Translations under genes and position numbers: made by a program
Notes under the pieces: model-generated
What the model saw: the letters and a program-made list of their open reading frames with translations, nothing else
Told to the model about the DNA's origin: nothing
The model's database searches: none
In this document: positions 1 to 64,000 of the stretch, piece by piece
Position numbering within the stretch: the stretch's first letter is position 1
How the letters are laid out: each line of letters begins with the position of its first letter
From: an uncultured delta proteobacterium
Lineage (GTDB): Bacteria; Desulfobacterota; BSN033; UBA1163
Length of the DNA stretch: 64,000 nucleotides
Reading direction: 5' to 3'
Assembly (NCBI GenBank): GCA_963827685.1
Contig: CAWHBU010000005.1
Coordinates: 160,001 to 224,000 of the forward strand

Positions 1-135
1 AAGAACAAATTCGTCATATTTCCTCGGTGAATAGGGCTTACCATCACACAGAATCACCTTGTTAATCACTCCATCCCTATCGAGAAAAACAGCTCTTTCC
101 TTGAATAAGGTCTTGGGTTTTGGGTTACAGGTCAT
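1..135 (-). CDS. gmhB: D,D-heptose 1,7-bisphosphate phosphatase (HAD IIIA), 5' part, truncated by window edge
   Basis: Manual translation from ATG at 135: MTCNPKPKTLFKERAVFLDRDGVINKVILCDGKPYSPRKYDEFVL. FLDRDGVIN is the GmhB DxD motif; lies downstream of gmhA. Confidence 0.8.
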   Translation of the reverse strand, partial: MTCNPKPKTLFKERAVFLDRDGVINKVILCDGKPYSPRKYDEFVL

Positions 136-143
136 GGGTAACA
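109..143. repeat. Five phased 7-nt units (GGTnnnn), left arm of inverted pair around first four-helix-bundle gene
   Basis: GGT at 109,116,123,130,137 (ggtcttg ggttttg ggttaca ggtcatg ggtaaca). Confidence 0.85.
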
Positions 144-184
144 AAAGCAAGGTAATGATCGGAGATAGGTAAATAAAAAGATTC

Positions 185-573
185 CTATTCCTTTCTGGAG
201 GATTTCCAGATCTCTAAAGATTTTTCAAGGGCTGTTAACATTCGACCACATTCATCGTACCGATTCATAAGGTCATCAAATTTATCTTTTTCAAAATAAT
301 TTTTTTAAAAACCATTTTGAGATGATGCTTTGATTCTCTTATTTCAGCATGTGCTCTGTTGATTCCTTCCAAATACATGTTAATATGTCTATTATTCCAG
401 CCCTCAGCTATGTTAGCAGGAGCAGAATTTGAGGAGCGCCTTAACTGAGAACCAAGTTCAAAGAGTTCGAAACTTGGAAATGTAAAAGTTAGCTCATTTA
501 CTTCTAAATGAAGTTCACATAACTTCTGATATACCTCCAAATCCTCAAAACTCTTAATCCTCTTTTTTCCCAT
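185..573 (-). pseudogene. Four-helix-bundle protein (IVS/TIGR02436-like), frameshifted at an A7 run
   Basis: SFEDLEVYQ...SQLRRSSNSAPANIAEG signature. ORF stops at 265, but the -1 frame after TTTAAAAAAA (300-311) reads NYFEKDKFDDLMNRYDECGRMLTALEKSLEIWKSSRKE*, the expected last helix, ending at 185. Confidence 0.8.
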
Positions 574-649
574 TTGCTAACATGCTTTTTAAATTATGAA
601 AGCATTCCTAATACATTACTTAATCCCGCCCATGTTATGTATGAAAGTA

Positions 650-685
650 ATTTACCTAAAACCTCTAACCTAACACCAAAAACCT
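650..685. repeat. Five phased 7-nt units (ACC), right arm, inverted relative to 109-143
   Basis: ACC at 654,661,668,675,682. Reverse complement of 652-685 matches 108-141 at 26/34 nt. Overlaps the gmhA stop codon. Confidence 0.85.
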
Positions 686-1286
686 ATCTCTTCTGAACAC
701 TTTCCCACTTCATTTCTGATATCTTGAGGGAAGGATGCGAAACGATAAGGTGTAAAATAATACTTTGAAAAGATTCGGTATGAGGGGTAATTGTCTCCTG
801 GTTAACTGTTGGCACAATTACACATGCATCAGCAATCTTTGCTGTATACCCCCCATCTCTACCAACAATTCCCAAGACTTTTGCCCCTATTTCCTTTGCA
901 TAATCCAAGGCGCGGATTAGATTAACACTGATATTCTTTTCCGAGTTCCCTCCTCCCACAGAGAGCACAAACACACTATCACCGGAAGTAAGTTTACTTC
1001 CCTTTAACCAATCAACAAAAACAGATTCCCAGCCACTGTCATTCGTCCGTGCGGTTAATTCAGAGACATTGTCTATTGGCGTATAGGCTTCGATCCCACA
1101 AATCTTTCTGAAGTCATTGACAGCATGAGAGGCGTTTGCAGCCCCCCCACCTACTCCCAGAAAGAAAAGACGACCGCCTCTTCCTCGCAGTTCAATTATT
1201 GATTCCGCTATTCGCTGAATATCGCCCTTGTTGAGTGACTGAATTACCTTTTGTGTCTCACTCAAGTATTGATCTATATAGTGCAT
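684..1286 (-). CDS. gmhA: Phosphoheptose isomerase (SIS domain)
   Basis: GVGGGAANASH, SELTARTND, LSVGGG and PHTESFQ SIS/GmhA-like motifs; heptose-pathway context. Confidence 0.85.
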   Translation of the reverse strand: MHYIDQYLSETQKVIQSLNKGDIQRIAESIIELRGRGGRLFFLGVGGGAANASHAVNDFRKICGIEAYTPIDNVSELTARTNDSGWESVFVDWLKGSKLTSGDSVFVLSVGGGNSEKNISVNLIRALDYAKEIGAKVLGIVGRDGGYTAKIADACVIVPTVNQETITPHTESFQSIILHLIVSHPSLKISEMKWESVQKR

Positions 1287-1296
1287 AAGGGCCTCG

Positions 1297-1339
1297 AAAA
1301 GTTGATAAGTTTATGAGTTAATAGGTTGATGGGTTATAA
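1297..1339. repeat. Five phased 8-nt units (GTTnATnn), left arm around second four-helix-bundle gene
   Basis: GTT at 1301,1309,1317,1325,1333. Arm abuts the gmhA RBS (GAGG on minus strand, 1292-1295). Confidence 0.85.
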
Positions 1340-1358
1340 AAAATGTAAAAAGCGATAC

Positions 1359-1760
1359 CTATGAATCCTTATTTTTGCAGCGCTGGAGGTAATTGATGTA
1401 GCCGTTGACAAGGCCAACAGCATTGCTAATAAGCGCACGTCCAGTAGAATAATCTTCTTGGGTAATAAATCCGTCATCCAAAGAAGTGAGCAATTGATCA
1501 ATAAGTTCGTGGAGCGAGCCGCGACTTTGTCTGCAAAACTGAATATTCTCTTGAAAGTGAAACCTCCCGAAGCCTTCTGCTATGTTATGAGTGGTTGACC
1601 GAGCAGCACGTATCATGTCGTCAACGAGACGAAACTTTTCTTCTGGTGGATATTTTTTCACAAGTTTTGATGCAAATCTACGAACCTCGGAACATGCTTT
1701 CCAAGAGTCAAGCTCCTCAAAGCTCGTAAACCTTTTTTTCTTAGAACTTTCTTCATCCAC
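1359..1760 (-). CDS. Four-helix-bundle protein (IVS/TIGR02436-like)
   Basis: FTSFEELDSWK...EEKFRLVDDMIRAARSTTHNIAEGFGRFHFQENIQFCRQSRGSLHE family signature; GTG start. Confidence 0.9.
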   Translation of the reverse strand: MDEESSKKKRFTSFEELDSWKACSEVRRFASKLVKKYPPEEKFRLVDDMIRAARSTTHNIAEGFGRFHFQENIQFCRQSRGSLHELIDQLLTSLDDGFITQEDYSTGRALISNAVGLVNGYINYLQRCKNKDS

Positions 1761-1764
1761 TGCC

Positions 1765-1806
1765 TTATAATCTATTAACTTATCAACATATCAACATTTA
1801 ACTTTT
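1765..1806. repeat. Five phased ~8-nt units (AAC), right arm, inverted relative to 1297-1339
   Basis: AAT/AAC at 1769,1777,1785,1793,1800. Reverse complement is aaaagttaaatgttgatatgttgataagttaatagattataa. Begins 3 nt after the epimerase stop. Confidence 0.85.
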
Positions 1807-1809
1807 CAG

Positions 1810-2757
1810 TTACGGGATTCTACCAGTTGCCATTTCTTGCCGGATATAATCAATTGAATTCTGTAACCCTACATCAAGCGGTGTCTTCGGTTTCCAGTCG
1901 AGACTTTCTGCCTGAGTAATATCAGCCAGAGTCACTTGAGCTTCCCCAGGAAGATCATCTTTATAAATGGGATCTGGATTAACTCCAAGGATTCTTGAGA
2001 TTTTATCAAGGATCTCGAGAACAGAATAATTTTCTCCTGAACCGATATTAAACGTTTTTCCATTCGTTCGGTCGTCCCGGATACAAATTAGATGGAAATC
2101 ATTCACATCATCTACATAGACAAAGTCGCGTCTTTTTTCACCAGTTCCATAAATGATCGGCTGCTCACCTTTAAGGAGCTTAATCATAAAGGCGCTCATC
2201 ATGGGGGGAATTGTACGTCGATAATCCTGAACTGGGCCATAGACGCAGAAGTATCGTAACGCTGTAAATCTTAGACCATAAAATTCCCCATACGCTTTGG
2301 CAAAATAAAGAGAAGCCAACTTACTTACTGCATAAAAACTTTCTGGTTTTAATTCCCATTCCGGAGTGGGATAAACGGATGATCCCTCATAAAGCGCAGA
2401 ACTCTCAGCATACACAACCTTTCTCACCCCTGCCCTTCTTGAGGCCTCAAAGACATTTACTGTCCCGGAGACATTGACCTCCGCGGTCTCCACAGGGTCA
2501 GCCTGGCAATCCGCAATACAGTTTTTAGCCGCAAGATGAAAAACCGTATCGACCTCCCTAAATAACGGAATTATCTCTTTCTCCCTAATATCCAGGCAGT
2601 AAAAGTCCACTCCATCTGGAACATTTTCCCTCAGGCCGTAGGCCAGATTGTCAATTCCCGAAACTTCATACCCTTCGGCAAGAAGCCTTGCCGCCAAGTT
2701 GGAGCCAATAAATCCAGCAACACCCGTTATTAAGATTTTTCCTTTATCAGACATCAT
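1810..2757 (-). CDS. NAD-dependent epimerase/dehydratase (extended SDR)
   Basis: GVAGFIG, YAVSK (YxxxK), RYFCVYGP. Confidence 0.9.
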   Translation of the reverse strand: MMSDKGKILITGVAGFIGSNLAARLLAEGYEVSGIDNLAYGLRENVPDGVDFYCLDIREKEIIPLFREVDTVFHLAAKNCIADCQADPVETAEVNVSGTVNVFEASRRAGVRKVVYAESSALYEGSSVYPTPEWELKPESFYAVSKLASLYFAKAYGEFYGLRFTALRYFCVYGPVQDYRRTIPPMMSAFMIKLLKGEQPIIYGTGEKRRDFVYVDDVNDFHLICIRDDRTNGKTFNIGSGENYSVLEILDKISRILGVNPDPIYKDDLPGEAQVTLADITQAESLDWKPKTPLDVGLQNSIDYIRQEMATGRIP

Positions 2758-2806
2758 TTAATCAAGAAATCATCCTCATTTCTTATCAAACGATTTCTCT
2801 AACAAA

Positions 2807-3826
2807 TTACCAGTAAGGCGACCACCCATTTCTTGGATTGAATAAGTTTATGAGAACTTTGGTACCTTCAAAGTCGAACCGAAATCGCATTTCCCTTAGT
2901 CCTTCCTCAGCCATAGCCTTCCTCATGCGGTCTCGATGCTCTTCACAGTAAAACATGAAAAAACCTCCGCCGCCCGCGCCCATAATTTTCCCGCCGATAG
3001 CACCATTCTCTTTGGCTTTTTCATAGAGCCGATCAATTTTTGAATCAGATATTTTTCCTGAAAGATTTTTCTTGGTTTTCCAATGTTTGTCAAGGAGATA
3101 ACCAAACTTGGCCAAATTTCCGTCCTCTAAGGCACCTTTGATTTGGTATCCTATTTCTTTGATTCGGTGAAGAGTATCAACCACACGGCTATCTTCTTCT
3201 GCGGCTGCCTTACTTTGGGAAGAAAGAATGTCATTCGCTCCTCTTGAGATCCCTGTAAAGAAAAGAAGAATATTTTTTTCAAGCTCATCAATGGTGGCAT
3301 GACTTATCTGGCCATTACAAACTCCTACTTTGCCATCCTTTTCAATTTCTAAACACGTTAATCCTCCGAATGCGGCCAGATACTGATCATGTTTTCCTAT
3401 TGGCTTACCGAGAATGTCAATCTCGATTTTACAGGCCTCCTCAGCGAGATCTTGAAGGGTTAGTGAATCGCGTCTCAGAGCGTGAAGTGCGTTTAGTAAC
3501 CCAATAGTATAAGCACCGGAGGAGCCCAATCCAGTTCCTGCAGGCACGTCAGCCATTGAGACTATTTCGATTGCTTTCTTAAACCCAAGTAATTTTAAGG
3601 CTTCTCGCACAATTTCGTGTTGTACGTCATCTACTGAGGGAATCGTCTCGCTCTTGGAATATTTTACACGGATTAGATCGTCGACAATTGGCTGGTTCAA
3701 ACTGATGAACATGTATTTATCGATTGCCGCACTGAAAATAAAACCGCCATATTTGGAGTAATAGGAAGGAAGATCCGTACCTCCACCACCTAACGAAACT
3801 CGAAAAGGAGTACGTGTAATAATCAT
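2807..3826 (-). CDS. hddA: GHMP kinase, heptose-7-phosphate kinase-like
   Basis: TPFRVSLGGGGTD, PAGTGLGSSG, GKIMGAGGGGF. Confidence 0.8.
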   Translation of the reverse strand: MIITRTPFRVSLGGGGTDLPSYYSKYGGFIFSAAIDKYMFISLNQPIVDDLIRVKYSKSETIPSVDDVQHEIVREALKLLGFKKAIEIVSMADVPAGTGLGSSGAYTIGLLNALHALRRDSLTLQDLAEEACKIEIDILGKPIGKHDQYLAAFGGLTCLEIEKDGKVGVCNGQISHATIDELEKNILLFFTGISRGANDILSSQSKAAAEEDSRVVDTLHRIKEIGYQIKGALEDGNLAKFGYLLDKHWKTKKNLSGKISDSKIDRLYEKAKENGAIGGKIMGAGGGGFFMFYCEEHRDRMRKAMAEEGLREMRFRFDFEGTKVLINLFNPRNGWSPYW

Positions 3827-3841
3827 AATAAAACCCCCAAG

Positions 3842-4567
3842 TTATTGGTTAATTGTTATTCGATCTGCAAATATTCCTTGGACCCTTTCATAGTCTTCCA
3901 TCCTATCAATCCACCAGATTTGTTCGCCCGCACTGAATTTATAACCGTAAAGACTTTCACCTTTTGCCAATAGATTCGGTAGTATCTCCCTACCAAAGTC
4001 GGAAGGTGCGCCGGAGGGAATGTATTGAAACACCTGCTTCTCAAGCACTAAAACACCTGCGTTCACCCAATGACTGATCGCCTGGTTTGCCCGGGGCTTT
4101 TCTAAAAAATACGTAACCCTGTCATAGGCGTCGAGAGAAACCACGCCGCTCTGGCTCACTTCATCGCGGTAGTGAACCACGATTGTACCAATGCCCTGAT
4201 GTTCATGATGGAACGAAAGTAAACGGTTTAGATCGAAATCAATCAAATTATCGCCGTATATGACAAAAAAGGTGCCCTCAAAAAACCCCTCAAGCTTCTT
4301 AACAGCCCCTGCTGTGCCCAGAAGCTCAGGCTCATAGGAATAAGTAATGTTTACACCAAAACTCGAGCCATCACCGAAATGATTCATCACAACTTCAGGA
4401 CAATGATGCAGGTTAATAGCAATCTCATGGATTCCCGAACGGGAGAGGAAGTTAATGTTATGTTCCAGAATAGGCTTGCCAGCGATGGGAATCATGGGCT
4501 TGGGCAATGTCTCAGTAAGCGGACGGAGGCGTGTACCCTCACCTGCGGCGAGCAATAAAACCTTCAT
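3842..4567 (-). CDS. NDP-sugar nucleotidyltransferase (HddC/Man-1-P guanylyltransferase-like)
   Basis: LAAGEGTRLRPLT...PKPM, GTAGA, VIYGD. Confidence 0.85.
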   Translation of the reverse strand: MKVLLLAAGEGTRLRPLTETLPKPMIPIAGKPILEHNINFLSRSGIHEIAINLHHCPEVVMNHFGDGSSFGVNITYSYEPELLGTAGAVKKLEGFFEGTFFVIYGDNLIDFDLNRLLSFHHEHQGIGTIVVHYRDEVSQSGVVSLDAYDRVTYFLEKPRANQAISHWVNAGVLVLEKQVFQYIPSGAPSDFGREILPNLLAKGESLYGYKFSAGEQIWWIDRMEDYERVQGIFADRITINQ

Positions 4568-4594
4568 GATTTTTGCAGAATTTTTGGATTGGGC

Positions 4595-5647
4595 TTATCC
4601 TAAATGAACAACATAACCGCTTCGTGAGGATTCATAAATTGCATCGATTAGGCGCATTGCTTGTAAACCGTCCACACCATTGGCTACTGGTTGACGCGCT
4701 TCATGGATTGCTGTGGCAAATTCAGTCCATTCAGCGTGCCACGAGCAATCGGGGCCGGGGAATTCGAAATGTTCTTCGTCAGGTGGACCTGACTCGGCAT
4801 GCCGTTTACTCCATGTTAAACGCTCCAACCCGTAATTGCCGCCTAAGCCATCCACACAAAGATATCCGTTCTTTCCAAAAATTTCGAAAGAAAACCGGTT
4901 CTTCCACTGTGTCCAACTTGTATGCCATTGAGCGACCCGACCGTCATCAGTGCGGAGCACGACGAAGGCGTTGTCCTCCAGTTGGTAACTCAGGGCAGTC
5001 TCTCGGCTACCACCCTGAGTCTTGAAATATCCCAGATCCCAGAAATAGGTTGCAATTGAGCCAAAGGCTTCCCCAAAATCGCCCATAAACCAGCGGCAGA
5101 GGTCTATGATATGTACTCCCTGATCGAGAAGCTCTCCGCCACCAGCCAAATCAGGATCAGCCCGCCATTCTTTGTCGTAACCGGGCCGGCCACCGTGTCC
5201 ATACACCGCTCGTATGAACATGATGGGACCGATTGAACCCTGGCTGCACAGTTCGTGAGCCCTCAAAATTGCCGGGTGATGGCGGTGATTGAAACCAGTC
5301 TTTAAAAGAAGATTTGCGCGCCGAGCAGCTTCGACCATCTGATGGGCCTCATTGCAGTTGCGACCCAGCGGTTTTTCGCACAGAACGTGCTTGCCGTGTT
5401 CCATCGCCGCAACGGTAACCGGCATCAGAAACTTATTCGTCGTTGAGACAATCACAGCTTCAATATCGTCCCTGGTCACAACCTCTTGCCAATTCGTCGT
5501 CGCCAAGCAATCCATTTCCGCTGCTAAACTTCTGGCGCGCAACCCATCAATGTCTGCCACAATGATGAGCTCATCGTCCTTCGATTGGTGCACGACATTG
5601 GCTCTACGCTTCCCTATTAGACCGCACCCAACAATGCCAATTTTCAT
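4595..5647 (-). CDS. Gfo/Idh/MocA oxidoreductase
   Basis: GIVGCGLIG, HVLCEKP, GGGELLDQGVHIID. Confidence 0.9.
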   Translation of the reverse strand: MKIGIVGCGLIGKRRANVVHQSKDDELIIVADIDGLRARSLAAEMDCLATTNWQEVVTRDDIEAVIVSTTNKFLMPVTVAAMEHGKHVLCEKPLGRNCNEAHQMVEAARRANLLLKTGFNHRHHPAILRAHELCSQGSIGPIMFIRAVYGHGGRPGYDKEWRADPDLAGGGELLDQGVHIIDLCRWFMGDFGEAFGSIATYFWDLGYFKTQGGSRETALSYQLEDNAFVVLRTDDGRVAQWHTSWTQWKNRFSFEIFGKNGYLCVDGLGGNYGLERLTWSKRHAESGPPDEEHFEFPGPDCSWHAEWTEFATAIHEARQPVANGVDGLQAMRLIDAIYESSRSGYVVHLG

Positions 5648-5650
5648 CTA

Positions 5651-6511
5651 TTAACCCAAATCCTTGATCAGAGGTTTGATCGTAAAGGGATCCAGGCGAC
5701 GAATCGTATACATGGGCGTGGCATTGAGTTCATCTGCCTTTCCTACCCACTCCTGCCATGGATCATGAGGTGCACTAATTAATTTGCCTGTTAAAGTACC
5801 GGATTCATCCGACGCAAGAAATATGGCTAGGGCAACAACCGCTTCCAAAGAATCACCACCACTGTGTTTTTGTCGTTTTGCCTGGGATAAGGCGAATTCA
5901 CCCACTGCATCACCAGCAGCCAGAACTTCATCCAACATTCGTGTATTGATCGCACCGGGAGCAATTGCATTGACCTGGATGTTAAAGGGTTTAACTTCTT
6001 CGGCCACTGTCTCTGTGAACCGCACTAACGCTGCCTTGGAGGCTGCGTAGGCAGAGAAGTTGGGACGGGGTGCTGTAGCACCACCCCCGGACAGGTTGAT
6101 AATCTTTCCTCGCTGTCGCTCGATCATGCCAGGAAGCACAGCCTTGCAACATAGCATCGGCCCCACTAAATTCACCAGGATTGTCTGAATCCAGTCTTGG
6201 GAGTCACATTCGACAATCAGACCAATTGGTGGCTGGCGGCCAGCATTATTGATTAAAATATCAATCTTCCCAAATTTGGCCAAAACCATCTGGATAAGCT
6301 GCTCTACAGAAGCAGGATCTGACACGTCGGTTGGTATTACAACTGCCTTACGCCCCATTTTCTGAATCTCGATAGCGCTCTTTTCAAGCTCCTTTTGTGT
6401 TCTTGCAGTTAAAACAACATTGGCTCCTTCCTGAGCGAAGCCATGTGCCAAAGCCTTTCCAATGCCACGGCCAGCACCAGTAATCAGTACAACCCTATTT
6501 TTGAGTTTCAT
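5651..6511 (-). CDS. Short-chain dehydrogenase/reductase
   Basis: TGAGRGIG, NNAG, YAASK. Confidence 0.9.
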   Translation of the reverse strand: MKLKNRVVLITGAGRGIGKALAHGFAQEGANVVLTARTQKELEKSAIEIQKMGRKAVVIPTDVSDPASVEQLIQMVLAKFGKIDILINNAGRQPPIGLIVECDSQDWIQTILVNLVGPMLCCKAVLPGMIERQRGKIINLSGGGATAPRPNFSAYAASKAALVRFTETVAEEVKPFNIQVNAIAPGAINTRMLDEVLAAGDAVGEFALSQAKRQKHSGGDSLEAVVALAIFLASDESGTLTGKLISAPHDPWQEWVGKADELNATPMYTIRRLDPFTIKPLIKDLG

Positions 6512-6570
6512 TAGTCTTTATAGTCCCTCTGGTCTATTTAGTCTATCTGGTTTATTGGATCTATTTAGCC
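6512..6570. repeat. Phased 9-nt tandem array (single arm) directly upstream of SDR start
   Basis: tagtcttta tagtccctc tggtctatt tagtctatc tggtttatt ggatctatt tagcc. Confidence 0.75.
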
Positions 6571-6631
6571 TTCCTTGTCCACCTGGTAAATGAAAATTTG
6601 ACTTAAAAATTAAGTCAGAGCGGGAGGGTAA

Positions 6632-8068
6632 TTACTGGCCTGTGCCTTTGAGGACGACCCAGGCCGTTTTGGCTAGGATCTTCATGTCGAGCCATAACGA
6701 CCAATTATCGATATATTCAAGGTCCATCCGCACCCATTCGTTGAAATCATTGATCTTGTTTCTCCCATTAGCTTGCCAGAGGCATGTAATGCCGGGTTTG
6801 ATGCTTAGCTTTCTTCTATGCCAGCTCTCATACCGAACCAATTCATGAGGGCCTGCCGGTCTGGGACCAACTAAGCTTATTTCTCCCCTAAACACACTCC
6901 ATAGTTGAGGTAGTTCATCAAGACTGTATTTTCGCAGAAATTTTCCCACCCTTGTAATCCTTGGATCATTTTTAATCTTAAAGACAGGACCTTTCATCTC
7001 ATTTAATTGGGCCAGCGTTTCTTTAATATCATCAGCATTGGCTAGCATTGTCCGAAACTTCCAACTCCGAAAAGGTTTCTTATTAAAGCCCACAACGTTC
7101 CACTTATAAAAAACTGGACCTCCGGAGGTTGATTTGATTAGTATTCCTATCACCAAGAAAAGCGGAGAGAGAACGATCAGCAAAGTTCCGGATATAAGAA
7201 TATCAATCAACCTTTTCAAATATAGGGCCCACTCATTATGGGGAGTATTTAAATAACTAATGATCGACAATCCATAAACATTATCTACATTAACTTTTTT
7301 GGTCAGCTTCCCCAGAAAGTCAGAATTAATGCGGATTTGAACCCCCTCTCGTTCACAGATTTCAAAAACTTCTTCAAACTCGAGGCGGCCCAATTCATTG
7401 CCTGAGGCACATACGATTACTTCGTCCACAGAATATTGATGAAGGATCTCTGCGATCTCTTTATTGCTCCCGAGGATCCTCTTCCCATAGCGTTCCTTCT
7501 CTTTGAGGGAATCACGATCCACCACGAGCCCAACGATATCCAGTCCCCATCCGAGATTCGCTTCAATGGTTTCAATGAAGGTCTTTGTCCTCGATCCAGC
7601 CCCAACGACAAGGACTTTCTTTCTATTTTTTCCCTTTCCCCGAATCTCTTTTGCAACTTTAAAGAGAATGACTTTTTCTCCGGCAAGGCTGATAAAGTTT
7701 ATAATGAAAAAGATACCAATGTAAGTTCGGGGAAAATATTCAAAACGGAATATGGAGTAAGCAGCAGAAAGGATGAGGGTGCCAATTAAAGAAGCCTTTC
7801 CAACATGTTTCATTTCCCGCTGAAAGGAAGTAAACCTTTGATAGGTGTAGGCCCCCAGCCTCGTGAGAATAATCACCCATACGATGGCAAAAACAATGAT
7901 TTTCCAAAAAAGATCATGGGCGATTTCAATATCTCTTCCAAGGGGGGCCCACGGAAAGGTTAGTCTTGCCCAGTTCCAGACGAAATACGCTGCTAAGAAG
8001 CTGAAGGCAGTAGTTAGAGCATCAGCCAGTTGGGCAATTCTTCTATGATAACTCGGCCGCCAGAGCAT
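6632..8068 (-). CDS. Polyprenyl glycosylphosphotransferase (priming sugar transferase, WcaJ/WbaP-like)
   Basis: N-terminal TM helices; KFRTM...DPRITRVGKFLRKYSLDELPQL...GPRP. Confidence 0.92.
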   Translation of the reverse strand: MLWRPSYHRRIAQLADALTTAFSFLAAYFVWNWARLTFPWAPLGRDIEIAHDLFWKIIVFAIVWVIILTRLGAYTYQRFTSFQREMKHVGKASLIGTLILSAAYSIFRFEYFPRTYIGIFFIINFISLAGEKVILFKVAKEIRGKGKNRKKVLVVGAGSRTKTFIETIEANLGWGLDIVGLVVDRDSLKEKERYGKRILGSNKEIAEILHQYSVDEVIVCASGNELGRLEFEEVFEICEREGVQIRINSDFLGKLTKKVNVDNVYGLSIISYLNTPHNEWALYLKRLIDILISGTLLIVLSPLFLVIGILIKSTSGGPVFYKWNVVGFNKKPFRSWKFRTMLANADDIKETLAQLNEMKGPVFKIKNDPRITRVGKFLRKYSLDELPQLWSVFRGEISLVGPRPAGPHELVRYESWHRRKLSIKPGITCLWQANGRNKINDFNEWVRMDLEYIDNWSLWLDMKILAKTAWVVLKGTGQ

Positions 8069-8237
8069 TAAAACTTTTCTCTAAAAAGTTACCATCCGAA
8101 TTTGATATGAGAATATATCTACTGGATTCTTAGTAGGCTCCATATTGAAAGTTCTTCTTCCAATTTCATTCCTCCGAGTTTGTAGCCGACTCAACTGTCT
8201 ACTTTTGTCTTTCTGAAATGCACAACGATTTCAGATT

Positions 8238-9710
8238 TTACCAATGGAAGAACTTCTTCCGGGTCCAATGCATAAGCTTGATATCCAAGCCTCGATTAAA
8301 ATTATGTTTTCGCCATCTCCATCTGTAGAAGTTTGCAATGTACCGGAGTGGAAACAAAGGGACAGGCACTCCACCCAAGGCTTGTCGTAGCCTACGTTCC
8401 AATCTAGTCCCATCAATGAGTTTGGATGTGAACATAATGGTCTCTAGCAAGTTGAGCCTGTCCTGGATCCAGGGAGTTGCTAAGTGCTGGCGATGGAAAA
8501 CAGTCCACTTCTCCAAAGAATCTGGAGGATTGAACCCATGCTCCATGGCAAAATCAAATATTTCTGTGCCTGGATACGGGACAAGGACATAGAAACCTGA
8601 TATTTGTGCCTTGGGGTTGTCGTCAAGCAACTGAATGGCAAGGTCTACGCTTTGCATCAATTCATCATATGTTTCGGTAGGAAACCCCATCATGAGGTTG
8701 TAGAGAGGCTCAATGCTCGTCTGGGCGAGGCGACGGTTAGCTTCTATCATGTCGGCTACAGTCTCTCCTTTCTTGATCAGTTTCAGTATACGCTCTGAAC
8801 CTGATTCTATTCCCGGTTGTACCGCACATAGCCCCCCCTTCTCCATCTTAGATAGATTCACTCTTCGAAGTCCGTCCATCCTTCCTTGAATCCACCATCT
8901 GAACTTGCCATCAATTAATGCGGCAATCTTTTCCGCCCTTGCTCCATTGATTAAAAATTCTTCATCGTGGAAAGTAACTGCATCTAGATCAAATCTACCA
9001 ACAAGGTCTGCTAGTTGCTCATAGGTTTTCTTCGCACTCATGCTTCTCCAGCGTCGTCGAGATAGCCGAGGGTTACAACAGTATGTGCATTGCCACGGAC
9101 ATCCGCGGCTGGATATGAATATCAGGCTCCTGGTGGTTTCCCCAAGAAATCTGCCCTGACTCCCAATATACTTCTCTACACCCACCAAGTGGTAGGGGAG
9201 TTCGGGGAGATTCTCAATATCCACAAAATCCTCTGCTTCTGTCTTGATAACTTTATCCCCGTGTTTGAACGTGATACCTCTGACATTTGCCAGATTCTGT
9301 TTTTTCTCCAAGGCTCTTAATAGGTTGCGGAAGCTCAATTCTCCTTCCCCAACCACTACAATATCAACCAGGGGATGTTGAACGGTTTGCTCCGGTAGCA
9401 GTGTCGCGTGGACGCCGCCCCAGACGAGTCTAGTTGAGTCACCATTTTCCTCTTTAACTATCTTAGCGGCTTCAAGTGCAAAGTGTATTTGGGGGCTGGT
9501 CATAGCAGTTACCCCAACACATAAGGGCTGCGACTTCAATTCTTGCTTGAGGCTCTCTTCCCAATGAGGATCTACCCGCTGGTCAATGATTTTGACATTA
9601 TAGTCCCGCGACACAAGGTTACTCACTGCGAGTAAGGACAGCGGTAGATCCACTGAAACCTTGGGAATGTCAAAACCAGTTTTGGGATACACCAATACTA
9701 CGTCTGCCAT
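8238..9710 (-). CDS. Cobalamin-binding radical SAM protein
   Basis: N-terminal B12-binding domain (VWGGVHAT, VVGEGE); SRGCPWQCTYC (CxxxCxxC); GIESG. Confidence 0.9.
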   Translation of the reverse strand: MADVVLVYPKTGFDIPKVSVDLPLSLLAVSNLVSRDYNVKIIDQRVDPHWEESLKQELKSQPLCVGVTAMTSPQIHFALEAAKIVKEENGDSTRLVWGGVHATLLPEQTVQHPLVDIVVVGEGELSFRNLLRALEKKQNLANVRGITFKHGDKVIKTEAEDFVDIENLPELPYHLVGVEKYIGSQGRFLGETTRSLIFISSRGCPWQCTYCCNPRLSRRRWRSMSAKKTYEQLADLVGRFDLDAVTFHDEEFLINGARAEKIAALIDGKFRWWIQGRMDGLRRVNLSKMEKGGLCAVQPGIESGSERILKLIKKGETVADMIEANRRLAQTSIEPLYNLMMGFPTETYDELMQSVDLAIQLLDDNPKAQISGFYVLVPYPGTEIFDFAMEHGFNPPDSLEKWTVFHRQHLATPWIQDRLNLLETIMFTSKLIDGTRLERRLRQALGGVPVPLFPLRYIANFYRWRWRKHNFNRGLDIKLMHWTRKKFFHW

Positions 9711-9854
9711 TTTATTCTTCTTTTACAATTTGATATAAAAGGTAAGCGGTTATGAAACTGAATGCTACAGACATGGCGCCAGCCAGTTGAACAATTCTTC
9801 TATGATGTGTTGTCCGCCAGAACATACTTGAATACAGTAGTTACTCTTTCCGCT

Positions 9855-10580
9855 TCATAAACGTTTCAATACGAAGTTGAAGTTATTCCTCAGCCTGCCT
9901 ATATACGGCAACCGGCATAGCATTCTATCGAGGCTCCACAGCACACTCACCATATGATTGATTTTAGGTAAATTCATTGGAAAGAATTGGAATTGTTCCG
10001 TGGTCAGAACCGTAAATCCTTCTTGCCGAAGAATGCTAACCACATCCGACAGTCCATAGGAACGAAGGTTCGTGTAAGGGCTGTGGCCACTGAGCCCCAT
10101 TTTTGTAAGCCAGTATTTTTTGTTTGGAAAGACTCCACAAAAATAAAGTCCGCCATCGTATAGTATGCGTCGTACGTTCCGGATAAACGTCCGTATATCC
10201 TCAATCAACTCGAGCACTGCCGCCTCAAACAGTCCCCCAAGAAAAACATCTGGGTAGATTGACAGATCTCCATCTTGTTGGATGCTGTAGGGGATCCTCA
10301 GGCGTTTTAGGACTTCTTCATAATGCGGTTTGACTTCAAACACCGTAACTTCGTAGCCCCAGTTTTTTAAGAAGAAGGAGACTTTCCCAAACCCTCCCCC
10401 AAGATCAAGCAGACGCGTACCTCGTCGGCAATACCGGCGAACCTGATCGGCTATACATAGGTAACGCATGATTCCGAGGCGACTGGCAATTCGATTTGCA
10501 TCATCAGAAATACGAGGACGGGTAGTCCCGATCTTCAGAATTGTTTCGACTGCTTCGTGATTCTCTGCCAGTAGCTTCAT
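9855..10580 (-). CDS. Class I SAM-dependent methyltransferase
   Basis: LLDLGGGFG motif I; ATG at 10580 overlaps the upstream stop. Confidence 0.75.
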   Translation of the reverse strand: MKLLAENHEAVETILKIGTTRPRISDDANRIASRLGIMRYLCIADQVRRYCRRGTRLLDLGGGFGKVSFFLKNWGYEVTVFEVKPHYEEVLKRLRIPYSIQQDGDLSIYPDVFLGGLFEAAVLELIEDIRTFIRNVRRILYDGGLYFCGVFPNKKYWLTKMGLSGHSPYTNLRSYGLSDVVSILRQEGFTVLTTEQFQFFPMNLPKINHMVSVLWSLDRMLCRLPYIGRLRNNFNFVLKRL

Positions 10581-11689
10581 TGCTTCGGACCTAGCTTCCG
10601 GATCGCTTGACATACTATATTGATCTGTTCGTCAGTGAGTGCACAACCCGAAGGTAGATAGAGGCCTCGCATCCATAGGTTTTCGGCCTCTGGACAAGGC
10701 AATGGTCGCACGGCATTTCTCTTTTGATAGACCGGTTGAATATTGAGGGGGTAGAAGAAGGTGCGTGTATCGATTTTACGCTCGGACAACGCTTTAGCCA
10801 AATCATCGCGCGTTATTCCAAACTCTGGATCAACCACGATGCCATACATCCAATAAATGTTCCTTGCATAATCTTTCTCAACAGGCAAACGCAGTCCCCG
10901 CACCCCAACTAATTGCTCGGTGTATTTGCGAGCGATTGCCCGCTTCGTTTCGATGATTTCTTCAATGCGTTCCAACTGAGCTAAGCCGATTGCAGCCTGA
11001 ACGTTCGTCATGCGATAGTTGAAGCCGAGTTCTTCATGGCGAAAACGTGGTTGAGAAAAGGCTAAATTCCTCAGCAACCTGGCTTTGTCAGCCAGATCAG
11101 GATTGTTCGTCGTGATCATTCCGCCTTCACCCGTGGTGATGACCTTATTAGCATAGAAACTAAAGCATGCCAGGTCCCCAAGGCTGCCAACTTTGCGGCC
11201 TTTACAAAGCGCCCCATGAGCCTCCGCGCAATCTTCTACCACAAACAATTTATATTTCTTAGCAACTCTGTTTACCTCATCCATGTCCACCGGATGGCCG
11301 TAGATATGAACTGGCAGGATTGCTTTTGTGCTTGAGGTAACGGCTCGTTCAAGCAAGCGCGTGTCCATATTCCATGTGTCCCGCTCAGAATCAATCGGGA
11401 CAATAACCCCCCCCTCCATCACCACGCAATTACCGCATGCAATGTTGGTGCAAGCATTTACCAGTACTTCATCACCGGGTTGAATCCCAATTACCGCCAT
11501 GGCAAGGTGCAGCGCAGTCGAGCCACTCGAGGTCGAGATTCCAAATTTGCAATCACAATAAGCAGCAAATTTGTCTTCAAACAGTTTAATGAACCTGCCA
11601 AATGAACCAGATATTTCTCCTGAACGAATAGCTTCTATAGCCAGTTCTACTTCTTTATCTTCGATAACAGGCTGGTGAACCGGAATCAC
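10577..11689 (-). CDS. DegT/DnrJ/EryC1/StrS aminotransferase (perosamine synthase-like)
   Basis: EDCAEAHGA, SFYANKVITTGEGG. Confidence 0.9.
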   Translation of the reverse strand: MIPVHQPVIEDKEVELAIEAIRSGEISGSFGRFIKLFEDKFAAYCDCKFGISTSSGSTALHLAMAVIGIQPGDEVLVNACTNIACGNCVVMEGGVIVPIDSERDTWNMDTRLLERAVTSSTKAILPVHIYGHPVDMDEVNRVAKKYKLFVVEDCAEAHGALCKGRKVGSLGDLACFSFYANKVITTGEGGMITTNNPDLADKARLLRNLAFSQPRFRHEELGFNYRMTNVQAAIGLAQLERIEEIIETKRAIARKYTEQLVGVRGLRLPVEKDYARNIYWMYGIVVDPEFGITRDDLAKALSERKIDTRTFFYPLNIQPVYQKRNAVRPLPCPEAENLWMRGLYLPSGCALTDEQINIVCQAIRKLGPKQ

Positions 11690-12105
11690 AGTTGCTCCTC
11701 AGACAAATAAACTTTCTCAGCTTCCACGCCATAGTAAGGTCCTTGTTTGACTTCAAGTATACAGCAGCGTTCCAGGACCCTTAATCCGTGCCCACCATTC
11801 ATTAGGATAATTACATCTCCTGCTGCCATTTGTTGGACCCCCAATAGTTTCCCAACGGGCGAATAGAACTGGATCTCTATCCGACCCTCTATGACAAAGA
11901 GTACTTCGTAAGTCGAATGCACCAACTTGTCTTGATTGCGATGAACGTGAGGTTTAATATACTTTTCGGCGGGGTGAACTAGAAGACCAAGTTGCAGCGG
12001 CATGCTACTCGGTGTCAGAAAATGGACACCTTCTTCAAGGGGCTGCTTCGGGAACAGAAGGGCATACTGAACTCCATTAAATTCAATTGGTATCATACTA
12101 GCCAT
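11686..12105 (-). CDS. Cupin-fold protein (WbuC-like)
   Basis: PHVH...YEVLFVIEG...GGHG...EVKQGPY. Confidence 0.7.
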   Translation of the reverse strand: MASMIPIEFNGVQYALLFPKQPLEEGVHFLTPSSMPLQLGLLVHPAEKYIKPHVHRNQDKLVHSTYEVLFVIEGRIEIQFYSPVGKLLGVQQMAAGDVIILMNGGHGLRVLERCCILEVKQGPYYGVEAEKVYLSEEQL

Positions 12106-12115
12106 GGTGATTGTC

Positions 12116-13300
12116 CTACTTTGATCTCGTTTTTTGATTCGCCAAATTCAGGTAAATCTTCTCAATCTGACGACACAGATTTTCCACACTATATTGCCGC
12201 GCCCATTCAATCGCTCTCCGACTCATTTCCTGTCTGTGCTTGACATCGCTCTTGAAGTACTCATGAAGCTTGTCAGCAATGGCTCTTGGTGTTTCCTCTG
12301 TTACCCATTGACCATTTTGCCCTTCGACAATTAAGTTTTCATCCAGGCCTAATGGATGCCGCACAGCAATAGTCGGAACTCCACAGGCATTCGCCTCCAG
12401 GCAGGTAATACTGCCCCCACCCTCTTTAGTAGAAGGATTGACAAAAAGTTGCGCCGACTTGACGTAGCCTAACAAATCATCATAATGTTCGATGCGCCCG
12501 AGGAAATCAACCTGCGATCCAATTTGTAACTCTTGTGCCAGCTTCTCGAGGTTCTGACGCTCCGGGCCATCACCTAAGATCTTTGTTCCAAGAACTAGAC
12601 CTTCATTCCTGCACAATGCAAGCGCTTTTAATAATACACCCACATTTTTGTGATCCTTTAGGCGCCCGAAATAACACACCTCGTAAGGCGAGCCGATGGG
12701 TACTAGTTCCACAATGTGTTCGTAGTCAATCCAGTTCGGGACATAGTACGTCGAACCTGGGTCACAACCAATCGCCAACAGTTGCCGATGCGAGTGGTCT
12801 GAAACAGCGATGATGTTGCCGGCAAATCGAGCAGTCCATCGCTCGACTAATCTCCCTACTTTTCCTTTGCTCTGCCCTAGATATTCTAGCCAATGATCAC
12901 CCCAGAACTCATACCAGCTTACAACGACTGGCGTGTGCCGCAACACTGTGTAAAGCTTGCCCGCGAACAAATGAAAAAATGGATATTGAGACATATCCAC
13001 AACGTCGAACTGTTCGCGCATCAACACTAATCCTAGCGCCGGTACCCCAAACTGAAGTGCCTCCTTGATCGAACGCCGGCTACCGTTGAAGGCGTCGATC
13101 CGGTCGATAATGCAACGGATTCGTATGCCTTCAACAAGCTGTTGGGGGGCACCATCCCACTGCCTGGAAGTAAACCAAGTAACACAGTGCCCTTTTGAGA
13201 CCAAATATTTTGCCAGTGTATAATAACGACTTTCAACTCCGCCCTTGGTAAAAGGATAACAGAAATCAGAGACTAAAGCGACCTTAAGTCTATACTGCAT
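12116..13300 (-). CDS. Glycosyltransferase family 4
   Basis: KGGVE, GRLKDHKN, EGGGSITCLEANACG (Ex7E-type). Start placed at ATG 13300 because the longer ORF begins inside the IS end. Confidence 0.88.
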   Translation of the reverse strand: MQYRLKVALVSDFCYPFTKGGVESRYYTLAKYLVSKGHCVTWFTSRQWDGAPQQLVEGIRIRCIIDRIDAFNGSRRSIKEALQFGVPALGLVLMREQFDVVDMSQYPFFHLFAGKLYTVLRHTPVVVSWYEFWGDHWLEYLGQSKGKVGRLVERWTARFAGNIIAVSDHSHRQLLAIGCDPGSTYYVPNWIDYEHIVELVPIGSPYEVCYFGRLKDHKNVGVLLKALALCRNEGLVLGTKILGDGPERQNLEKLAQELQIGSQVDFLGRIEHYDDLLGYVKSAQLFVNPSTKEGGGSITCLEANACGVPTIAVRHPLGLDENLIVEGQNGQWVTEETPRAIADKLHEYFKSDVKHRQEMSRRAIEWARQYSVENLCRQIEKIYLNLANQKTRSK

Positions 13301-13464
13301 CTTTTGATTATCAATCCTATGGAACCCGGCCCAATTAGGAAAACAACTATTTGGACAAAATATGAATGATAGATATGTTTGGAGTGCACCCCTGAAACTG
13401 GACAAAATGTGTTAGAGTGGTGACAGGATCTTAGCCCCCTGAATGGGGGAGAAAGGATCTTGTC

Positions 13465-13812
13465 ATGAGAAACCAACGGCGCTTTTCTCCAGAACTTAAA
13501 CGTTCTATCGTCGAAGAGCTTTTGAGCCAAACCTCCTCTCCTGCCCAGATCTGTCGACGCCATAATATCTCCTCCGGCCTCCTCTATCATTGGAAAAGAC
13601 AATATGCCCGAGGGAAATTCGGCAATGAACCGACCAAGGAAGCAGCCCTGGCCGATCGCGTCGAACAGCTGGAACGACTGGTCGGCCAGTTGACCCTGGA
13701 AAAAGAGTTCTTAAAAAAAGCCTTGAAACATACCCTCGAAAAAGCCGACAGAAGAGAGAATTCCTTCTCCATCACCTCCATAAAGGAATCCAAGGGGGGT
13801 GTCAGCTCATGA
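13465..13812 (+). CDS. IS3 transposase OrfA (HTH)
   Basis: RRFSPELKRSIV...ICRRHNISSGLLYHWKRQY. A7G slippery site at 13713-13720; its -1 frame is open into orfB. Confidence 0.9.
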   Translation: MRNQRRFSPELKRSIVEELLSQTSSPAQICRRHNISSGLLYHWKRQYARGKFGNEPTKEAALADRVEQLERLVGQLTLEKEFLKKALKHTLEKADRRENSFSITSIKESKGGVSS

Positions 13813-14633
13813 ATCTTCCGAGGAGTAGCTTCTATTATCCGCCGAGAGAGAAAACGCCCTCTCAACAAGAACAGGAGAAGACTCTCGAGGGACGAATTGA
13901 AGCCCTCTGTTTGGAATTCCCTCGCTATGGCTATCGAAGGGTAACGGCTCAGTTGCATCGTGAAGGTCTTCTCATCAACCACAAGAAAGTCCTTAAGATC
14001 ATGAAAGCCAATGATTTAGTCTGCCGCCCGCACAGGAAATGGGTCAGAACGACCCAGAGCGATCATGGCTACCCCCTCTATCCCAATCTTCTGAAGGATC
14101 GTCCTATTACGGCCATCAATCAGGCTTGGGTTGCCGATATTACCTATATCCGTATTACTTCGTGCTTTGTCTATCTGTCTGTTCTGTTGGATCTCTTCTC
14201 TCGAAAGGCTATCGGCTATGCGGTGTCTCAAAGTCTTCATGCCTCATTGACTCTTCAAGCCTTAGGGATGGCTTTGTCTCAAAGGGACCCTCCCCGAGGC
14301 TGCATCCACCACTCTGACCAAGGGGTTCAGTATGCCTCTTGGGAGTATGTTCAAAGGTTGAAGAATCACCATTTTCAAATCAGCATGGCTCGTAGAGGAA
14401 ACCCCTATGATAATGCCTTTGCTGAGAGCTTTATTAAGACCCTCAAGAGTGAGGAAATCGATCTTTGGGAGTATCGGACTCTTGAGGACGTTCACCAACG
14501 ACTTCCCTTTTTTATTGAAGAAGTGTATAACAAGAAACGATTGCACTCTGCACTGGGATATTTACCCCCAGATGAATTTGAAGCCATGGTCATAAAGACT
14601 AATAACTTTCTACACCCCTGTCTATCACTCTAA
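13809..14633 (+). CDS. IS3 transposase OrfB (DDE, rve)
   Basis: YGYRR, WVADITY, HHSDQGVQY, DNAFAESF; ATGA overlap with orfA. Confidence 0.92.
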   Translation: MNLPRSSFYYPPREKTPSQQEQEKTLEGRIEALCLEFPRYGYRRVTAQLHREGLLINHKKVLKIMKANDLVCRPHRKWVRTTQSDHGYPLYPNLLKDRPITAINQAWVADITYIRITSCFVYLSVLLDLFSRKAIGYAVSQSLHASLTLQALGMALSQRDPPRGCIHHSDQGVQYASWEYVQRLKNHHFQISMARRGNPYDNAFAESFIKTLKSEEIDLWEYRTLEDVHQRLPFFIEEVYNKKRLHSALGYLPPDEFEAMVIKTNNFLHPCLSL

Positions 14634-14738
14634 GTTTGATTGTCCAATCCCAGGGGTTCAGTCCAGTTTGTGATAATTAAGATAACCGATAATATGAATA
14701 ACGACCCTCAAAATGAAAGGCGCCGAATCGGGATTATT

Positions 14739-16226
14739 TCATTCACCTGTGGATTTATTCAGACTATTCGTTCTTAATCCCCAATCATATATTGTTACAC
14801 CTATTCTTCTAATAAGCTTCGATTTCAATAAGTTTTCCTGAAGGAAATCAGACATATAAGCCTTTGAAATCAATATATTTAAAATGGGCAGCCGTTCAAA
14901 ACGCCGCTGTATGGCAACCTTTCTTATATTGTATCGAACTCGTTTTGTATATTTTAAGGCCTTGATACGAGTTTCTAAATCCATCTCGGCGGTAACAAAA
15001 ACCGGTTGGCTATCCCAAGCATTGGCATCATTCAGATAGTTTTCTGAATCTCTAATAAACAAATTATTGTTCTTCACATATTCATATAAGTCGCTCCCAG
15101 GAAAAGGAATGGCATTAAAAAATTTAGCATCAAAAATAGGATACTTTTGGGCTAGATTGACTGACTCTTCTAATGCAGCCCAATCTTCCCCAGGGCAACC
15201 AACAATGAAAAACAAGACAACATCCAATCCAATTCTACATGCATATTCCGTCATATCACAAACTGCTTCTATCTTGAGATGTTTTCGCATTAATCTACGA
15301 ACTGTCTCATTTGCACTTTCCACTCCAAAAGCAATATACTCCCAACCAATAGATTTCATACGGTCTAGCATATCTTTATCACAGCAATCTGCCCTCAAAC
15401 CGTTCGGAGATCTAAAATGCAACCCTTTCAATCCTCGTTTTTCTATCCTATCAGCAAACTCAAAAATGCGAGATTTTTTGGTAGTAAAACAGTCATCAAC
15501 TATAGCGAATCTACGCTTTCCTAGCTCATACCAAAACTCGATCTCGTCTACCACGTTGTCTGCTGAACGTGGTATCCATTTTCTGCCTATGGATCGTTCG
15601 ATAGAACAGAAGGTGCACGTAAATGGACAGCCCCGTGAAGAAACTATAGGTACTTCATCATATACATAGCGATTCAATTCAAAATGATTATATGTTGGAA
15701 ATGGGATTGAATCTAAATCAATAATGCGGGATCTTTCTCCTGTAAAGCATACCTCCCCATTTTTTCTGTATAAGAGTCCAGCAATTTGAGAGAGATCCTC
15801 GCCGCGACATAATTCCATTAAAGCCGGCTCCCCTTCTCCCGTTATTGCCAAATCAATTTCGGGGCAAGCTTTTAACACGTTGTCTTGCAATGCTGATACA
15901 TGCGGTCCCCCTACAAGAATTACAGCTGTGTCTCCTACAAATTCTCTTATTTTTCTTATCGTCCTATAGTGATTCATAAATTGGAGTGACATAAGGCTCA
16001 GCCCGATCAAGTCGGGTTTATGTTCTTGCAGTTCATTTTTTAACTCCGAATCAGAATATTTGAAACGCAGATCCATTATTCTGTGGTTTGTGCCTCCTAA
16101 CTGAAGTACCTCTGAAAGGTACCCCAATCCAACAGGTGCATGGGTGACTCCATATCTAGTCTCTAGGTAATCCGGAAAAAGCAAAAGAACGTTGTTGAAC
16201 CGCATATTAAAGCCCCCGCGTATCAT
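14739..16226 (-). CDS. Cobalamin-binding radical SAM protein
   Basis: VGGPHVS, GEGE, SRGCPFTCTFC, FGVES. Confidence 0.9.
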   Translation of the reverse strand: MIRGGFNMRFNNVLLLFPDYLETRYGVTHAPVGLGYLSEVLQLGGTNHRIMDLRFKYSDSELKNELQEHKPDLIGLSLMSLQFMNHYRTIRKIREFVGDTAVILVGGPHVSALQDNVLKACPEIDLAITGEGEPALMELCRGEDLSQIAGLLYRKNGEVCFTGERSRIIDLDSIPFPTYNHFELNRYVYDEVPIVSSRGCPFTCTFCSIERSIGRKWIPRSADNVVDEIEFWYELGKRRFAIVDDCFTTKKSRIFEFADRIEKRGLKGLHFRSPNGLRADCCDKDMLDRMKSIGWEYIAFGVESANETVRRLMRKHLKIEAVCDMTEYACRIGLDVVLFFIVGCPGEDWAALEESVNLAQKYPIFDAKFFNAIPFPGSDLYEYVKNNNLFIRDSENYLNDANAWDSQPVFVTAEMDLETRIKALKYTKRVRYNIRKVAIQRRFERLPILNILISKAYMSDFLQENLLKSKLIRRIGVTIYDWGLRTNSLNKSTGE

Positions 16227-16229
16227 ATT

Positions 16230-17402
16230 TTATGCCAGTTTCAAACAATCCATGTATAACGAATAAATGTGATCAGTTACTATTTTCCAAGAGAATTTAT
16301 TTTCAACACGTAATCGGGCTCTTACTGATAGTTCCCTTCGAAGAGACTCATCGTAGTATAATTGTTTTAGGGCACTTTCAATTTCCGAGGCACTTCTTTC
16401 GGCGACTACTAATCCAGCATCACCAAGCACCTTTGGTATTTCACCACAATTTGAGCCTATCACTGGTATACCGCAGGCCATAGCCTCAATTATAATCCTT
16501 CCAAACTGTTCCTTCCAACCGGATACTGTGATGGAAGGCAAAACCAATACATCTAATTGCTGTAGATAGCTTGGCATATCGCTATTTTGTATTTTCCCTA
16601 GGAATGTCGTAGAGAATTCGATACCTAACTTATGACACAAGTCCTCTAAATCCCTTTTTTGAACCCCGTTTCCTGCCAATTTTAACCGATAAGGGAAAGG
16701 AAGGCGTGACGCTGCTCGCAGAATATATTCTACTCCCTTATGGTGAGCCATTTCCCCCGCATAACCAATCACCAAAGGCCTTTCTTTAGAGTTATAGATT
16801 CTAGATGTAGCTTGTGGATTAGCAGGACAAAATACGTCAATATCAACACCATGCGTAACCACTTTTAGAATGCCAGGATAACCCTTTAATCTAAGCACAT
16901 CCACTACGTCATCATTTCTCGCCATAACCATACAGGAGTTCTTCAAAACGAAATTTTCTATCCAACGAAAAGGGCATAAATGGTCCTTATAAATGTTCTG
17001 CGATGAATGCAAAATAAGCCGGGCTTTACTCAGCCAAGCCTTTTTGATTAGCGTTACTTGAAGAGCTAAAAGACTATAAGGTTCCACATCAAGATCAATA
17101 ATGTGCGGAGAAAATTTGCGTAGATCATTTATTAAAGAAGGAGCCATAATAAATAAATGCCATCGTTTGTTTCCCCAAATTTTCCAATTCATGAATGCTC
17201 TCTTCTCAACTACCTTCAAAGAAGCAGATGATTTTTCTTGAATTTTATCCGCCTTAAGGCCAATGTTATCCCACCACTCCTTTGGTACAACCACTAAATT
17301 GTCGGTTGGCCACGATGTTGCCAAGGTTTCGATTTTACGAAGGTATGTAGTAGATGCAAAAAAATATGAAATATGAGCTATTTTAATGCGTTTGTTTTGC
17401 AT
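16230..17402 (-). CDS. Glycosyltransferase family 4
   Basis: HKGV, EQFGRIIIEAMACG. Confidence 0.9.
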   Translation of the reverse strand: MQNKRIKIAHISYFFASTTYLRKIETLATSWPTDNLVVVPKEWWDNIGLKADKIQEKSSASLKVVEKRAFMNWKIWGNKRWHLFIMAPSLINDLRKFSPHIIDLDVEPYSLLALQVTLIKKAWLSKARLILHSSQNIYKDHLCPFRWIENFVLKNSCMVMARNDDVVDVLRLKGYPGILKVVTHGVDIDVFCPANPQATSRIYNSKERPLVIGYAGEMAHHKGVEYILRAASRLPFPYRLKLAGNGVQKRDLEDLCHKLGIEFSTTFLGKIQNSDMPSYLQQLDVLVLPSITVSGWKEQFGRIIIEAMACGIPVIGSNCGEIPKVLGDAGLVVAERSASEIESALKQLYYDESLRRELSVRARLRVENKFSWKIVTDHIYSLYMDCLKLA

Positions 17403-17626
17403 TTATGTTTTACTTTAGCCGGTATTTACGATAGATCGTTTACCTGGAACCTCGCGACGCTATTCTGACGAGACCTTTATTGCGCCTACACACCATGCAT
17501 CTCCCAGATTGGAAAAAAACCCAAATTCAAAACCGGGTAAAGGACACCCCACACCAATAAAACCAAGGTACGTTAGAGCCGCAACATAAATGTAACCGGC
17601 AACAATTGTCGTTGAGTTTAGAGCTA

Positions 17627-18451
17627 TCATTTCATAGCAACATACAAATAGTTTCCGTACTTCAGTCTCCTAAAAATGCGCCTAAACAGAGAGAAAGCCC
17701 ATGGATTTTCTGCCAATAAATGAGTAAATACAGCTCCAACTTTGCTATGGGGTAAATCAGGGAAGCAAATGGTTGTAGCAACGGCATTGTGAAATCCGGC
17801 TGATTCAAGGTAGCCGATTACTTCATCTGGCGAGTATTCCACAATATGCGATCTTGCATGTTTCCGACCTAGGACACGCTTCGGAAGGTTCAGCCTCCCA
17901 TCTGGCGTGCTCAGGCATAGTTTTCCTCCGGAAGCCATCACTCGATACACTTCATCCAGTACGCGCAGCATCTGTGAAGTTTCCATATGCTCTATAACAT
18001 CCATCATTACAACCAAATCGAAGAACGTCCCCGGAAAAGGAACATGATCTGCAGAAGCGCACACATAAATCTTACCCTGTGAGCAAAACCGGCGGGCCGC
18101 AAATCCTAGTGCATCCAAGTCTATATCTACACCAGCATAAAGATCCGCCTGCGGAAATAAATCGCTTCCTAGTCCCAAACTACAGCCCACATCTAACACT
18201 CGCGGGTGTCTTCCCGATACGGCAGCTACTGCAGCTTTATAACGCATTTGAGCGGCAGCGCGAGACCGGCGGACAATGACAGGTGGCATTCTTAGCCCAA
18301 TATTCGAAGTCCCTTGCATCCAAAACAGAATCTGCAAATCCAACTCAGAGAGTGGCTTGCACCTGCCACATATCTCTTCCCACTCAAACAATGACTTGGC
18401 TCTCCGTCGCTCTGGGCAAGTTAGGCAATACACTGTAGTCCTCATTCCCAT
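17627..18451 (-). CDS. Class I SAM-dependent methyltransferase (start uncertain)
   Basis: VLDVGCSLG, FDLVVMMDVIEH, LSTPD. Confidence 0.8.
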   Translation of the reverse strand: MGMRTTVYCLTCPERRRAKSLFEWEEICGRCKPLSELDLQILFWMQGTSNIGLRMPPVIVRRSRAAAQMRYKAAVAAVSGRHPRVLDVGCSLGLGSDLFPQADLYAGVDIDLDALGFAARRFCSQGKIYVCASADHVPFPGTFFDLVVMMDVIEHMETSQMLRVLDEVYRVMASGGKLCLSTPDGRLNLPKRVLGRKHARSHIVEYSPDEVIGYLESAGFHNAVATTICFPDLPHSKVGAVFTHLLAENPWAFSLFRRIFRRLKYGNYLYVAMK

Positions 18452-18720
18452 CTGGTCTGTGAAACGACATTTGAGCTATGCATAGAGAACACCTAAGCAT
18501 CAGATGGATACTTCCTAAATCCTTTGGCCGTAGCCGACTCCCGCCGATGGCCACTCGGGGGCCAAGTGGTGTTCGCATAATCGATTAGAAGTCGTCCCTT
18601 CATACTAATTTAAGTGGAGTCAAAAGATGAAATAGTACTCGACGGTTCTAAAGTTTTCTGTCATTACGATTTCATTTAGCTTTGCTTGAAAACGCATAAT
18701 ATCTTGATTTGAAGGCAACC

Positions 18721-20304
18721 TCAAACCCCTTTCCAAAATTGTTTAAGGAGGGCGGTAGTGCCTTGGTTGCGTAATTCCACCAACCAAGCCAGAGATATGT
18801 AGAGTGCGACCAAAATTGCTGAAACAGTGAAGGTGCGCACCCAAAAATCTACCTTGAGCGATAACAGCCACAAGTGCGCAAAATTCGCCCCAGTGTAACT
18901 AATTGCCGCTGCTACCGAATAAACAAAAATGGGTCTCCAAATGTTACTTAAAAACTTCTTATTCTGCAAAGAACGATGAAGCACAAGGCTTCCCAGTACT
19001 GCTGTCGTTAGCTGAACAATTGACGAGGAAAGCGCAATACCCACAAAATCAAACCAGCATACTAAAATTAGGTTCAAAATCACGTGCATCACCAGGGATA
19101 TTATACTTATAATTAGAAAGGCGCGGTTTTTTGAAAGGGCAAATAGACCCCGGATTAAGTAATAATACAGACCAGCAAAGGGCAGCCCAAGAGCAAAAGC
19201 GCCCAACGCCTTAGCTGTTCGTATGGTACATTCTGCATCAAACATGCCACGTTGCAAGATGATTCTCACAAGCTCATGACGCATTAGGATGATCCACGCT
19301 GACACACCAATCAAACCAAAAGATAGAAACATAGAAATTTTGAGCAAGGCATCCGCTAATTTTGTGTATTCACCCCGGGCTACCATCGTGGTCAGCTTAG
19401 GAAAAGCTGCCCAGGATACCGCCATTACTCCTGTCATTATCGGTATAGAAAGGTTATAAGCGTAACGGAGTGCAGAAATACTCCCGTTAGATAGGTAGGA
19501 AGCAATCAGGTTATCCACATAAGGTGAAAGTACCATGAAAATCATACTCAACCACAATGGGAAAAACAATTTCAAGGCGCGTTGCATGTCTGGATCGCGT
19601 AGATTAAGCAATGGTCTATAGGTGATCCCCAAACGTCCCAAAGCTTGGTATTGTATTAACACTTGAAGAAACATACCGATCAAGACACCCGCAGCCGGAG
19701 CATAAAGACCATAAGTATGCCCAAACATTAGGGTCATAGCAATCACGGCGATTGCACCAAAAGAAAGAGAAAGAGAGGGTAATAGGAAACGATCCATTGC
19801 GTTTAATACAGCCCAGGGCACATTAGACAATCCCATTAACGGAGCTGCCAGAATTGTTATTAACAATAAACGAGCCGTCAATGCCTTGATGTCGGTAGCA
19901 AATCCGCCGGCCAACAAATGCACTGCCAGAGAAGCACCCAGCATAACTAAAACCGAAAGCGTTCCACTGACAAGCAATATGAGGGTCGAAGCATTATTGA
20001 CCAGCCGTGCCACACCAGGCTGATCTTTGCGCTGAAGGAGATCAACCACAGGAGGCATGAGAGCCGAATAAACTGAAGTGCTGGCCACTAGACAATCAAG
20101 TTGCATCGGGGCTTGCATTGCCACAAACAGTGCATCAGTTTGAGATGAAGTGCCATAAAAGGATGCAATGACAATCTCGCGCAAGAATGAAAATACTTTC
20201 GAAGCGAACAACCCAACCCCCATTGCCAGGGTGCTGGTTGTAAAAGCATGGATACCTGTGCCGTCTGTTGGAGGGATTGTAGTTTCCTTAGTATTCAATT
20301 CCAC
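18721..20304 (-). CDS. MurJ/MviN-like MOP flippase inside polysaccharide locus
   Basis: SKVFSFLREIVIASFYG, QRGMFD, many TM segments; paralogous to murJ at 29340. Confidence 0.85.
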   Translation of the reverse strand: MELNTKETTIPPTDGTGIHAFTTSTLAMGVGLFASKVFSFLREIVIASFYGTSSQTDALFVAMQAPMQLDCLVASTSVYSALMPPVVDLLQRKDQPGVARLVNNASTLILLVSGTLSVLVMLGASLAVHLLAGGFATDIKALTARLLLITILAAPLMGLSNVPWAVLNAMDRFLLPSLSLSFGAIAVIAMTLMFGHTYGLYAPAAGVLIGMFLQVLIQYQALGRLGITYRPLLNLRDPDMQRALKLFFPLWLSMIFMVLSPYVDNLIASYLSNGSISALRYAYNLSIPIMTGVMAVSWAAFPKLTTMVARGEYTKLADALLKISMFLSFGLIGVSAWIILMRHELVRIILQRGMFDAECTIRTAKALGAFALGLPFAGLYYYLIRGLFALSKNRAFLIISIISLVMHVILNLILVCWFDFVGIALSSSIVQLTTAVLGSLVLHRSLQNKKFLSNIWRPIFVYSVAAAISYTGANFAHLWLLSLKVDFWVRTFTVSAILVALYISLAWLVELRNQGTTALLKQFWKGV

Positions 20305-20331
20305 ATGAGGTTAAGGATTCGAATAAATGAC

Positions 20332-21453
20332 CTACTTCTTCAGCGCAGAAGACCATGCTTGCACGTAATCCTGAACTACATCCGACCAATCGAAATAAGC
20401 CTTTACGTGATCATAAGCTGCCTCTCCCATCTTCACAGCTCTTTCCGGTTCTCGTAGTAAGGATAATATTCCCTCCGATATCGATTTCGGATTTGGCGCA
20501 GTTAGAATACCCGTGACATTGGGAACAACAGTCTCGGGTATTCCGCCTACGTAGGGGGATACAACTGCTTTACCGGCTGCCATCGCTTCGAGCAATACAA
20601 TCCCCAGTGGTTCCATACGAGCTGAGTGCACATAAAATTCGCAGCCACGCATTAATGAAGCCACTTCAGTTTGTGGGCGTTCACCCATGAAACGCACATG
20701 GTCTTGCAACCCAAGGAATTTTACCATTTCCTCTACTTTGGGACGTTCATCTCCATCTCCACAGAGCCAAAGCTCGGGAGCATTAGGAAATGCTGAAAGC
20801 ACTTGTTTATAAGCATGAACCAAATTATCTTGACCTTTTTTATATACAAATCTGCCTACATTGAGGAGATAAGGAGTTTTATTTGAATATATCGGAGCAC
20901 TGGCAATGGCCTCCACATCGACTCCATTACGCATAACACAAGCTTGTTTACCAGCAGCTCGCACAAGCTCAGCCCCTTCGTTCATCAAGTACTGGGAGCA
21001 AAATCCAACTGCTACGGAGTTTCGAAAAGCAGATCGGACCAGAAAGGGTTGATCAAGACGAATGTGAAAATCCTCCAGAATATCGCTACCACAGGCACAC
21101 ACCACTAAGGGCAACTTTGTTATTTTATGTAATAAGATTGGATAGATAACTCCTGGACCCACATAATGTTGATGTAATAAATCGGGACGCCAACTCCTTG
21201 CACGGAATATCAGTCTTAAAAAAGTTGAAAGAAACCGAAATGGGAATGAGATGAAAGGTTTCAATCTCCAATTAAAGCGCCAAACATCAATACCGTCGAT
21301 GTTGTCGAGCACCGGCAGATCAGATCTATGTCTTGAAGTTACAACAACAATCTGGTGGCCCAGACGCGAAGCCTGACGTGCGAGGTTAGAAACAGCACTG
21401 CTTATCCCATGTGCTGCTGGAAGATATTCATTGCAAAAAACTAAAACACGCAT
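20332..21453 (-). CDS. Glycosyltransferase family 4
   Basis: GRFVYKKG, EPLGIVLLEAMAAG. Confidence 0.9.
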   Translation of the reverse strand: MRVLVFCNEYLPAAHGISSAVSNLARQASRLGHQIVVVTSRHRSDLPVLDNIDGIDVWRFNWRLKPFISFPFRFLSTFLRLIFRARSWRPDLLHQHYVGPGVIYPILLHKITKLPLVVCACGSDILEDFHIRLDQPFLVRSAFRNSVAVGFCSQYLMNEGAELVRAAGKQACVMRNGVDVEAIASAPIYSNKTPYLLNVGRFVYKKGQDNLVHAYKQVLSAFPNAPELWLCGDGDERPKVEEMVKFLGLQDHVRFMGERPQTEVASLMRGCEFYVHSARMEPLGIVLLEAMAAGKAVVSPYVGGIPETVVPNVTGILTAPNPKSISEGILSLLREPERAVKMGEAAYDHVKAYFDWSDVVQDYVQAWSSALKK

Positions 21454-21484
21454 AAAATACTGAATTTCCTTTCTACCGAACCGA

Positions 21485-22975
21485 TTAGGAGTGCTCTTTC
21501 ATGAAAGATCCTTTGAATACTACTTCTGTATTAGAAATTATCTCCTTATGGAGACGTTGGGCGATCCAGACCATTACCACCAATAAACTGGTAGAAGAAG
21601 GATCGCCTATGTTATTGAAAAATAGGCTCCCAGCCAGATAGGCGGCGAACCATGCAAATACCCCTGCTACTAAGTTGTCTGACATTTTTTTGCGTACGGA
21701 CCATAAACGAAGCAAAGGTGCCAATACAAACCATAGGAAAGCTACCAAACCAAAAATGCCCATCTGCAACGCCAGGTAAAGATACATATTTTCGGTCGTT
21801 GCAAATACAGTGACGGGAGTGCCAGCCCAAGAAGTAGATACCTGGTAGCCGGCCTCTTGTTCAAACCCAGGACCGAGGCCCAAAAGAGGATTATCAACCA
21901 CGACTCTCACATAATGCACCCACACATCTATCCTGCTTATGTCAGTGTCATATTGGTCGAGCAAACGACCCGCCAATGTACCCTTGGCTATTATAGAGAG
22001 AGCAATAGGTATTATTAAAGCAAAGATAAATACAATAAAGCCTTTGCGTAGGACTAATGCTTTAGTTTTGCCACGGCTCAGTGCCAGCAAGACCAATAGC
22101 CCTACCGCAATAGCCACCCAACCAGTACGTTTGTATGAGGCCAGGCTGGCAATAATCAGGAGTCCACTAACATAAAGGTATGAAGAGTGCCATAATGAGC
22201 GTCGGTGATCGCCAATTGCCAGGCCTAAAGCTAAGTACCCAAAACAGGCAGTATATAAGGCGAAGTACAGATTGTTAATGAAAGTGCCAAAGGCAAGGAC
22301 ACGTCCGCCATAAATCCAATTAAAGCCACCTTGCCAGAGTTTCTCACTCAACCAATCTGGGTCAAACAGAAACCGAGCAAATGGCATTCGCAAAATATCT
22401 TCAATCACAGAGGGATCATTTATTATAAACTGGACTAAGCCAAGCATCGCTTGCAGCGTCATAGACAACAAGAGTATTCCCAAAACATTTCCAATACTCA
22501 ATCGGTCCTCATTGGCCTGAATGAGCCAATACAGCACAATCGGCAGTGTCCAATCAAGTAAGAACTTCAAAGTTTCCCTAACATCACCCCTGATCAAGCC
22601 TGACAAAGTGCCTAAGAAAATTAAAATCAGCAAGGGGATAAATCTACTGTAGACAATGGTAAACTGCCCTGAAATGCAGTACTTCAGAATCTGCAGGATA
22701 GCCAGTGTTAATAATATTATTTGGAAAACAGTAAAGGTAAATGTAGTACCAGGCCAATTGAAAAGATAAATCTGCCAGGGAATCAAGAATATTAAGACTT
22801 GGATAAGAGATATTCCGAGCAGTCGTAAGAAGATCAAAACCAACGCTATTATTAATATCGCGACTCTAATTCCGCTGGGTAATACGGGAATGAGTACTCC
22901 GGTTACAGCACAAACTACAAGAATAATAAGAGCGCGGTTTTTTATATCACTTTCGTATTTGTCAAAAGCAATCAT
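21485..22975 (-). CDS. O-antigen ligase/Wzy polymerase family membrane protein
   Basis: Multiple TM helices; SYKRTGW, SRIDVW...NPLLGLGPG...ENMYL. Confidence 0.8.
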   Translation of the reverse strand: MIAFDKYESDIKNRALIILVVCAVTGVLIPVLPSGIRVAILIIALVLIFLRLLGISLIQVLIFLIPWQIYLFNWPGTTFTFTVFQIILLTLAILQILKYCISGQFTIVYSRFIPLLILIFLGTLSGLIRGDVRETLKFLLDWTLPIVLYWLIQANEDRLSIGNVLGILLLSMTLQAMLGLVQFIINDPSVIEDILRMPFARFLFDPDWLSEKLWQGGFNWIYGGRVLAFGTFINNLYFALYTACFGYLALGLAIGDHRRSLWHSSYLYVSGLLIIASLASYKRTGWVAIAVGLLVLLALSRGKTKALVLRKGFIVFIFALIIPIALSIIAKGTLAGRLLDQYDTDISRIDVWVHYVRVVVDNPLLGLGPGFEQEAGYQVSTSWAGTPVTVFATTENMYLYLALQMGIFGLVAFLWFVLAPLLRLWSVRKKMSDNLVAGVFAWFAAYLAGSLFFNNIGDPSSTSLLVVMVWIAQRLHKEIISNTEVVFKGSFMKEHS

Positions 22976-24024
22976 CAGTATTTTAAACTTCTTGTCAAAA
23001 TATTAGCCTCTTCTGGATAGTTATAAGCGTCCCAAGGAAACCTTTCGCCCTTAAGCCATTTTTGCCAACGATCTAAATCCTCTTTTACCATTATTTCAAC
23101 TAACTTCTTAAATTTCACTCTTGGCTCCCAACCTAACTTCTCCTTTGCTTTAGAGTAATCACCTTGTAAAAAATCCACATCTATAATTCTGAAAAACCTC
23201 TTATCTACCTTGACATACCTTTCCCAGTCTAATCCCACAATTTTAAATGCCTCCTCCACTAACTCCCTGACGGAATGTGTTTCATTAGTTGCAATCACAA
23301 AGTCATCAGGTTCATTTTGTTGAAGTATCATCCACATAGATTCGATATACTCTGGAGCATATCCCCAATCCCTTAATGCTTCTAAGTTACCAAGTGTCAA
23401 TTCCTTCTTTATTCCTAAAACAATCTTTGCCACTGCATTTGAGATTTTTCTCGTAACAAACTCCAAGCCTCTTAGGGACGATTCATGATTAAACAGAATC
23501 CCATTGCAGGCAAAAATGTTGTAACCGGTCCTATAAATTTTTGTCATCCAAAATGCATATAATTTCGCCGCTGCATAGGGAGAGGAAGGGGTGAAAGGGA
23601 TATTTTCATTTTGTGGTGCTGTATTCCCTTTTCCATATAATTCGCTTGTTGAGGCCTGATAAAATCTTATTTTTGTATTTATCTGTCGTATTGCTTCTAA
23701 TATTCTGGTTGTACCAAGACCAGTGATTTCGCCCGATCCTACAGGTTGCTCAAAGGAGGCGCTCACAAAACTTTGAGCTGCTAAATGATATATTTCGTCA
23801 GGCAAAGATATTTCAATCGCTTCTACAATTGATGAAGAATCAATTAAATCAGCTGGAATGAGATGAACCCTATCAAAAATATCTAAATACTGTAACCGCC
23901 AGAAATTGGGAGTTGAAAGTCTCCTGTAGGTACCAAAAACCTTATACCCCTTATCTAAAAGGAATTTGGCTAAATAAGCGCCATCTTGCCCCGTGATGCC
24001 GGTGATTAATGCCTGTTTAGTCAT
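22975..24024 (-). CDS. gmd: GDP-mannose 4,6-dehydratase
   Basis: GITGQDG, LAAQSFV, QASTSE, GILFNHES, RDWG. Confidence 0.95.
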   Translation of the reverse strand: MTKQALITGITGQDGAYLAKFLLDKGYKVFGTYRRLSTPNFWRLQYLDIFDRVHLIPADLIDSSSIVEAIEISLPDEIYHLAAQSFVSASFEQPVGSGEITGLGTTRILEAIRQINTKIRFYQASTSELYGKGNTAPQNENIPFTPSSPYAAAKLYAFWMTKIYRTGYNIFACNGILFNHESSLRGLEFVTRKISNAVAKIVLGIKKELTLGNLEALRDWGYAPEYIESMWMILQQNEPDDFVIATNETHSVRELVEEAFKIVGLDWERYVKVDKRFFRIIDVDFLQGDYSKAKEKLGWEPRVKFKKLVEIMVKEDLDRWQKWLKGERFPWDAYNYPEEANILTRSLKY

Positions 24025-24050
24025 TCTGAACCCTCGAGTAATTCATTCTT

Positions 24051-24072
24051 AAAAGACAGCGAGCCGTCTTTT
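24051..24072 (-). terminator. Terminator-like hairpin in the leader of gmd
   Basis: Minus strand aaaagacggc-tc-gctgtctttt, 26 nt upstream of the gmd ATG; U-tract is short. Confidence 0.45.
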
Positions 24073-24315
24073 GTGTCATCGGGCCTAAGAGACGACAAAC
24101 GCAGACTACAAGGGAGATAATTAAAAAAATGATTTCTGATTGGAGATTGCAAAAGCTAGAAAGTCAAGGTTGGAAGGGTTAATCGGTTGCTGAGTGGCTA
24201 AGTCATTTCGTCGCCGCATCAAAGCATATTCATTAAAGAAGCTTCCGCCCTTCCGGATTTTGACTCAATCCCACAAGAGTCCGTCAGAAAATTTTGTGCC
24301 AGTTTTCTGGGCAAT

Positions 24316-24422
24316 GGGCTTTTTCTGTTTATCGAGTTTATTGGGCTTCTTGGGTTTAAAGCCTGGTAACTTCCTATTTTTAATCAATTCAACTCAAGAA
24401 ACCCAAGAAACTCAAAAAACTT
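24316..24422. repeat. Inverted arms of five phased 9-nt units, no gene inside, directly after NusG-paralogue stop
   Basis: G(T/C)T at 24318,27,36,45,54; AA(T/C) at 24382,91,400,409,418. Confidence 0.8.
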
Positions 24423-24423
24423 A

Positions 24424-24975
24424 TTATGCCGCCTTTTTAATATGCGAACGAGAGATTTGAATGGGTACCTCAACACCAATCAGATTGAGCAGAATCCTTA
24501 CCCGTCCATTATCTGAGATCTTCTTCTGAAAGATTCCGTTGAATTCTTTAAATGGACCTGAAGTAATCTGAACGACGTCGCCCTCTTTTAGTTCTTCCTC
24601 TAACTTTACAAGATTATCCTTCCCCATTCTCTCCTTAATCGCCAGGACGACTTTATCAGAAATAGGCATCGGCCCATCTCCAAAACCCAGAAGTTTACTG
24701 ACCCCCCTTGTCCACTTCACCTTATAGTAATGAAGATTAAGATCGAGTCTTGCAAAGAGGTAGCTTGGAAAGAAGGGTTTTATCGTCTGAATTACGTTTC
24801 CGTTTCGATATTGATGGTTTTGGATCAAAGGAAGGAAGGTTTCAATCTTTTGATTAAGGAGATGAGTCTCCACACGATGTTCAGCGCCTGGCTTAGTATG
24901 GACAACAAACCAATCGAGACCGTCAAATGAATTTATCGGACTGCTTTGGTCCTCTAAATTCATCTTGCCCCCCAT
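24424..24975 (-). CDS. NusG-paralogue antiterminator (RfaH/UpxY/LoaP-like)
   Basis: WFVVHTKP, PFFPSYLF NGN domain; KOW motif GDVVQITSGPF. Confidence 0.88.
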   Translation of the reverse strand: MGGKMNLEDQSSPINSFDGLDWFVVHTKPGAEHRVETHLLNQKIETFLPLIQNHQYRNGNVIQTIKPFFPSYLFARLDLNLHYYKVKWTRGVSKLLGFGDGPMPISDKVVLAIKERMGKDNLVKLEEELKEGDVVQITSGPFKEFNGIFQKKISDNGRVRILLNLIGVEVPIQISRSHIKKAA

Positions 24976-24977
24976 TT

Positions 24978-26186
24978 TTAAACAGGTTTTTCAAGATGCG
25001 ACCTGTTCTTCTCCAAATATTCCATAAAGAAGGCCATCATGATCGAAGCTAAGAGACCCACCACCCCCGCTATCATTACATTTAGTCGCTTTTTAGGTTT
25101 GATCGGAAACTCTGGGGGTATGGCAGGAACTGAAACCTGAATTGTTGTCGATTTAATCGCTGAAGAGACCTTTGTCTCCTCTCCTTTTTTGGAAAGGATC
25201 TCATAAGTGTTTCTCGCTGTGTCCACGTTTCTTGTCAGTCTGGTCTGAATAAGCTCTTGTTCTGCTAATTGCTTTTTCAATCCGCTAACCTCTTCATTGA
25301 GATTTTTGACATTCTCTTTTAATTGAAGAATTTCAGCATTGAAGGATTGGATATTTACAGCCGTATCTGCCGTTCTCGAACTTAGACCAACATAAAGAGG
25401 ATTAATTTCCTCTTTTCCAATTAGCCCTTTATCCACAGGCATAGTTCTTTCCTGCTCTTTTATCTGGGCTGTCAATTCTTTATAACGTGCCTTTTCCATC
25501 ATTAAGGAACGGTTTGAATCATCCAATTTGACTTCATATTGCACAACTTGTTTAATCTTGCCAGAAATTTGTTCTTTCAGGAGATCTACTTTATTGACCT
25601 TCTGAAATTTCTCCAATTCTTCTTCGGAAGTCTTTAGACTCATTTTGGCCTTTTCTAATTGACCCATAACAAAGGCATAGGTGTTGCTTGTTTCCTTGGA
25701 AGTGACCTCCTCGTTTCTCTCGATAAAAGTAGAGGACCATTCGTTGGCAATCTGAGCAGCTCGATCCTTCGATGTATCTTGAACCTTTAATAAGATCAGG
25801 TTGGTATTTCTCGGATACTCGATTTTGACCTGTTTCAAGATTTTCGTAACCGTGTATTCATGGCCAGGATTGGTCAGCCCCAGTTTTGTAACCACAGTTT
25901 TTGCAGTATGTTCGTTCAAAATCATTTTTGAGAATGTTTCGGCAGAAACATTCTCAAAGATCGGAGTAGATATTCGAGGGCCCTCTTTAGTAGCAAATTC
26001 TACTTGGTATTTTGGTGATGTGACCATCAGGTAGGTTTTGGCTTCATAGATCTTTGGCAATAGGAAACTGACTATTCCTGCCACAACCATACAGAGAAGT
26101 GTTCCAATGATAATCAGCCATTTCCTTTTCTTGATCACCTGAATATAATCCATTAAGTTGATTTCGTCGGGTGTAATCTCATTCAT
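24978..26186 (-). CDS. Polysaccharide chain-length determinant (Wzz/GumC family)
   Basis: DEINLMDYIQVI, N-terminal TM, coiled coil, PEFPIKPKK plus C-terminal TM; start placed at MNEITPDE. Confidence 0.85.
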   Translation of the reverse strand: MNEITPDEINLMDYIQVIKKRKWLIIIGTLLCMVVAGIVSFLLPKIYEAKTYLMVTSPKYQVEFATKEGPRISTPIFENVSAETFSKMILNEHTAKTVVTKLGLTNPGHEYTVTKILKQVKIEYPRNTNLILLKVQDTSKDRAAQIANEWSSTFIERNEEVTSKETSNTYAFVMGQLEKAKMSLKTSEEELEKFQKVNKVDLLKEQISGKIKQVVQYEVKLDDSNRSLMMEKARYKELTAQIKEQERTMPVDKGLIGKEEINPLYVGLSSRTADTAVNIQSFNAEILQLKENVKNLNEEVSGLKKQLAEQELIQTRLTRNVDTARNTYEILSKKGEETKVSSAIKSTTIQVSVPAIPPEFPIKPKKRLNVMIAGVVGLLASIMMAFFMEYLEKNRSHLEKPV

Positions 26187-26524
26187 TCTCTTTGCTCTTT
26201 GCCTCTTGAACAAAAATAACAATTAGACCAACATCTCAAGCTAAATGGGTTCCTTACCCTGTCTCTTGGACACTGCATTGGTGTTCTTAAATCGATCCAT
26301 ATATTCTTTAGAACTAAAAGGGCTTTGTTTTTTTATCAAGGATTATTCGATTTCCCCCACCCGTGGGTTCTAAAGCTTAGTATTCAAAAAACAATTAATT
26401 TTCTTTTATGTTTTTCACTTTTTTACATCTGGTGTCCGCTTCCCAAGAACAAATGTAAGCTAATTTTAGGGCTTTTTCTCAATCCGGCGGGAACCTTTGT
26501 AAGTCCCAGTCGGTCGGACACTGT

Positions 26525-26780
26525 TTAAGCTGATCCTTCGCGCTTTTTGCGTCTCTGTTTCGAGGCTCCCGATTCCTCCATATTTCCGACGACTTTCAGG
26601 ATTGCGTAGTAGACCACCTCCCAAATCTGAGTCGCTTTGGGGTTGACCGCTGCTCTCATGATGGCTCCCAACATCCTTGAAGGAGAAATGCCAGAAGGCT
26701 TGATAAATTTCTCAAATTCGCGCCATACGTGCCGACTCAGGTAGAGGGTAGGGTAATGTTGATCCGTTTATCTCGATGCC
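26525..26780 (-). pseudogene. Probable ribbon-helix-helix (CopG-like) gene disrupted by a 5-bp duplication
   Basis: Removing one copy of GGGTA (26746-55) gives DKRINITLYLSRHVWREFEKFIKPSGISPSRMLGAIMRAAV...GSA*; no in-frame start found. Confidence 0.4.
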
Positions 26781-26816
26781 AATCTTTGGCAGATGTTTTC
26801 TGCCCAGTGGAATAAA

Positions 26817-26845
26817 CCTATACACCCCCTTTCATTCTTTGTCAA
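26817..26845 (-). promoter_or_regulatory. Sigma70-like promoter pointing toward wzz
   Basis: TTGACA-17 nt-TATAGG on minus strand. Confidence 0.5.
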
Positions 26846-27025
26846 GGTTTTTTCACAGATCAGTTGAATTGGGAAGTCTCAACCTTGTTATAAAGAAAAT
26901 TGCAAGAGCAAATAGGAAGGCTTCGTAATCATTAAAGAATTTGTGGAGTGCAGTCTAAGTAGTAAAAGAGGATTTGTATCGGACAGGGCAAAGTTCGCTC
27001 CAACAGGCATTATTCGATTCTTTTA

Positions 27026-27925
27026 TTAATTCAGTGGTTGATAATAGACCACCTTCCTTCTCTCAACTGGGAATCTCAAGAAGATGTACGTCCTTGTTTT
27101 CTTCTCGTCGGCTCCAATCTTAATCGTTCCTTGGTTGCGCAGCACCACTTCCTTAACAAAACGAAGGATGAGATCCGATGCCTCTTCTTTTTGGAGCGTG
27201 GCCATTTCCAATACCGGTTCGCTCGGTCTCTGATGCCCTGGAAATACCACCGAGATCTCAACATATTTTCCATCCTTCTTGAATAAACTTTGAACCTCGC
27301 TTGCCTCCTTCTCAAGGATGAAAGATCTTGTTGACAGGCCAAGGTTCCAGTTGGGAGGCGTCAAGGCCAGGGCATATTGAAGGACAGATCCTATGATATA
27401 CTTCAACTGTTCATCAGGGACAATGGTTTCGGGAAGATCCTTTTCTAATCTTTTAAGTACCTTGATTCCCTTCTCTTCCAATTTAGCCTGGTGTTTCTTC
27501 AACACCTCCTCAATGATATTATGAATCGTGTTCACTTTTCGGATCGGCGTGTGGACCTTAATGTAATCAAGAAGACTATTCAATACCATATCCATCTTCT
27601 CAATATCCCCGGTCACCGTCCGATAATAATATTCACCGAATTCACTATCACTAAATTTTCCTCGCGAAATTTGCGTATAATTTTTAATGGAGGCGAGACT
27701 GTTCTTAATCCGTTGGATTAAATCAATAAAAAAGGAGGTCAAGAAAGGGGCGTTTTGTTCATTTGACAAAAAATCTAATTTAGACTTAATGGATTCTATC
27801 CCCTCTTCAACCGAAGAGGGGGGGGAGGGCGTTTTTTCATTTTCAATTTCGAAAAGATTCCAATCCATCTCGATCACCAAACCTTTCTTAATGGAATTAA
27901 ATCCAATTCCCAAATCCGTAATCAT
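27026..27925 (-). CDS. Degenerate histidine-kinase-like protein (HisKA/HATPase fold, catalytic motifs lost)
   Basis: DLIQRIKNSLASIK in place of xxAHEIKNPL; QLKYIIGSVLQYAL in place of the N box; no G boxes; ends IFLRFPV. Confidence 0.7.
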   Translation of the reverse strand: MITDLGIGFNSIKKGLVIEMDWNLFEIENEKTPSPPSSVEEGIESIKSKLDFLSNEQNAPFLTSFFIDLIQRIKNSLASIKNYTQISRGKFSDSEFGEYYYRTVTGDIEKMDMVLNSLLDYIKVHTPIRKVNTIHNIIEEVLKKHQAKLEEKGIKVLKRLEKDLPETIVPDEQLKYIIGSVLQYALALTPPNWNLGLSTRSFILEKEASEVQSLFKKDGKYVEISVVFPGHQRPSEPVLEMATLQKEEASDLILRFVKEVVLRNQGTIKIGADEKKTRTYIFLRFPVERRKVVYYQPLN

Positions 27926-28125
27926 TATATATAGACTTTACTAAAAACTCAATATTGAAAACATAAATGAAGGCATAAGATCTCAACATTTTTCTCTTTT
28001 CACCAACGTGATTTGACACTTATTAACACGATTTTACATAGCTGAGAAATTTAATATTTGAGAAATATTATGAAATGGTTTTGTCAGGAAGCTTCCTCAA
28101 TAAATGAGGAGATAAAATTATGGCT

Positions 28126-29280
28126 TCACTCTTTAAAAGCAGTCATGGGTTCCACCATCAACTCGCCTTTTTCGAAGCGCCCGATGGAAAGAGAGGAGAT
28201 GTTGATTGTATTCGCCCCTCCGTTTGCGATCAGCTCTGAGATCACTTTTCCCACTGCAGGGCTATGCTGAAATCCGTGTCCGCTAAAACCATTGGCGAGG
28301 ATAAATCCTTCTACCTCGGGAACCTTTCCGAGGATAGCATGGTGGTCCGGAGATATCTCATAAAGTCCTGCCCATCCCCGGGCAATACGAGCCTTTTCGA
28401 GAACCGGAACGCGGCAAATTGCATTCTCCGAAGTCTCGGCCATGGCTTCATAGTCGATATTGAGGTTAAAACTCGGCTCCAGGTCTAACGGGCCAGAGAG
28501 GAGCAATCCATCACCTTCCTGACGGAAATACCATCCCCGGTGAAAATCAATGGTCAGCGGAATAGGACGGTCGGTGAGATGGAAGGGGGCCGTAATAAAG
28601 ATTTGCCTTCTCAAAGGTTTGACAGGAATTTTGATACCTACCATTTCCCCTATGGAAGCAGCATAGGGTCCTGCTGCATTGATCACCACACGCGTGGAAA
28701 TCTCTTCGTCCTTTGTTTTGACACTACGAATCTTCCCTTTTGCTAATGAGATTCCCATGATCTCCATTCCTTCGTAGATTTTGACACCTGCCCTCTTCGC
28801 ACCACTGGCAAACCCGGAGAGAATTTCACTCGGGCCTGCATACCCATCCCAGGAGCATAATGTCCCTCCCAGGATATCGTCGATTCTCAAGCAGGGCCAG
28901 CACGACCTGATTTCATTAGGACTTAAGAATTCAACAGGAATATTAAATTTTTTCTGGAGCTTCATATTCTCCTTGAAGACTCCGATCTCTCTTTCAGTAG
29001 TCGCTAAAAAGAGATAGCCAATTCTTTTGAATTCTGGGTTGACTCCGAATTCCTCTTCGAATCGTTCGAAGGTCTTTAATGATTCGAGTGAGAAACGAAT
29101 ATTAATCTCTGTAGAAAATTGGACTCGAATGCCTCCCACACAGCGGCTGGTGGAACCTTCTCCCAATTGCCCCTTCTCGAAGAGGACAATCTTCCCTGGC
29201 CTTTTCAGGGCAAGATAGTAAGCAATGCTCAGGCCAACAATACCACCTCCGATAATAACTATGTCCGCTGTTTTTTCCAT
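28126..29280 (-). CDS. FAD-dependent oxidoreductase (DAO/sarcosine oxidase beta-like)
   Basis: IIGGGIVG, VINAAGPYA, GFSGHGFQHSPAVG. Confidence 0.88.
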   Translation of the reverse strand: MEKTADIVIIGGGIVGLSIAYYLALKRPGKIVLFEKGQLGEGSTSRCVGGIRVQFSTEINIRFSLESLKTFERFEEEFGVNPEFKRIGYLFLATTEREIGVFKENMKLQKKFNIPVEFLSPNEIRSCWPCLRIDDILGGTLCSWDGYAGPSEILSGFASGAKRAGVKIYEGMEIMGISLAKGKIRSVKTKDEEISTRVVINAAGPYAASIGEMVGIKIPVKPLRRQIFITAPFHLTDRPIPLTIDFHRGWYFRQEGDGLLLSGPLDLEPSFNLNIDYEAMAETSENAICRVPVLEKARIARGWAGLYEISPDHHAILGKVPEVEGFILANGFSGHGFQHSPAVGKVISELIANGGANTINISSLSIGRFEKGELMVEPMTAFKE

Positions 29281-29339
29281 GGGAGCCTACCATGAGGATA
29301 GAATATGGTAATCGGATTGAACCGCTTCGGTATTCCTTT

Positions 29340-30905
29340 TTAACGTTTCATCTTTCTTTTAACGATATTCAGCAAAAAAAGCATCTCCTCATTCTTCATC
29401 CAATAAGAGCAAGCCAAATAGATTCCGAGGCCGGCAATCATCCCTGCCCCCAGGAGAAATATCTTTTCGATCGTATTTCCGGAAACCGTCCAGTCTCTCA
29501 GAGAACAGATTGAATAAACCGTTAACCCCATGAGAAAACTGCATAAAAACATTTTAAGGAGCGCCTTAATGTTTTTTATGACATCGAACCCGCCTAATCG
29601 ACAATTCAATTTCCAATAGAGAAGAAAGAGGTTCAGCATGGAGGAGAGGCTGGTCGCCAGTGCCAGACCGGCATGTTTTAAAGGGTGTATGAAGATAAGG
29701 ATCAGGACGATATTGACCCCCAGGCAGATGAGACCGATCTTAAAAGGGGTCCACGTATCCTGGAGGGAATAAAAAGCCGGGGCAAGCACCCGGACCCCTC
29801 CGATTGCCCAGAGGCCGATGGAATAGCATAGAAGCGCTTTGGCCGTCATTTCAGTGGCAACATAATCGAACGCTCCCCTTTGCAGAAGCAGATTGAGAAT
29901 GGGAGTTTTCAACGAGATAAGACCCACCGCAGCAGGAATGCAAATAAATGAACCCAGCCGAAAGGCAAATGAGACCGTTTCTTTGAATTCTTCGGTCTTT
30001 CCCTGAGCAACCAGTGACGAAAAACTCGGGAGTGCAGCCGTTCCGATCGCAATCACGAATATTCCCAATGGAAATTCCATGAGCCGGTCCGCATAGTAGA
30101 GATAGGAAACGCTTCCATCGGCAAGAGACGTGGCAAACATCGTGTCGATAAGCACATTGATCTGGTAGACGGCGGTTCCGATCAATCCCGGAATCATCAG
30201 AAATCCGATTCGCTTAATGGCAGGATGCCTGAAATTGAGATCGAATCGGAAGCTGATCTTCTTTTTTATTAAAAAAGGGACCTGAAAGAAAAACTGAAGC
30301 ATTCCTCCCGCAAGAACACCCATGGCCAATGCCATGACCGGTTTTTGAAAATGATGATAGAATAAGAAGGCCGAGGCAATGATAGAGAGATTGAGGAAAA
30401 CGGTAGCAAACGCCGGTGCGAAGAAATGCCTGAGGGAGTTCAAAATTCCCATAGAGAGAGCAAATAACCCGATAAAAAACAGATACGGGAACATAATCCG
30501 GTTTAAGGTAACGGCCAGGTGAAATTTTTCTGAGGTTGGGGGCCATGTCCAGGCAAATATTTTGATCAAAATCGGAGAGAAGACAATTCCGAGAACTGTC
30601 AGAACGAGCAATAGCACTCCACCGATCGTAAAAGCGATATGTGTGACTTCCTGCGATTCCTTTTCTGTTCGCTGAGTGAGGTATTCTGTATAGACAGGGA
30701 TGAAAGAGACGGTCATTGACCCTTCTCCTACCAATCGTCTCCAGAGATTTGGAATTCGGAAGGCGACGAAAAAGGCGTCGGTTGCCATTCCTGCCCCGAA
30801 AAAGTAGGCAACCACCATATCCCTGAAGAAGCCTGAGATACGACTGAGGAGCGTTCCTGTCCCGATGAGCGTAGCTGCTTTCGTGATTTTATGGTTTTCA
30901 GACAT
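29340..30905 (-). CDS. murJ: Lipid II flippase
   Basis: LSRISGFFRD, AFRIPNLWRRLVGEG, LYYADRLMEFPLG; divergent from rpsT. Confidence 0.95.
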   Translation of the reverse strand: MSENHKITKAATLIGTGTLLSRISGFFRDMVVAYFFGAGMATDAFFVAFRIPNLWRRLVGEGSMTVSFIPVYTEYLTQRTEKESQEVTHIAFTIGGVLLLVLTVLGIVFSPILIKIFAWTWPPTSEKFHLAVTLNRIMFPYLFFIGLFALSMGILNSLRHFFAPAFATVFLNLSIIASAFLFYHHFQKPVMALAMGVLAGGMLQFFFQVPFLIKKKISFRFDLNFRHPAIKRIGFLMIPGLIGTAVYQINVLIDTMFATSLADGSVSYLYYADRLMEFPLGIFVIAIGTAALPSFSSLVAQGKTEEFKETVSFAFRLGSFICIPAAVGLISLKTPILNLLLQRGAFDYVATEMTAKALLCYSIGLWAIGGVRVLAPAFYSLQDTWTPFKIGLICLGVNIVLILIFIHPLKHAGLALATSLSSMLNLFLLYWKLNCRLGGFDVIKNIKALLKMFLCSFLMGLTVYSICSLRDWTVSGNTIEKIFLLGAGMIAGLGIYLACSYWMKNEEMLFLLNIVKRKMKR

Positions 30906-30974
30906 AATGCGTCACTTCAAAAGACCTTGACACAAGCTATACTAAAATGTTAAAAAAATCAATAATATCATTGC

Positions 30975-31045
30975 AGATTGAAGAATTTAGGGATTTAGGA
31001 ATTTTGAAATTCGCAATCCCTCAATTCCTGAATTCTTTAATTCAT
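30975..31045. repeat. Inverted phased 8-nt unit hairpin in rpsT leader
   Basis: ATT at 30977,85,93,31001,31009; AAT at 31015,23,31,39; ends ~8 nt before the AGGAGG RBS. Confidence 0.8.
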
Positions 31046-31066
31046 TAAGAAAAAGGAGGCGAAATT

Positions 31067-31354
31067 TTGGCAATCCATTTATCGGCGATTAAACGGGCAA
31101 GACAAAACGAAAAGAGAAGGCTTCGAAACCTCCACATCAGAACCACAGTGAAGTCCTCTGTGAAAAAAGTGAGGGCAGCCATTGAGAAAAAAGATGTTGA
31201 AGGGGCCCAAAAGGCTTTGTCGAAGACAATCCCTCTAATCCAGAAATCTCACTCCAAGGGTGTCTTTCATAAAAATACCACTGCCAGGAAAATATCCCGG
31301 CTCACCCGGGAAGTCGACGCCCTATCCGCAGAGCGCAAAGAGCATAGCGCATAG
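31067..31354 (+). CDS. rpsT: 30S ribosomal protein S20
   Basis: HLSAIKRARQNEKRRLRN, KGVFHKNTTARKISRL; AGGAGG RBS, TTG start. Confidence 0.95.
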   Translation: MAIHLSAIKRARQNEKRRLRNLHIRTTVKSSVKKVRAAIEKKDVEGAQKALSKTIPLIQKSHSKGVFHKNTTARKISRLTREVDALSAERKEHSA

Positions 31355-31359
31355 CGAAT

Positions 31360-32376
31360 TCACCGCGGACGGCAGAGGTCAATCACCAACTTCTCCATTA
31401 AAAGATCCTTGGGTCCCCGGCTCCTCTTAATAGCTAAGTCGGACTGATGACACTTTCGGATTCCTTCTTTAAGTGAAGCCTCAGAGAAATTCTTCCCTTG
31501 ATCCATCAATTTCCTTATATTCCACGGTGGCGTTCGCAGTTCTTTGGCCAGGTCCCCCATATCCTTATGACGAGAACTCATCTGTTTGATCACCAGCATA
31601 CTCCAATATTGCTTTGCCATCATGCCCAATAGTAGTGGAACAGGGTCCTTCTTTGAGGGCTCTTCGTCCTTTTTAAATGAAATAGCCCCTAAATCCATAG
31701 CCTTTTCTAAAATTCCGAGGGCTTTCTCCAAGTTTTGATGACCAATCGCATCGGTTAAATCGAAGACCGTGCTCACCTTGACCTCTGAGGTAACTTCTTC
31801 CATGTCGGAAAGCTCGATGTTCCGTTTCTCTCCAACACTCAAAAAGACCTTCTCCAGTGCGTTGTCGAGATCGTATAGGTGATCTCCCACTACCTCAACC
31901 AAATAGTCTGCAGACTCATCCGAAAGCGTTTTCCCCTTTTCCTTCATCCTATTCTTCATCCAGGAAACTAACGCCCTGCCCTTTAATCGTGTATATTCAG
32001 TCACGTTCCCTTCTTTTTCGATCTCTTTCCGATGTACCTTCCAGGGGCCTATCGTCTGACCATAGAGAACGAGGCAGGTAGAGAGGGAAGGTCTTTTTAT
32101 ATATTCCATCAATGCTTCCACCTTCTCCTCATCCATGCGATCAGCTTCGCGGACGAGAACAAATCGATACGGAGAAAGCATCGGGAGCGTCTGTGCGGCC
32201 CGGACGATCTCCTGGCCGCTGTGTTCTTCTCCGTCAAAAAGATGGAAGTTAAATCCTCTTTCTTTTGGAGAAAGTGTTTGATTTAAAAGTTTCTGAATTT
32301 CCTCTTCGATGAGGTAGTCCTCAGGCCCGAATAGAAAATAGACCGTGTAAATGTCTGAGGTTGCTTTGGCTTTCAT
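31360..32376 (-). CDS. holA: DNA polymerase III delta subunit
   Basis: YFLFGPEDYL, AQTLPML, VFDLTDAI; conserved position next to rpsT. Confidence 0.9.
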   Translation of the reverse strand: MKAKATSDIYTVYFLFGPEDYLIEEEIQKLLNQTLSPKERGFNFHLFDGEEHSGQEIVRAAQTLPMLSPYRFVLVREADRMDEEKVEALMEYIKRPSLSTCLVLYGQTIGPWKVHRKEIEKEGNVTEYTRLKGRALVSWMKNRMKEKGKTLSDESADYLVEVVGDHLYDLDNALEKVFLSVGEKRNIELSDMEEVTSEVKVSTVFDLTDAIGHQNLEKALGILEKAMDLGAISFKKDEEPSKKDPVPLLLGMMAKQYWSMLVIKQMSSRHKDMGDLAKELRTPPWNIRKLMDQGKNFSEASLKEGIRKCHQSDLAIKRSRGPKDLLMEKLVIDLCRPR

Positions 32377-32385
32377 TCTATAACG

Positions 32386-35300
32386 TCATTCCTTTTTAAA
32401 TTCGATTATCTCTTTTTCTATTTCGGGATAGATATTATCAATCTCTTTTTGGATTTCTATCGTCTTGGCCAATGCAGTGACAACTTTGCAGTAGTGCTTG
32501 ATGTCATCCAGTGATAAGATTCGTCCTTCTTTTCTTCGGTCTTTCAACCACTTGTCACAAACCCGATAACCGCCGATTTGATATTGCCAGACCTCAGGTA
32601 AAATGCCTTCAAAATACTGGTCATTATTTATATAGACTTTTCCTTTCCAATATTTAACCTTTTCAACCTTGTTGCCTCCTTTGCCCTGAAATCTTGCAAC
32701 CGGTGAATCAACTTCCGCCGATTTAAGCAGGTGCAAGTCAACAAGCCTGTTTCCGTATTCGGACATATTCCTGAACAGTTTATAGTCCTTTGTAAACGGA
32801 ACCCTCGGAAAGTCTATCTTCAGAAACTCTGCATATTTCCCCCTGTATGTCTTGGAATAAAGAACAGCGTAGATGTAACTGAAGATTTCTTCAGGGATGA
32901 CTTCTTCTCTATAGGTTTTAAATAAGGACTTGAAGATGTCAGGTTTAATGTTTGGCTCTCTAACCTCCCCCTTGGCGTGAAACAAGCCTTTCCCTTCTTG
33001 TGGCGGATATACGTATAAAGGGAAAACATAAGACTGGATTGTTGACTCACCACATTTCATTTCGACAAGGGTATCACAACAGAAGAAATGATTTACAATT
33101 AATGCCTTGGTGTTCCTTGCAGATATTAAACCAAAATTATCTTTAAGGAAATGGCGCATCATTTCTTGTCTTGCATCACCTCTCGCAATAAGATTTGGCT
33201 GATAGTAAATCCATCTTATATCAAAAGGGCGATACGAAAATCTATGGAATTGGTTTCTCCAATTTTCATTGCTGCGAACCTTGTCTCTCTCTCGTGCAGT
33301 ATTCCAATGGTCACCGTCTTTCAGATGATAAGTTGTGCTGAACAACTCGTCATCCAACTTGGTCTCCCTCATGGTCTGGATTCTTCTTTCCAAGACTTTT
33401 TTATCAATATCTGTTAGGAAGTGGTCACGCCTGGTCTTTACGCCGCTCGAAAAGACATTAAACACTTTTGTGGTAGAAACGAACGTGTCATATATGCTCC
33501 GCAACGAGAAATCCTTTTCATCAAAGAAGTAATGGGGTTCTGTTGGTTTTAGTTTTTTCCATTTTGTTGTCTGGGAGTCAGAAGCGTTTAAATAGCTGTA
33601 TTTAGTTTCTCTTAAGCCGTACACATCCTGATAAAAGACCCTGCATTCTTTCACATGTTTCTCTCTTTTGATGAACAATGCTATAGACACGCCCTGTTGA
33701 ATGTCAAAGACATTTTCATCCTTGCTCCCATCAGGAGACTTTTCACCGAACCGGCTACTCCCATGAAGATTTAGGACGTATATTTCATCGAAACTCTCAA
33801 ATAATTTCTTCCTCATTCCTCTATGGATTAACCCTGAAAGGTATGAGTTATTAGTTATTATTCCTATAATGCCCTTGCCCTCACGGTCAATCTTCCAGTG
33901 GGCAAACCGGATAAACTTTATGTAGTCATCCGAAAGGGGCTGTATGTTTTTTTCTTTAAGGACATCTTCTTTATAGACTTGCATTTCATGTTCTATGAAC
34001 TCAGACTTGTTGACAGAAATTTTGGAATATGGGGGATTGCCTAATATCACCAATATAGGCTGTTCTTTCTTGACCTTTCCTGCAAGGTGTGATTCTTCGG
34101 ACAGGGAAGCCATTCCCGGTAGTTCTGTCTGCGCAAGTTCCTCCATCTCAAGCGTATTCGTAAGGTATAATTTAACCCTGTCATCCTTCTGCAATCTGTA
34201 TCCTAATTCTTCCAACAGGAAGGACATCTTTAAATGACCTACTGCATACGGAGCCATCATCAATTCAAAGGCGTAAAAGTTTCTCAGGATATGGTCTGTT
34301 ATGAAATTCTCTCTGCCGCCCTCTCCGTATTTCGATACAAATTCACCGACAGCCAGTTTAGCCGTCTCTGCCAAAAAGGTAAGCGTCCCAGCAGCAGGGT
34401 CTAGGACCGTGACATTTTTGTCTGCGAAGCCGTCCGGTTTCCTGAATTGTTCCTTCAAGATACTGTGCAATGACCGGACGATATAAGAAACCACCGGTTC
34501 GGGAGTGTAATATACGCCCCTCATCTCCCTTGTTTGGGGGTCATATTCAGATAGGAAGGTTTCATAGAAATGAACGATAGGGTCTTTTCCTTTACCCTCA
34601 TGGAAATATTGATGCAACAGATTGTTCGCGTCCGTAACAGATAGGACTTCGGATATATCATCAATAATCCATTCCATCTGTTGAGGGAGTGACCCTAAAG
34701 AAACAAACTGAAAAACATCTCTCAGGATACCGATCGTCTGAGGGATATTGTCATAGGCAAGTTTTCGGTTAAATCCGTTCTTGGACCGTATCCTTGCTGC
34801 AAATAGTCCATAGGTGATGGTCTGCGCATAAAGGTCTGAAAATTCATTCTCTGTAAGACTGTTGATTAAGTAATCTTTGAAAGCCTTGTAAAAGCCCCTG
34901 ATAAATCCTTTGCCTGTCTGTTCTTCTTCCCTGAGTTCCTGCGCTATAACCTCATCCTTCAAGAAGCGTGTTCTTTTGGCAAGTTCTATTGCAAGGGTCT
35001 TTGCATCATATACTTTTGGGAAAGAGAAGGAGAAGAATTTCTCAAGTAATTTGGCAAAATCAGATTCATTTTCAACTTGGGGGATGGTTTTAAGTTTATG
35101 CAACATAAAAGGTCTGGCAATGGATACTTTGTCGAACAAGGTTCCATTGCGATAAAGCCTAAATTCAAAAAAGTTGGTTAATATCAAGTTAGGAAAGATA
35201 TGAAGATACCGTTTTAATTGGTCGGTTGTTTCTATTAGGTCTAAATATTCAATTGTGGGTGCTTTGGCTTCAATATAACCAACGATGTGTTGTTTTCCGT

Positions 35301-35499
35301 CCCATATTCTAAAATCGGGGTTACCGGCTTCTGTTTTTTTAGGGAGCGTCGTAATATGAAATTTCTTTTTTTCAATAGAATCTCCATAAGTCTTTAAAAG
35401 GTCTTCTAACGTTGAATAATAACTAACTTCCGTAGCATCGCCAGTCTTGCTGACTTCAAATATTTTCTTCAAGTAAGATTTCAGCATATGTTCGGACAT
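32386..35499 (-). CDS. Single-chain restriction-modification enzyme (N6-adenine MTase with PD-(D/E)xK domain and Type ISP-like C-terminal TRD)
   Basis: NPDF...YIEAK nuclease motif; GVYYTP, LDPAAGT (motif I), GNPPY (motif IV); YRPFD and IGGY...KWLKDR C-terminal motifs; no helicase motifs seen. Confidence 0.85.
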   Translation of the reverse strand: MSEHMLKSYLKKIFEVSKTGDATEVSYYSTLEDLLKTYGDSIEKKKFHITTLPKKTEAGNPDFRIWDGKQHIVGYIEAKAPTIEYLDLIETTDQLKRYLHIFPNLILTNFFEFRLYRNGTLFDKVSIARPFMLHKLKTIPQVENESDFAKLLEKFFSFSFPKVYDAKTLAIELAKRTRFLKDEVIAQELREEEQTGKGFIRGFYKAFKDYLINSLTENEFSDLYAQTITYGLFAARIRSKNGFNRKLAYDNIPQTIGILRDVFQFVSLGSLPQQMEWIIDDISEVLSVTDANNLLHQYFHEGKGKDPIVHFYETFLSEYDPQTREMRGVYYTPEPVVSYIVRSLHSILKEQFRKPDGFADKNVTVLDPAAGTLTFLAETAKLAVGEFVSKYGEGGRENFITDHILRNFYAFELMMAPYAVGHLKMSFLLEELGYRLQKDDRVKLYLTNTLEMEELAQTELPGMASLSEESHLAGKVKKEQPILVILGNPPYSKISVNKSEFIEHEMQVYKEDVLKEKNIQPLSDDYIKFIRFAHWKIDREGKGIIGIITNNSYLSGLIHRGMRKKLFESFDEIYVLNLHGSSRFGEKSPDGSKDENVFDIQQGVSIALFIKREKHVKECRVFYQDVYGLRETKYSYLNASDSQTTKWKKLKPTEPHYFFDEKDFSLRSIYDTFVSTTKVFNVFSSGVKTRRDHFLTDIDKKVLERRIQTMRETKLDDELFSTTYHLKDGDHWNTARERDKVRSNENWRNQFHRFSYRPFDIRWIYYQPNLIARGDARQEMMRHFLKDNFGLISARNTKALIVNHFFCCDTLVEMKCGESTIQSYVFPLYVYPPQEGKGLFHAKGEVREPNIKPDIFKSLFKTYREEVIPEEIFSYIYAVLYSKTYRGKYAEFLKIDFPRVPFTKDYKLFRNMSEYGNRLVDLHLLKSAEVDSPVARFQGKGGNKVEKVKYWKGKVYINNDQYFEGILPEVWQYQIGGYRVCDKWLKDRRKEGRILSLDDIKHYCKVVTALAKTIEIQKEIDNIYPEIEKEIIEFKKE

Positions 35500-35621
35500 C
35501 TTTGACCACTTTCCGTTAAATAGAGGACCTCTAAAACCTACTTCATGCGCTCAGATTATAACTTATGGGGGTATATGTCAAACGCAACCTGGGCTGGGCT
35601 TGATTAACAATCCTCTTCAGT

Positions 35622-36785
35622 TCATGGTCTTTTCTTACTCCCCTCATAGAGGTCATACTCCAACAATCTACACTCGATGGGGCCGTTGTAAAAAGGAATT
35701 CTTCTTTTTGTCCTTAACCCTACTTTTTTTGCCAGGTCGAGATTACCGGTAAATACGTACCCCGTATACCCATTACATTTCTTTTTAAAGAAATCCCCAA
35801 TCCCTTTGTAATTCTCCTTTAACTTTTCCATTTCCCCCAGCCGCTCACCATATTCTGGGTTCAGGACAACCACTCCTCCCCCACCCGGGACAGGCGTTTC
35901 CGAAAAGTCACATACACCAAACTCAATGAAACGATTCACACCTGCTGTCGTCGCATTCCTCTTTCCTGCCTCAACAGCCTGCTGACTGATATCCGTGGCA
36001 ATAATCCTTCCATTCAACTTTTCCTTCGCCTCTGCTCTTATTTTCCTGCGGAGAGCTTTCCATGAAGATTCATCAAACCCTTTCAAATGCATAAAACCAT
36101 AATTGCTCCTCAATAAGCCTGGAGCCCTACCAAGAGCGATCAATGCGGCCTCGATGGCAAGCGTTCCACTGCCGCACATCGGATTGACAAAATTCCCATT
36201 GCCCATCCATCCAGTTGCCAGGACAACAGCCGCCGAGAGGGTCTCCTGCATCGGCGCCCTGAGAGGGATCATTCTGTACCCACGCCTGGAGAGAGGTTCT
36301 CCGGACGCATCGAGAAAAACTTGACAAAGATTACTCCTCCAGTAGAGATGAATCACAACCCTGTCTCTTTCAGAACCGGTATCAGGTCTGCGCCCACGCT
36401 TTTCTTTAATCCTGTCCACCACGGCATCCTTGCATTTCACATTTGCAAACCTTGAATCCTTAATAGTCGGGTTGTGAACAGAAGAGGTGACAGAAAAATA
36501 ACTATCCTCTGAAATAAAATCTTCCCAACTGATTCGTGATATCCTTTTATAAAGATCGTCAGGAGTCTTCGCATTGAATGACTCGAGAAGAAAAAGAAGT
36601 CGCTGTCCTGTTCGGATCAGCAGGTTGAGTCTTAATGTGTCCTCCATCGTCCCTTCCGTCTCGACCTCTGCCTTTCCCTCTGATAAGACTGGAAACCCTA
36701 AGGAAAGAATCTCCTGCTTTAGAAAGGGCGAAACTCCCTTAGCACAAGTAATGACGATCCTGCTCTTTTTTGACCAAAAAGACAT
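35622..36785 (-). CDS. THUMP-domain RNA methyltransferase (RlmL-like)
   Basis: LSRRGYR...APMQETL, NPMCGSGTLAIEAA, NPEYGERL, FYNGPIECRL. Confidence 0.88.
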   Translation of the reverse strand: MSFWSKKSRIVITCAKGVSPFLKQEILSLGFPVLSEGKAEVETEGTMEDTLRLNLLIRTGQRLLFLLESFNAKTPDDLYKRISRISWEDFISEDSYFSVTSSVHNPTIKDSRFANVKCKDAVVDRIKEKRGRRPDTGSERDRVVIHLYWRSNLCQVFLDASGEPLSRRGYRMIPLRAPMQETLSAAVVLATGWMGNGNFVNPMCGSGTLAIEAALIALGRAPGLLRSNYGFMHLKGFDESSWKALRRKIRAEAKEKLNGRIIATDISQQAVEAGKRNATTAGVNRFIEFGVCDFSETPVPGGGGVVVLNPEYGERLGEMEKLKENYKGIGDFFKKKCNGYTGYVFTGNLDLAKKVGLRTKRRIPFYNGPIECRLLEYDLYEGSKKRP

Positions 36786-36848
36786 AGGGATCTCGATATA
36801 CCCAAATATTCTATGAATTCGGAATGCAAGGGTTCAAAGAAATGCAAA

Positions 36849-36914
36849 TTGCTTATTATTATAAGCAAAAAAATATTTATTTCAATTGCCATTTGTTATA
36901 TAAATTGGTAAAAT
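36849..36914 (+). promoter_or_regulatory. Operator-like palindrome plus sigma70 promoter for small-protein/NTase pair
   Basis: TTGCTTAT-tatt-ATAAGCAA (36849-68); TTGCCA-17-TAAAAT with TGn extension (36886-36914), 8 nt before ATG 36923. Confidence 0.55.
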
Positions 36915-36922
36915 TTAACATA

Positions 36923-37117
36923 ATGAAAAAGGATCCGCATATCCTTAAATTATCTTCGGACGATGAGAAAAAGGAGCTTGAGTTCGAACTCGACTACCTC
37001 TCCTCATTGACCTTTGAAGAGCGGCTCAAGATGATGAGAGAAAAATCAAGAGAAATGTTAAAGCAAATGATTGATCATGGACATCGAAGAGCTGTTGAAA
37101 TCATTAAACGCCCATAA
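36923..37117 (+). CDS. Small helical protein (64 aa), partner of downstream nucleotidyltransferase
   Basis: MKKDPHILKL...SLTFEERLKMM; overlaps NTase start; start moved to ATG 36923. Confidence 0.6.
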   Translation: MKKDPHILKLSSDDEKKELEFELDYLSSLTFEERLKMMREKSREMLKQMIDHGHRRAVEIIKRP

Positions 37118-37523
37118 TGTTGAATTTGTCATCATCGGAGCAACCGCTTTTCCCATCCATGGATATGCGAGGGCAACCCTTGATATTGATATTTTTATCC
37201 ACCCCGAACTTGAGAATGCGGGCCGCACACTCGATGCCCTTCGAGATTTTGGCTATGACACGGCTGAGATCACTGTCGAAGATTTATTGACACGGAAAGT
37301 ATTGATTCGCCAATATCTGGTAGAGACAGATATCCATCCTTTTGTCACTGGAATCACATTCGATCAAGTATGGAAAAACCGGATTCCCGGAACTTTTGGG
37401 AAGGAAAAAGCTTACTATGCCTCTTTGGATGACCTCATCGTGATGAAGGAATCTGCCGGGAGACCAAAGGATCTCGAAGATCTTAAAGTCCTAAAAATCC
37501 TCAAAGAGAAGAGAAATAAATAA
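37077..37523 (+). CDS. Nucleotidyltransferase-fold protein
   Basis: IIGATAF...RATLDIDI (G-x(n)-DxD) and MKESAGRPKDLED. Confidence 0.8.
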   Translation: MDIEELLKSLNAHNVEFVIIGATAFPIHGYARATLDIDIFIHPELENAGRTLDALRDFGYDTAEITVEDLLTRKVLIRQYLVETDIHPFVTGITFDQVWKNRIPGTFGKEKAYYASLDDLIVMKESAGRPKDLEDLKVLKILKEKRNK

Positions 37524-37556
37524 AAAACAAGAGATTCCTTCTTCTCTGCCACTTTT

Positions 37557-38480
37557 TTAAAGTTCTTCAGGGGTAAAAGCCACCACTTCATCAATCATCT
37601 CGGCATCCCCAAAAACCATGACCAGCCGATCCACCCCGAGTGCGATGCCAGCCGATGGAGGCATATTGTCTAATTCGGCTAAGAATTTATCGGGCATCGG
37701 ATAGATGCATTTGCCAAGGCATTGGCGATTTTCATTTTCTACGTGAAAACGCTTTCTTTGCTCTTTTGAATCAACCAATTCCGAAAAACCATTAGCCAGC
37801 TCCAAACCACCGATATAAAGTTCAAAACGTTCTGCAACAGTTTGATCTTCCCGCTTCAGCCGGGCGAGTGCTCCACGCTGAGCAGGGTAATCATAAATAA
37901 ATGTCGGTTTTTCTACTCCTAGTCTCGGCTCAATGTCCTGAACCATGATTTCATCAAAAAGGTTTCGCTCCAGTGCTTCAGTCACGGAGGTCTGGGTGTA
38001 ACCATGAAATGCCTCCTTGACAGAAATTCTTTCCCATGGCTCGGACAGATCAATCTTATGACCACGGAAAACGATATCTTGCCCCAAACCAACAGCCCTG
38101 TCCACGGATCGGATCAATTCCTCACATTCCTCCATCAAAGAACGGTAGTCACCACCTGCTCTATACCACTCCAGAAGAGTAAATTCAGGGAGGTGCAGGC
38201 TCCCTCGCTCTCTTTCTCTCCAGCACCGGCAGATTTGAAAGATCTTCCCATATCCTGCTGCCATCATACGTTTCATACAAATTTCGGGAGAGGTGTGAAG
38301 GAACCATGTATCGGAGGGAACGGCATCAATATGAGATTCTGGTGCAGGGGTGGCAATTCGGTGGGGGGTCTCTACTTCCAGATAGCCTTTTTCAATAAAA
38401 AACTGCCTGATCCCCTGTAGGACACGTGCCCTTTGTTGAAGGTTTTCTTTGCGTCTTGCAAGTGGCCAGTTTTTCGCCAC
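37557..38480 (-). CDS. epmA: EF-P lysine aminoacylase (EpmA/GenX)
   Basis: LysRS catalytic domain only: LHTSPE, HLPEFTLLEWY, ERFELY, ELANGFSEL, GIALGVDRL; follows efp. Confidence 0.92.
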   Translation of the reverse strand: MAKNWPLARRKENLQQRARVLQGIRQFFIEKGYLEVETPHRIATPAPESHIDAVPSDTWFLHTSPEICMKRMMAAGYGKIFQICRCWRERERGSLHLPEFTLLEWYRAGGDYRSLMEECEELIRSVDRAVGLGQDIVFRGHKIDLSEPWERISVKEAFHGYTQTSVTEALERNLFDEIMVQDIEPRLGVEKPTFIYDYPAQRGALARLKREDQTVAERFELYIGGLELANGFSELVDSKEQRKRFHVENENRQCLGKCIYPMPDKFLAELDNMPPSAGIALGVDRLVMVFGDAEMIDEVVAFTPEEL

Positions 38481-38484
38481 GAAC

Positions 38485-39048
38485 CTACTCTTTGACCCTT
38501 TTCGAAAATTCACCCGTTCGGGTATCAATGGTAATCAGCTCACCTTCTTCGATGAACGGAGGGACGCGAAGTACATAGCCGGTTTCTAACGTAGCGGGCT
38601 TGAAATCCGCCTTCGAGGTATCTCCTCTCACCCAAGGCTCCGTCTTAATTACCCTGAGATTGACGAAGTTCGGCAACTCGACCCCAATCGCTCTATCTCC
38701 GAACAACAGGACCTCCACATTAAAATTTTCGATCAGAAAGTTCTTGGCATCCCCCAGAGATTCCTCGTTGATAATGATCTGTTCGTAGGTTTCATTATCC
38801 ATGAAGTGATAGTGATCACCTTCCTTATAAAGAAATTGCATGGCTCGTTCTTCTAATGAAGCGGGCTCGAAGGTTTCTCCCTCACGATACGTTCTATCAA
38901 TACTTAAGCCCGTGATCATATTCCTCAGTTTCGTCCGATAAAGGGCTTGGCCCTTGCCGGGTTTGGAAAATTCGAAAGCCGTCACGATGTACGGTTCTCC
39001 ATCAATGATGACTTTCAAGCCCTTTCTTAAATCCGAAGCAGTATACAT
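38485..39048 (-). CDS. efp: Elongation factor P
   Basis: KPGKGQA loop, KPATLETG, VPPFI, DTRTG. Confidence 0.96.
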   Translation of the reverse strand: MYTASDLRKGLKVIIDGEPYIVTAFEFSKPGKGQALYRTKLRNMITGLSIDRTYREGETFEPASLEERAMQFLYKEGDHYHFMDNETYEQIIINEESLGDAKNFLIENFNVEVLLFGDRAIGVELPNFVNLRVIKTEPWVRGDTSKADFKPATLETGYVLRVPPFIEEGELITIDTRTGEFSKRVKE

Positions 39049-39061
39049 AGCTTATTCTTTT

Positions 39062-39147
39062 TCCCTCATCCCCTTCCGCCCTCAAGGGGCAAAGGTAAGC
39101 CTGCTTGCCCTGCCTATTGCAGGCAGGCGCAGGCAGGGGTGGGGGTA
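39062..39147. repeat. Nested GC-rich palindromes (REP-like)
   Basis: cctgcttgc[cctgcctattgcaggcagg]cgcaggcagg (39100-39137) inserted in the arm of a ccctcatcccc...ggtgggg hairpin. Confidence 0.7.
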
Positions 39148-39160
39148 AATCTTCATTCCG

Positions 39161-39760
39161 TCAAAAATTATAAAAGAAACGCTCTCGAATTCGTTCCGCC
39201 ATGGATCCTGCCGTCTTTTGAATGGCAGCTTGTTTAGCCGCTTCGTTGGTAACACCACTGGATGAAGCCCGAAACCATTGGCTTTCACTCAAACCATTCT
39301 CCTCCCAAAGGACCTTCCCGGTCCGGTCCTTCAGAGATAAACCGACGACGATACCGATCTGATATTGCAAAACAAAACCAGATTTATCATAAGCAACTGA
39401 ATAGGTGGTAAAAGATCCGACAACACCTTCCAAAATGGCATCTGCTTCTGCCCGGCTTACGACCTTCACCCTTCTATCTTGGATGAACTCGTTCAAAAAA
39501 GCTTGAGTGAATGGGATTTCAATTCCAGGCTCAAAGGTATTGTTTTTGAACGTTGGGATGGCAATGGAACTGAGACCTGGTGGAACATGTGTCTCCTTAC
39601 CGACCATCTGGTATCCACAGGCCACTAGCAGAACCAGGCTGATAATTGATAACCACCTGTAATTTCGGATTTCGGATTGCGGATTGGGGAATTTCTCTGT
39701 GGTTGAGTTAACAGGTAAAGACCCTAAACTGACATTCTGGATTCTGTCTTCTGTATTCAT
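39161..39760 (-). CDS. lptE: LPS assembly lipoprotein LptE
   Basis: Lipobox LLVAC-GY; position after leuS; N-terminal extension encoded partly by heptamer repeats. Confidence 0.82.
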   Translation of the reverse strand: MNTEDRIQNVSLGSLPVNSTTEKFPNPQSEIRNYRWLSIISLVLLVACGYQMVGKETHVPPGLSSIAIPTFKNNTFEPGIEIPFTQAFLNEFIQDRRVKVVSRAEADAILEGVVGSFTTYSVAYDKSGFVLQYQIGIVVGLSLKDRTGKVLWEENGLSESQWFRASSSGVTNEAAKQAAIQKTAGSMAERIRERFFYNF

Positions 39761-39771
39761 CTTTTCCGTTC

Positions 39772-42369
39772 TTAACATACAATATTGACCAGTTTTTTGG
39801 GCACGAGGATCACCCGTTTGATCTCCTTACCTTCAAGCAATTTCCGAATTCTCTCACTTTTTAATGCCCAGGCCTTTACTTCCTCCCCCCCATACGAGGC
39901 AGGAATAGTCATCCGATCCCTCAATTTTCCATTCACCTGAATGACCATCAAGACTTCATCTTCCAAAACGGCTTCCGGGTCGTAATCGGGCCATCGGGTT
40001 TTGACGATCGATTCCCGATTCCCCAGCGCTTCCCAGAGCTCTTCGGCAAAGTGAGGGACAAAGGGCGAGAGCAAAACGACCACTGTCTCAAGCGCCTCGC
40101 GCAATACCCTTCTGGAAATATCATCGGCGTTGTCTTTGACCTCCGAAACGTAGATCTCATTCACCAATTCCATGACGGCACTGATCGCGGTGTTAAAATG
40201 GAATCGTTCAATGTCTTCCGTGACCCTTTTGATCGTTTTGTGGGTCTTCTGCCGTAGAGATTTTTGACCTCCCTCAAGGACTGTTCCGAAAGGAAGTGGT
40301 TTTACATTTTCAAGATGACGATGCTGCTCATAAAAGAGTCTCCAGACCCGATTGAGGAAACGGGCAGACCCGTCCACTCCCTGGTCGCTCCAATCCAAAT
40401 CCTTCTCAGGCGGAGAAGCGAAGAGGCAAAACATCCTGGCCGTATCCGCACCGTATTTCTCAATCAAGTATTCAGGGTCGACCACGTTCTTCTTGGATTT
40501 GGACATCTTTTCAAGCCTTCCGATAGAGATGAGGCTGCCGCACTTTCGGCAACGAATCGTCTCTCCCTGCCCCTCCATCTCATCGGGGAAGAGATAACCA
40601 TCCTTGGCACACTCGTATACTTCTTTACAAACCATCCCCTGAGTCAAAAGGTTTGTGAACGGCTCATCGACGCTTACCCATCCCATCTCTTTTAGAACAC
40701 GGGTGAAAAATCGGGAATAGAGAAGGTGCAGAATCGCATGTTCAATCCCTCCAATGTATTGATCCACGGGCATCCAGTAATCCACCCGTTTTTTGTCTAA
40801 AGGACCCTTATCATAGTCAGGGCATGCAAACCGATCGAAATACCAAGAGGACTCGACAAAGGTATCCATGGTGTCTGTCTCCCTTCGGCCTGGCCCCCCA
40901 CATTGAGGGCACCGGGTTTCCACAAACTCTTTTAACCCAGAAAGAGGCGACTTTCCCATCCCGGTGATCTCTATATTGGAGGGAAGGACGACAGGAAGAT
41001 CTTTTTCGGGGACGGGGACAGTTCCACATCGCCCGCAGTAAATGATGGGGATGGGCGCTCCCCAATAACGCTGTCTGGAAATGCCCCAATCCCTTAATCG
41101 ATAACTGATTCTGCTTCCACCGAGTCCCTTCTCATCGAGATATTGAGCGATTTTCTCTCTTGCTTTAATGCTATCCATTCCGTTAAATTGACCGGAGTTG
41201 ACCAGAAAGCCTTCTCCTTCATAAGCCTCCGTCATCGTGTTAGCATCCAGAACTCGATCCTCTGGTTGGACGACCACAATCAAAGGGAGTCCGAGTTTCT
41301 TCGCAAATTCAAAGTCTCTCTGGTCGTGGGTGGGCACAGCCATCACTGCTCCCGTTCCATACTCCATCAAAACAAAATTGGCAACGAAAATGGGCATCCG
41401 GGCCTGGGTCACCGGATTCAGGCAATAACCTCCGGTGAAAACACCCTCCTTTTCTGTCGTCTCAGCGGTCCTCTTTATCTTGTCCTGCCGTCTCATTCTT
41501 TCGACGAATTCTTGTACCGCCTGCTCCTGTGAGGTCCCTTTGGAGAGGCTCAGGGCAAGGGGGTGTTCGGGTGCCAAACTCATGAATGTTGCGCCAAATA
41601 CTGTATCCTGCCGGGTGGTGAAGACTTTAATGACCTCTTTCGAATGCTCCAAAGGAAAATGAATTTCAGCGCCGATGGACTTTCCAATCCAGTTGCGTTG
41701 CATGGTGAGAACCCGTTCGGGCCATCCAGGAAGTTTATCGCACCATTCGAGAAGTTCTTCTGCGTATGCCGTGATTTTAAAGAACCATTGATCCAGCTCT
41801 TTCTGTGTGACACCTGGATCATCGGCATGGCCTCGCCAGCATGTCCCGTCGCTCATCACCTGTTCATTCGCCAAAACGGTGTTGCAGATCTCACACCAAT
41901 TAACAAAGGACCTCCTTTTATAGGCCAATCCCCTCTCATACATTCTTACGAAGAAGAGTTGCTCCCATTTGTAATAGGATACGTCACAGGTAGCAAACTC
42001 CCGATCCCAGTCATAGCTGAAGCCCATCCGCTTCAACTGACTTCTCATGGTACCAATGTTCTCGTAAGTCCATTTGGCAGGGTGAACTCCACGCTCCATC
42101 GCAGCGTTTTCCGCAGGCATGCCAAAGGCATCCCAGCCCATGGGGTGTAGGACATTAAAGCCTTTCATCTTTTTGTAGCGGGCAACAACATCCCCGATAG
42201 AGTAATTCCGTACGTGGCCCATGTGGATCTTGCCCGACGGATAGGGGAACATTTCAAGAAGATAATATTTCTCTTTATTCCGGTCCTCCGTCACCTTAAA
42301 GAGATTCTGAATTTCCCAGATCTTCTGCCACTTCTTTTCAATCTCTTCGTGGTGATAACGTTGCTTCAT
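39772..42369 (-). CDS. leuS: Leucyl-tRNA synthetase
   Basis: [33 protein letters not shown]. Confidence 0.98.
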
Positions 42370-42386
42370 GCCATTCCCCGATTTAT

Positions 42387-42483
42387 AGTCCAGAGTTCGG
42401 AGTTCTTAGTCCAGAGTAAACTCTCATTTCCTAACTAATTTTTTTTCTTGTAACTCTTAATTCCGAACTCTTAACTCTAAACT
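42387..42483. repeat. Inverted arms of five phased 7-nt units between argG and leuS
   Basis: AGT at 42387,94,401,408,415; A(C/T)T at 42453,60,67,74,81. Confidence 0.85.
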
Positions 42484-42490
42484 AATTTTC

Positions 42491-43693
42491 TCATCCTCTC
42501 ATCATCCTCCGGATTCGGAGTCTCAAAGCATTGAGCCGGATGAACCCTTCCGCATCTTTCTGATTATAGACGATATCCTTCTCAAAGGTAGCGAAGGCTC
42601 CATGGTAGAGAGATTTTTCTGACTTCCGGCCGATCACGGTACAGTTCCCTTTGTAGAGTTTCAGGCGAACCGTTCCGGTCACATCCTTCTGTGTCTCATC
42701 GATCGCTTTCTTCAAAATCTCCATCTCCGGTGAAAACCAGTATCCATAATAGATCAATTCCGATATCTTGGGGATCAGGCTATCCCGAAAATGCATGACC
42801 TCTCTGTCCATGGTCATTGATTCGATGGCTCGATGGGCAATGTGAAGGATCGTTCCCCCCGGAGTTTCATAGACTCCTCTTGATTTCATCCCTACGTAAC
42901 GATTCTCCACCATATCGACCCGGCCGATTCCGTTTCGACCTCCCAACTCATTCAATTGGGACAACAGGACGGCAGGAGAAAGTCCCTTTCCGTCGATCCG
43001 TTTTGGAACGCCATCTTCAAAATCGATTTCAATCACTGTGGGGCGGTCAGGTGCCTTTTCTGGAGAGACGGAGAGAACAAACATATTCTTTGGCGGCTCA
43101 GCCCAAGGATCTTCAAGAATTCCTCCTTCGAAACTGATGTGCAGGAGATTTCGGTCAGAAGAATAAGGCTTCTCTTTTGTCACGGGGATGGGAATTCCGT
43201 TTTCCCGAGCATAGGCGATCAAATCCTCTCTCGACTTAAATTGCCATTCCCGCCAAGGAGAGATCACCCGAATGTAAGGATTAAGCGCATAGTAGGTCAA
43301 TTCAAATCGGACCTGATCGTTCCCCTTCCCTGTAGCCCCATGAGCCACGGCATCTGCCCCCTCTAATTGGGCTATCTCCACCTGCCTCTTGGCGATTAAG
43401 GGCCGAGCGATGGAAGTGCCGAGGAGATAAGTTCCCTCATAGATGGCATTGGCTTTTATTGCTGTCAAGACATAATCCCGAACGAACTCCTCCCTGAGGT
43501 CCTCAATATAGACCTTACTGGCACCTGTGGCTCTGGCCTTTTCTTCCAGGTGATTCAATTCTTCGGCCTGGCCGATATCTGCAGTGAAAGCGATCACCTC
43601 ACACCCAAATTCATTTTTCAACCATTTCAAAATGATAGAGGTGTCCAGGCCCCCGGAATAAGCCAGGACTACCTTCTTCACTACGCCTTTCAT
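42491..43693 (-). CDS. argG: Argininosuccinate synthase
   Basis: [35 protein letters not shown]. Confidence 0.98.
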
Positions 43694-43708
43694 GGAAACC
43701 CCCTTATC

Positions 43709-43876
43709 AATTTCCGATTTCGGATTGCGGAATTCGGATTATAGTAACTTGGATTCAAAGCTTCGCAGTCCGGATTCAACATTCTGTATTATAAGAATAT
43801 TTCCACCAATTTCGGAATTCGCGACAAAAGCACTTGAATTTACATTCCGCAATCCGCATTCGGTACTCCGCAATTG
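43709..43876. repeat. Inverted arms of five phased 7-nt units between argD and argG (~100-nt spacer)
   Basis: atttccg atttcgg attgcgg aattcgg att / attccgc aatccgc attcggt actccgc aat. Right arm lies inside the argD 3' end. Confidence 0.85.
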
Positions 43877-45063
43877 AAAAAGACTTCCTCTAAAGCCTTG
43901 ACCACTCGGTCGACTTCTTCCTTAGTGACAATCAGCGGAGGAAGGAACCGGAGCACATTTCCCATGGTGCAGTTGATGAGAATTCCTCTCTGCATCATCT
44001 CCGTGACAATAGAACCCCCCTCCATCTTCAACTCCATGCCAAGGATCAAACCTTTCCCTCGAACCTCCTCAACGAAAGGAAATTTTTTCTTGATCTTCTC
44101 GAGCTGCGACAGGAAGTAATCTCCTACGTTTCGGCAATTCTCCAATATCCCTTCGTCCAAAAAGGCTGTCAAGGCGGCTACACCCGCTGCGGTGGCCAAG
44201 GGATTCCCTCCAAAGGTGGAGGCATGGTCACCTGGGTTAAAACTCTCAGCGATTCCTTTCTTGATCAATAAAGCTCCAATGGGGACTCCTCCTGCCAATG
44301 ATTTGGCAAGCGTGAGGATATCGGGTTCAACCCCGTCATGCTCATAAGCAAAGAGTTTCCCCGTCCGGCCCATCCCCACTTGGACCTCATCAAAGATGAG
44401 GAGGAGCCCCTTCTCATCACAGATCTCACGGAGCGCTTTCAGATAACCCTCTGAAGGGCAGTTCACTCCTCCTTCTCCCTGGATGGGTTCCAACATGACA
44501 GCACAGGTTTTCGAATTGATGCCCTTCTTCACTGCCCCGATATTGTTGAAGGGGACATATTTGAACCCAGGCATCAGAGGTTCATACCCTTTGTGGAACT
44601 TCTCTTGACCCGTTGCGGTCAGGGTGGCCAGAGTCCTGCCGTGGAAGGATCGCTCCATGGTGATGATCTCATATCGATCCTTTCCCATCTTCTCCTTTGC
44701 ATATTTCCGGGCCAATTTCATTGCACCTTCATTGGCCTCAGCCCCGCTATTGCAGAAGAAGACTTTATCAGCAAAGGAGTGCTTACAAAGAAGAGAAGCG
44801 AGCTGGATCTGAGGTTCGATATAATACAGGTTTGAGACATGGATCAGTCTTTCTGACTGATCTTGAATGGCCTTGACAACTTTCGGGTGGCAGTGGCCTA
44901 AACTGCATACCCCCAGGCCCGATACAAAATCCAAATATTCTTTGCCCTCCATATCCCAAACCCGAGTTCCCTTCCCTCTGACCAGAAGCACGGGATAACG
45001 GGCATAGGTATTGGCCACGTATTTTTCCGATAACATCATCATGGTTTGAGAATCCATCTGCAT
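43840..45063 (-). CDS. argD: Acetylornithine aminotransferase
   Basis: NSGAEANE, FHGRT, EPIQGEGG, DEVQVG, AKSLAGG. Confidence 0.93.
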   Translation of the reverse strand: MQMDSQTMMMLSEKYVANTYARYPVLLVRGKGTRVWDMEGKEYLDFVSGLGVCSLGHCHPKVVKAIQDQSERLIHVSNLYYIEPQIQLASLLCKHSFADKVFFCNSGAEANEGAMKLARKYAKEKMGKDRYEIITMERSFHGRTLATLTATGQEKFHKGYEPLMPGFKYVPFNNIGAVKKGINSKTCAVMLEPIQGEGGVNCPSEGYLKALREICDEKGLLLIFDEVQVGMGRTGKLFAYEHDGVEPDILTLAKSLAGGVPIGALLIKKGIAESFNPGDHASTFGGNPLATAAGVAALTAFLDEGILENCRNVGDYFLSQLEKIKKKFPFVEEVRGKGLILGMELKMEGGSIVTEMMQRGILINCTMGNVLRFLPPLIVTKEEVDRVVKALEEVFFNCGVPNADCGM

Positions 45064-45075
45064 CTCGAAAAAATC

Positions 45076-45150
45076 AGTTTGGAGTGATTAGTCCGGTGTC
45101 CGGAGTATCTATTTTAAATCTCCGAACTCCCGAACTCCGAACTCAAAACT
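45076..45150. repeat. Inverted arms of five phased 7-nt units between argB and argD
   Basis: (A/T)GT at 45076,83,90,97,104; (T/A)CT at 45119,26,34,41,48. Confidence 0.85.
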
Positions 45151-45152
45151 TC

Positions 45153-46037
45153 TTATTCTCTCGTGATCTGTGTCCCAATCCCTATATCCGTAAAAATCTC
45201 CAACAGGATCGCATGCTCCACCCTTCCATCAATGATATGGGTTTTGGCCACCCCTTCTTCTAAGGCATTGAGGCAGCAATTTACCTTTGGAATCATTCCG
45301 GACGAGATGACTTTTTGGGTGATTAATCGCTTTGCTCGTCCAACATCGAGCGTGGCCATCAACCGATGTCTCCCATCCATCACTCCCTCCACATCGGTAA
45401 GTAATATCAATTTTTCCGCCTTTAGCGCAGAGGCTATCTTCCCAGCCGCCAGATCCGCATTGATATTGTAGGTCTCTCCTTCGTCCCCTACGCCCACCGG
45501 TGCAATGACCGGAATGAAATTCTCCTTCTCCAAGGCCTCGATCACCCCAGGGTTGATGGCCTTTACTTCCCCCACCATTCCGATGTCAATGATTTCGGGC
45601 ATTTCACCCTTACCGCGACGCTTCGTCAATTGCAATTTCTTGGCGGTGATGAGATGTCCGTCTTTTCCGCTCAGCCCGACGGCTTTCCCTCCCTGTTGGT
45701 TGATCAAGGCAACAATCTCTTTATTTACCTTCCCGACGAGGACCATTTCCACGACATCCATCGTCTCTCCGTCTGTTACCCTCATCCCCTCTACGAAATA
45801 AGATTTCTTCCCTACCTTGGTCAACATTTCACCGATCTGAGGCCCCCCCCCGTGGACGACAACAGGGTTAAGGCCGATATATTTCAAAAGAACGACATCG
45901 AGAGCGAAGCTCCGCTTCATTCTCTCTTCCTCCATGGTGCTCCCGCCATACTTAATCACGATGGTTTTGTCATAGAATCGCCGAATATATGGAAGGGCCT
46001 CCAGAAGTACCTTGGCTTTATCAATGGCGTTTCCCAT
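45153..46037 (-). CDS. argB: Acetylglutamate kinase
   Basis: [29 protein letters not shown]; start at ATG 46037 with GAGGG RBS. Confidence 0.96.
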
Positions 46038-46074
46038 AACGATGATCCCTCGCGTTAGTTCGGAAACCTTTTTC

Positions 46075-46118
46075 TTCGTGTCCGTGTTCGGACACGTGAC
46101 ACACGACACGGTCACGAA
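46075..46118. repeat. Short inverted 6-nt-periodic hairpin between hslU and argB
   Basis: ttcgtgtccgtgttcg...cgacacggtcacgaa, directly after the hslU stop. Confidence 0.65.
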
Positions 46119-47450
46119 TTACAAGATATACCGGCTCAGATCTTCATCCTCTACAAAATCTTTCAGCTTCTCTCGGACATATTTCGCATCGATCACCATG
46201 CTTTTCCCGGACATCTCAGGGGCATCAAACGAAATCTCATCCAGTAATTTTTCCATCATGGTATAGAGCCGCCTGGCTCCGATGTTCTCTGTCCTCTCAT
46301 TAATGAGAGCCGCCATCTCGGCAATCTCTGCAATGCCATCCTCTTTAAAATTGACCTTGACCGACTCTGTCTCCAACAAAGCGGTGTACTGTTTGATCAG
46401 GGCGTTTTCTGGCTCGGTGAGGATTCGCACGAGATCTGCCTTACCTAAAGAATCCAATTCGACCCGGATCGGAAACCGCCCCTGAAGCTCAGGGATGAGA
46501 TCCGAGGGTTTGGAAACATGGAATGCTCCGGCAGCAATAAACAAAACATGGTCTGTCTTGACCATCCCGTATTTCGTCGTCACCGTCGTCCCTTCCACAA
46601 TGGGCAGGATATCCCTCTGAACGCCTTCCCGAGAAACATCCGGACCCAAGGTGGATTCCCTTCCAGCGATCTTATCAATTTCGTCAAGGAAGATAATTCC
46701 CGATTGTTCGACCCGCTCAATGGCCTGTTTGATGACGGAGTCCATATCGATCAGTTTATACGCCTCCTCCTGGGAGAGGATGGTGACTGCTTCCGGAACC
46801 TTCACCTTTCTCTGCTTTTTCTTCTTCGGAAAGAGACTCCCAAACATATCTTTGATGTTGACATCCATCTCTTCCAATCCAGAGGCAGAAAAGATCTCGA
46901 CAATAGGAAGGTTTCGGTCCACAATCTCCACATCCACATACTTGTCATTTAACTTCCCGGCCTTCAGCAACTTTCGCAGTTTTTCGCGAGTAGCTCGCTG
47001 ATCTTCGCCTTCCTTCTGTGTCCCCTTCCCAGAGGAAGGGAGGAGCAAATCCAGGAGCCGCTCTTCAGCTATCTCCTCTGCTCTCTGTCGGACCTTTTGG
47101 GACTCCTCCGCTTTCATCATATTGACAGCCAGCTCCGTGAGATCCCTGATCATCGACTCCACATCCCTGCCTACATAACCCACTTCTGTAAATTTCGATG
47201 CCTCAATCTTCAGAAAAGGAGCCTGGGCCAATTTAGCCAACCTTCGAGCGATCTCTGTCTTACCGACCCCCGTGGGGCCAATCATAATGATGTTCTTGGG
47301 CGCAATTTCGTCCCGGAGAGGCTCCGGAACCTGTTGACGTCTCCAACGGTTTCTCAATGCAATGGCCACCGCTCTCTTCGCATCCGTCTGCCCGACAATG
47401 TATTTATCCAGTTCGGACACGATCTCCCGGGGGGTGAAGGTCTTCATCAC
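46119..47450 (-). CDS. hslU: ATP-dependent protease ATPase subunit HslU
   Basis: [39 protein letters not shown]. Confidence 0.98.
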
Positions 47451-47980
47451 AATTCCTCCACGATGATTTGATCATTCGTATAAATGCAGATGGAGGCAGC
47501 GATCTTCATCGCCTCTACAGCGATGGCCCTGGCATCCAAATTTGAAAACTCAACCAATGCCTTGGCAGCAGCATGGGCATAAGGACCGCCACTTCCAATG
47601 GCCGTCACCCCATCGTCGGGCTCAATGACATCCCCATTTCCGGAGATGACGAGCGTGTGTTCAGAGTCGGCGATGATGAGCAAGGCCTCCAACCTACGGA
47701 GGATCCGATCCGTTCTCCAATCTTTGGCCAATTCCACGGCTGCCCTGAGTAGATTCCCGCTGAACTGGTCCAGTTTTTCCTCAAACTTTGCGAAAAGGGT
47801 GAAAGCATCTGCCGTGGCCCCTGCAAAACCAGCGAGAACTTTATCATGGTAAATCCTTCGAACCTTCCTGGCAGTATGCTTCATGATGGTGTGTTCAAGA
47901 GACACCTGACCGTCCCCTGCCATGACCACCTTTCCTTTGTGCCGAACTGATAGAACCGTCGTACCCCGTATCTTGTGCAT
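47447..47980 (-). CDS. hslV: ATP-dependent protease subunit HslV
   Basis: [30 protein letters not shown]; start trimmed because the longer ORF runs through a repeat. Confidence 0.96.
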
Positions 47981-48035
47981 TGCTTCAGTCCTCATTTTCA
48001 TCCCTTTCCCCACTCTCACCAGTCTTACGGATTTA

Positions 48036-48237
48036 AAATCCCAAATCCCAATTTCCAAATCCCAAATAAATTCCAACCTCCAATTCCCAATAATGAAAAT
48101 GATTTTGTTTCGAATTTGGAAATTTGATCATTGGAATCTATTTGTAATTTGGCCTGCCTGCGCGAAGCCCCGCCTGCCAAAGCCTTGTGCGGCGGGCAGG
48201 CGCTTCGGCGAAGGCAGGTGCTTGAGGCTTGGTGTTT
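48036..48237. repeat. Long heptamer-periodic inverted repeat between xerC and hslV, one arm interrupted by nested GC-rich palindromes (48153-48218)
   Basis: aaatccc-type units vs atttgg-type units with a mirrored 4-nt phase shift; deleting 48153-48218 restores atttgta atttggt gcttgag gcttggt. Confidence 0.85.
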
Positions 48238-49213
48238 ACCCCTTATTCCCGTCATTTTTCCGATCCGCACTCCTGAAACTGCGAGGATGGGCCTTGTCAT
48301 AGACCTCCATCAATTTCCCCATACTGACGTGGGTATATCTCTGGGTGGTCGAGAGGCTCGAATGTCCTAACATCTCCTGAATCTCCCGGATATCAGCCCC
48401 GGCATCCAAAAGATGCGTTGCAAACGTGTGACGGAGGCTGTGAGGGCTGACTTTTCGGAAAATGCCCGAATGTCTTACATACTTCTTAACCAATCTTCCC
48501 ACACTCCGTGCAGTCAATCTCCCTCCTAAGGAGTTGACAAAAATAGGGCCATCTCCCTTTACCATTCCTCGTTCTTCCAAATAGGACTTCGTTGCCTCTA
48601 TGGCTTTCATACCGACCGGGACGATGCGCTCTTTCCTTCCCTTCCCCATCACTCTCACGATGCCCAAGTCCAGATCCAATTGATCCGAATTCAATCCCAC
48701 CAACTCGCTGACACGCAATCCGCTGGAATAAAGAAGTTCTAAAATGGCTCGATCCCTTAAACCCTTCTCCTTCGACCCTTCTGAAGGCCTTTCAGAAATA
48801 CTCTTGGGTGATTCCATCAACCGGAAGGCCTCATCCACAGTGAGCGTGGTGGGAAGGGTCTTCTCCACCTTCGGAGTCGAAACGCTTTTGGCCGGGTTAG
48901 AAGGAATCACTTGCTCTCTGACCAAATATTTAAAAAAAGAGCGCAGCGTGGAAATCTTTCTGGCGATGGAACTCTTCTTATTTTTCCGGTGGAGGAAGCT
49001 TAAATATTTTCGAATGGCTATGCGATCCACTTTTTCTATCTCCACTTCCCCCGTAGGACTAAGATACATTCCCAAACTCTTCAAAAAATCCTCAAATCCC
49101 TCTAAATCCCTTCGGTAACATCGACAGGTATGAGGTGAGGCGTTCTTTTCAACAGACAGATAATGTATAAATTGATGGATGAAACCACGCTTATCAACAA
49201 ACCGAGAAGCCAT
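48236..49213 (-). CDS. xerC: Tyrosine recombinase XerC
   Basis: RDRAILELLYSSGLRVSE, GKGRKER, HSLRHTFATHLL, LGHSSLSTTQRY; upstream of hslV. Confidence 0.92.
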   Translation of the reverse strand: MASRFVDKRGFIHQFIHYLSVEKNASPHTCRCYRRDLEGFEDFLKSLGMYLSPTGEVEIEKVDRIAIRKYLSFLHRKNKKSSIARKISTLRSFFKYLVREQVIPSNPAKSVSTPKVEKTLPTTLTVDEAFRLMESPKSISERPSEGSKEKGLRDRAILELLYSSGLRVSELVGLNSDQLDLDLGIVRVMGKGRKERIVPVGMKAIEATKSYLEERGMVKGDGPIFVNSLGGRLTARSVGRLVKKYVRHSGIFRKVSPHSLRHTFATHLLDAGADIREIQEMLGHSSLSTTQRYTHVSMGKLMEVYDKAHPRSFRSADRKNDGNKG

Positions 49214-49388
49214 TCATCCCCTCATTGGTCATCCCTTCAGACATCATGTAAGTTATGAAAATATTATTAAAAATTAATTCTATAACACAATCCCTAAATT
49301 TATCAATATTTTTCTCATTGACATTCCTTAAGTTTTCCGTATACACTTGAATTGTTAATGCCAATTTCAAGAAAAGGAGGTGATAAGA

Positions 49389-49601
49389 ATGGCAGAACCA
49401 AGAGTCGCGAGGGTGACCGAAATTATTGCGGGTTCTTCAAAGGGTTTCGAGGATGCCATCAAGGTTGGCTTTGCAAGAGCGGCAAAGACCTTAAGGGGTA
49501 TCACCGGAATGCGTGTTGCTGAAATGCGGGTGGCAGTGGAAAATTCTAAAATTATCGAATACAGGGTCAGGTTGGAAATCATTTTCGTCCTCGAAACCTA
49601 A
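49389..49601 (+). CDS. Dodecin family protein
   Basis: TEIIAGSSKGFEDAI...AAKTLRGI...EYRV; AAGGAGG RBS; TTGACA at 49318. Confidence 0.88.
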   Translation: MAEPRVARVTEIIAGSSKGFEDAIKVGFARAAKTLRGITGMRVAEMRVAVENSKIIEYRVRLEIIFVLET

Positions 49602-49628
49602 TGACTTATCTATCTAACATTTACCAAC

Positions 49629-49673
49629 CCTGCTTGCCCCGCCCTCCGTCGGGACCGGGGCCGGCAGGCAAGC
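49629..49673. repeat. Nested GC-rich palindrome (REP-like)
   Basis: cctgcttgc-cccgccctccgtcgggaccgggg-ccggcaggcaagc; same cctgcttgc start as 39100. Confidence 0.6.
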
Positions 49674-49691
49674 GTAAAGAGGACTAAAAAT

Positions 49692-49734
49692 GAAAGGCCC
49701 TATCTTCAAAGCTGAGGTAGGGCCTTTCTGTTTT
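49692..49734 (+). terminator. Intrinsic terminator after dodecin (between convergent genes)
   Basis: gaaaggccctatct...aggtagggcctttc stem followed by tgtttt. Confidence 0.8.
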
Positions 49735-49785
49735 CAGATCCCCATTTCTCATTGAATGGTAATAAAAACCCAGAAAATTCAGGGC

Positions 49786-50796
49786 TTAAGTTCTCTCCTT
49801 GATTACTTTCCGCAGCTCCTCTTTACTTGCGACTGCGGTTCCGACCTTTCCAACGACAATCCCCGCCGCATAGTTCGCTAAACTCGCTGCATCTTTAACC
49901 CTCACACGAGGCCCTGTTCCTAAAGCAAGAGCCATCGTTCCAATCACCGTATCTCCGGCACCCGTCACATCATAAACCTCTTTGGCGACCGTGGGGACAG
50001 GATAGGGTTGCTGATGAGGCTCGAAAATCGTCATTCCCTTTTCTCCTTGCGTGATGACTAAAGCGTTACACTTCAACCTCTTCAACAGGTTCCTCCCCAT
50101 TCTCTCCACTGAGAATTGATCGGTGACAGAGATCCTTGATGCTTCACTCGCCTCATTGGTATTCGGGGTAATCACGGTGGCTCCTTTATAAAAAAAGAAA
50201 GTTTTTAGCTTCGGATCAACCATGATCAATTTCTTTGAATGCCTCGCTTTTCTGATGATGGTTTGAATCAGCGTTCTCGTCAACAAACCTTTCCCGTAAT
50301 CAGAAATCACGATCCCGTCGAAATCTTCAATTTTGTCCGTCAAAAACTTCGATAGATTTCTGAAGGTAGAAACCTTGGGGTGATCGGTCGTCTCCCGATC
50401 AACTCGAACCAATTGTTGGTAATGTGGATGGTGAGCGATGATCCTGGTCTTAACCGTCGTCTGTCTCCCTTGTTCAAAAAATATCCCTTGCGTTTGAATT
50501 CCCCTTTCAACAATTCTTTTATATATTTTCTTCCCATTCTCGTCATCACCCACAATGCCACAGAGCGATACGATCCCTCCAAGTGAACGAATATTATGCG
50601 CAACATTGGCAGCCCCTCCAAGGTTAAAATCCTCTGTTTCCACAATGATGACTGGAACGGGAGCCTCTGGGGATATCCGAGAGACTTTTCCCAAAATGGA
50701 TCGGTCCATCATAATATCACCCACCACCAAGAGTTTTACCCGAGGAAAATTGTTCAATATGGATTCCAGCTTTTTCCGTTCACTCATCCTGATCAT
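49786..50796 (-). CDS. rfaE1: D-beta-D-heptose 7-phosphate kinase (HldE/RfaE domain I, PfkB family)
   Basis: RISPEAPVP, GGAANVA, SDYGKG, DVTGAGDT. Confidence 0.92.
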   Translation of the reverse strand: MIRMSERKKLESILNNFPRVKLLVVGDIMMDRSILGKVSRISPEAPVPVIIVETEDFNLGGAANVAHNIRSLGGIVSLCGIVGDDENGKKIYKRIVERGIQTQGIFFEQGRQTTVKTRIIAHHPHYQQLVRVDRETTDHPKVSTFRNLSKFLTDKIEDFDGIVISDYGKGLLTRTLIQTIIRKARHSKKLIMVDPKLKTFFFYKGATVITPNTNEASEASRISVTDQFSVERMGRNLLKRLKCNALVITQGEKGMTIFEPHQQPYPVPTVAKEVYDVTGAGDTVIGTMALALGTGPRVRVKDAASLANYAAGIVVGKVGTAVASKEELRKVIKERT

Positions 50797-50809
50797 TTCA
50801 TCTATCCTT

Positions 50810-51757
50810 TTAATACTTTTTTCGCTTCTGAAAAAATTCAACCGTCTTTTTCAATCCGATCTCGATTTCAACCTTTGGCTCATAATTGATCATTTCTTTT
50901 CCCTTGCGGATATCGGCCAAGGAGTGTCTTACATCCCCTTTCCGAGGTTCTTGATAAATAGGGGATACCTTCGATCCGAGAATCTCTTTCAGGATATTCA
51001 GTAATTGGTTCAACGAGATTCTTTTTCCACAGGCAATATTTATGGCCTGTCCATGGAGGTGTTCTGCCGACATGGCAAGAAGATTGGCTTGAACCACATT
51101 CTCAATATAGGTAAAATCTCGAGATTGCTCTCCATCTCCGAAGATGATCGGTACACGACCCTGAACCAGGGCATCGATAAACTTCGGGATGACAGCAGAG
51201 TAGAGGGAGTTCGGGTCCTGTTTTGGGCCAAAAATATTGAAATACCTCAGGGAGATGGTTTCGAGACCATAGAGTTGGTAAAAAAGTCGGCAATATTGTT
51301 CCCCGATATATTTTTGTAAGGCATAGGGCGAGAGAGGATGGGAGGGCATTTCCTCATGCTTTGGTAAAGTAGGGGTATCGCCGTAGATGGAAGAAGAGGA
51401 CGCATAGATGACTCTCTTCACCCCTTTCTCCCTGGCGGCAAGAAGAATATTCAAAGTCCCTCCTGCATTGACTGCATTCGAGGTCCCCGGATCCTCTACA
51501 GAACGCTGAACCGATGGGAGGGCACCCTGATGAAATACATATTCCATTCCCTGCACCGCTTTTTGACAGGTACTGAGGTCACGTATATCTCCTTCGACAA
51601 TCTCCAGCGAAGGGTAGGTTTTGGCAAAAATCAAATTGTCTCTTTTGCCAGTGGAAAAATTATCGAGGACTCGAACAAAGTGGCCCGCTTTGAGCAAGTC
51701 CTCCGTCAGGTTTGACCCGATAAACCCCGCTCCTCCAGTCACTAATACTTTTGGCAT
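50810..51757 (-). CDS. UDP-Glc(NAc) 4-epimerase-like SDR
   Basis: GGAGFIGS, YALQK, RYFNIFGP, QSRDFTY. Confidence 0.9.
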   Translation of the reverse strand: MPKVLVTGGAGFIGSNLTEDLLKAGHFVRVLDNFSTGKRDNLIFAKTYPSLEIVEGDIRDLSTCQKAVQGMEYVFHQGALPSVQRSVEDPGTSNAVNAGGTLNILLAAREKGVKRVIYASSSSIYGDTPTLPKHEEMPSHPLSPYALQKYIGEQYCRLFYQLYGLETISLRYFNIFGPKQDPNSLYSAVIPKFIDALVQGRVPIIFGDGEQSRDFTYIENVVQANLLAMSAEHLHGQAINIACGKRISLNQLLNILKEILGSKVSPIYQEPRKGDVRHSLADIRKGKEMINYEPKVEIEIGLKKTVEFFQKRKKY

Positions 51758-51876
51758 GTTAATCTCCCGTTGTTTCTATTTAACAAAATGATCTCAATTT
51801 ATCAAGGAATAATATCCCTATGATACGCAGTGTCTTGATGTAAAAAGGATAGGGAGACACTTCACTGAGATAATTA

Positions 51877-52968
51877 CTATTCGTTCCCCTTTCCCTCGAT
51901 TAATTTGACCGTTCGATCTGCTGCTAATCGGACGCCCCTCGGATTCCAATGGCTATCATCAAGAAAAAAGAGCAGGGCTGATTTTTCTTGGTATTCGTCT
52001 TCGAAGGCTTTTTGGGTATCCACGGTTTCAACCTTTCTTTTTTTCAACTCCTGAATCAGCTGTTCTAAGAATACGGGTCTTCGGGGGTTCGGCAGAAAAT
52101 CGTGATAAATATTTTCTTTGTTGGGGATCGGAAGAAAGATAAAGCGAATATTCCTTTTTCTTAGAACCTGGTTATAGGCTTCGATGGTTTCGACTGCTTT
52201 ATGGAGACGCTCAGCGGGCACTTCTTTATTGGCTGCCTCCCCCTGAACAAAAAGCATGGGGCCAAATTTTGAAGGAAAATGATAAAAATCCATGAGAGTT
52301 CCATTTCCTACTTTTGCCCTGACATAGTTCAGCATATTCATTTTGAAAAGACGGTCGAGTATCACCCCTACGGATTGAACCCATCTCGTTTGCTCTACTT
52401 TGTCTCTCCATTCATAAAAAGAAAGAAGCGCTTCCCTTTTTTTGGATGGTTTTGGAGGCGGCATATTGAGAATATCTCTCTCAATGAATGAAACAATGAC
52501 TACCTTTGGAGAATCTTTCTTAAATCGAAGATCCTTTAGGAAAGTATTGATCGATCCCACCGGGGCGTAAGGGTACACAGGAACTTTCAATTGTTCTTCT
52601 AAAACTTCAGAGAGCATCTCTTCTTGTGTCAGCCCAATGCCGGCAATATTCGAATCGCCGATGATGACTACCTGTGGTTTCATCCCCTCCGCATCCTTTT
52701 TCCGATAGCCATAGCGGTCCGTTATCCATTTCACCCTCTTGGGGGTGGCAAAAGAGGTATGATGCGCTAAATCCCCGCTGCTTTCCAATTTTGTTACTTC
52801 CATGCAGGGGTAAAAATGCCCAGGGAAAATTGAGTGAATTTTTCTTATGAGCAAAGCCTCCCAAACCCGAAAGGCGAAAAAATCGATCGGCAAGACGAAT
52901 AGTTCAATCCCGATCATGAGAAGGAAGGGACATGAGAAAAGGAAAACTTTCAAAATAAATTTTTTCAT
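51877..52968 (-). CDS. SGNH-like O-acetyltransferase partner (AlgJ/AlgX-like)
   Basis: N-terminal TM, GDSN, PNKENIY, DDSHWN (DxH); next to MBOAT. Confidence 0.75.
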   Translation of the reverse strand: MKKFILKVFLFSCPFLLMIGIELFVLPIDFFAFRVWEALLIRKIHSIFPGHFYPCMEVTKLESSGDLAHHTSFATPKRVKWITDRYGYRKKDAEGMKPQVVIIGDSNIAGIGLTQEEMLSEVLEEQLKVPVYPYAPVGSINTFLKDLRFKKDSPKVVIVSFIERDILNMPPPKPSKKREALLSFYEWRDKVEQTRWVQSVGVILDRLFKMNMLNYVRAKVGNGTLMDFYHFPSKFGPMLFVQGEAANKEVPAERLHKAVETIEAYNQVLRKRNIRFIFLPIPNKENIYHDFLPNPRRPVFLEQLIQELKKRKVETVDTQKAFEDEYQEKSALLFFLDDSHWNPRGVRLAADRTVKLIEGKGNE

Positions 52969-52977
52969 AAACCCTTC

Positions 52978-54438
52978 CTAAAATTGGAAATAGATAAACT
53001 CTTTGGTTCCAAAATGGCCAAACAATAGGATGGCCAAAACCATTGAATAATAGACGGCCCACCTCAGACTGATCCGCTTCTTAGATAGCCACTGGTCAAA
53101 ATGATTGCCTCCTTGCAAGAGATGGATGAGCAACAATATTCCAACTGAAACAACCCCCACGACCGATTGAAATTTCAGCGGCCCAAAAAACGGAGTGGCC
53201 TTAGGTGCCTGAATACCGAGGCCTCCCCATCCTGTGAATAAATGCGAGATGATATAGATCGCATCCGAGATGCTATTTGCCCTAAAAAATATCCAGGCAA
53301 AACACACCAGGAAGAACGTTCCCACTATTTTCAAACCATTATGAAGTCTTGGAACTCTATCCAAACCTATCGTCTTACGAACCTTCTCTCTAATCCCTTG
53401 CGTTAAAACTGAAAAAACGAGATAAATTCCGTGCAATCCTCCCCAAACGAGAAATGTCCAATTGGCTCCATGCCATAGCCCACAGATCAATAAAACCATG
53501 AATAGATTAAAATACCACCTTGGCATGGTAACGCGATTCCCCCCTATCGGAATATAGAGATAATCTCGAAACCATGTGGAGAGAGAAATGTGCCACCTTC
53601 TCCAGAATTCGGGGATGGATTTCGAAAAATAGGGGCGATTAAAATTATCCATGGTGGTGAATCCCATGATCTGGGCCGCTCCGATGGCCATATCCGAGTA
53701 ACCTGCAAAATCGCAATAAATTTGGAATGCGAAGAATAAGGTCGCCAGGACGAGGCCGATCCCCTGATGATGAGTCGGATCGTTATATACAGAATCCACC
53801 AAGGGGGCTAAGTTGTCCGCAATCACCATTTTTTGAAAGAGTCCCCAAAGCATCAATTTCAATCCGTTAGTCACTCTCGAATAGTCAAAACCAAATTTTC
53901 CATACAACTGGGGCAAGAACCTTGTCGCCCTTTCAATGGGCCCGGCCAACAATTGTGGAAAGAAAGCCACATAGAGTGCGTAGAGCCCCAAATGCTTTTC
54001 GGGGGACTGGTCCCCTCGATAGACATCAATGGCATAACTCAAATTTTTAAATGTGTAGAATGAAATACCAATAGGTAGAAGAACATTGAGCGCAGGACTT
54101 CCATAAAACAGGTTGTAATGCTGGAAGATGACTCTCAAGGAATCATTGAAAAAATTGTAATACTTAAATACAAACAAAAACCCGAGGTTGAAAAATAGAC
54201 TGAGGATTAGAATTGTCTTTCTTCTGGATTTTGTTGCAATTTTACCCATCCAGAGGCCAGCAGAATAGGTGATGAAGGTTGTTATGATAATTAAAATGAC
54301 ATAGGCTGGCTTCCATGAAATATAGAAATAGTAACTTGCCCCAAGAAGCAATATCCATCGGAAACGGTAAGGAATCGCAAAGTACATTGCCGTCACAATT
54401 GCGAAAAAAAACAAAAATTGCATGGAGTTAAACAGCAT
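52978..54438 (-). CDS. MBOAT O-acetyltransferase (AlgI/PatA-like)
   Basis: LPIGISFYTF, FFPQLLAGPIER, DFAGYSD, FWRRWHISLS, GLWHGA. Confidence 0.93.
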   Translation of the reverse strand: MLFNSMQFLFFFAIVTAMYFAIPYRFRWILLLGASYYFYISWKPAYVILIIITTFITYSAGLWMGKIATKSRRKTILILSLFFNLGFLFVFKYYNFFNDSLRVIFQHYNLFYGSPALNVLLPIGISFYTFKNLSYAIDVYRGDQSPEKHLGLYALYVAFFPQLLAGPIERATRFLPQLYGKFGFDYSRVTNGLKLMLWGLFQKMVIADNLAPLVDSVYNDPTHHQGIGLVLATLFFAFQIYCDFAGYSDMAIGAAQIMGFTTMDNFNRPYFSKSIPEFWRRWHISLSTWFRDYLYIPIGGNRVTMPRWYFNLFMVLLICGLWHGANWTFLVWGGLHGIYLVFSVLTQGIREKVRKTIGLDRVPRLHNGLKIVGTFFLVCFAWIFFRANSISDAIYIISHLFTGWGGLGIQAPKATPFFGPLKFQSVVGVVSVGILLLIHLLQGGNHFDQWLSKKRISLRWAVYYSMVLAILLFGHFGTKEFIYFQF

Positions 54439-54481
54439 GATTCCTTACCCCAATTTCCACTGTTTGAATGGCCTTAAAGAA

Positions 54482-54862
54482 TTATAAGGGGATCCTGTCG
54501 GAAGGAAGGCACCGCCTCCTCAATTCTTTGAACTCCATTTCTAAAAGAGCGTACCGTTGCGCCAGATCTTTATTCTGACCTGTTAACTTAGAAATGACAA
54601 CGGAAAAATGGAAGACGATAAGGAGGAGAAAGAAAAAGGCGATTAAAACTACCGCAGACAAATAGAATATACCAGTGATTCTGACAAAAAACTGCGAGAG
54701 GAGAAACTCAGGCCATAGACTAAACACCAGGACCGCTATGCCTGTAAAAAGCCAGAGGATAGCATATTCTTCCCGAAGTCTCTTCTTTCTGATGAGCTCA
54801 AAGGTGATCACGAGCAGAATCATACTGAGCACACCAACAATGATTTGAATCTTGATTAACAT
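54482..54862 (-). CDS. DUF2304-like small membrane protein
   Basis: IRKKRLREEYAILW, 3 TM segments, C-terminal LAQRYAL; paired with GT2. Confidence 0.75.
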   Translation of the reverse strand: MLIKIQIIVGVLSMILLVITFELIRKKRLREEYAILWLFTGIAVLVFSLWPEFLLSQFFVRITGIFYLSAVVLIAFFFLLLIVFHFSVVISKLTGQNKDLAQRYALLEMEFKELRRRCLPSDRIPL

Positions 54863-54873
54863 CGTTTTCCCTC

Positions 54874-55605
54874 CTATTCCAAAAGGGGTGACTTTTTGAA
54901 ACAATCTACAAAAATCGCTAATAGAACCTTCACCATATAATAGATAGACCTGATTTTCGTAATCGAAGACTCCCCGGAGTACCTCTCACTCATTCCGACC
55001 GGAACTTCTCCCATCTTTAAACGACATTGATGGAGCAAGATCACTACTTCGGGCTCTGGATAATCCTGTGGATAATTCGAAGCAAATAATTGAATCGCCT
55101 TTCGATTCGCTGCCCTAAATCCAGAAGTGGGGTCTGTAATCTTCTGCCTCACAATCATTGAAATTACTTGGGAGAAGATGGAAATTCCTATCCTTCGCAT
55201 CGTCGATGATTTATAGCCCAAATCTCCGATAAAACGCGAACCGATGGCCACATCAACGTTCTTCTCTTCCAAAGCCTTAAGGAGTTTGCCAATCTCTTTC
55301 GGATCATGTTGACCGTCGCCATCGACCTGTATCGCAATATCATAACCTTTCTCATGGGCATACTGGTATCCCGCTTGCATGGCTCCACCGATCCCCAGAT
55401 TAAAAGGGAGATCCAGGACCATTGCGCCGCAGGCCTTGGCTTTTTCTGAAGTGAGATCCGTGGACCCATCATTCACCACCAGCACCTCCCCCTGTGGAAG
55501 ATGGGTATGAACCTGGTCCACCACCTTTTCCAATGATCCCTCCTCATTAAAAGCAGGGATAATCACTAATATCCTTTTTCCTAAACCCCTATAAATTGAT
55601 TCCAT
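54874..55605 (-). CDS. Glycosyltransferase family 2 (DPM1-like)
   Basis: IPAFNEE, VNDGSTD, NLGIGGA, DGDGQHD, DPTSGF. Confidence 0.9.
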   Translation of the reverse strand: MESIYRGLGKRILVIIPAFNEEGSLEKVVDQVHTHLPQGEVLVVNDGSTDLTSEKAKACGAMVLDLPFNLGIGGAMQAGYQYAHEKGYDIAIQVDGDGQHDPKEIGKLLKALEEKNVDVAIGSRFIGDLGYKSSTMRRIGISIFSQVISMIVRQKITDPTSGFRAANRKAIQLFASNYPQDYPEPEVVILLHQCRLKMGEVPVGMSERYSGESSITKIRSIYYMVKVLLAIFVDCFKKSPLLE

Positions 55606-55826
55606 TCGCCTATATGGGACCCTCCTCGATCCTCTCCTGTATCCTATGCATCGATATCAGATTCAGAAGGGATCATTCTATGGAGTCATTTAGATTAAAG
55701 TAAAGAATTTATCATGATCTCAATATCGGATGTAGTCCAGATTAGATTATTAAAAAGGCTACACAGAACGTTTTCTTTCTAGCAGAAGAATTGAAATTTT
55801 CACCCTACAGTAAGATTAAATATTTT

Positions 55827-55955
55827 ATAACTCTTTAGCGCTTTGAAAAATCGTCGTCATGGAACACCGCTCAGGGATGACCGCATTCCAAAACTTTGAA
55901 AGCATCCCTGACCGGGGGACCAATTTCATTCCTTTTCAAAGAGCTAAAGTGTTAC
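55827..55955. mobile_element. 129-bp MITE-like element with terminal inverted repeats and 8-bp TSD
   Basis: ATAACTCTTTAGCGCTTTGAAAA / TTTTCAAAGAGCTAAAGTGTTAC (20/23 match); direct repeat AATATTTT at 55819-26 and 55956-63; internal TCAGGGATG/CATCCCTGA. Confidence 0.75.
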
Positions 55956-55982
55956 AATATTTTAAATCATCATGAACGACTA

Positions 55983-56921
55983 TTAGACTGTATTGTTTGA
56001 AAGGAACTCTTTGTACCATTTGTACGTTATTCTTAACCCCTCATCCAGCAGAGTTTTGGGTTTCCAACCCAGGGTCGTTATTCTGCTTGTATCGAGAATT
56101 CTTGCCGGATTTCCGTCTGGTTTGGCAGTATCATAAATGATATACCCTTTAAAACCCGTTATCCTTTTGATCCACTCAGCCACTTCCGTTATGGTTGTAC
56201 CCACTCCAGTCCCTACATTGATTGCCTCATTCTCGTCATACTGATCCATCAAAAAAATGCACGCCTCTGCAAGGTCATCGGCATAGAAAAACTCCCTCTG
56301 GGGTCTGCCGGTTCCCCAAAGAGTGACAGATTCCTCTCCTTTGACCTTCGCCTCATGAAACTTCTTGATGAGTGACGCCACGACGTGACCTTCTTCATCG
56401 AAATGATCCTTGATCCCATACACATTTGCAGGAATGATTGATATGAAGTTTGTTACATATTGTCGGTTATAGGCCTGGCACATCTTCATTCCGGCAAGTT
56501 TCGCAACCCCGAAAGGCTCATTGGTTGGTTCAAGAGGGCCCGTCATCAGGTATTCCTCTTTCATCGGTTGTTGGCACCCCTTTGGATAGATACATGAACT
56601 AGCAAAGAAGAGAAGTTTCTTGACCTCATACCTGTAGGATAGATCAATTACATTGGTTTGAATCATGAGGTTTTCGTAGATAAACTCTGCTGGGTAGGTG
56701 CTATTGGCGAAGATTCCACCCACCTTGGCTGCAGCGAGAAACACATATTGAGGATTCTCTTTTTCAAAAAACTCTTTAACCTTCTTCCTCTCGGTTAAAT
56801 CCATCTCCTTATGGGTTTTTGTAATAATATTGGAATAGCCCAAGGAGCGGAGTTTTCTAACCATTGCCGAACCAATAAGTCCTGTATGACCCGCTATATA
56901 GATCTTGGCATTCTGTTCCAA
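55983..56921 (-). CDS. fcl: GDP-L-fucose synthase family reductase/epimerase
   Basis: AGHTGLIGSA, AAAKVGGI, SSCIYPK, WGTGRPQREF; catalytic YxxxK appears as FGVAK. Confidence 0.8.
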   Translation of the reverse strand: MEQNAKIYIAGHTGLIGSAMVRKLRSLGYSNIITKTHKEMDLTERKKVKEFFEKENPQYVFLAAAKVGGIFANSTYPAEFIYENLMIQTNVIDLSYRYEVKKLLFFASSCIYPKGCQQPMKEEYLMTGPLEPTNEPFGVAKLAGMKMCQAYNRQYVTNFISIIPANVYGIKDHFDEEGHVVASLIKKFHEAKVKGEESVTLWGTGRPQREFFYADDLAEACIFLMDQYDENEAINVGTGVGTTITEVAEWIKRITGFKGYIIYDTAKPDGNPARILDTSRITTLGWKPKTLLDEGLRITYKWYKEFLSNNTV

Positions 56922-56939
56922 TTCGAAACACCTCTTGGC

Positions 56940-58157
56940 TTATGTGTAATTCTCCAAAAAGTTTGCCACGGTATCCATGATATATTGAATCTCTTCCTCT
57001 CCTATATCTTGATGGACCCCTATGTGGAGCCCGTTCTTCCCGATATATTCAGCATTCGGGAAATCGTCAATCTTATAGTTCAAAAAACCAAAGCCATCGC
57101 ATTGGGTCGGCATGGAAAGGAAGAGGCTCCTTGTGTCAATTCCCTTTTTCTCCATAAAGTCGACAAGCTGATCGCGCTTAAAGGGAGCATCTTCCTTCAC
57201 GATGATAGGAAACGCATGGGGACCAATCCTTTCATAAGGCTCTTCGGTGATGGTGCAGAGATATTCTCCAAACTTTTTAAATCTTTCAATCAGGATGAGC
57301 AAGTTCTTTCGCTTCTTCTTAAATATCTGGTCAAAGATCTCAAGATTTCCCAATCCAACCGCCGCTTCCAGTTCGTTCATTTTGGATGAAAATCCTATCC
57401 TTTCGAATTGGAAACGGATATCCACACCATCCCCAGATTGGAACCTCTTGGGACAATAGCCGGAACTGATATTCAGGACACAGCTCTCGCACTTGCAGGC
57501 CCTCCCATGAGACCGGAGAGATCTCAGGATCTCGGCAAAGTCGGACCTATCTGTGACCACTACCCCTCCCTCGATTGTTGTGATGATATGAGCCACATAA
57601 GTGCTGTAGGCGGCCATGTCTCCAATGGTTCCTATGTTTCTCCCTTTATAAACGGCTCCGTGGGCTTCGGCTGCATCTTCAATAACATAAAGACCATATC
57701 TCTTGGCTATCTCCATAATAGGATCCATATCCGCTGGTTTTCCCATAAGGTGAACAGGCATGATAGCCCTAGTTTTTTCACTAATCCTCTCCTCGATTTT
57801 ATTGGGATCGATATTTAGTGTTCCTCGATCAATATCGACAAAGACGGGTATAAAGCCAGCTTGTAATACAGAGTTCCCTGTGGCAACAAAGGACAGGGCA
57901 GGTAAGATCGCCTCATCTCCTCTTCTTGCTCCGAAATCGAATAAAACGGCAAGGGCTAAGGCATCTGCATCGGCACCGCTGCTAACTGCCACGGCTTCTT
58001 CTGTCCCTACAAGCTGAGCAAACTTTTTCTCAAATTCCCTTACCAACTTCCCGCTTGAAACCCGATTTGAATTCAGAGCTTCGATGATGAGAGCTTTTGA
58101 TCTTTCAGAAATGGTCACTGTTCCAAATGGAATTCTCATACGATTTCTTTTCTCCAT
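56940..58157 (-). CDS. DegT/DnrJ family PLP enzyme (ColD/RfbH-like dehydratase possible)
   Basis: EDAAEAHGA; STYVAHIITTIEGG has His at the usual PLP-Lys position. Confidence 0.85.
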   Translation of the reverse strand: MEKRNRMRIPFGTVTISERSKALIIEALNSNRVSSGKLVREFEKKFAQLVGTEEAVAVSSGADADALALAVLFDFGARRGDEAILPALSFVATGNSVLQAGFIPVFVDIDRGTLNIDPNKIEERISEKTRAIMPVHLMGKPADMDPIMEIAKRYGLYVIEDAAEAHGAVYKGRNIGTIGDMAAYSTYVAHIITTIEGGVVVTDRSDFAEILRSLRSHGRACKCESCVLNISSGYCPKRFQSGDGVDIRFQFERIGFSSKMNELEAAVGLGNLEIFDQIFKKKRKNLLILIERFKKFGEYLCTITEEPYERIGPHAFPIIVKEDAPFKRDQLVDFMEKKGIDTRSLFLSMPTQCDGFGFLNYKIDDFPNAEYIGKNGLHIGVHQDIGEEEIQYIMDTVANFLENYT

Positions 58158-58168
58158 CCATAAAGAGG

Positions 58169-59656
58169 TTAGGTTTCTTCCAAATACTTCCTCTTTAACC
58201 TTTTCGCCAATCCTTTCACAATCCCTCTAAGGACTTCTTCCCCAAATTTCTCCCTGATTATCCTTTGATATCTTTCACTGCTATAATACTTTACATACGC
58301 TTCATCGCGGAACCTCAAAACCTCCGCGCTCGTCAGATATTTGGTAGGAAGAGGCAAATGTTCATAAGAATAAGGGGAATAGCCTGCCCAGGTTTCAGGC
58401 AACCTCCATCCTTCAGTTACTGCCTGGTCATAGAGGGGGCTGCCAGGGTAAGCCGTAGCACAGTAAAGGTTCATAAACTCACAGTTCAATTCCATGGCCA
58501 GATCGAGGGTATCCTGCATGGAATTCAAGTCATCCTCAGGCAAGCCAACGATATAGTTACCTATTACATTTATACCTATCTCTTGTGTTAGTTTCACCAC
58601 CTGTTTTATCTTTTCTACTGTAATCCCCTTGGTAACACTCTTCAATATCCTGTCGTTTCCAGACTCAATTCCGTAAGCAAGCCATGTGAACCCTGCCTCT
58701 TTGAGCTTCCGGAGCAATCTTTCATTCACTGTATTGATCCTTGCATAAGCCCAGATATTCAGTTTATAAGGTCTCTCGATGATCAAGTCGCAGATCTTCA
58801 AAACGTGTCTCTCGTTGAGCACGAACATTTCATCTATGATCTTTATATTCCTAACGCCATAGGCATTCACCAAAAGGTCTACTTCTTCCACGACTTTTTC
58901 TGGACTTCTGTGCCGGATACCGGGTCCACCAAATAGCGCACTGATACAGCAGAAATGGCACTTAAAGGGGCAGCCCAGGCTTGTATAGATGACAGCGTAG
59001 GGCTCTCTTCTCTGGCCCGGTTCCTGGAAACAGTGCCAGTTGTGGGCCCTGTATCGTTCCATGGGTAGCAAATCCCAGGAGACATAAGGGAGTTCTTCAT
59101 CAAGGTCGTGGATAAGAGGGGCCCTTTCGTTTCCTATGATTTCTCCATCCTTACGATACCAGAGCCCCTTTATATCAAATACCTTCTTTTCGTAATCTCG
59201 TTTCAGGATTTCGACAAGTTCTGAAAAGGTATAGAACCCCTCGCCTTCGCAGACAAAATCTGTCCTCTCTTCTTTCATTGTTCTCTTAGGCAATGCACTA
59301 GGATGGAGTCCCGAAACAACTGTCTTGACAGTTAAATCTCTTTTGTGAATCTCTTCGAGAATTGCTCTCACACCGAGCATATTCATCGTTGATGCGGACG
59401 GATTGGTTCCTGAAACAACGATTCCAACAAGGATGGGATTTATTTCGGAGATTCTTTCAACCACACTGGAAGGACTCAACCTCTCCGCTTCTGCATCAAT
59501 GACCTTAACGACAAGCCCCTTCTTCCGAAGGAAAGTGGCCATGAGCCCAGCCCATAAAGGCGGTTCAATGGCGGTCAGGGAGTTGGCACTTAGCTCGCCG
59601 TATAACTCTTTCTGACTGCCGGGTTTGATCAGAAGAATGTCAGGCCTGCCCTTCAT
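58169..59656 (-). CDS. Cobalamin-binding radical SAM protein
   Basis: GLHPSA, CEGEG, LGCPFKCHFC, YGIESG. Confidence 0.9.
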   Translation of the reverse strand: MKGRPDILLIKPGSQKELYGELSANSLTAIEPPLWAGLMATFLRKKGLVVKVIDAEAERLSPSSVVERISEINPILVGIVVSGTNPSASTMNMLGVRAILEEIHKRDLTVKTVVSGLHPSALPKRTMKEERTDFVCEGEGFYTFSELVEILKRDYEKKVFDIKGLWYRKDGEIIGNERAPLIHDLDEELPYVSWDLLPMERYRAHNWHCFQEPGQRREPYAVIYTSLGCPFKCHFCCISALFGGPGIRHRSPEKVVEEVDLLVNAYGVRNIKIIDEMFVLNERHVLKICDLIIERPYKLNIWAYARINTVNERLLRKLKEAGFTWLAYGIESGNDRILKSVTKGITVEKIKQVVKLTQEIGINVIGNYIVGLPEDDLNSMQDTLDLAMELNCEFMNLYCATAYPGSPLYDQAVTEGWRLPETWAGYSPYSYEHLPLPTKYLTSAEVLRFRDEAYVKYYSSERYQRIIREKFGEEVLRGIVKGLAKRLKRKYLEET

Positions 59657-60376
59657 TTCTTATCTTCTCTGAAGTAATTCTTAGCTATCGCAAGCCTTTC
59701 GGGGGTCCCTATGTCAAGGAGTCTTTTTTCGGTAACGTATCCATATAAACCTTTATCTAAAACTTCTGGGAAGAGGTCGTACTCCAGTGACAGTTTCTGA
59801 CCCGATGGTATCTCTTTGAGTATCTTTTTATCAAAGACATACATACCGGCATTGATAAGATCATTTCCATTTACGGGGATTTTTTCACCAAAGCTAATGA
59901 TCTTTTGATCTCCATCCAATCTGATTACTCCATACTCTACAGGGGTTTCCATTGTGGTCACGGCAATCGATATTAGAGGCTCCTTTTCCAATATGGAACT
60001 TGATGAAATCCTCTATGTCTATTTCACACAGAGAATCACCATTTAAAACCAAAAACATATCGCTCTCTATAAACGATTCTGCGTTCTTTATTGCACCTGC
60101 AGTTCCCAGAGGTTGATCTTCGTCGGATACCACGAAGATCAACCTCCCTCTCTTATTCTTGTAATACCTTTTAATCAAATCCCCTTTAAAACCCGTACAG
60201 AGGATGAAATGAGTGAAACCATAACGCGCCACGTAATCTACCAGGATGTCCAGAAAGGGCCTGCCGCTTATCTCTGCCATTGATTTGGGACGGTCACCGA
60301 CGACATCTCTTAGCCTCATCCCCAGACCACCACAGAGAATGATCACATCCATATCCTTAGTCCTAATTTTTCTCAT
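59653..60376 (-). pseudogene. HddC-like nucleotidyltransferase split by a 1-nt frameshift near 59978
   Basis: ILCGGLGMRLR...GTAGA...LNGDS (59894-60376) continues as LISIAV...YGVI...INAGMY...DIGTPE in another frame. Confidence 0.8.
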
Positions 60377-60383
60377 GTGATTT

Positions 60384-61385
60384 TTAATATCTCGGCGTAA
60401 TATTCGGTTCATAGACCACGATCTGGCTGCCATGGGCTTCAAATCTGAAAGGAACTCGGAGAAGTTTGCGTAGCTTTTGTTTGATCGATGGCTGATCCTC
60501 AGGTCTTGCAAATAAAAGCATAAAACCACCTCCACCGGCACCCAACAACTTTCCGCCTACAGCCCCCGCCTCTCTCGCCGCCTCGTATATCTCATCGATC
60601 TGAGCAGTGGATATCTTTTCACTTAAGCTCCGTTTGAGTGTCCAGGCCTCATGCAACATCCTTCCAAACTCGGTCACATCAGTGCTACTGTTGAGAACAG
60701 ATATCACCTCATCTACCATCTGCTGTATCAAGGTGAGTTCTTGTTTCTTCTTCGGAGTGTTCTCGATCTGCGCCTTGGCGACTTCAGAGGAAAACCTGGA
60801 AAAACCTGTAAAATAAAGCATCAAATGGTCCTGCAACAATTGTAGCCTTTCTTTGCCGAGGGTGATGGGTGTCACCTGGAAGTCGCCATCTTTATTAAAT
60901 GCTATCTTATTAAATCCCCCTATAGCGGCAACCACCTGATCCTGGGTACCCACATTTTCTTTAAGTAAGGTCCTCTCAATATGGATCGCCTCCATAGCTA
61001 ATTGCATCTTGGTCGGCATGATCCCCTTCAAGGCATAGAGCGTGTGGAGGATCCCTACGGTAAATGAGGAACTGGAGCCTATGCCGGTCCTTGCAGGCAG
61101 ATCCCCGTCGTGGTGTATCTCCACTCCCTCTTCGATCTTCATATATTCCAACGCTGCCTTGACGGCAGGATGGATAATTTCTGAGGTTTCTTTCACATTC
61201 TCGACCCTGGAATATACAATCCTGTGTTTATGGTCAAAGAATGGAGGCAAATACCTGCAACTGATATAGCAGTACTTGTCAATACTTGTGGCCAGAACCG
61301 CACCACCACTCTCTTTAAACCAGGCAGGATAGTCTGTTCCACCGCCAAAAAAGGAGACTCTAAAAGGCGTTCTACTGATAATCAT
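60384..61385 (-). CDS. hddA: GHMP kinase, heptose-7-phosphate kinase-like (second copy)
   Basis: TPFRVSFFGGGTDYP, PARTGIGSSS, GKLLGAGGGGF. Confidence 0.8.
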   Translation of the reverse strand: MIISRTPFRVSFFGGGTDYPAWFKESGGAVLATSIDKYCYISCRYLPPFFDHKHRIVYSRVENVKETSEIIHPAVKAALEYMKIEEGVEIHHDGDLPARTGIGSSSSFTVGILHTLYALKGIMPTKMQLAMEAIHIERTLLKENVGTQDQVVAAIGGFNKIAFNKDGDFQVTPITLGKERLQLLQDHLMLYFTGFSRFSSEVAKAQIENTPKKKQELTLIQQMVDEVISVLNSSTDVTEFGRMLHEAWTLKRSLSEKISTAQIDEIYEAAREAGAVGGKLLGAGGGGFMLLFARPEDQPSIKQKLRKLLRVPFRFEAHGSQIVVYEPNITPRY

Positions 61386-61395
61386 AACCTGCTCT

Positions 61396-62349
<954 letters not shown>

Positions 62350-63312
62350 TTAGAATACCGCCTTACATGCTTCAATGGTTTTGATAACACTTTTTTCATC
62401 TAAATGATTTAACTGATGGAGGTGCTCTCTGCTTCCCATGTCAAAGACATAGGCATCCCCAAATCCCATTCTCTTCAATCTTACCTTTGAATCCTTTCGA
62501 TCGATGGCACTGGCAACCAAACTATCTAATCCGCCCTTGTTGATAAAGGCTTCTTCAAGAGTGATCACCCAATCATATTGATTCAATACTTCAAGGAATG
62601 ATGCTTCATTTAAAGGCTTCAACATAAAAATATCGATCACTCCAATCTTAGTGGGGCTATCTTTGAGCAAGTGTGCCACTTTGATGGCTTTATGGGTCAT
62701 AATACCCGTTGAGACGAGGCATATCTTTTCACCTTTGACCAACTCCTTAAATCCGTTTAGGAAATCCAAATCCTCGATGTGAGAATAAATTGGCAGTAAA
62801 GGTTTTCCGTCAAACCTGAGATACTTAGGTTTTTTTACTCTAACAGAATAATCGACAAATTTTCCAGCTAATTTCCAATCACTGGGTGAAAATAAAACAA
62901 GGTGCGGCAGAGCTCTCATGATAGTAATATCTTCAAGACAATGATGCGTAGGTCCAGATACGTCATAGCTTAACCCTGCACCCACTCCAATTAAATTGAC
63001 ATTGATCTCTTTTAATTGCGCATGGAGTGATAGATTGATTCGTATCTGCTCATAGGCTCTCATGGTTAAAAACGGAGCGATTGCATAGGCATAAACCGTG
63101 AACCCCTCTAAGGCCAAACCCGTGGAGATATTGATAAGATTTTGTTCTGCAATCCCGACATTAATAAATCTATCTTTAAACTTTTCCCTGAGCCTATCAA
63201 GCTTTGGCGATCCAAAATCAGCGGAGACAAAAAATAAGGTCGAGTCTTTGTGCATTCGATTGTAAATCCCCTCGATAAATACGTCTCTCATCGTTCTTGT
63301 TTCAGCCTTCAT
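62350..63312 (-). CDS. Transketolase-like, C-terminal (pyrimidine-binding) subunit
   Basis: NVGIAEQN, RAYEQIR, GPTHH. Confidence 0.88.
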   Translation of the reverse strand: MKAETRTMRDVFIEGIYNRMHKDSTLFFVSADFGSPKLDRLREKFKDRFINVGIAEQNLINISTGLALEGFTVYAYAIAPFLTMRAYEQIRINLSLHAQLKEINVNLIGVGAGLSYDVSGPTHHCLEDITIMRALPHLVLFSPSDWKLAGKFVDYSVRVKKPKYLRFDGKPLLPIYSHIEDLDFLNGFKELVKGEKICLVSTGIMTHKAIKVAHLLKDSPTKIGVIDIFMLKPLNEASFLEVLNQYDWVITLEEAFINKGGLDSLVASAIDRKDSKVRLKRMGFGDAYVFDMGSREHLHQLNHLDEKSVIKTIEACKAVF

Positions 63313-64000
63313 TTCAATTCCGCAAGGATGGCATCTATTTCTTCTGCCTTCAGATTCTTTACATGGCTTAATGGATCTGTTTCAAGGCTGGGGACGCCCT
63401 TTCCCTTTATAGTATGGGCGATCAATACCTTAGGTTTATCCTCATTGTCTTCTTTCAATGCCACTAAAGCATTATAGAGGGAATAAACATCATGCCCATC
63501 CACTGTCTCCGCCTTCCATTTAAAAACTCTGAATTTCTCATCGAGAGGGCTTAAATCGATCACATTCCTGCAGTAATCAAGCATGCAGACTTTATTGTGA
63601 TCAATGATAACGATTAGATTATCCAATCTGTGTTCACCGGCAAACATCACTGCTTCCCATATTGAACCTTCGAACAATTCTCCATCGCCAAGAAGGACAA
63701 ACACCTTCTCGCTTCTCTCTTTTCTTTTTAATGCCAAGGATATGCCGCAAGCCACTCCAAGGCCGTGGCCCAAAGCACCATTGGTTGTTTCAAATCCAGG
63801 GATGATGCAATCTGGAATGCATCCTAAAAATGAACCTTCCTGCCCTACCCTGCCCAGTTCCTCTTTATTAAAATACCCCACATCTGCCAGGATGGGATAG
63901 AAGCAGATGGCTCCGTGTCCTTTGCTGATAATCAGCCTGTCTCTCTTTTCCCACCTGAGATTCGTTGGATCAAAATTTATGATCTTGCCATAATATAATG
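63309..64000 (-). CDS. Transketolase-like, N-terminal (TPP-binding) subunit, 5' end outside window
   Basis: Frame open to the edge: RDRLIISKGH...GALGHG...GDGELFEGSIWEA...VDGHD...HTIKGKG. Confidence 0.9.
   Translation of the reverse strand, partial: LYYGKIINFDPTNLRWEKRDRLIISKGHGAICFYPILADVGYFNKEELGRVGQEGSFLGCIPDCIIPGFETTNGALGHGLGVACGISLALKRKERSEKVFVLLGDGELFEGSIWEAVMFAGEHRLDNLIVIIDHNKVCMLDYCRNVIDLSPLDEKFRVFKWKAETVDGHDVYSLYNALVALKEDNEDKPKVLIAHTIKGKGVPSLETDPLSHVKNLKAEEIDAILAELK

Follow-up and report, generated by a model that had tools for sequence, protein, structure and literature searches.

The four-helix-bundle (4HB) proteins of the PF05635/TIGR02436 family have, to our knowledge, had no function established for them since rRNA intervening sequences (IVSs) were described. 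Avd, the DGR accessory protein, is a pentameric four-helix-bundle barrel that binds nucleic acid. Homology between Avd and PF05635 is recorded in CDD entry cd16375 and, in the structural comparison given in PMC10053308, by an alignment of 4DWL with 2GSC. The closest described system is the 23S rRNA IVS of Coxiella, which, according to the account of its structure in PMC4990558, contains a PF05635 ("S23p") ORF and a 28-bp terminal inverted-repeat stem that is cut by RNase III. Two to three tandem heptamers (GACAGAT) lie directly 5′ of the ATG, their copy number varying among strains, and ORF-bearing 23S rRNA IVSs also occur in Leptospira, as cited in the same account (PMC4990558).

Intergenic heptamer arrays form a second related group and are treated as a recognized puzzle in the relevant sections of PMC4679880 and PMC4692102. 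Xanthomonas has intergenic GGGAATC arrays with 70-75 convergent inverted pairs (PMC4692102); TAACTGA repeats are reported from Beggiatoaceae, Cyanobacteria, and Bacteroidetes (PMC4679880), and Nostoc carries heptamer repeats as well (bioRxiv 10.1101/2022.06.06.494920). A term search of PMC4692102 and PMC4679880 found no mention of a helix bundle, of S23, or of 23S or intervening sequences, and the heptamer-repeat passages of the Nostoc preprint draw no link to helix-bundle or IVS proteins. Our literature search, with subscription journals outside its coverage, found no paper linking operonic PF05635 genes with flanking inverted arrays.

The window, a 64,000-nt stretch of DNA from an uncultured delta proteobacterium, begins within a putative NDP-heptose operon, and every gene in positions 1-6500 lies on the minus strand. 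The host genes are an NAD-dependent sugar epimerase/dehydratase (1810-2757), a gmhA-like SIS-domain isomerase (684-1286) that scores below the NCBIfam equivalog cut-offs, and a gmhB-like phosphatase, the 5′ part of which occupies 1-135 (or 150) before the gene runs off the window. Two 4HB genes, also on the minus strand, separate these cistrons. The intact gene, 4HB2 (1359-1760, 133 aa), lies between the epimerase gene and gmhA. The second, 4HB1 (185-573; listed ORF 265-573), lies between gmhA and gmhB and carries one frameshift in a T7A5 run at about 299-313, beyond which the C-terminal helix is encoded in a different frame that ends with a stop at 185-187. Both genes belong to the 4HB family, as had been predicted: their products score 70.9 and 78 bits against PF05635 (cut-off 33.8) and 64.5 and 71.7 bits against TIGR02436 (cut-off 24).

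The family motif is quoted as GxxRxxxSxxxNxxE in the description of the family in PMC3936711. The RxxxSxxxNxxE portion is present, with S55, N59, and E62 invariant and R51 nearly invariant in the protein alignment, and it reads R..S...N..E in 4HB1; the leading G is absent from both window proteins. A homology search found more than 2,500 homologues of 4HB2, with 69-100% identity among the 120 matches listed, and no tblastn match to 4HB2 was found in the phage sequence collection. dN/dS was 0.02-0.29 in the 7 evaluable pairs of 12 tried, which points to a functional family protein under purifying selection. A profile search matched 4HB2 to PDB entry 2GSC at E 2e-18. This deposit contains five chains, and the structural remarks of PMC4990558 call it a homopentameric toroid; it was the only credible result of the PDB sequence search, in which two other rows (E 0.005-0.03) were noise and Avd was not reached. 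The fold of the 4HB proteins and their relation to Avd are taken from the literature, and homology to the five-chain 2GSC suggests that the window proteins may form four-helix-bundle homopentamers.

Each 4HB gene is enclosed by inverted arms of five phased units, exactly as in the original prediction. In cassette 1, GGT on the plus strand at 109, 116, 123, 130, and 137 (period 7, 109-139) stands opposite ACC at 654, 661, 668, 675, and 682 (654-684). In cassette 2, GTT at 1301, 1309, 1317, 1325, and 1333 (period 8, 1301-1335) stands opposite AAT at 1769 and AAC at 1777, 1785, 1793, and 1800 (1769-1802). The placement of the arms at the upstream stop codons and at the gmhA ribosome-binding site or gmhB start codon was also as described. 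On the minus-strand mRNA, the 5′ arm of cassette 2 (1769-1806; five 8-nt units, GTT core) begins a few bases past the epimerase stop codon (1810-1812), and its 3′ arm (1297-1335; five 8-nt units, AAC core) terminates at GAGG, eight bases ahead of the gmhA ATG (1284-1286). The 5′ arm of cassette 1 (652-685; five 7-nt units, GGT core) begins at the gmhA stop codon (684-686). Its 3′ arm (108-141; five 7-nt units, ACC core) holds the ATG of the gmhB-like gene (133-135), the sole ATG available, together with the first nine codons.

The best ungapped complementarity between arms is 26/34 in cassette 1 (108-141 versus 652-685), the value originally predicted, and 26/31 in cassette 2 (1297-1327 versus 1769-1799); each was reached in 0 of 1,000 arm shuffles. 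A repeat search of positions 1-2000 returned the cassette 2 arms as the longest inverted repeat (31 nt, 84%) and ranked those of cassette 1 third among inverted repeats (24 nt, 71%). Relative to mononucleotide shuffles, the arm-arm duplex energies had z-scores of −4.6 (plus strand) and −4.2 (minus strand) for cassette 1 and −5.65 (plus strand) and −2.75 (minus strand) for cassette 2. For each cassette, MFE and centroid folding alike retain the arm-arm stem, and the stability of the cassette 2 fold as a whole is not unusual (z −0.59). Phased tracts, defined as 3-mer runs of at least four units with a period of 6-10, number 14 in the window versus 1.9 ± 1.3 (maximum 5) in 30 dinucleotide shuffles, and a 50-kb stretch of E. 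coli K-12 contained none. Within 1-7000, there was no excess of promoter-like sites (9 versus 11.7 expected) or terminator-like sites (7 versus 6.2 expected). One weak promoter-like match falls within the 5′ arm of cassette 2 and was not counted as evidence.

The arrangement resembles the ORF-bearing rRNA IVS in several respects. In both, a PF05635 ORF occupies the loop of an inverted-repeat stem, in the sense orientation of the host transcript, and ORF-less versions exist, as the IVS account in PMC4990558 describes for the rRNA elements; the enclosing terminal stem is represented in the window by the 26/34 and 26/31 arms. The comparison of these genes to an mRNA intervening sequence was therefore apt, since the Coxiella IVS as described in PMC4990558 combines a PF05635 ORF, an inverted-repeat stem, and tandem heptamers. 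The window cassettes differ in lying between protein-coding cistrons rather than in rRNA helix 25 or 45, and both of their arms are visibly periodic. Across the wider set, purifying selection acts on the 4HB protein, but decay is reported for the Coxiella ORF, and RNase III cutting, which was demonstrated in Coxiella, would apply to the window cassettes by analogy (PMC4990558). An IVS in the strict sense, inserted into a 23S or 16S rRNA helix, was rejected because the cassettes are placed among protein-coding genes and the window has no rRNA match: no Rfam family, rRNA included, reached its gathering score across the whole window, and none appeared at E ≤ 1 in 1-2000. We lean modestly toward reading both 4HB genes as IVS-type selfish gene cassettes inside messenger RNA.

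Like the intergenic heptamer arrays, the cassette arms are built of tandem units, each of roughly 7 nt, that occupy spacers far more often than chance would predict and vary in copy number. As presented in the corresponding reports, such arrays often lie by start codons and are sometimes arranged as convergent pairs able to form stem-loops, and the TAACTGA repeats contain the TAAC core common to the 3′ arms of the 4HB2 subfamily. Unlike these arrays, those described here bracket an ORF with strict polarity.

Other element classes were compared and set aside. A Pfam scan of 62 window ORFs (at least 50-90 aa) found no reverse-transcriptase domain, which argues against a DGR/Avd reading. MITEs and insertion sequences (IS), REP/BIME elements, and integron cassettes resemble the 4HB cassettes as small intergenic inverted-repeat elements that coexist in forms with and without a gene and as promoterless ORFs dependent on read-through transcription. 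However, the 4HB cassettes lack a partner transposase or integrase and showed no target-site duplication, and their arms are tandem arrays that differ per locus rather than a conserved end or attC. An IS or MITE reading was rejected on the grounds that units differ at every window locus, with no adjacent transposase and no duplication seen by eye in one filled/empty comparison. An integron cassette was rejected because the ORF has an arm on either side and the cassettes are 46 kb from the window's only tyrosine recombinase. Beside the window cassettes there is no gene for a transposase, integrase, or reverse transcriptase; the nearest recombinase genes in the window are an IS3-type pair (13465-14633) and that tyrosine recombinase (48236-49213).

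A cassette-free allele of the kind sought in relatives was found in locus L010, an orthologous cluster with amino acid identities of 81% (gmhA), 82% (epimerase), and 76% (SDR). Its gmhA|gmhB junction is intact: the two genes overlap by ATGA, without arms, and gmhB starts MKARAIFLDRDG, without the arm-derived extension of the window gmhB-like gene. L010 has cassettes of its own at other junctions, SDR|hddA and hddC|epimerase. Comparison by eye of this one filled and empty site (window versus L010) revealed no target-site duplication.

We then compared 80 loci (L001-L080, 938 kb) containing relatives of 4HB2 (1359-1760) from many phyla; all are relatives of one protein and so do not represent independent events. 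Within 100 nt of 4HB ORFs, phased tracts had a density of 5.9 per kb, compared with 0.18 per kb elsewhere in the 938 kb, and block shuffles of the loci contained 27-31 tracts in all. A tract was present in either flank of 57/78 4HB genes versus 72/537 other genes, and in both flanks of 24/78 versus 10/537. Among co-oriented spacers of 30-300 nt, 65/109 (60%) of those beside 4HB genes carried arrays versus 32/224 (14%) of the others (Fisher P = 6e-17, odds ratio 8.9). The predicted excess of periodic inverted arms in the flanks of the family was thus borne out over other spacers, and by the strict criterion 21/74 loci lacked a phased tract on either side. Of the 80 flanks on each side, TRF detected arrays in 60 on the 5′ side and 56 on the 3′ side, with a period of 7 in 87 and 8 in 23 of the 116 arrays. 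Whole-flank folding energy (25 shuffles) gave z < −3 in 21/74 loci and z < −4 in 13/74, with a median of −1.6, and is a poor detector next to the tests based on arrays.

Sense orientation within operons is nearly universal in these loci. The upstream neighbor is co-oriented with the 4HB gene in 70/71 loci and the downstream neighbor in 73/75, as against 585/727 of all adjacent gene pairs, with median gaps of 58 and 47 nt, respectively. The neighbors themselves vary, with 40 different junction types among 64 loci. One junction type accounts for 13 loci across Bacteroidota and Ignavibacteriota, a pattern more suggestive of long residence than of frequent movement. In locus L082, a 4HB gene lies between cmr2 and cmr3.

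Cassettes of other subfamilies share the architecture. Five further 4HB genes in the loci comprise four with both arms and one with the 3′ arm only, and their units, identified partly by eye, include GTCAGAA, GAAGATAG, GAAGTNN, and CAGAATT. Eight 4HB genes on cyanobacterial plasmids, examined by eye, comprise six with inverted arms on both sides (units GGAGCAG, GGAGATAA, GGGTGTG, GGCAGAA, GGGAAAA, and GGAGAGN), one with a 3′ array only, and one with G-rich arrays on both sides in direct orientation. The arm units of these 13 cassettes are unrelated to those of the 4HB2 subfamily.

Arrays also occur without a 4HB gene. The window contains six hairpins of cassette-arm design that lack any ORF, and ORF-less hairpins of this kind share their genomes with the cassettes; they fill whole spacers, and each element in the window has a different unit. 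With arrays in 9/21 of the window's co-oriented spacers of 30-300 nt and these six periodic hairpins, it could be argued that the genome is simply rich in intergenic simple-repeat hairpins, two of which happen to flank 4HB genes. We regard such a coincidence as extremely improbable, given the same arrangement around the family in other phyla (odds ratio 8.9 over matched spacers) and the joint absence of arms and gene at the orthologous empty site in L010. The arms, originally presented as a feature of the cassettes, do recur across the family, but they are not specific to the gene, as the ORF-less hairpins and the arrays in 32/224 other spacers attest.

The two arms have a fixed polarity and match each other within a locus. 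GTT is present in 48/60 5′ arrays and AAC in 8/60, whereas the 3′ arrays have AAC in 46/56 and GTT in 1/56, and in 33/34 arm pairs enclosing a 4HB ORF the leading arm is the G-rich one. Arms of the same locus pair at −16.0 kcal/mol versus −11.9 kcal/mol across loci (0/5,000 permutations), and the difference holds for GTTA/TAAC loci alone (−21.8 versus −17.5 kcal/mol; 0/5,000). Complementarity of consensus units was likewise higher within than between loci (0.734 versus 0.675; 1/2,000 permutations). In a wobble-pair strand test, the sense duplex had the greater stability in 18 loci and the antisense one in 12 (Wilcoxon P = 0.14), a comparison in which the row for 4HB1 is unreliable due to a wrong TRF call of its 3′ arm. 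In cassette 2 of the window, the antisense strand pairs better (−27.8 versus −20.1). The wobble pairs thus carry no strand signal of selection at the RNA level, and a DNA-level role fits equally well.

Such a role would make the arms the ends of a mobile DNA element, used for recombination or transposition as hairpins, cruciforms, or arrays of binding sites, with the ORF-less hairpins as MITE-like non-autonomous derivatives. We consider this unlikely, although the absence of strand asymmetry in the wobble pairs, the filled and empty sites in orthologous operons (window versus L010), the 40 junction types among 64 loci, and the ORF-less hairpins of cassette design within the same genomes are all consistent with it. 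So are the identities of 69-89%, among the matches listed, between records whose sources name different phyla, and the nested partial ORF copies and extra arms seen by eye in L004, L007, and L012. On the other hand, no transposase, integrase, or reverse transcriptase adjoins the cassettes, the single filled/empty comparison showed by eye no target-site duplication, and the window units all differ and thus give no sign of recent copy-and-paste within the genome.

On the IVS-type reading that we prefer, each cassette consists of a 5′ array of G/T-rich 7- or 8-nt units built on an invariant GTT or GGT core, a PF05635 ORF that has no promoter of its own, and a complementary 3′ array; it sits in the sense orientation at a cistron junction of the putative NDP-heptose operon and would be transcribed by read-through. 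The arms of the transcript would pair in vivo into an imperfect stem of about 30 bp that loops out the ORF and draws the neighboring cistrons together. By analogy with the ORF-bearing 23S rRNA IVS, this stem may be cut by RNase III or may at least gate translation, which would make the insert tolerable to the host operon and would regulate production of the 4HB protein. Movement of the cassettes between junctions would be a further part of this reading, and the length of the arrays would change by whole-unit slippage. In favor of the IVS-type reading are the recurrence of the arms across phyla and subfamilies, their polarity and locus-specific pairing, the operon context, the empty site in L010, the purifying selection on the protein, and the Coxiella precedent. 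The stem alone leaves the periodicity of the arms, with their fixed 3- to 4-nt core, unexplained, and this observation counts against the IVS-type reading, as do the lack of a strand signal in the wobble pairs, the unremarkable stability of the whole cassette 2 fold, the 21/74 loci with no tract on either side, the common ancestry of the 80 loci, and the junction type held by 13 of them.

The suggestion that exactly five units per arm match five protein subunits did not survive the comparison. Beside 4HB genes, unit number ranges from 2 to 14, with medians of 4.0 and 3.7; only 16/116 arrays round to five, and the copy numbers of the two arms of a locus are weakly correlated (r = 0.39). Near-identical cassettes differ by indels of whole units (7, 14, and 24 nt), and this gain and loss, with the range of 2-14 units, rules out five units for five subunits. 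As arrays grow and shrink by whole-unit slippage, the five units are an accident of the two window copies.

A looser form of protein recognition, in which a ring-shaped 4HB oligomer reads the phased cores every 7-8 nt on single-stranded RNA or DNA in a TRAP-like manner, would make arrays with or without a gene its binding sites for autoregulation, processing, or propagation. We regard this as rather doubtful. A fixed 3- to 4-nt core with variable spacers is what a phased reader would be expected to select, rather than pure slippage or selection for a stem; within one subfamily the core is kept across phyla (GTT in 48/60 5′ arrays), the cores are different in the 13 cassettes from other subfamilies, and the arrays abut start and stop codons. 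The one solved homologue, 2GSC, has five chains (a homopentameric toroid in the description of PMC4990558), PF05635 is said to resemble the DGR protein Avd in the comparison of PMC10053308, and the authors of the Nostoc heptamer-repeat preprint postulate, in their discussion of the repeats, an unidentified binding partner (bioRxiv 10.1101/2022.06.06.494920). Against such a reader, near-identical cassettes gain or lose whole units within the 2-14 range, which excludes a fixed 5:5 stoichiometry. Because core and protein share their inheritance, common descent alone may account for their co-variation, and the arms around the frameshifted 4HB1 match those of the intact cassette in regularity.

The position of the arrays bears on a further alternative, in which they serve as Shine-Dalgarno-independent or multi-register sites for ribosome loading or coupling at starts, with the inverted symmetry secondary. 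The 5′ arrays end a median of 15.5 nt ahead of the 4HB ATG, and the 3′ arrays lie just ahead of the start of the next gene. In our own reading, many 5′ units of non-Bacteroidota cassettes resemble Shine-Dalgarno sequences (GGAG, GAGG, AGGT), and TAACTGA repeats lie mostly a few nucleotides from start codons in the data presented by MacGregor (2015, PMC4679880). A role as translation signals is nevertheless very unlikely, as it leaves unexplained why the two arms of a locus match each other, why the G-rich arm so strictly precedes the other (33/34), and why ORF-less hairpins occupy whole spacers.

The PF05635/TIGR02436 family is very large, as the number of 4HB2 homologues illustrates, and our data tie it to the intergenic heptamer arrays: its genes are typically inserted in the sense orientation where two cistrons of an operon meet, with inverted phased arrays on either side, just as in the rRNA IVS. 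Genes of the family appear "associated" with CRISPR-cas and other operons in the survey of PMC3936711, and this apparent association probably results from insertion into operons, not from joint function. The cassettes also carry a warning for annotation, since arms can give host genes start codons and N-terminal extensions, as in the window gmhB-like gene. More speculatively, and with considerable reserve, PF05635 proteins and phased 7- to 8-nt arrays may together be one two-component selfish system across bacteria, with ORF-bearing autonomous cassettes, non-autonomous hairpins and solitary arrays, and a ring-shaped protein that would recognize the cores in single-stranded nucleic acid and thereby process, protect, or copy each element. 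If true, this would account for the presence of the family inside cas and other operons and would unite the ORF-bearing rRNA IVSs, the heptamer repeats of Xanthomonas, Nostoc, and Beggiatoaceae, and the origin of Avd.

The first 6.5 kb of the window reads, from its ORFs and domains, as a single minus-strand gene string: SDR, GFO-type oxidoreductase, sugar-1-P nucleotidyltransferase, GHMP (HddA-like) kinase, epimerase, 4HB2, gmhA-like isomerase, 4HB1, and gmhB-like phosphatase. Because the gmhA-like, HddA-like, and HddC-like proteins do not reach the NCBIfam equivalog cut-offs, "heptose operon" is a reasonable but unproven label. The closest matches of the EF-P encoded in the window are proteins labeled Syntrophaceae (88% and 84%) and Thermodesulfobacteriota (82%). 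Both four-helix-bundle genes, 4HB1 and 4HB2, are clear PF05635/TIGR02436 members. The series of five GGT, ACC, GTT, and AAT/AAC units around them all lie where the original prediction placed them. Arm complementarity is 26/34 in cassette 1, which holds 4HB1, and 26/31 in cassette 2, which holds 4HB2; neither value was reached in 1,000 arm shuffles, and the cassette-2 arms form the longest inverted repeat within window positions 1-2000. The window contains 14 phased 3-mer runs, sevenfold more than its dinucleotide shuffles (1.9 ± 1.3). 4HB1 (185-573) is frameshifted in a T7A5 run (about 299-313) and, read through, would end at 185-187; it is either a pseudogene or the product of an assembly error. 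Two homologs, L010:11708-12043 and L066:10960-11199, likewise appear truncated, with the reading frame running on downstream.

Scanning species-representative genomes with 4HB2 yielded 80 loci (48-74% identity). Their sources include Thermodesulfobacteriota, Nitrospirota, Scalindua, Ignavibacteria, Chlorobiota, and Bacteroidota, but not the genome of the window itself; these loci are relatives of one protein rather than independent events. Phased tracts occurred at 5.9 per kb in the 100-nt flanks of 4HB genes compared with 0.18 elsewhere. A tract was present in either flank of 57/78 4HB genes (72/537 for other genes) and in both flanks of 24/78 (10/537). Co-oriented spacers of 30-300 nt carried a tract in 65/109 cases next to 4HB genes and in 32/224 others (P = 6e-17). 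Under a strict criterion, 53 of 74 loci had a tract in one or both flanks, and the remaining 21 had none. The tandem-repeat caller TRF detected an array 5′ of the ORF in 60 of 80 cases and 3′ of it in 56 of 80; these cases are the two window cassettes and 78 loci, L018 and L064 having been omitted for lack of definable ORF ends. The period was 7 in 87 of the 116 arrays and 8 in 23, with two to 14 units per array (medians 4.0 and 3.7). The usual layout in the coding orientation is (GTTAnnn)n, the 4HB ORF, then (nnnTAAC)n, with the TAA stop codon of the ORF often forming the opening unit of the 3′ array. GTT-type units made up 48/60 5′ arrays and AAC-type units 46/56 3′ arrays; the G-rich arm came first in 33 of 34 pairs enclosing a 4HB ORF. 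Phased arms are thus a signature of the 4HB gene family, though not unique to 4HB genes.

The two arms of one locus match each other beyond the shared family motif. Across 42 loci (two near-duplicates and a mis-called 4HB1 row excluded), pairing energy was -16.0 kcal/mol for same-locus arms compared with -11.9 kcal/mol for cross-locus arms (0/5,000 permutations). GTTA/TAAC loci alone gave -21.8 and -17.5 kcal/mol, respectively (0/5,000 permutations). Lineages with other units stay complementary, with GGGTTATT/AATAACCC in L033, GAGTTG./CTCAACCC in L038, and GGAAAAA/TTTTTC in L031. The arm-arm stem is retained in both MFE and centroid folds of the window cassettes. A wobble-pair test across loci showed no preference for the sense strand, so it is possible that the arms act at the DNA level. 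The stem alone also leaves the fixed core and variable spacers unexplained; array units are therefore possibly read by a protein, which may be the 4HB ring itself.

The cassette design recurs in other 4HB subfamilies, whose units are unrelated. The loci hold five additional 4HB genes with arms of their own, on both sides in four and on the 3′ side only in one; some of these arms were read by eye. We also read by eye the arms of eight cyanobacterial plasmid genes that share 32-43% identity with 4HB1 and were hand-picked among the matches listed for 32 records. In six of them a G-rich array precedes the ORF and a complementary C-rich array follows it; a seventh has a 3′ array only, and in the eighth the ORF is flanked by two G-rich arrays in direct orientation. 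A cassette with GGAGATAA-type arms on a Picosynechococcus PCC 7003 plasmid (L082, 392-748) lies between cas10/cmr2 and cmr3. PMC3936711 notes the family inside cas loci, and this placement may account for reports of it as "cas-associated."

Phased arrays also occur without a 4HB gene. Six further hairpins in the window have arms of 7-, 8-, or 9-nt arrays around a loop without an ORF: 24335-24425 (fold z -4.0), 30970-31050 (-2.65), 42380-42490 (-3.6), 43700-43880 (-2.5), 45075-45150 (-6.1), and 48030-48145 (-3.4), the last with its C-rich arm first, unlike the other five. Most occupy the whole spacer between co-oriented genes, for example near argG, argD, and argB. Arrays are present in 9/21 co-oriented window spacers of 30-300 nt, and the repeat unit differs at every array or hairpin element of the window. 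Arrays at about 39655-39765 (period 7) and 6512-6600 (period 9) have no complementary partner and no fold (z +1.1 and +0.7). Their narrower bounds are 39662-39758 and 6514-6568, respectively, and the period-7 array lies in the 5′ end of a listed lptE-like ORF, whose true start may be further downstream. Three Bacteroidia contigs (L048, L051, and L053) carry many solitary TAACGAT/TAACTGA arrays of up to 10 units, which share a core with the cassette arms nearby. The L051 record bears the title Bdellovibrio but is 94% identical to L048 (Bacteroidia) across cassette and flanks, so its binning is doubtful.

The window has further features at its gene ends and elsewhere. GC-rich palindromic stretches at gene ends (39049-39160, 48140-48235, and 49640-49700) have the common motif GCAGGCAGG / CCTGCC and may belong to a distinct family of REP-like or terminator-like repeats. 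At 13465-14633 on the plus strand, opposite to the glycosyltransferase cluster around it, lies an IS3-type pair, in which HTH_Tnp_1 is followed by an rve integrase core. A second sugar-nucleotide set (GHMP kinase, epimerase, and nucleotidyltransferase) spans 59653-62334; its nucleotidyltransferase is split into overlapping ORFs (59894-60541 and 59653-59991), probably by a frameshift.

4HB genes sit within co-oriented gene strings: the upstream neighbor is co-oriented in 70/71 cases and the downstream neighbor in 73/75, compared with 585/727 for all adjacent pairs, with median gaps of 58 and 47 nt. Sixty-four loci fell into 40 junction types. One type is common to 13 Bacteroidota/Ignavibacteriota loci (L015, L016, L020, L035, L042, L044, L054, L059, L060, L065, L070, L072, and L074); from the flanking translations, we take it to be succinate dehydrogenase/fumarate reductase A|B. 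Thirteen loci at one junction suggest that the cassette has either resided there for a very long time or been targeted there repeatedly.

A cassette-free allele of the kind that the original prediction proposed to look for was found in L010, a relative with the orthologous sugar cluster. In this one filled/empty comparison, L010 gmhA and gmhB share an ATGA overlap and have neither cassette nor arms between them; arms and 4HB gene therefore arrive together. L010 gmhB starts with MKARAIF, and the gmhB-like start in the window lies inside the 3′ arm (MTCNPKPKTLFKERAVF). L010 carries cassettes elsewhere, at the SDR|hddA and hddC|epimerase junctions. Its epimerase|gmhA junction (13395-13685) holds a 96-aa non-4HB ORF, presumably winged-helix-like judging by its sequence. 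A GACTTAA-N-TTAAGTC hairpin upstream of this ORF (13352-13368) recurs upstream of the window cluster (6590-6625). Near-identical cassettes have the same or almost the same ORF but differ by 7-, 14-, and 24-nt indels in their arrays. The 4HB protein is under purifying selection, with dN/dS of 0.02-0.29 in the seven evaluable of 12 pairs (some others were saturated or identical). In L004, L007, and L012, short N- and C-terminal 4HB ORF fragments, every one accompanied by an additional GTTA or TAAC array, lie either side of a complete cassette, as if one element were inside the remnants of another.

According to PMC4990558, the Coxiella 23S rRNA intervening sequence (IVS) combines a PF05635 ORF with a 28-bp stem that is built from terminal inverted repeats and cleaved by RNase III; directly before the ATG stand GACAGAT heptamers, two or three in number depending on the strain. 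Convergent GGGAATC array pairs (70 and 75) are described in Xanthomonas (PMC4692102), and TAACTGA arrays beside start codons in Beggiatoaceae, Cyanobacteria, and Bacteroidetes (PMC4679880); a term search of these two papers returned no mention of four-helix-bundle or S23 genes. Our literature search found no paper joining rRNA IVSs, intergenic heptamer arrays, and 4HB genes in cas loci. We adopt an IVS-type reading of the 4HB cassettes: each would be a selfish gene without a promoter, carried sense-oriented at a cistron junction, whose arms would pair within the transcript to form a stem that is probably a site of processing or gating.

Follow-up and report, generated by a model that had tools for sequence, protein, structure and literature searches.

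Intervening sequences (IVSs) of 23S rRNA are among the closest known systems to the elements described here. Their terminal inverted repeats form a long stem by which the insert is looped out from the host RNA, a small PF05635 ORF is optional in a loop of ~400 nt, ORF-less versions of ~100 nt exist, and a sporadic distribution suggests mobility (PMC4990558). The Coxiella IVS is 428 nt long, with a 28-bp terminal stem that is cut by RNase III and an S23p ORF in the loop (PMC4990558). IVSs of Coxiella and Leptospira contain the S23p ORF; those of Salmonella, Yersinia and Campylobacter are ORF-less. A second paradigm comes from Geobacter metallireducens, a host of related lineage. Dozens of sites per genome (classes 1–3, Aklujkar et al. 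2009) occur there as opposite-strand pairs at variable distance, each of 3–5 tandem repeats of 7–9 nt, in intergenic spacers within operons, for example proB/proA (PMC2700814). These paired sites were assigned to unknown global regulators, IHF/HU-type proteins being the guess (PMC2700814).

The elements of the present genome share the listed IVS traits, although looping-out is here inferred, and they match the Geobacter sites in pairing, unit make-up, operon setting and number. The original prediction concerned a window of 64,000 nt from an uncultured delta proteobacterium, in which seven ORF-less inverted-arm sites were claimed at gene junctions. All seven are real. Sequence reading and folds gave imperfect inverted repeats with arms of tandem 6–9-nt units at 7/7 sites, and TRF found tandem arrays at all except 46075–46118. 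They are probably ORF-less members of one genome-wide, IVS-like class of palindromic intergenic elements, of which the ORF-bearing members carry PF05635.

The first hairpin (24317..24427, minus strand; 9-nt units, ~5+5) begins directly past the stop codon of the NusG paralogue (gene 24424–24975), and its best-pairing core (24327–24359/24388–24420) encloses a 28-nt loop. The second (30973..31045, plus strand; 8-nt units, GAATTNNN, ~5+4) lies in the divergent murJ/rpsT spacer with its 3′ end ~15 nt short of the rpsT RBS; it folds at −26.9 kcal/mol on the rpsT sense strand, compared with −19.8 kcal/mol on the opposite strand. Three minus-strand hairpins occupy the spacers of the arg run. At argG/leuS (42386..42484; 7-nt units, GAGTTNN/NNAACTC, 5+5), other strains have 83 other letters instead, and 12 of 20 relatives pass a 5-mer test for a hairpin. 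At argD/argG (43709..43880; 7-nt units of TTCGGAT type, 5+5), the arms (43711–43744/43847–43880) flank a 102-nt loop, in place of which related strains have 2–24 nt. The argB/argD hairpin (45076..45150; 7-nt units of GAGTTCG type, 5 plus 4–5) has counterparts passing the 5-mer test in 17 of 21 relatives, and in most relatives the hairpin of the orthologous spacer belongs to a different unit family. One of these 17 loci, L007, has a 1123-nt spacer with a gene inside.

A short hairpin (46075..46118, minus strand; 6-nt units of CGTGTC type, ~3+3) directly follows the hslU stop codon and contains, in one strain, a 13-nt (two-unit) insertion at 46080. It falls within the longest ORF call for argB. 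The Pfam match of that ORF starts at residue 50 and relatives align from residues 2–27, most of them from 25–27, so the argB start is probably overcalled. The predicted compound 7-nt element at xerC/hslV consists of a hairpin of 7-nt units (48036..48139, minus strand; AAATCCC/GGGATTT type, 5+5; arms 48036–48070/48104–48139) and an adjoining GC-rich palindrome (48150..48235, CCTGCC.../...GGCAGG) of another repeat kind, without tandem units or an assigned strand. The AAATCCC/GGGATTT family is widely scattered: metagenome contig depth is very high at this hairpin, with loose ends of many contigs at 48036 and 48076.

A genome-wide scan confirmed that the seven sites are a sample of a large hairpin family. 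The genome contains 504 period-7 arrays of at least three copies, compared with 14 in a locally shuffled genome, and 368 of 499 lie outside crude ORFs, in the 15.8% of the genome that is non-ORF space. A G-U-tolerant inverted partner within 1.5 kb (score at least 36) was found for 272 of 821 arrays, against 29 at random placements. This yielded 208 inverted pairs, of which the control suggests that ~11% are false. At this threshold five of the seven named sites were recovered automatically, and 45076–45150 and 46075–46118 were missed. Short-loop hairpins (loop at most 200 nt) make up 154 of the 208, with a median arm of 34 nt and a median loop of 28 nt. Five units per arm is the commonest count, as the prediction held (five in 72, four in 46 and six in 20), unit count and arm length both being confounded with the detection threshold. 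A few same-family arm pairs enclose ordinary genes, such as lspA; these could be either genuine long-range partners or simply adjacent hairpins. The sites had been said to share architecture but not sequence. At the level of the unit they do share sequence: AACTCCG, for example, is common to 43 arrays. Heptamer units come in at least 133 types, and the largest hairpin families are AAATTCC (23 copies) and AAATCCC (12). Loops and flanks compared within a unit family are not conserved.

At the DNA level, the elements occupy the short gap that separates a stop codon from the RBS of the next gene. Gene context was taken from crude longest-ORF calls. Among 111 short-loop hairpins clear of these ORFs, co-directional genes flank 92, convergent genes 13 and divergent genes 6; the corresponding baseline for spacers of at least 40 nt is 2346, 486 and 532. 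The median distance is 6 nt from stop codon to hairpin start and 18 nt from hairpin end to next start (quartiles 11–48 nt), and ORF-less hairpins and PF05635 cassettes occupy this same niche. Stable stem-loops past stop codons could be ordinary intrinsic terminators or attenuators. This reading is most improbable: there was no terminator call on the sense strand at the hairpins, and at least six T past the 3′ arm occur in 4 of 92 hairpins as against 101 of 2130 random intergenic 12-mers, so that terminator U-tracts are absent, as predicted. The stems, at ~34 bp, are also far above terminator length, and they lie between genes of conserved operon-like runs, close before the next start.

Strand preference is slight. 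For 55 of the 92 hairpins the better fold is that of the sense strand (binomial p 0.076), and G-U-type mismatches favour this strand by 287 against 237; RNA-level selection is weak. In 80 of 111 hairpins the G-rich member of the arm pair is the one 5′ of the dyad, equally on both strands, and its position is therefore not tied to transcription direction. This arm placement, the near symmetry of the palindromes, the weak strand bias and the Geobacter site pairs (PMC2700814) would suit DNA-level binding sites for proteins, for example nucleoid proteins of IHF/HU type. We regard that as quite unlikely, as divergent, promoter-only spacers are under-represented among hairpin sites (6/111 compared with 16% of spacers), the great diversity of units speaks against a single host factor, and the PF05635 and GxxExxY cargo would be left unexplained.

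The genome encodes 18 PF05635 genes (23S rRNA intervening-sequence protein, an Avd-like four-helix bundle). One ORF-bearing cassette in the window (1297..1799, minus strand) contains a PF05635 gene at 1359–1760 between 8-nt-unit arms at 1297–1333 and 1764–1799. A second (108..685, minus strand; gene 265–573) has weaker arms of 7–8-nt units (108–141/652–685), whose score of 42 does no more than equal the best local control. Blind searching recovered 13 of the 18 genes as long-loop pairs, and tandem-unit arms are visible by eye at 17. A bracket score of at least 50 is reached by 10 of the 18, compared with only 56 of 4851 ORFs overall, many of which are insertion sequences. The cassette units AACTCCG, AATGCGG/AATCCGC, AACCTT, AATCACG, AACTCTT, AAACCCAAT and TGGAATAN rank with the most frequent families of hairpins and arrays, and of 16 cassettes examined, 15 run in the direction of both neighbour genes. 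Arm architecture and unit families thus both support the prediction that ORF-less hairpins and four-helix-bundle cassettes are elements of one kind. In relatives, GxxExxY nuclease genes also lie between hairpin-style arms of the same families. The hairpins had further been proposed as remnants of cassettes; this is unsupported, in that 0 of 154 short-loop hairpins match the PF05635 profile (best E-value 1.4).

Gain, loss or replacement of whole elements is far more rapid than change in the flanking genes. Among same-genus genomes, the stop-codon/RBS spacer either contains a complete cassette (arms and gene together) or lacks it, with clean edges. Cassette C is cleanly missing from two such genomes, which have 21–22-nt spacers, and its junction contains a different PF05635 cassette in two others. 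One junction without an insert here is occupied in three other genomes, which have two different cassettes between them, and a GxxExxY gene between periodic arms stands at the junction of another cassette. The four alignable, truly empty alleles are bare spacers of ~6–40 nt without arms, which contradicts the proposal that the hairpins are empty sites. Nor were filled alleles found at the seven named junctions: 21 syntenic relatives had a PF05635 gene at 0/7, and a PF05635 profile search of 80 argG loci gave 0 matches. Loops and flanks are unconserved and no target-site duplication was evident at one closely examined boundary; classic cut-and-paste or MITE behaviour is therefore not shown.

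Alternatively, the hairpins might be home-grown structural RNA: operon-internal stabilisers or processing sites, lengthened by unit slippage and without mobile-element kinship. The persistence of the argB/argD and argG/leuS hairpins, unit-sized indels such as that at 46080 and the slight sense-strand bias would fit. This account is already disfavoured and we think it unlikely, because dozens of unrelated loci have unit families in common, orthologous junctions of close relatives contain unrelated families, and the same arms surround PF05635 genes in elements that come and go whole. The argB/argD junction in one contig consists of 103 unrelated letters, whereas the gene sequences on either side show 0 differences over 169 nt and 8 over 840 nt; the strain is ~99% identical in argB and argD.

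Arm units are inherited along with their cargo lineage. Among metagenome relatives of one cassette protein, at least two CGTG[AT] upstream and at least two [AT]CACG downstream were found at 8 of 12 loci at 76% identity or above, 13 of 25 at 52–62% and 0 of 18 at 45% or below, compared with 0 of 598 random genes. This arm core is thus kept within one PF05635 lineage down to 52% protein identity, in hosts that differ in G+C. Two pairs of paralogues sharing an arm unit are mutual closest relatives (78% and 64% identity; median 25%), and a pair with related units is 63% identical against the same median. Arm and cargo are separable, since orthologous PF05635 genes in two genomes differ in their arms. 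The expected correlation with four-helix-bundle genes was also found. In six genomes with 0–1 PF05635 copies, hairpin-forming arrays per 100 kb number 0, 0, 0, 0, 0.7 and 0, and in six genomes with 6–20 copies, 0.7–7.0 (Spearman rho 0.94 across 12 related genomes, ~45–140 kb of each being sampled).

These correlations bear on a reading that overlaps with the preferred one and does not exclude it: the hairpins as trans-acting targets, each PF05635 lineage forming a pentameric barrel that binds its own arm unit, at about one unit per protomer. ORF-less hairpins would then be extra sites for tuning operon mRNA processing, stability or translational coupling, or for DNA action. The five-unit mode, the lineage-specific arm core and the tracking of gene copy number by hairpin density are in keeping with this. 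The closest two solved relatives, 2GSC (E 5.5e-23) and 2RLD, have five chains per entry, and Avd has been described as a pentameric barrel with positive charge that resembles S23 ribosomal proteins and contacts RNA (bioRxiv 10.1101/2023.10.23.563531). The reading is nevertheless tentative and rather doubtful. The many unit types face only 18 PF05635 genes, no exact cognate cassette exists here for either of the two largest hairpin families, the detection threshold blurs the unit count, and arms can differ between orthologous proteins. If arms and gene are inherited jointly as one mobile unit, the same correlations follow without binding.

On the preferred reading, that of an IVS-like class, each arm comprises about five tandem copies of a 6–9-nt unit (~34 nt), and in some relatives a GxxExxY PD-(D/E)XK nuclease gene replaces the PF05635 cargo. 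The element would be transcribed together with its operon. The long imperfect stem would loop the insert out, so that stop codon and next RBS stay close. By analogy with the 23S rRNA IVS of Coxiella, whose stem RNase III cuts (PMC4990558), the stem is likely an RNase III or stability site. The repeated units would probably be recognised by the pentameric PF05635 protein of their own lineage. In this sediment bacterium many spacers between apparently co-transcribed genes contain such hairpins, and their probable membership of the same fast-changing family as the PF05635 cassettes offers a new handle on the role of these little-understood genes.

Certain differences set the elements apart from known systems. 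IVSs sit in rRNA helices 9, 25 or 45, whereas the present elements lie in mRNA spacers between protein genes; no ORF-bearing IVS was seen in the first ~650 model positions of this genome's 23S gene, whose extra length is only ~120 nt in all. Arms of tandem 6–9-nt units are not described for IVS stems in the portion of PMC4990558 consulted, and the corresponding portion of PMC2700814 links the Geobacter sites neither to PF05635 genes nor to mobility, as is done here. The Correia element is able to bind RNase III, which can cleave or protect it (PMC2649163). Correia/NEMIS, ERIC and similar miniature palindromic insertion elements are likewise small intergenic inverted repeats with presence/absence polymorphism; they are co-transcribed with neighbour genes, as is presumed here. 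Those families are conserved in sequence over their full length and have defined target duplications, whereas here only the short unit is common, the loops have nothing in common, the boundary examined closely showed no duplication, and PF05635 or GxxExxY genes, not transposase, are the cargo of the large form. REP/BIME elements are also abundant extragenic palindromes in transcribed spacers, but REPs, which are linked to RAYT transposases, have units of ~35 nt that follow one consensus throughout a species; the present elements have many unit families and tandem-unit arms. Heptamer tandem repeats are known in cyanobacteria as STRR. The TAACTGA repeats of Beggiatoaceae, Cyanobacteria and Bacteroidetes resemble the present arrays in being short (2–6 copies of 7-nt units), concentrated intergenically near start codons and patchily distributed in phylogeny, yet they are described as direct repeats, with only one inverted set among the 170 tabulated (PMC4679880), whereas the arrays here are inverted pairs that form hairpins and co-occur with PF05635 genes.

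Hairpins with arms of short tandem units, and with no ORF between the arms, occur at seven sites in the window (24317-24427, 30973-31045, 42386-42484, 43709-43880, 45076-45150, 46075-46118 and 48036-48139). At each site, tandem units of 6-9 nt build both arms of an imperfect inverted repeat; all seven sites lie between protein genes, none in rRNA. The window genes are mostly on the minus strand, and one run reads xerC-hslV-hslU-argB-argD-argG-leuS-lptE-efp. The sense strand folds slightly better than the antisense strand at all seven sites; none has a U-tract after the hairpin or a sense-strand terminator call.

Other repeats, an insertion sequence and a split gene are present in the window. 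GC-rich CCTGCC/GGCAGG palindromes (48150-48235 and 39119-39137) are a separate kind of dispersed repeat that frequently adjoins AAATCCC-type arrays, and they are also found in locus L082. Heptamer arrays at 39662-39758 (ATTTCGG x4, ATTCTGT x3.6) fall within the longest lptE ORF call, upstream of the Pfam match, and fold better on the antisense strand (-29.4 versus -15.8 kcal/mol on the other strand); the start of this longest ORF is probably overcalled. The polysaccharide cluster contains an rve-type insertion sequence; separately, an NTP_transferase gene is represented by two overlapping ORFs, probably through a frameshift (13465-14633 and 59653-60541).

The seven sites belong to a large family. 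Across the whole 5.23-Mb, 14-contig assembly containing the window, TRF detects 504 period-7 arrays of at least three copies, 114 of period 6 and 110 of period 8, compared with 14, 10 and 12, respectively, in a locally shuffled control genome. Non-ORF space makes up only 15.8% of the genome and holds 368 of 499 period-7 arrays, as judged by crude ORFs. There are 133 heptamer unit types, of which a few dominate (AACTCCG 43, AATGCGG 34, AAATTCC 32). A G-U-tolerant inverted partner scoring at least 36 within 1.5 kb was found for 272 of 821 arrays, versus 29 for random placements. Collapsing yields 208 pairs, and 154 of these, with a loop of at most 200 nt, are referred to here as short-loop hairpins. 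Their median arm is 34 nt and their median loop 28 nt. A stem of such ~34-nt arms has a mean of 26 Watson-Crick pairs, 6 transition mismatches and 3 other mismatches. Five units per arm is the most frequent number (72 of 154), followed by four (46) and six (20), under a detection threshold that is biased against short arms. Hairpins of the same unit family have only their units in common; loops and flanks differ.

The niche of the element is the spacer between stop codon and RBS. The 111 short-loop hairpins clear of crude ORFs are distributed over co-directional, convergent and divergent spacers as 92, 13 and 6, against a baseline of 2346, 486 and 532. For them, the median distance from stop codon to hairpin is 6 nt, and from hairpin to the next start 18 nt. 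An intrinsic terminator, which combines a GC-rich stem with a U-tract, does not fit the T-tract counts or the lack of sense-strand terminator calls: at least six T follow the 3' arm in 4 of 92 hairpins and in 101 of 2130 random 12-mers, which is no enrichment. The original prediction that these hairpins lack terminator U-tracts is thereby borne out. RNA-level selection is weakly supported; the fold is better on the sense strand in 55 of the 92 hairpins and on the antisense strand in 37. Of 111 short hairpins, 80 have the G-rich arm 5' of the dyad, as do all 21 CGTG-type metagenome cassettes, none of which shows the reverse order. The same asymmetry is read on either strand. A test of whether the G-rich arm falls on the sense side was discarded as meaningless, since in a palindrome this arm comes first whichever strand is read.

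Equivalent arms enclose genes, and the ORF-less and ORF-bearing forms are members of one element class. The gene is PF05635, the 23S rRNA intervening-sequence protein, an Avd-like four-helix bundle; gene and arms together are termed a cassette. The genome has 18 PF05635 matches. The hairpin scan, which is blind to genes, picked up 13 as long-loop pairs (loops 388-632 nt), and tandem-unit arms are visible by eye at 17. A bracket score of at least 50 is reached by 10 of the 18, versus 56 of 4851 ORFs overall (16 in the control), many of the 56 being insertion sequences. Cassette units are found among the commonest hairpin families, and of 16 cassettes, 15 point the same way as the genes on either side. 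Two of the PF05635 genes lie in the window, at 265-573 and, between clear 8-nt-unit arms, at 1359-1760. These two cassettes are not comparable across genomes because the polysaccharide region is variable; a DNA search of five same-genus genomes found no synteny for window 1-3900, which holds both. Gene-less hairpins had been proposed as remnants of cassettes. This is not borne out, as no PF05635 remnant was detected with the profile in any of the 154 short loops. A diversity-generating retroelement context for these copies is rejected, because the only reverse transcriptase gene (C4:393223) adjoins none of them.

Variants of the arrangement occur elsewhere in the genome. At C4:792733-802126 (loci L087 and L088), strong 9-nt-unit arms of the AAACCCAAT type, with scores up to 85, surround small family-less ORFs in nested fashion, adjoining an HK97-gp10-like gene. 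Family-less loop ORFs at L087, L088 and L114 were ruled out as divergent PF05635 by profile comparison. Ordinary genes are surrounded by same-family tandem-unit arms at L081 (C2:476688-477352; lspA, where the 3' arm runs into the end of the coding sequence) and L082 (C3:196051-196751; a B12-binding-domain gene); these are either true long-range stems or arms of neighbouring hairpins. The rRNA operon (L128) also has tandem-unit hairpins at C7:15663-15740 and C7:12488-12617. One, with GTGANNN / CACGANN units, immediately precedes the 23S gene; the other, with CGTGAGN units, lies in the spacer between 23S and 5S. Both are distinct from the usual 23S processing stem.

Orthologous junctions were compared among relatives. 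Gene order is kept in relatives with 86-95% ArgG identity (Syntrophaceae/Thermodesulfobacteriota MAGs). Nearly all carry a tandem-unit hairpin at argB/argD, drawn from differing unit families: TGGAATAN in nine relatives, a GGGGTC/CAAGG type in five, TTCGAAA in two and GTTAGTC in one, with GAGTTCG in the window. A bare spacer of 23-32 nt was found at 2 of 21 loci. A separate exact-5-mer test for junction hairpins is insensitive and misses the window's own argD/argG hairpin. A four-helix-bundle gene between the arms at such junctions, sought under the original prediction, did not appear: the PF05635 profile has no match in 80 argG loci. The 1123-nt argB/argD spacer of one relative (L007) was rejected as a filled allele, since it contains a Glyco_transf_17 gene (L007:7642-8508), with GATTCGT-like units at the left edge.

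Filled and empty sites were found at cassette junctions in same-genus genomes. Cassette C (arms and gene, ~680 nt) occupies precisely the interval from a stop codon to the RBS that follows. Two genomes lack it, with 21-22 nt left, and two others have a different PF05635 cassette at the junction. No target-site duplication is evident between filled and empty sites, one boundary having been examined in detail. Three genomes have one or other of two unrelated cassettes at a junction that spans ~6 nt in this genome. At another junction, occupied here by a PF05635 cassette (C2:785108-785566), two genomes carry a GxxExxY / PDDEXK_3 nuclease gene (PF13366, TIGR04256) between CAGGAANN-type periodic inverted arms (L116:206-466 in G002; L117:257-649 in G004). 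GxxExxY is therefore a second cargo family in the same cassette form, and the nuclease is a candidate mobility factor. The only PF13366 gene of the window's own genome (C1:21551-21895) lies between rpsK and rpsD in the ribosomal protein operon, without clear periodic arms. All five genomes carry an insert at a fourth junction, where orthologous PF05635 genes differ in their arms.

Whole elements turn over quickly, and replacement is seen between close strains. One metagenome contig differs from the flanking gene sequence at 0 positions over 169 nt and 8 over 840 nt, and at argB/argD it carries 103 unrelated letters instead of the spacer. Two metagenome runs have 83 other letters at argG/leuS. 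Among metagenome contigs, 2-24 nt take the place of the 102-nt loop in the argD/argG hairpin, and a two-unit (13-nt) insertion is found at 46080.

Arm unit and cargo lineage are inherited together. The 18 PF05635 paralogues have a median identity of 25%; two pairs with a common arm unit are mutual nearest relatives (78% and 64%), and a third pair (63%) has related units. A metagenome search with one protein, that of cassette A, supplied 80 loci for examination, 63 of them usable. Flanking inverted arms scoring at least 40 are present at 33 of the 63, versus 12 in controls, and are also periodic at 16, versus 2. The core pair, CGTG[AT] on the upstream side and [AT]CACG on the downstream side, follows identity to the cassette-A protein, occurring in 8 of 12 loci at 76% or more, 13 of 25 at 52-62% and 0 of 18 at 45% or less. 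It was found around none of 598 random genes, its reverse arrangement was never seen among cassette-A-type loci, and more distant clades have their own units.

Hairpins and PF05635 genes are also associated between genomes. PF05635 is present in 38 of 41 relatives, and five genomes negative at E <= 1e-30 in an order-level search all yield a copy at the default threshold. Samples of 45-140 kb were taken from each of 11 other genomes. Hairpin-forming arrays per 100 kb number 0, 0, 0, 0, 0.7 and 0 in six genomes with 0-1 PF05635 copies, and 0.7, 1.7, 3.6, 4.2, 4.3 and 7.0 in six with 6-20 copies. The predicted correlation with the four-helix-bundle gene is thus found among these 12 genomes (Spearman rho 0.94), with a p-value that overstates the case because the genomes are related and the samples small.

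The mode of action may be approached by analogy. The Coxiella IVS, the intervening sequence of 23S rRNA, is described as having a 28-bp terminal stem cut by RNase III and a loop that carries the S23p ORF (PMC4990558). By this precedent, the stem would let the operon transcript loop out the insert, and the stem itself may be processed. Structures 2GSC and 2RLD, from relatives, have five chains each, and Avd is reported to be a pentameric barrel (bioRxiv 10.1101/2023.10.23.563531). Set beside the five-unit mode, these pentamers suggest that the protein may read the repeated units. It is a doubtful further step that each PF05635 lineage forms a pentameric barrel reading its own 6-9-nt unit five times in each arm, one unit per protomer, and that this recognition maintains or copies ORF-bearing and ORF-less elements alike. 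If it did, the elements would be protein-guided mobile palindromes of operon spacers, the classical 23S rRNA IVS would be a special case, and PF05635/S23p would gain its first function outside diversity-generating retroelements.

The small genes for PF05635 ('23S rRNA intervening-sequence protein', 'four helix bundle protein') and GxxExxY proteins are multi-copy and very common. To our knowledge, neither kind has a known function apart from the Avd cofactor that serves diversity-generating retroelements. Where rRNA IVSs come from and how they move are old questions. Such genes are now placed in a defined cassette whose arms consist of tandem units; ORF-less relatives of the cassette abound at the junctions of housekeeping operons, and the arm unit travels with the protein lineage. 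Five-repeat binding, RNase III cutting of the stem and element copying thereby become testable. In practical terms, the elements make intergenic spacers longer and more variable, interrupt assemblies at contig ends and lead to wrong start-codon calls.

Known systems resemble these elements in part. Correia-type elements and heptamer direct repeats have some features in common with the hairpins. The presence/absence polymorphism of the Correia/ERIC type is matched by both cassettes and ORF-less hairpins, but that type is multi-copy with a conserved full-length sequence, whereas here only units are common within a unit family. REP/BIME elements have a species-wide consensus palindrome of ~35 nt and a RAYT transposase; this one consensus contrasts with the many unit families here. 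23S rRNA IVSs are inserted in helix 9, 25 or 45, whereas all seven window sites lie between protein genes, and the genome's own 23S gene (C7:12618-15662) has only small helix expansions in the aligned part examined, with ~120 nt extra overall. Both have a long stem formed by terminal inverted repeats, here with ~34-nt arms. The optional PF05635 (S23p) ORF in the IVS loop is paralleled by the cassettes, as in the 13 of 18 genes recovered blind, but not by the ORF-less sites. A literature search found no published description linking PF05635 genes to tandem-unit arms, the nearest being unexplained paired repeat sites in G. metallireducens. There, 7-9-nt repeats in tandem sets of 3-5 form two intergenic sites, one on each strand and at a variable distance, an architecture that matches the present one by its published description (PMC2700814). 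These paired tandem-repeat sites and the rRNA IVS are the closest matches to the elements described here.
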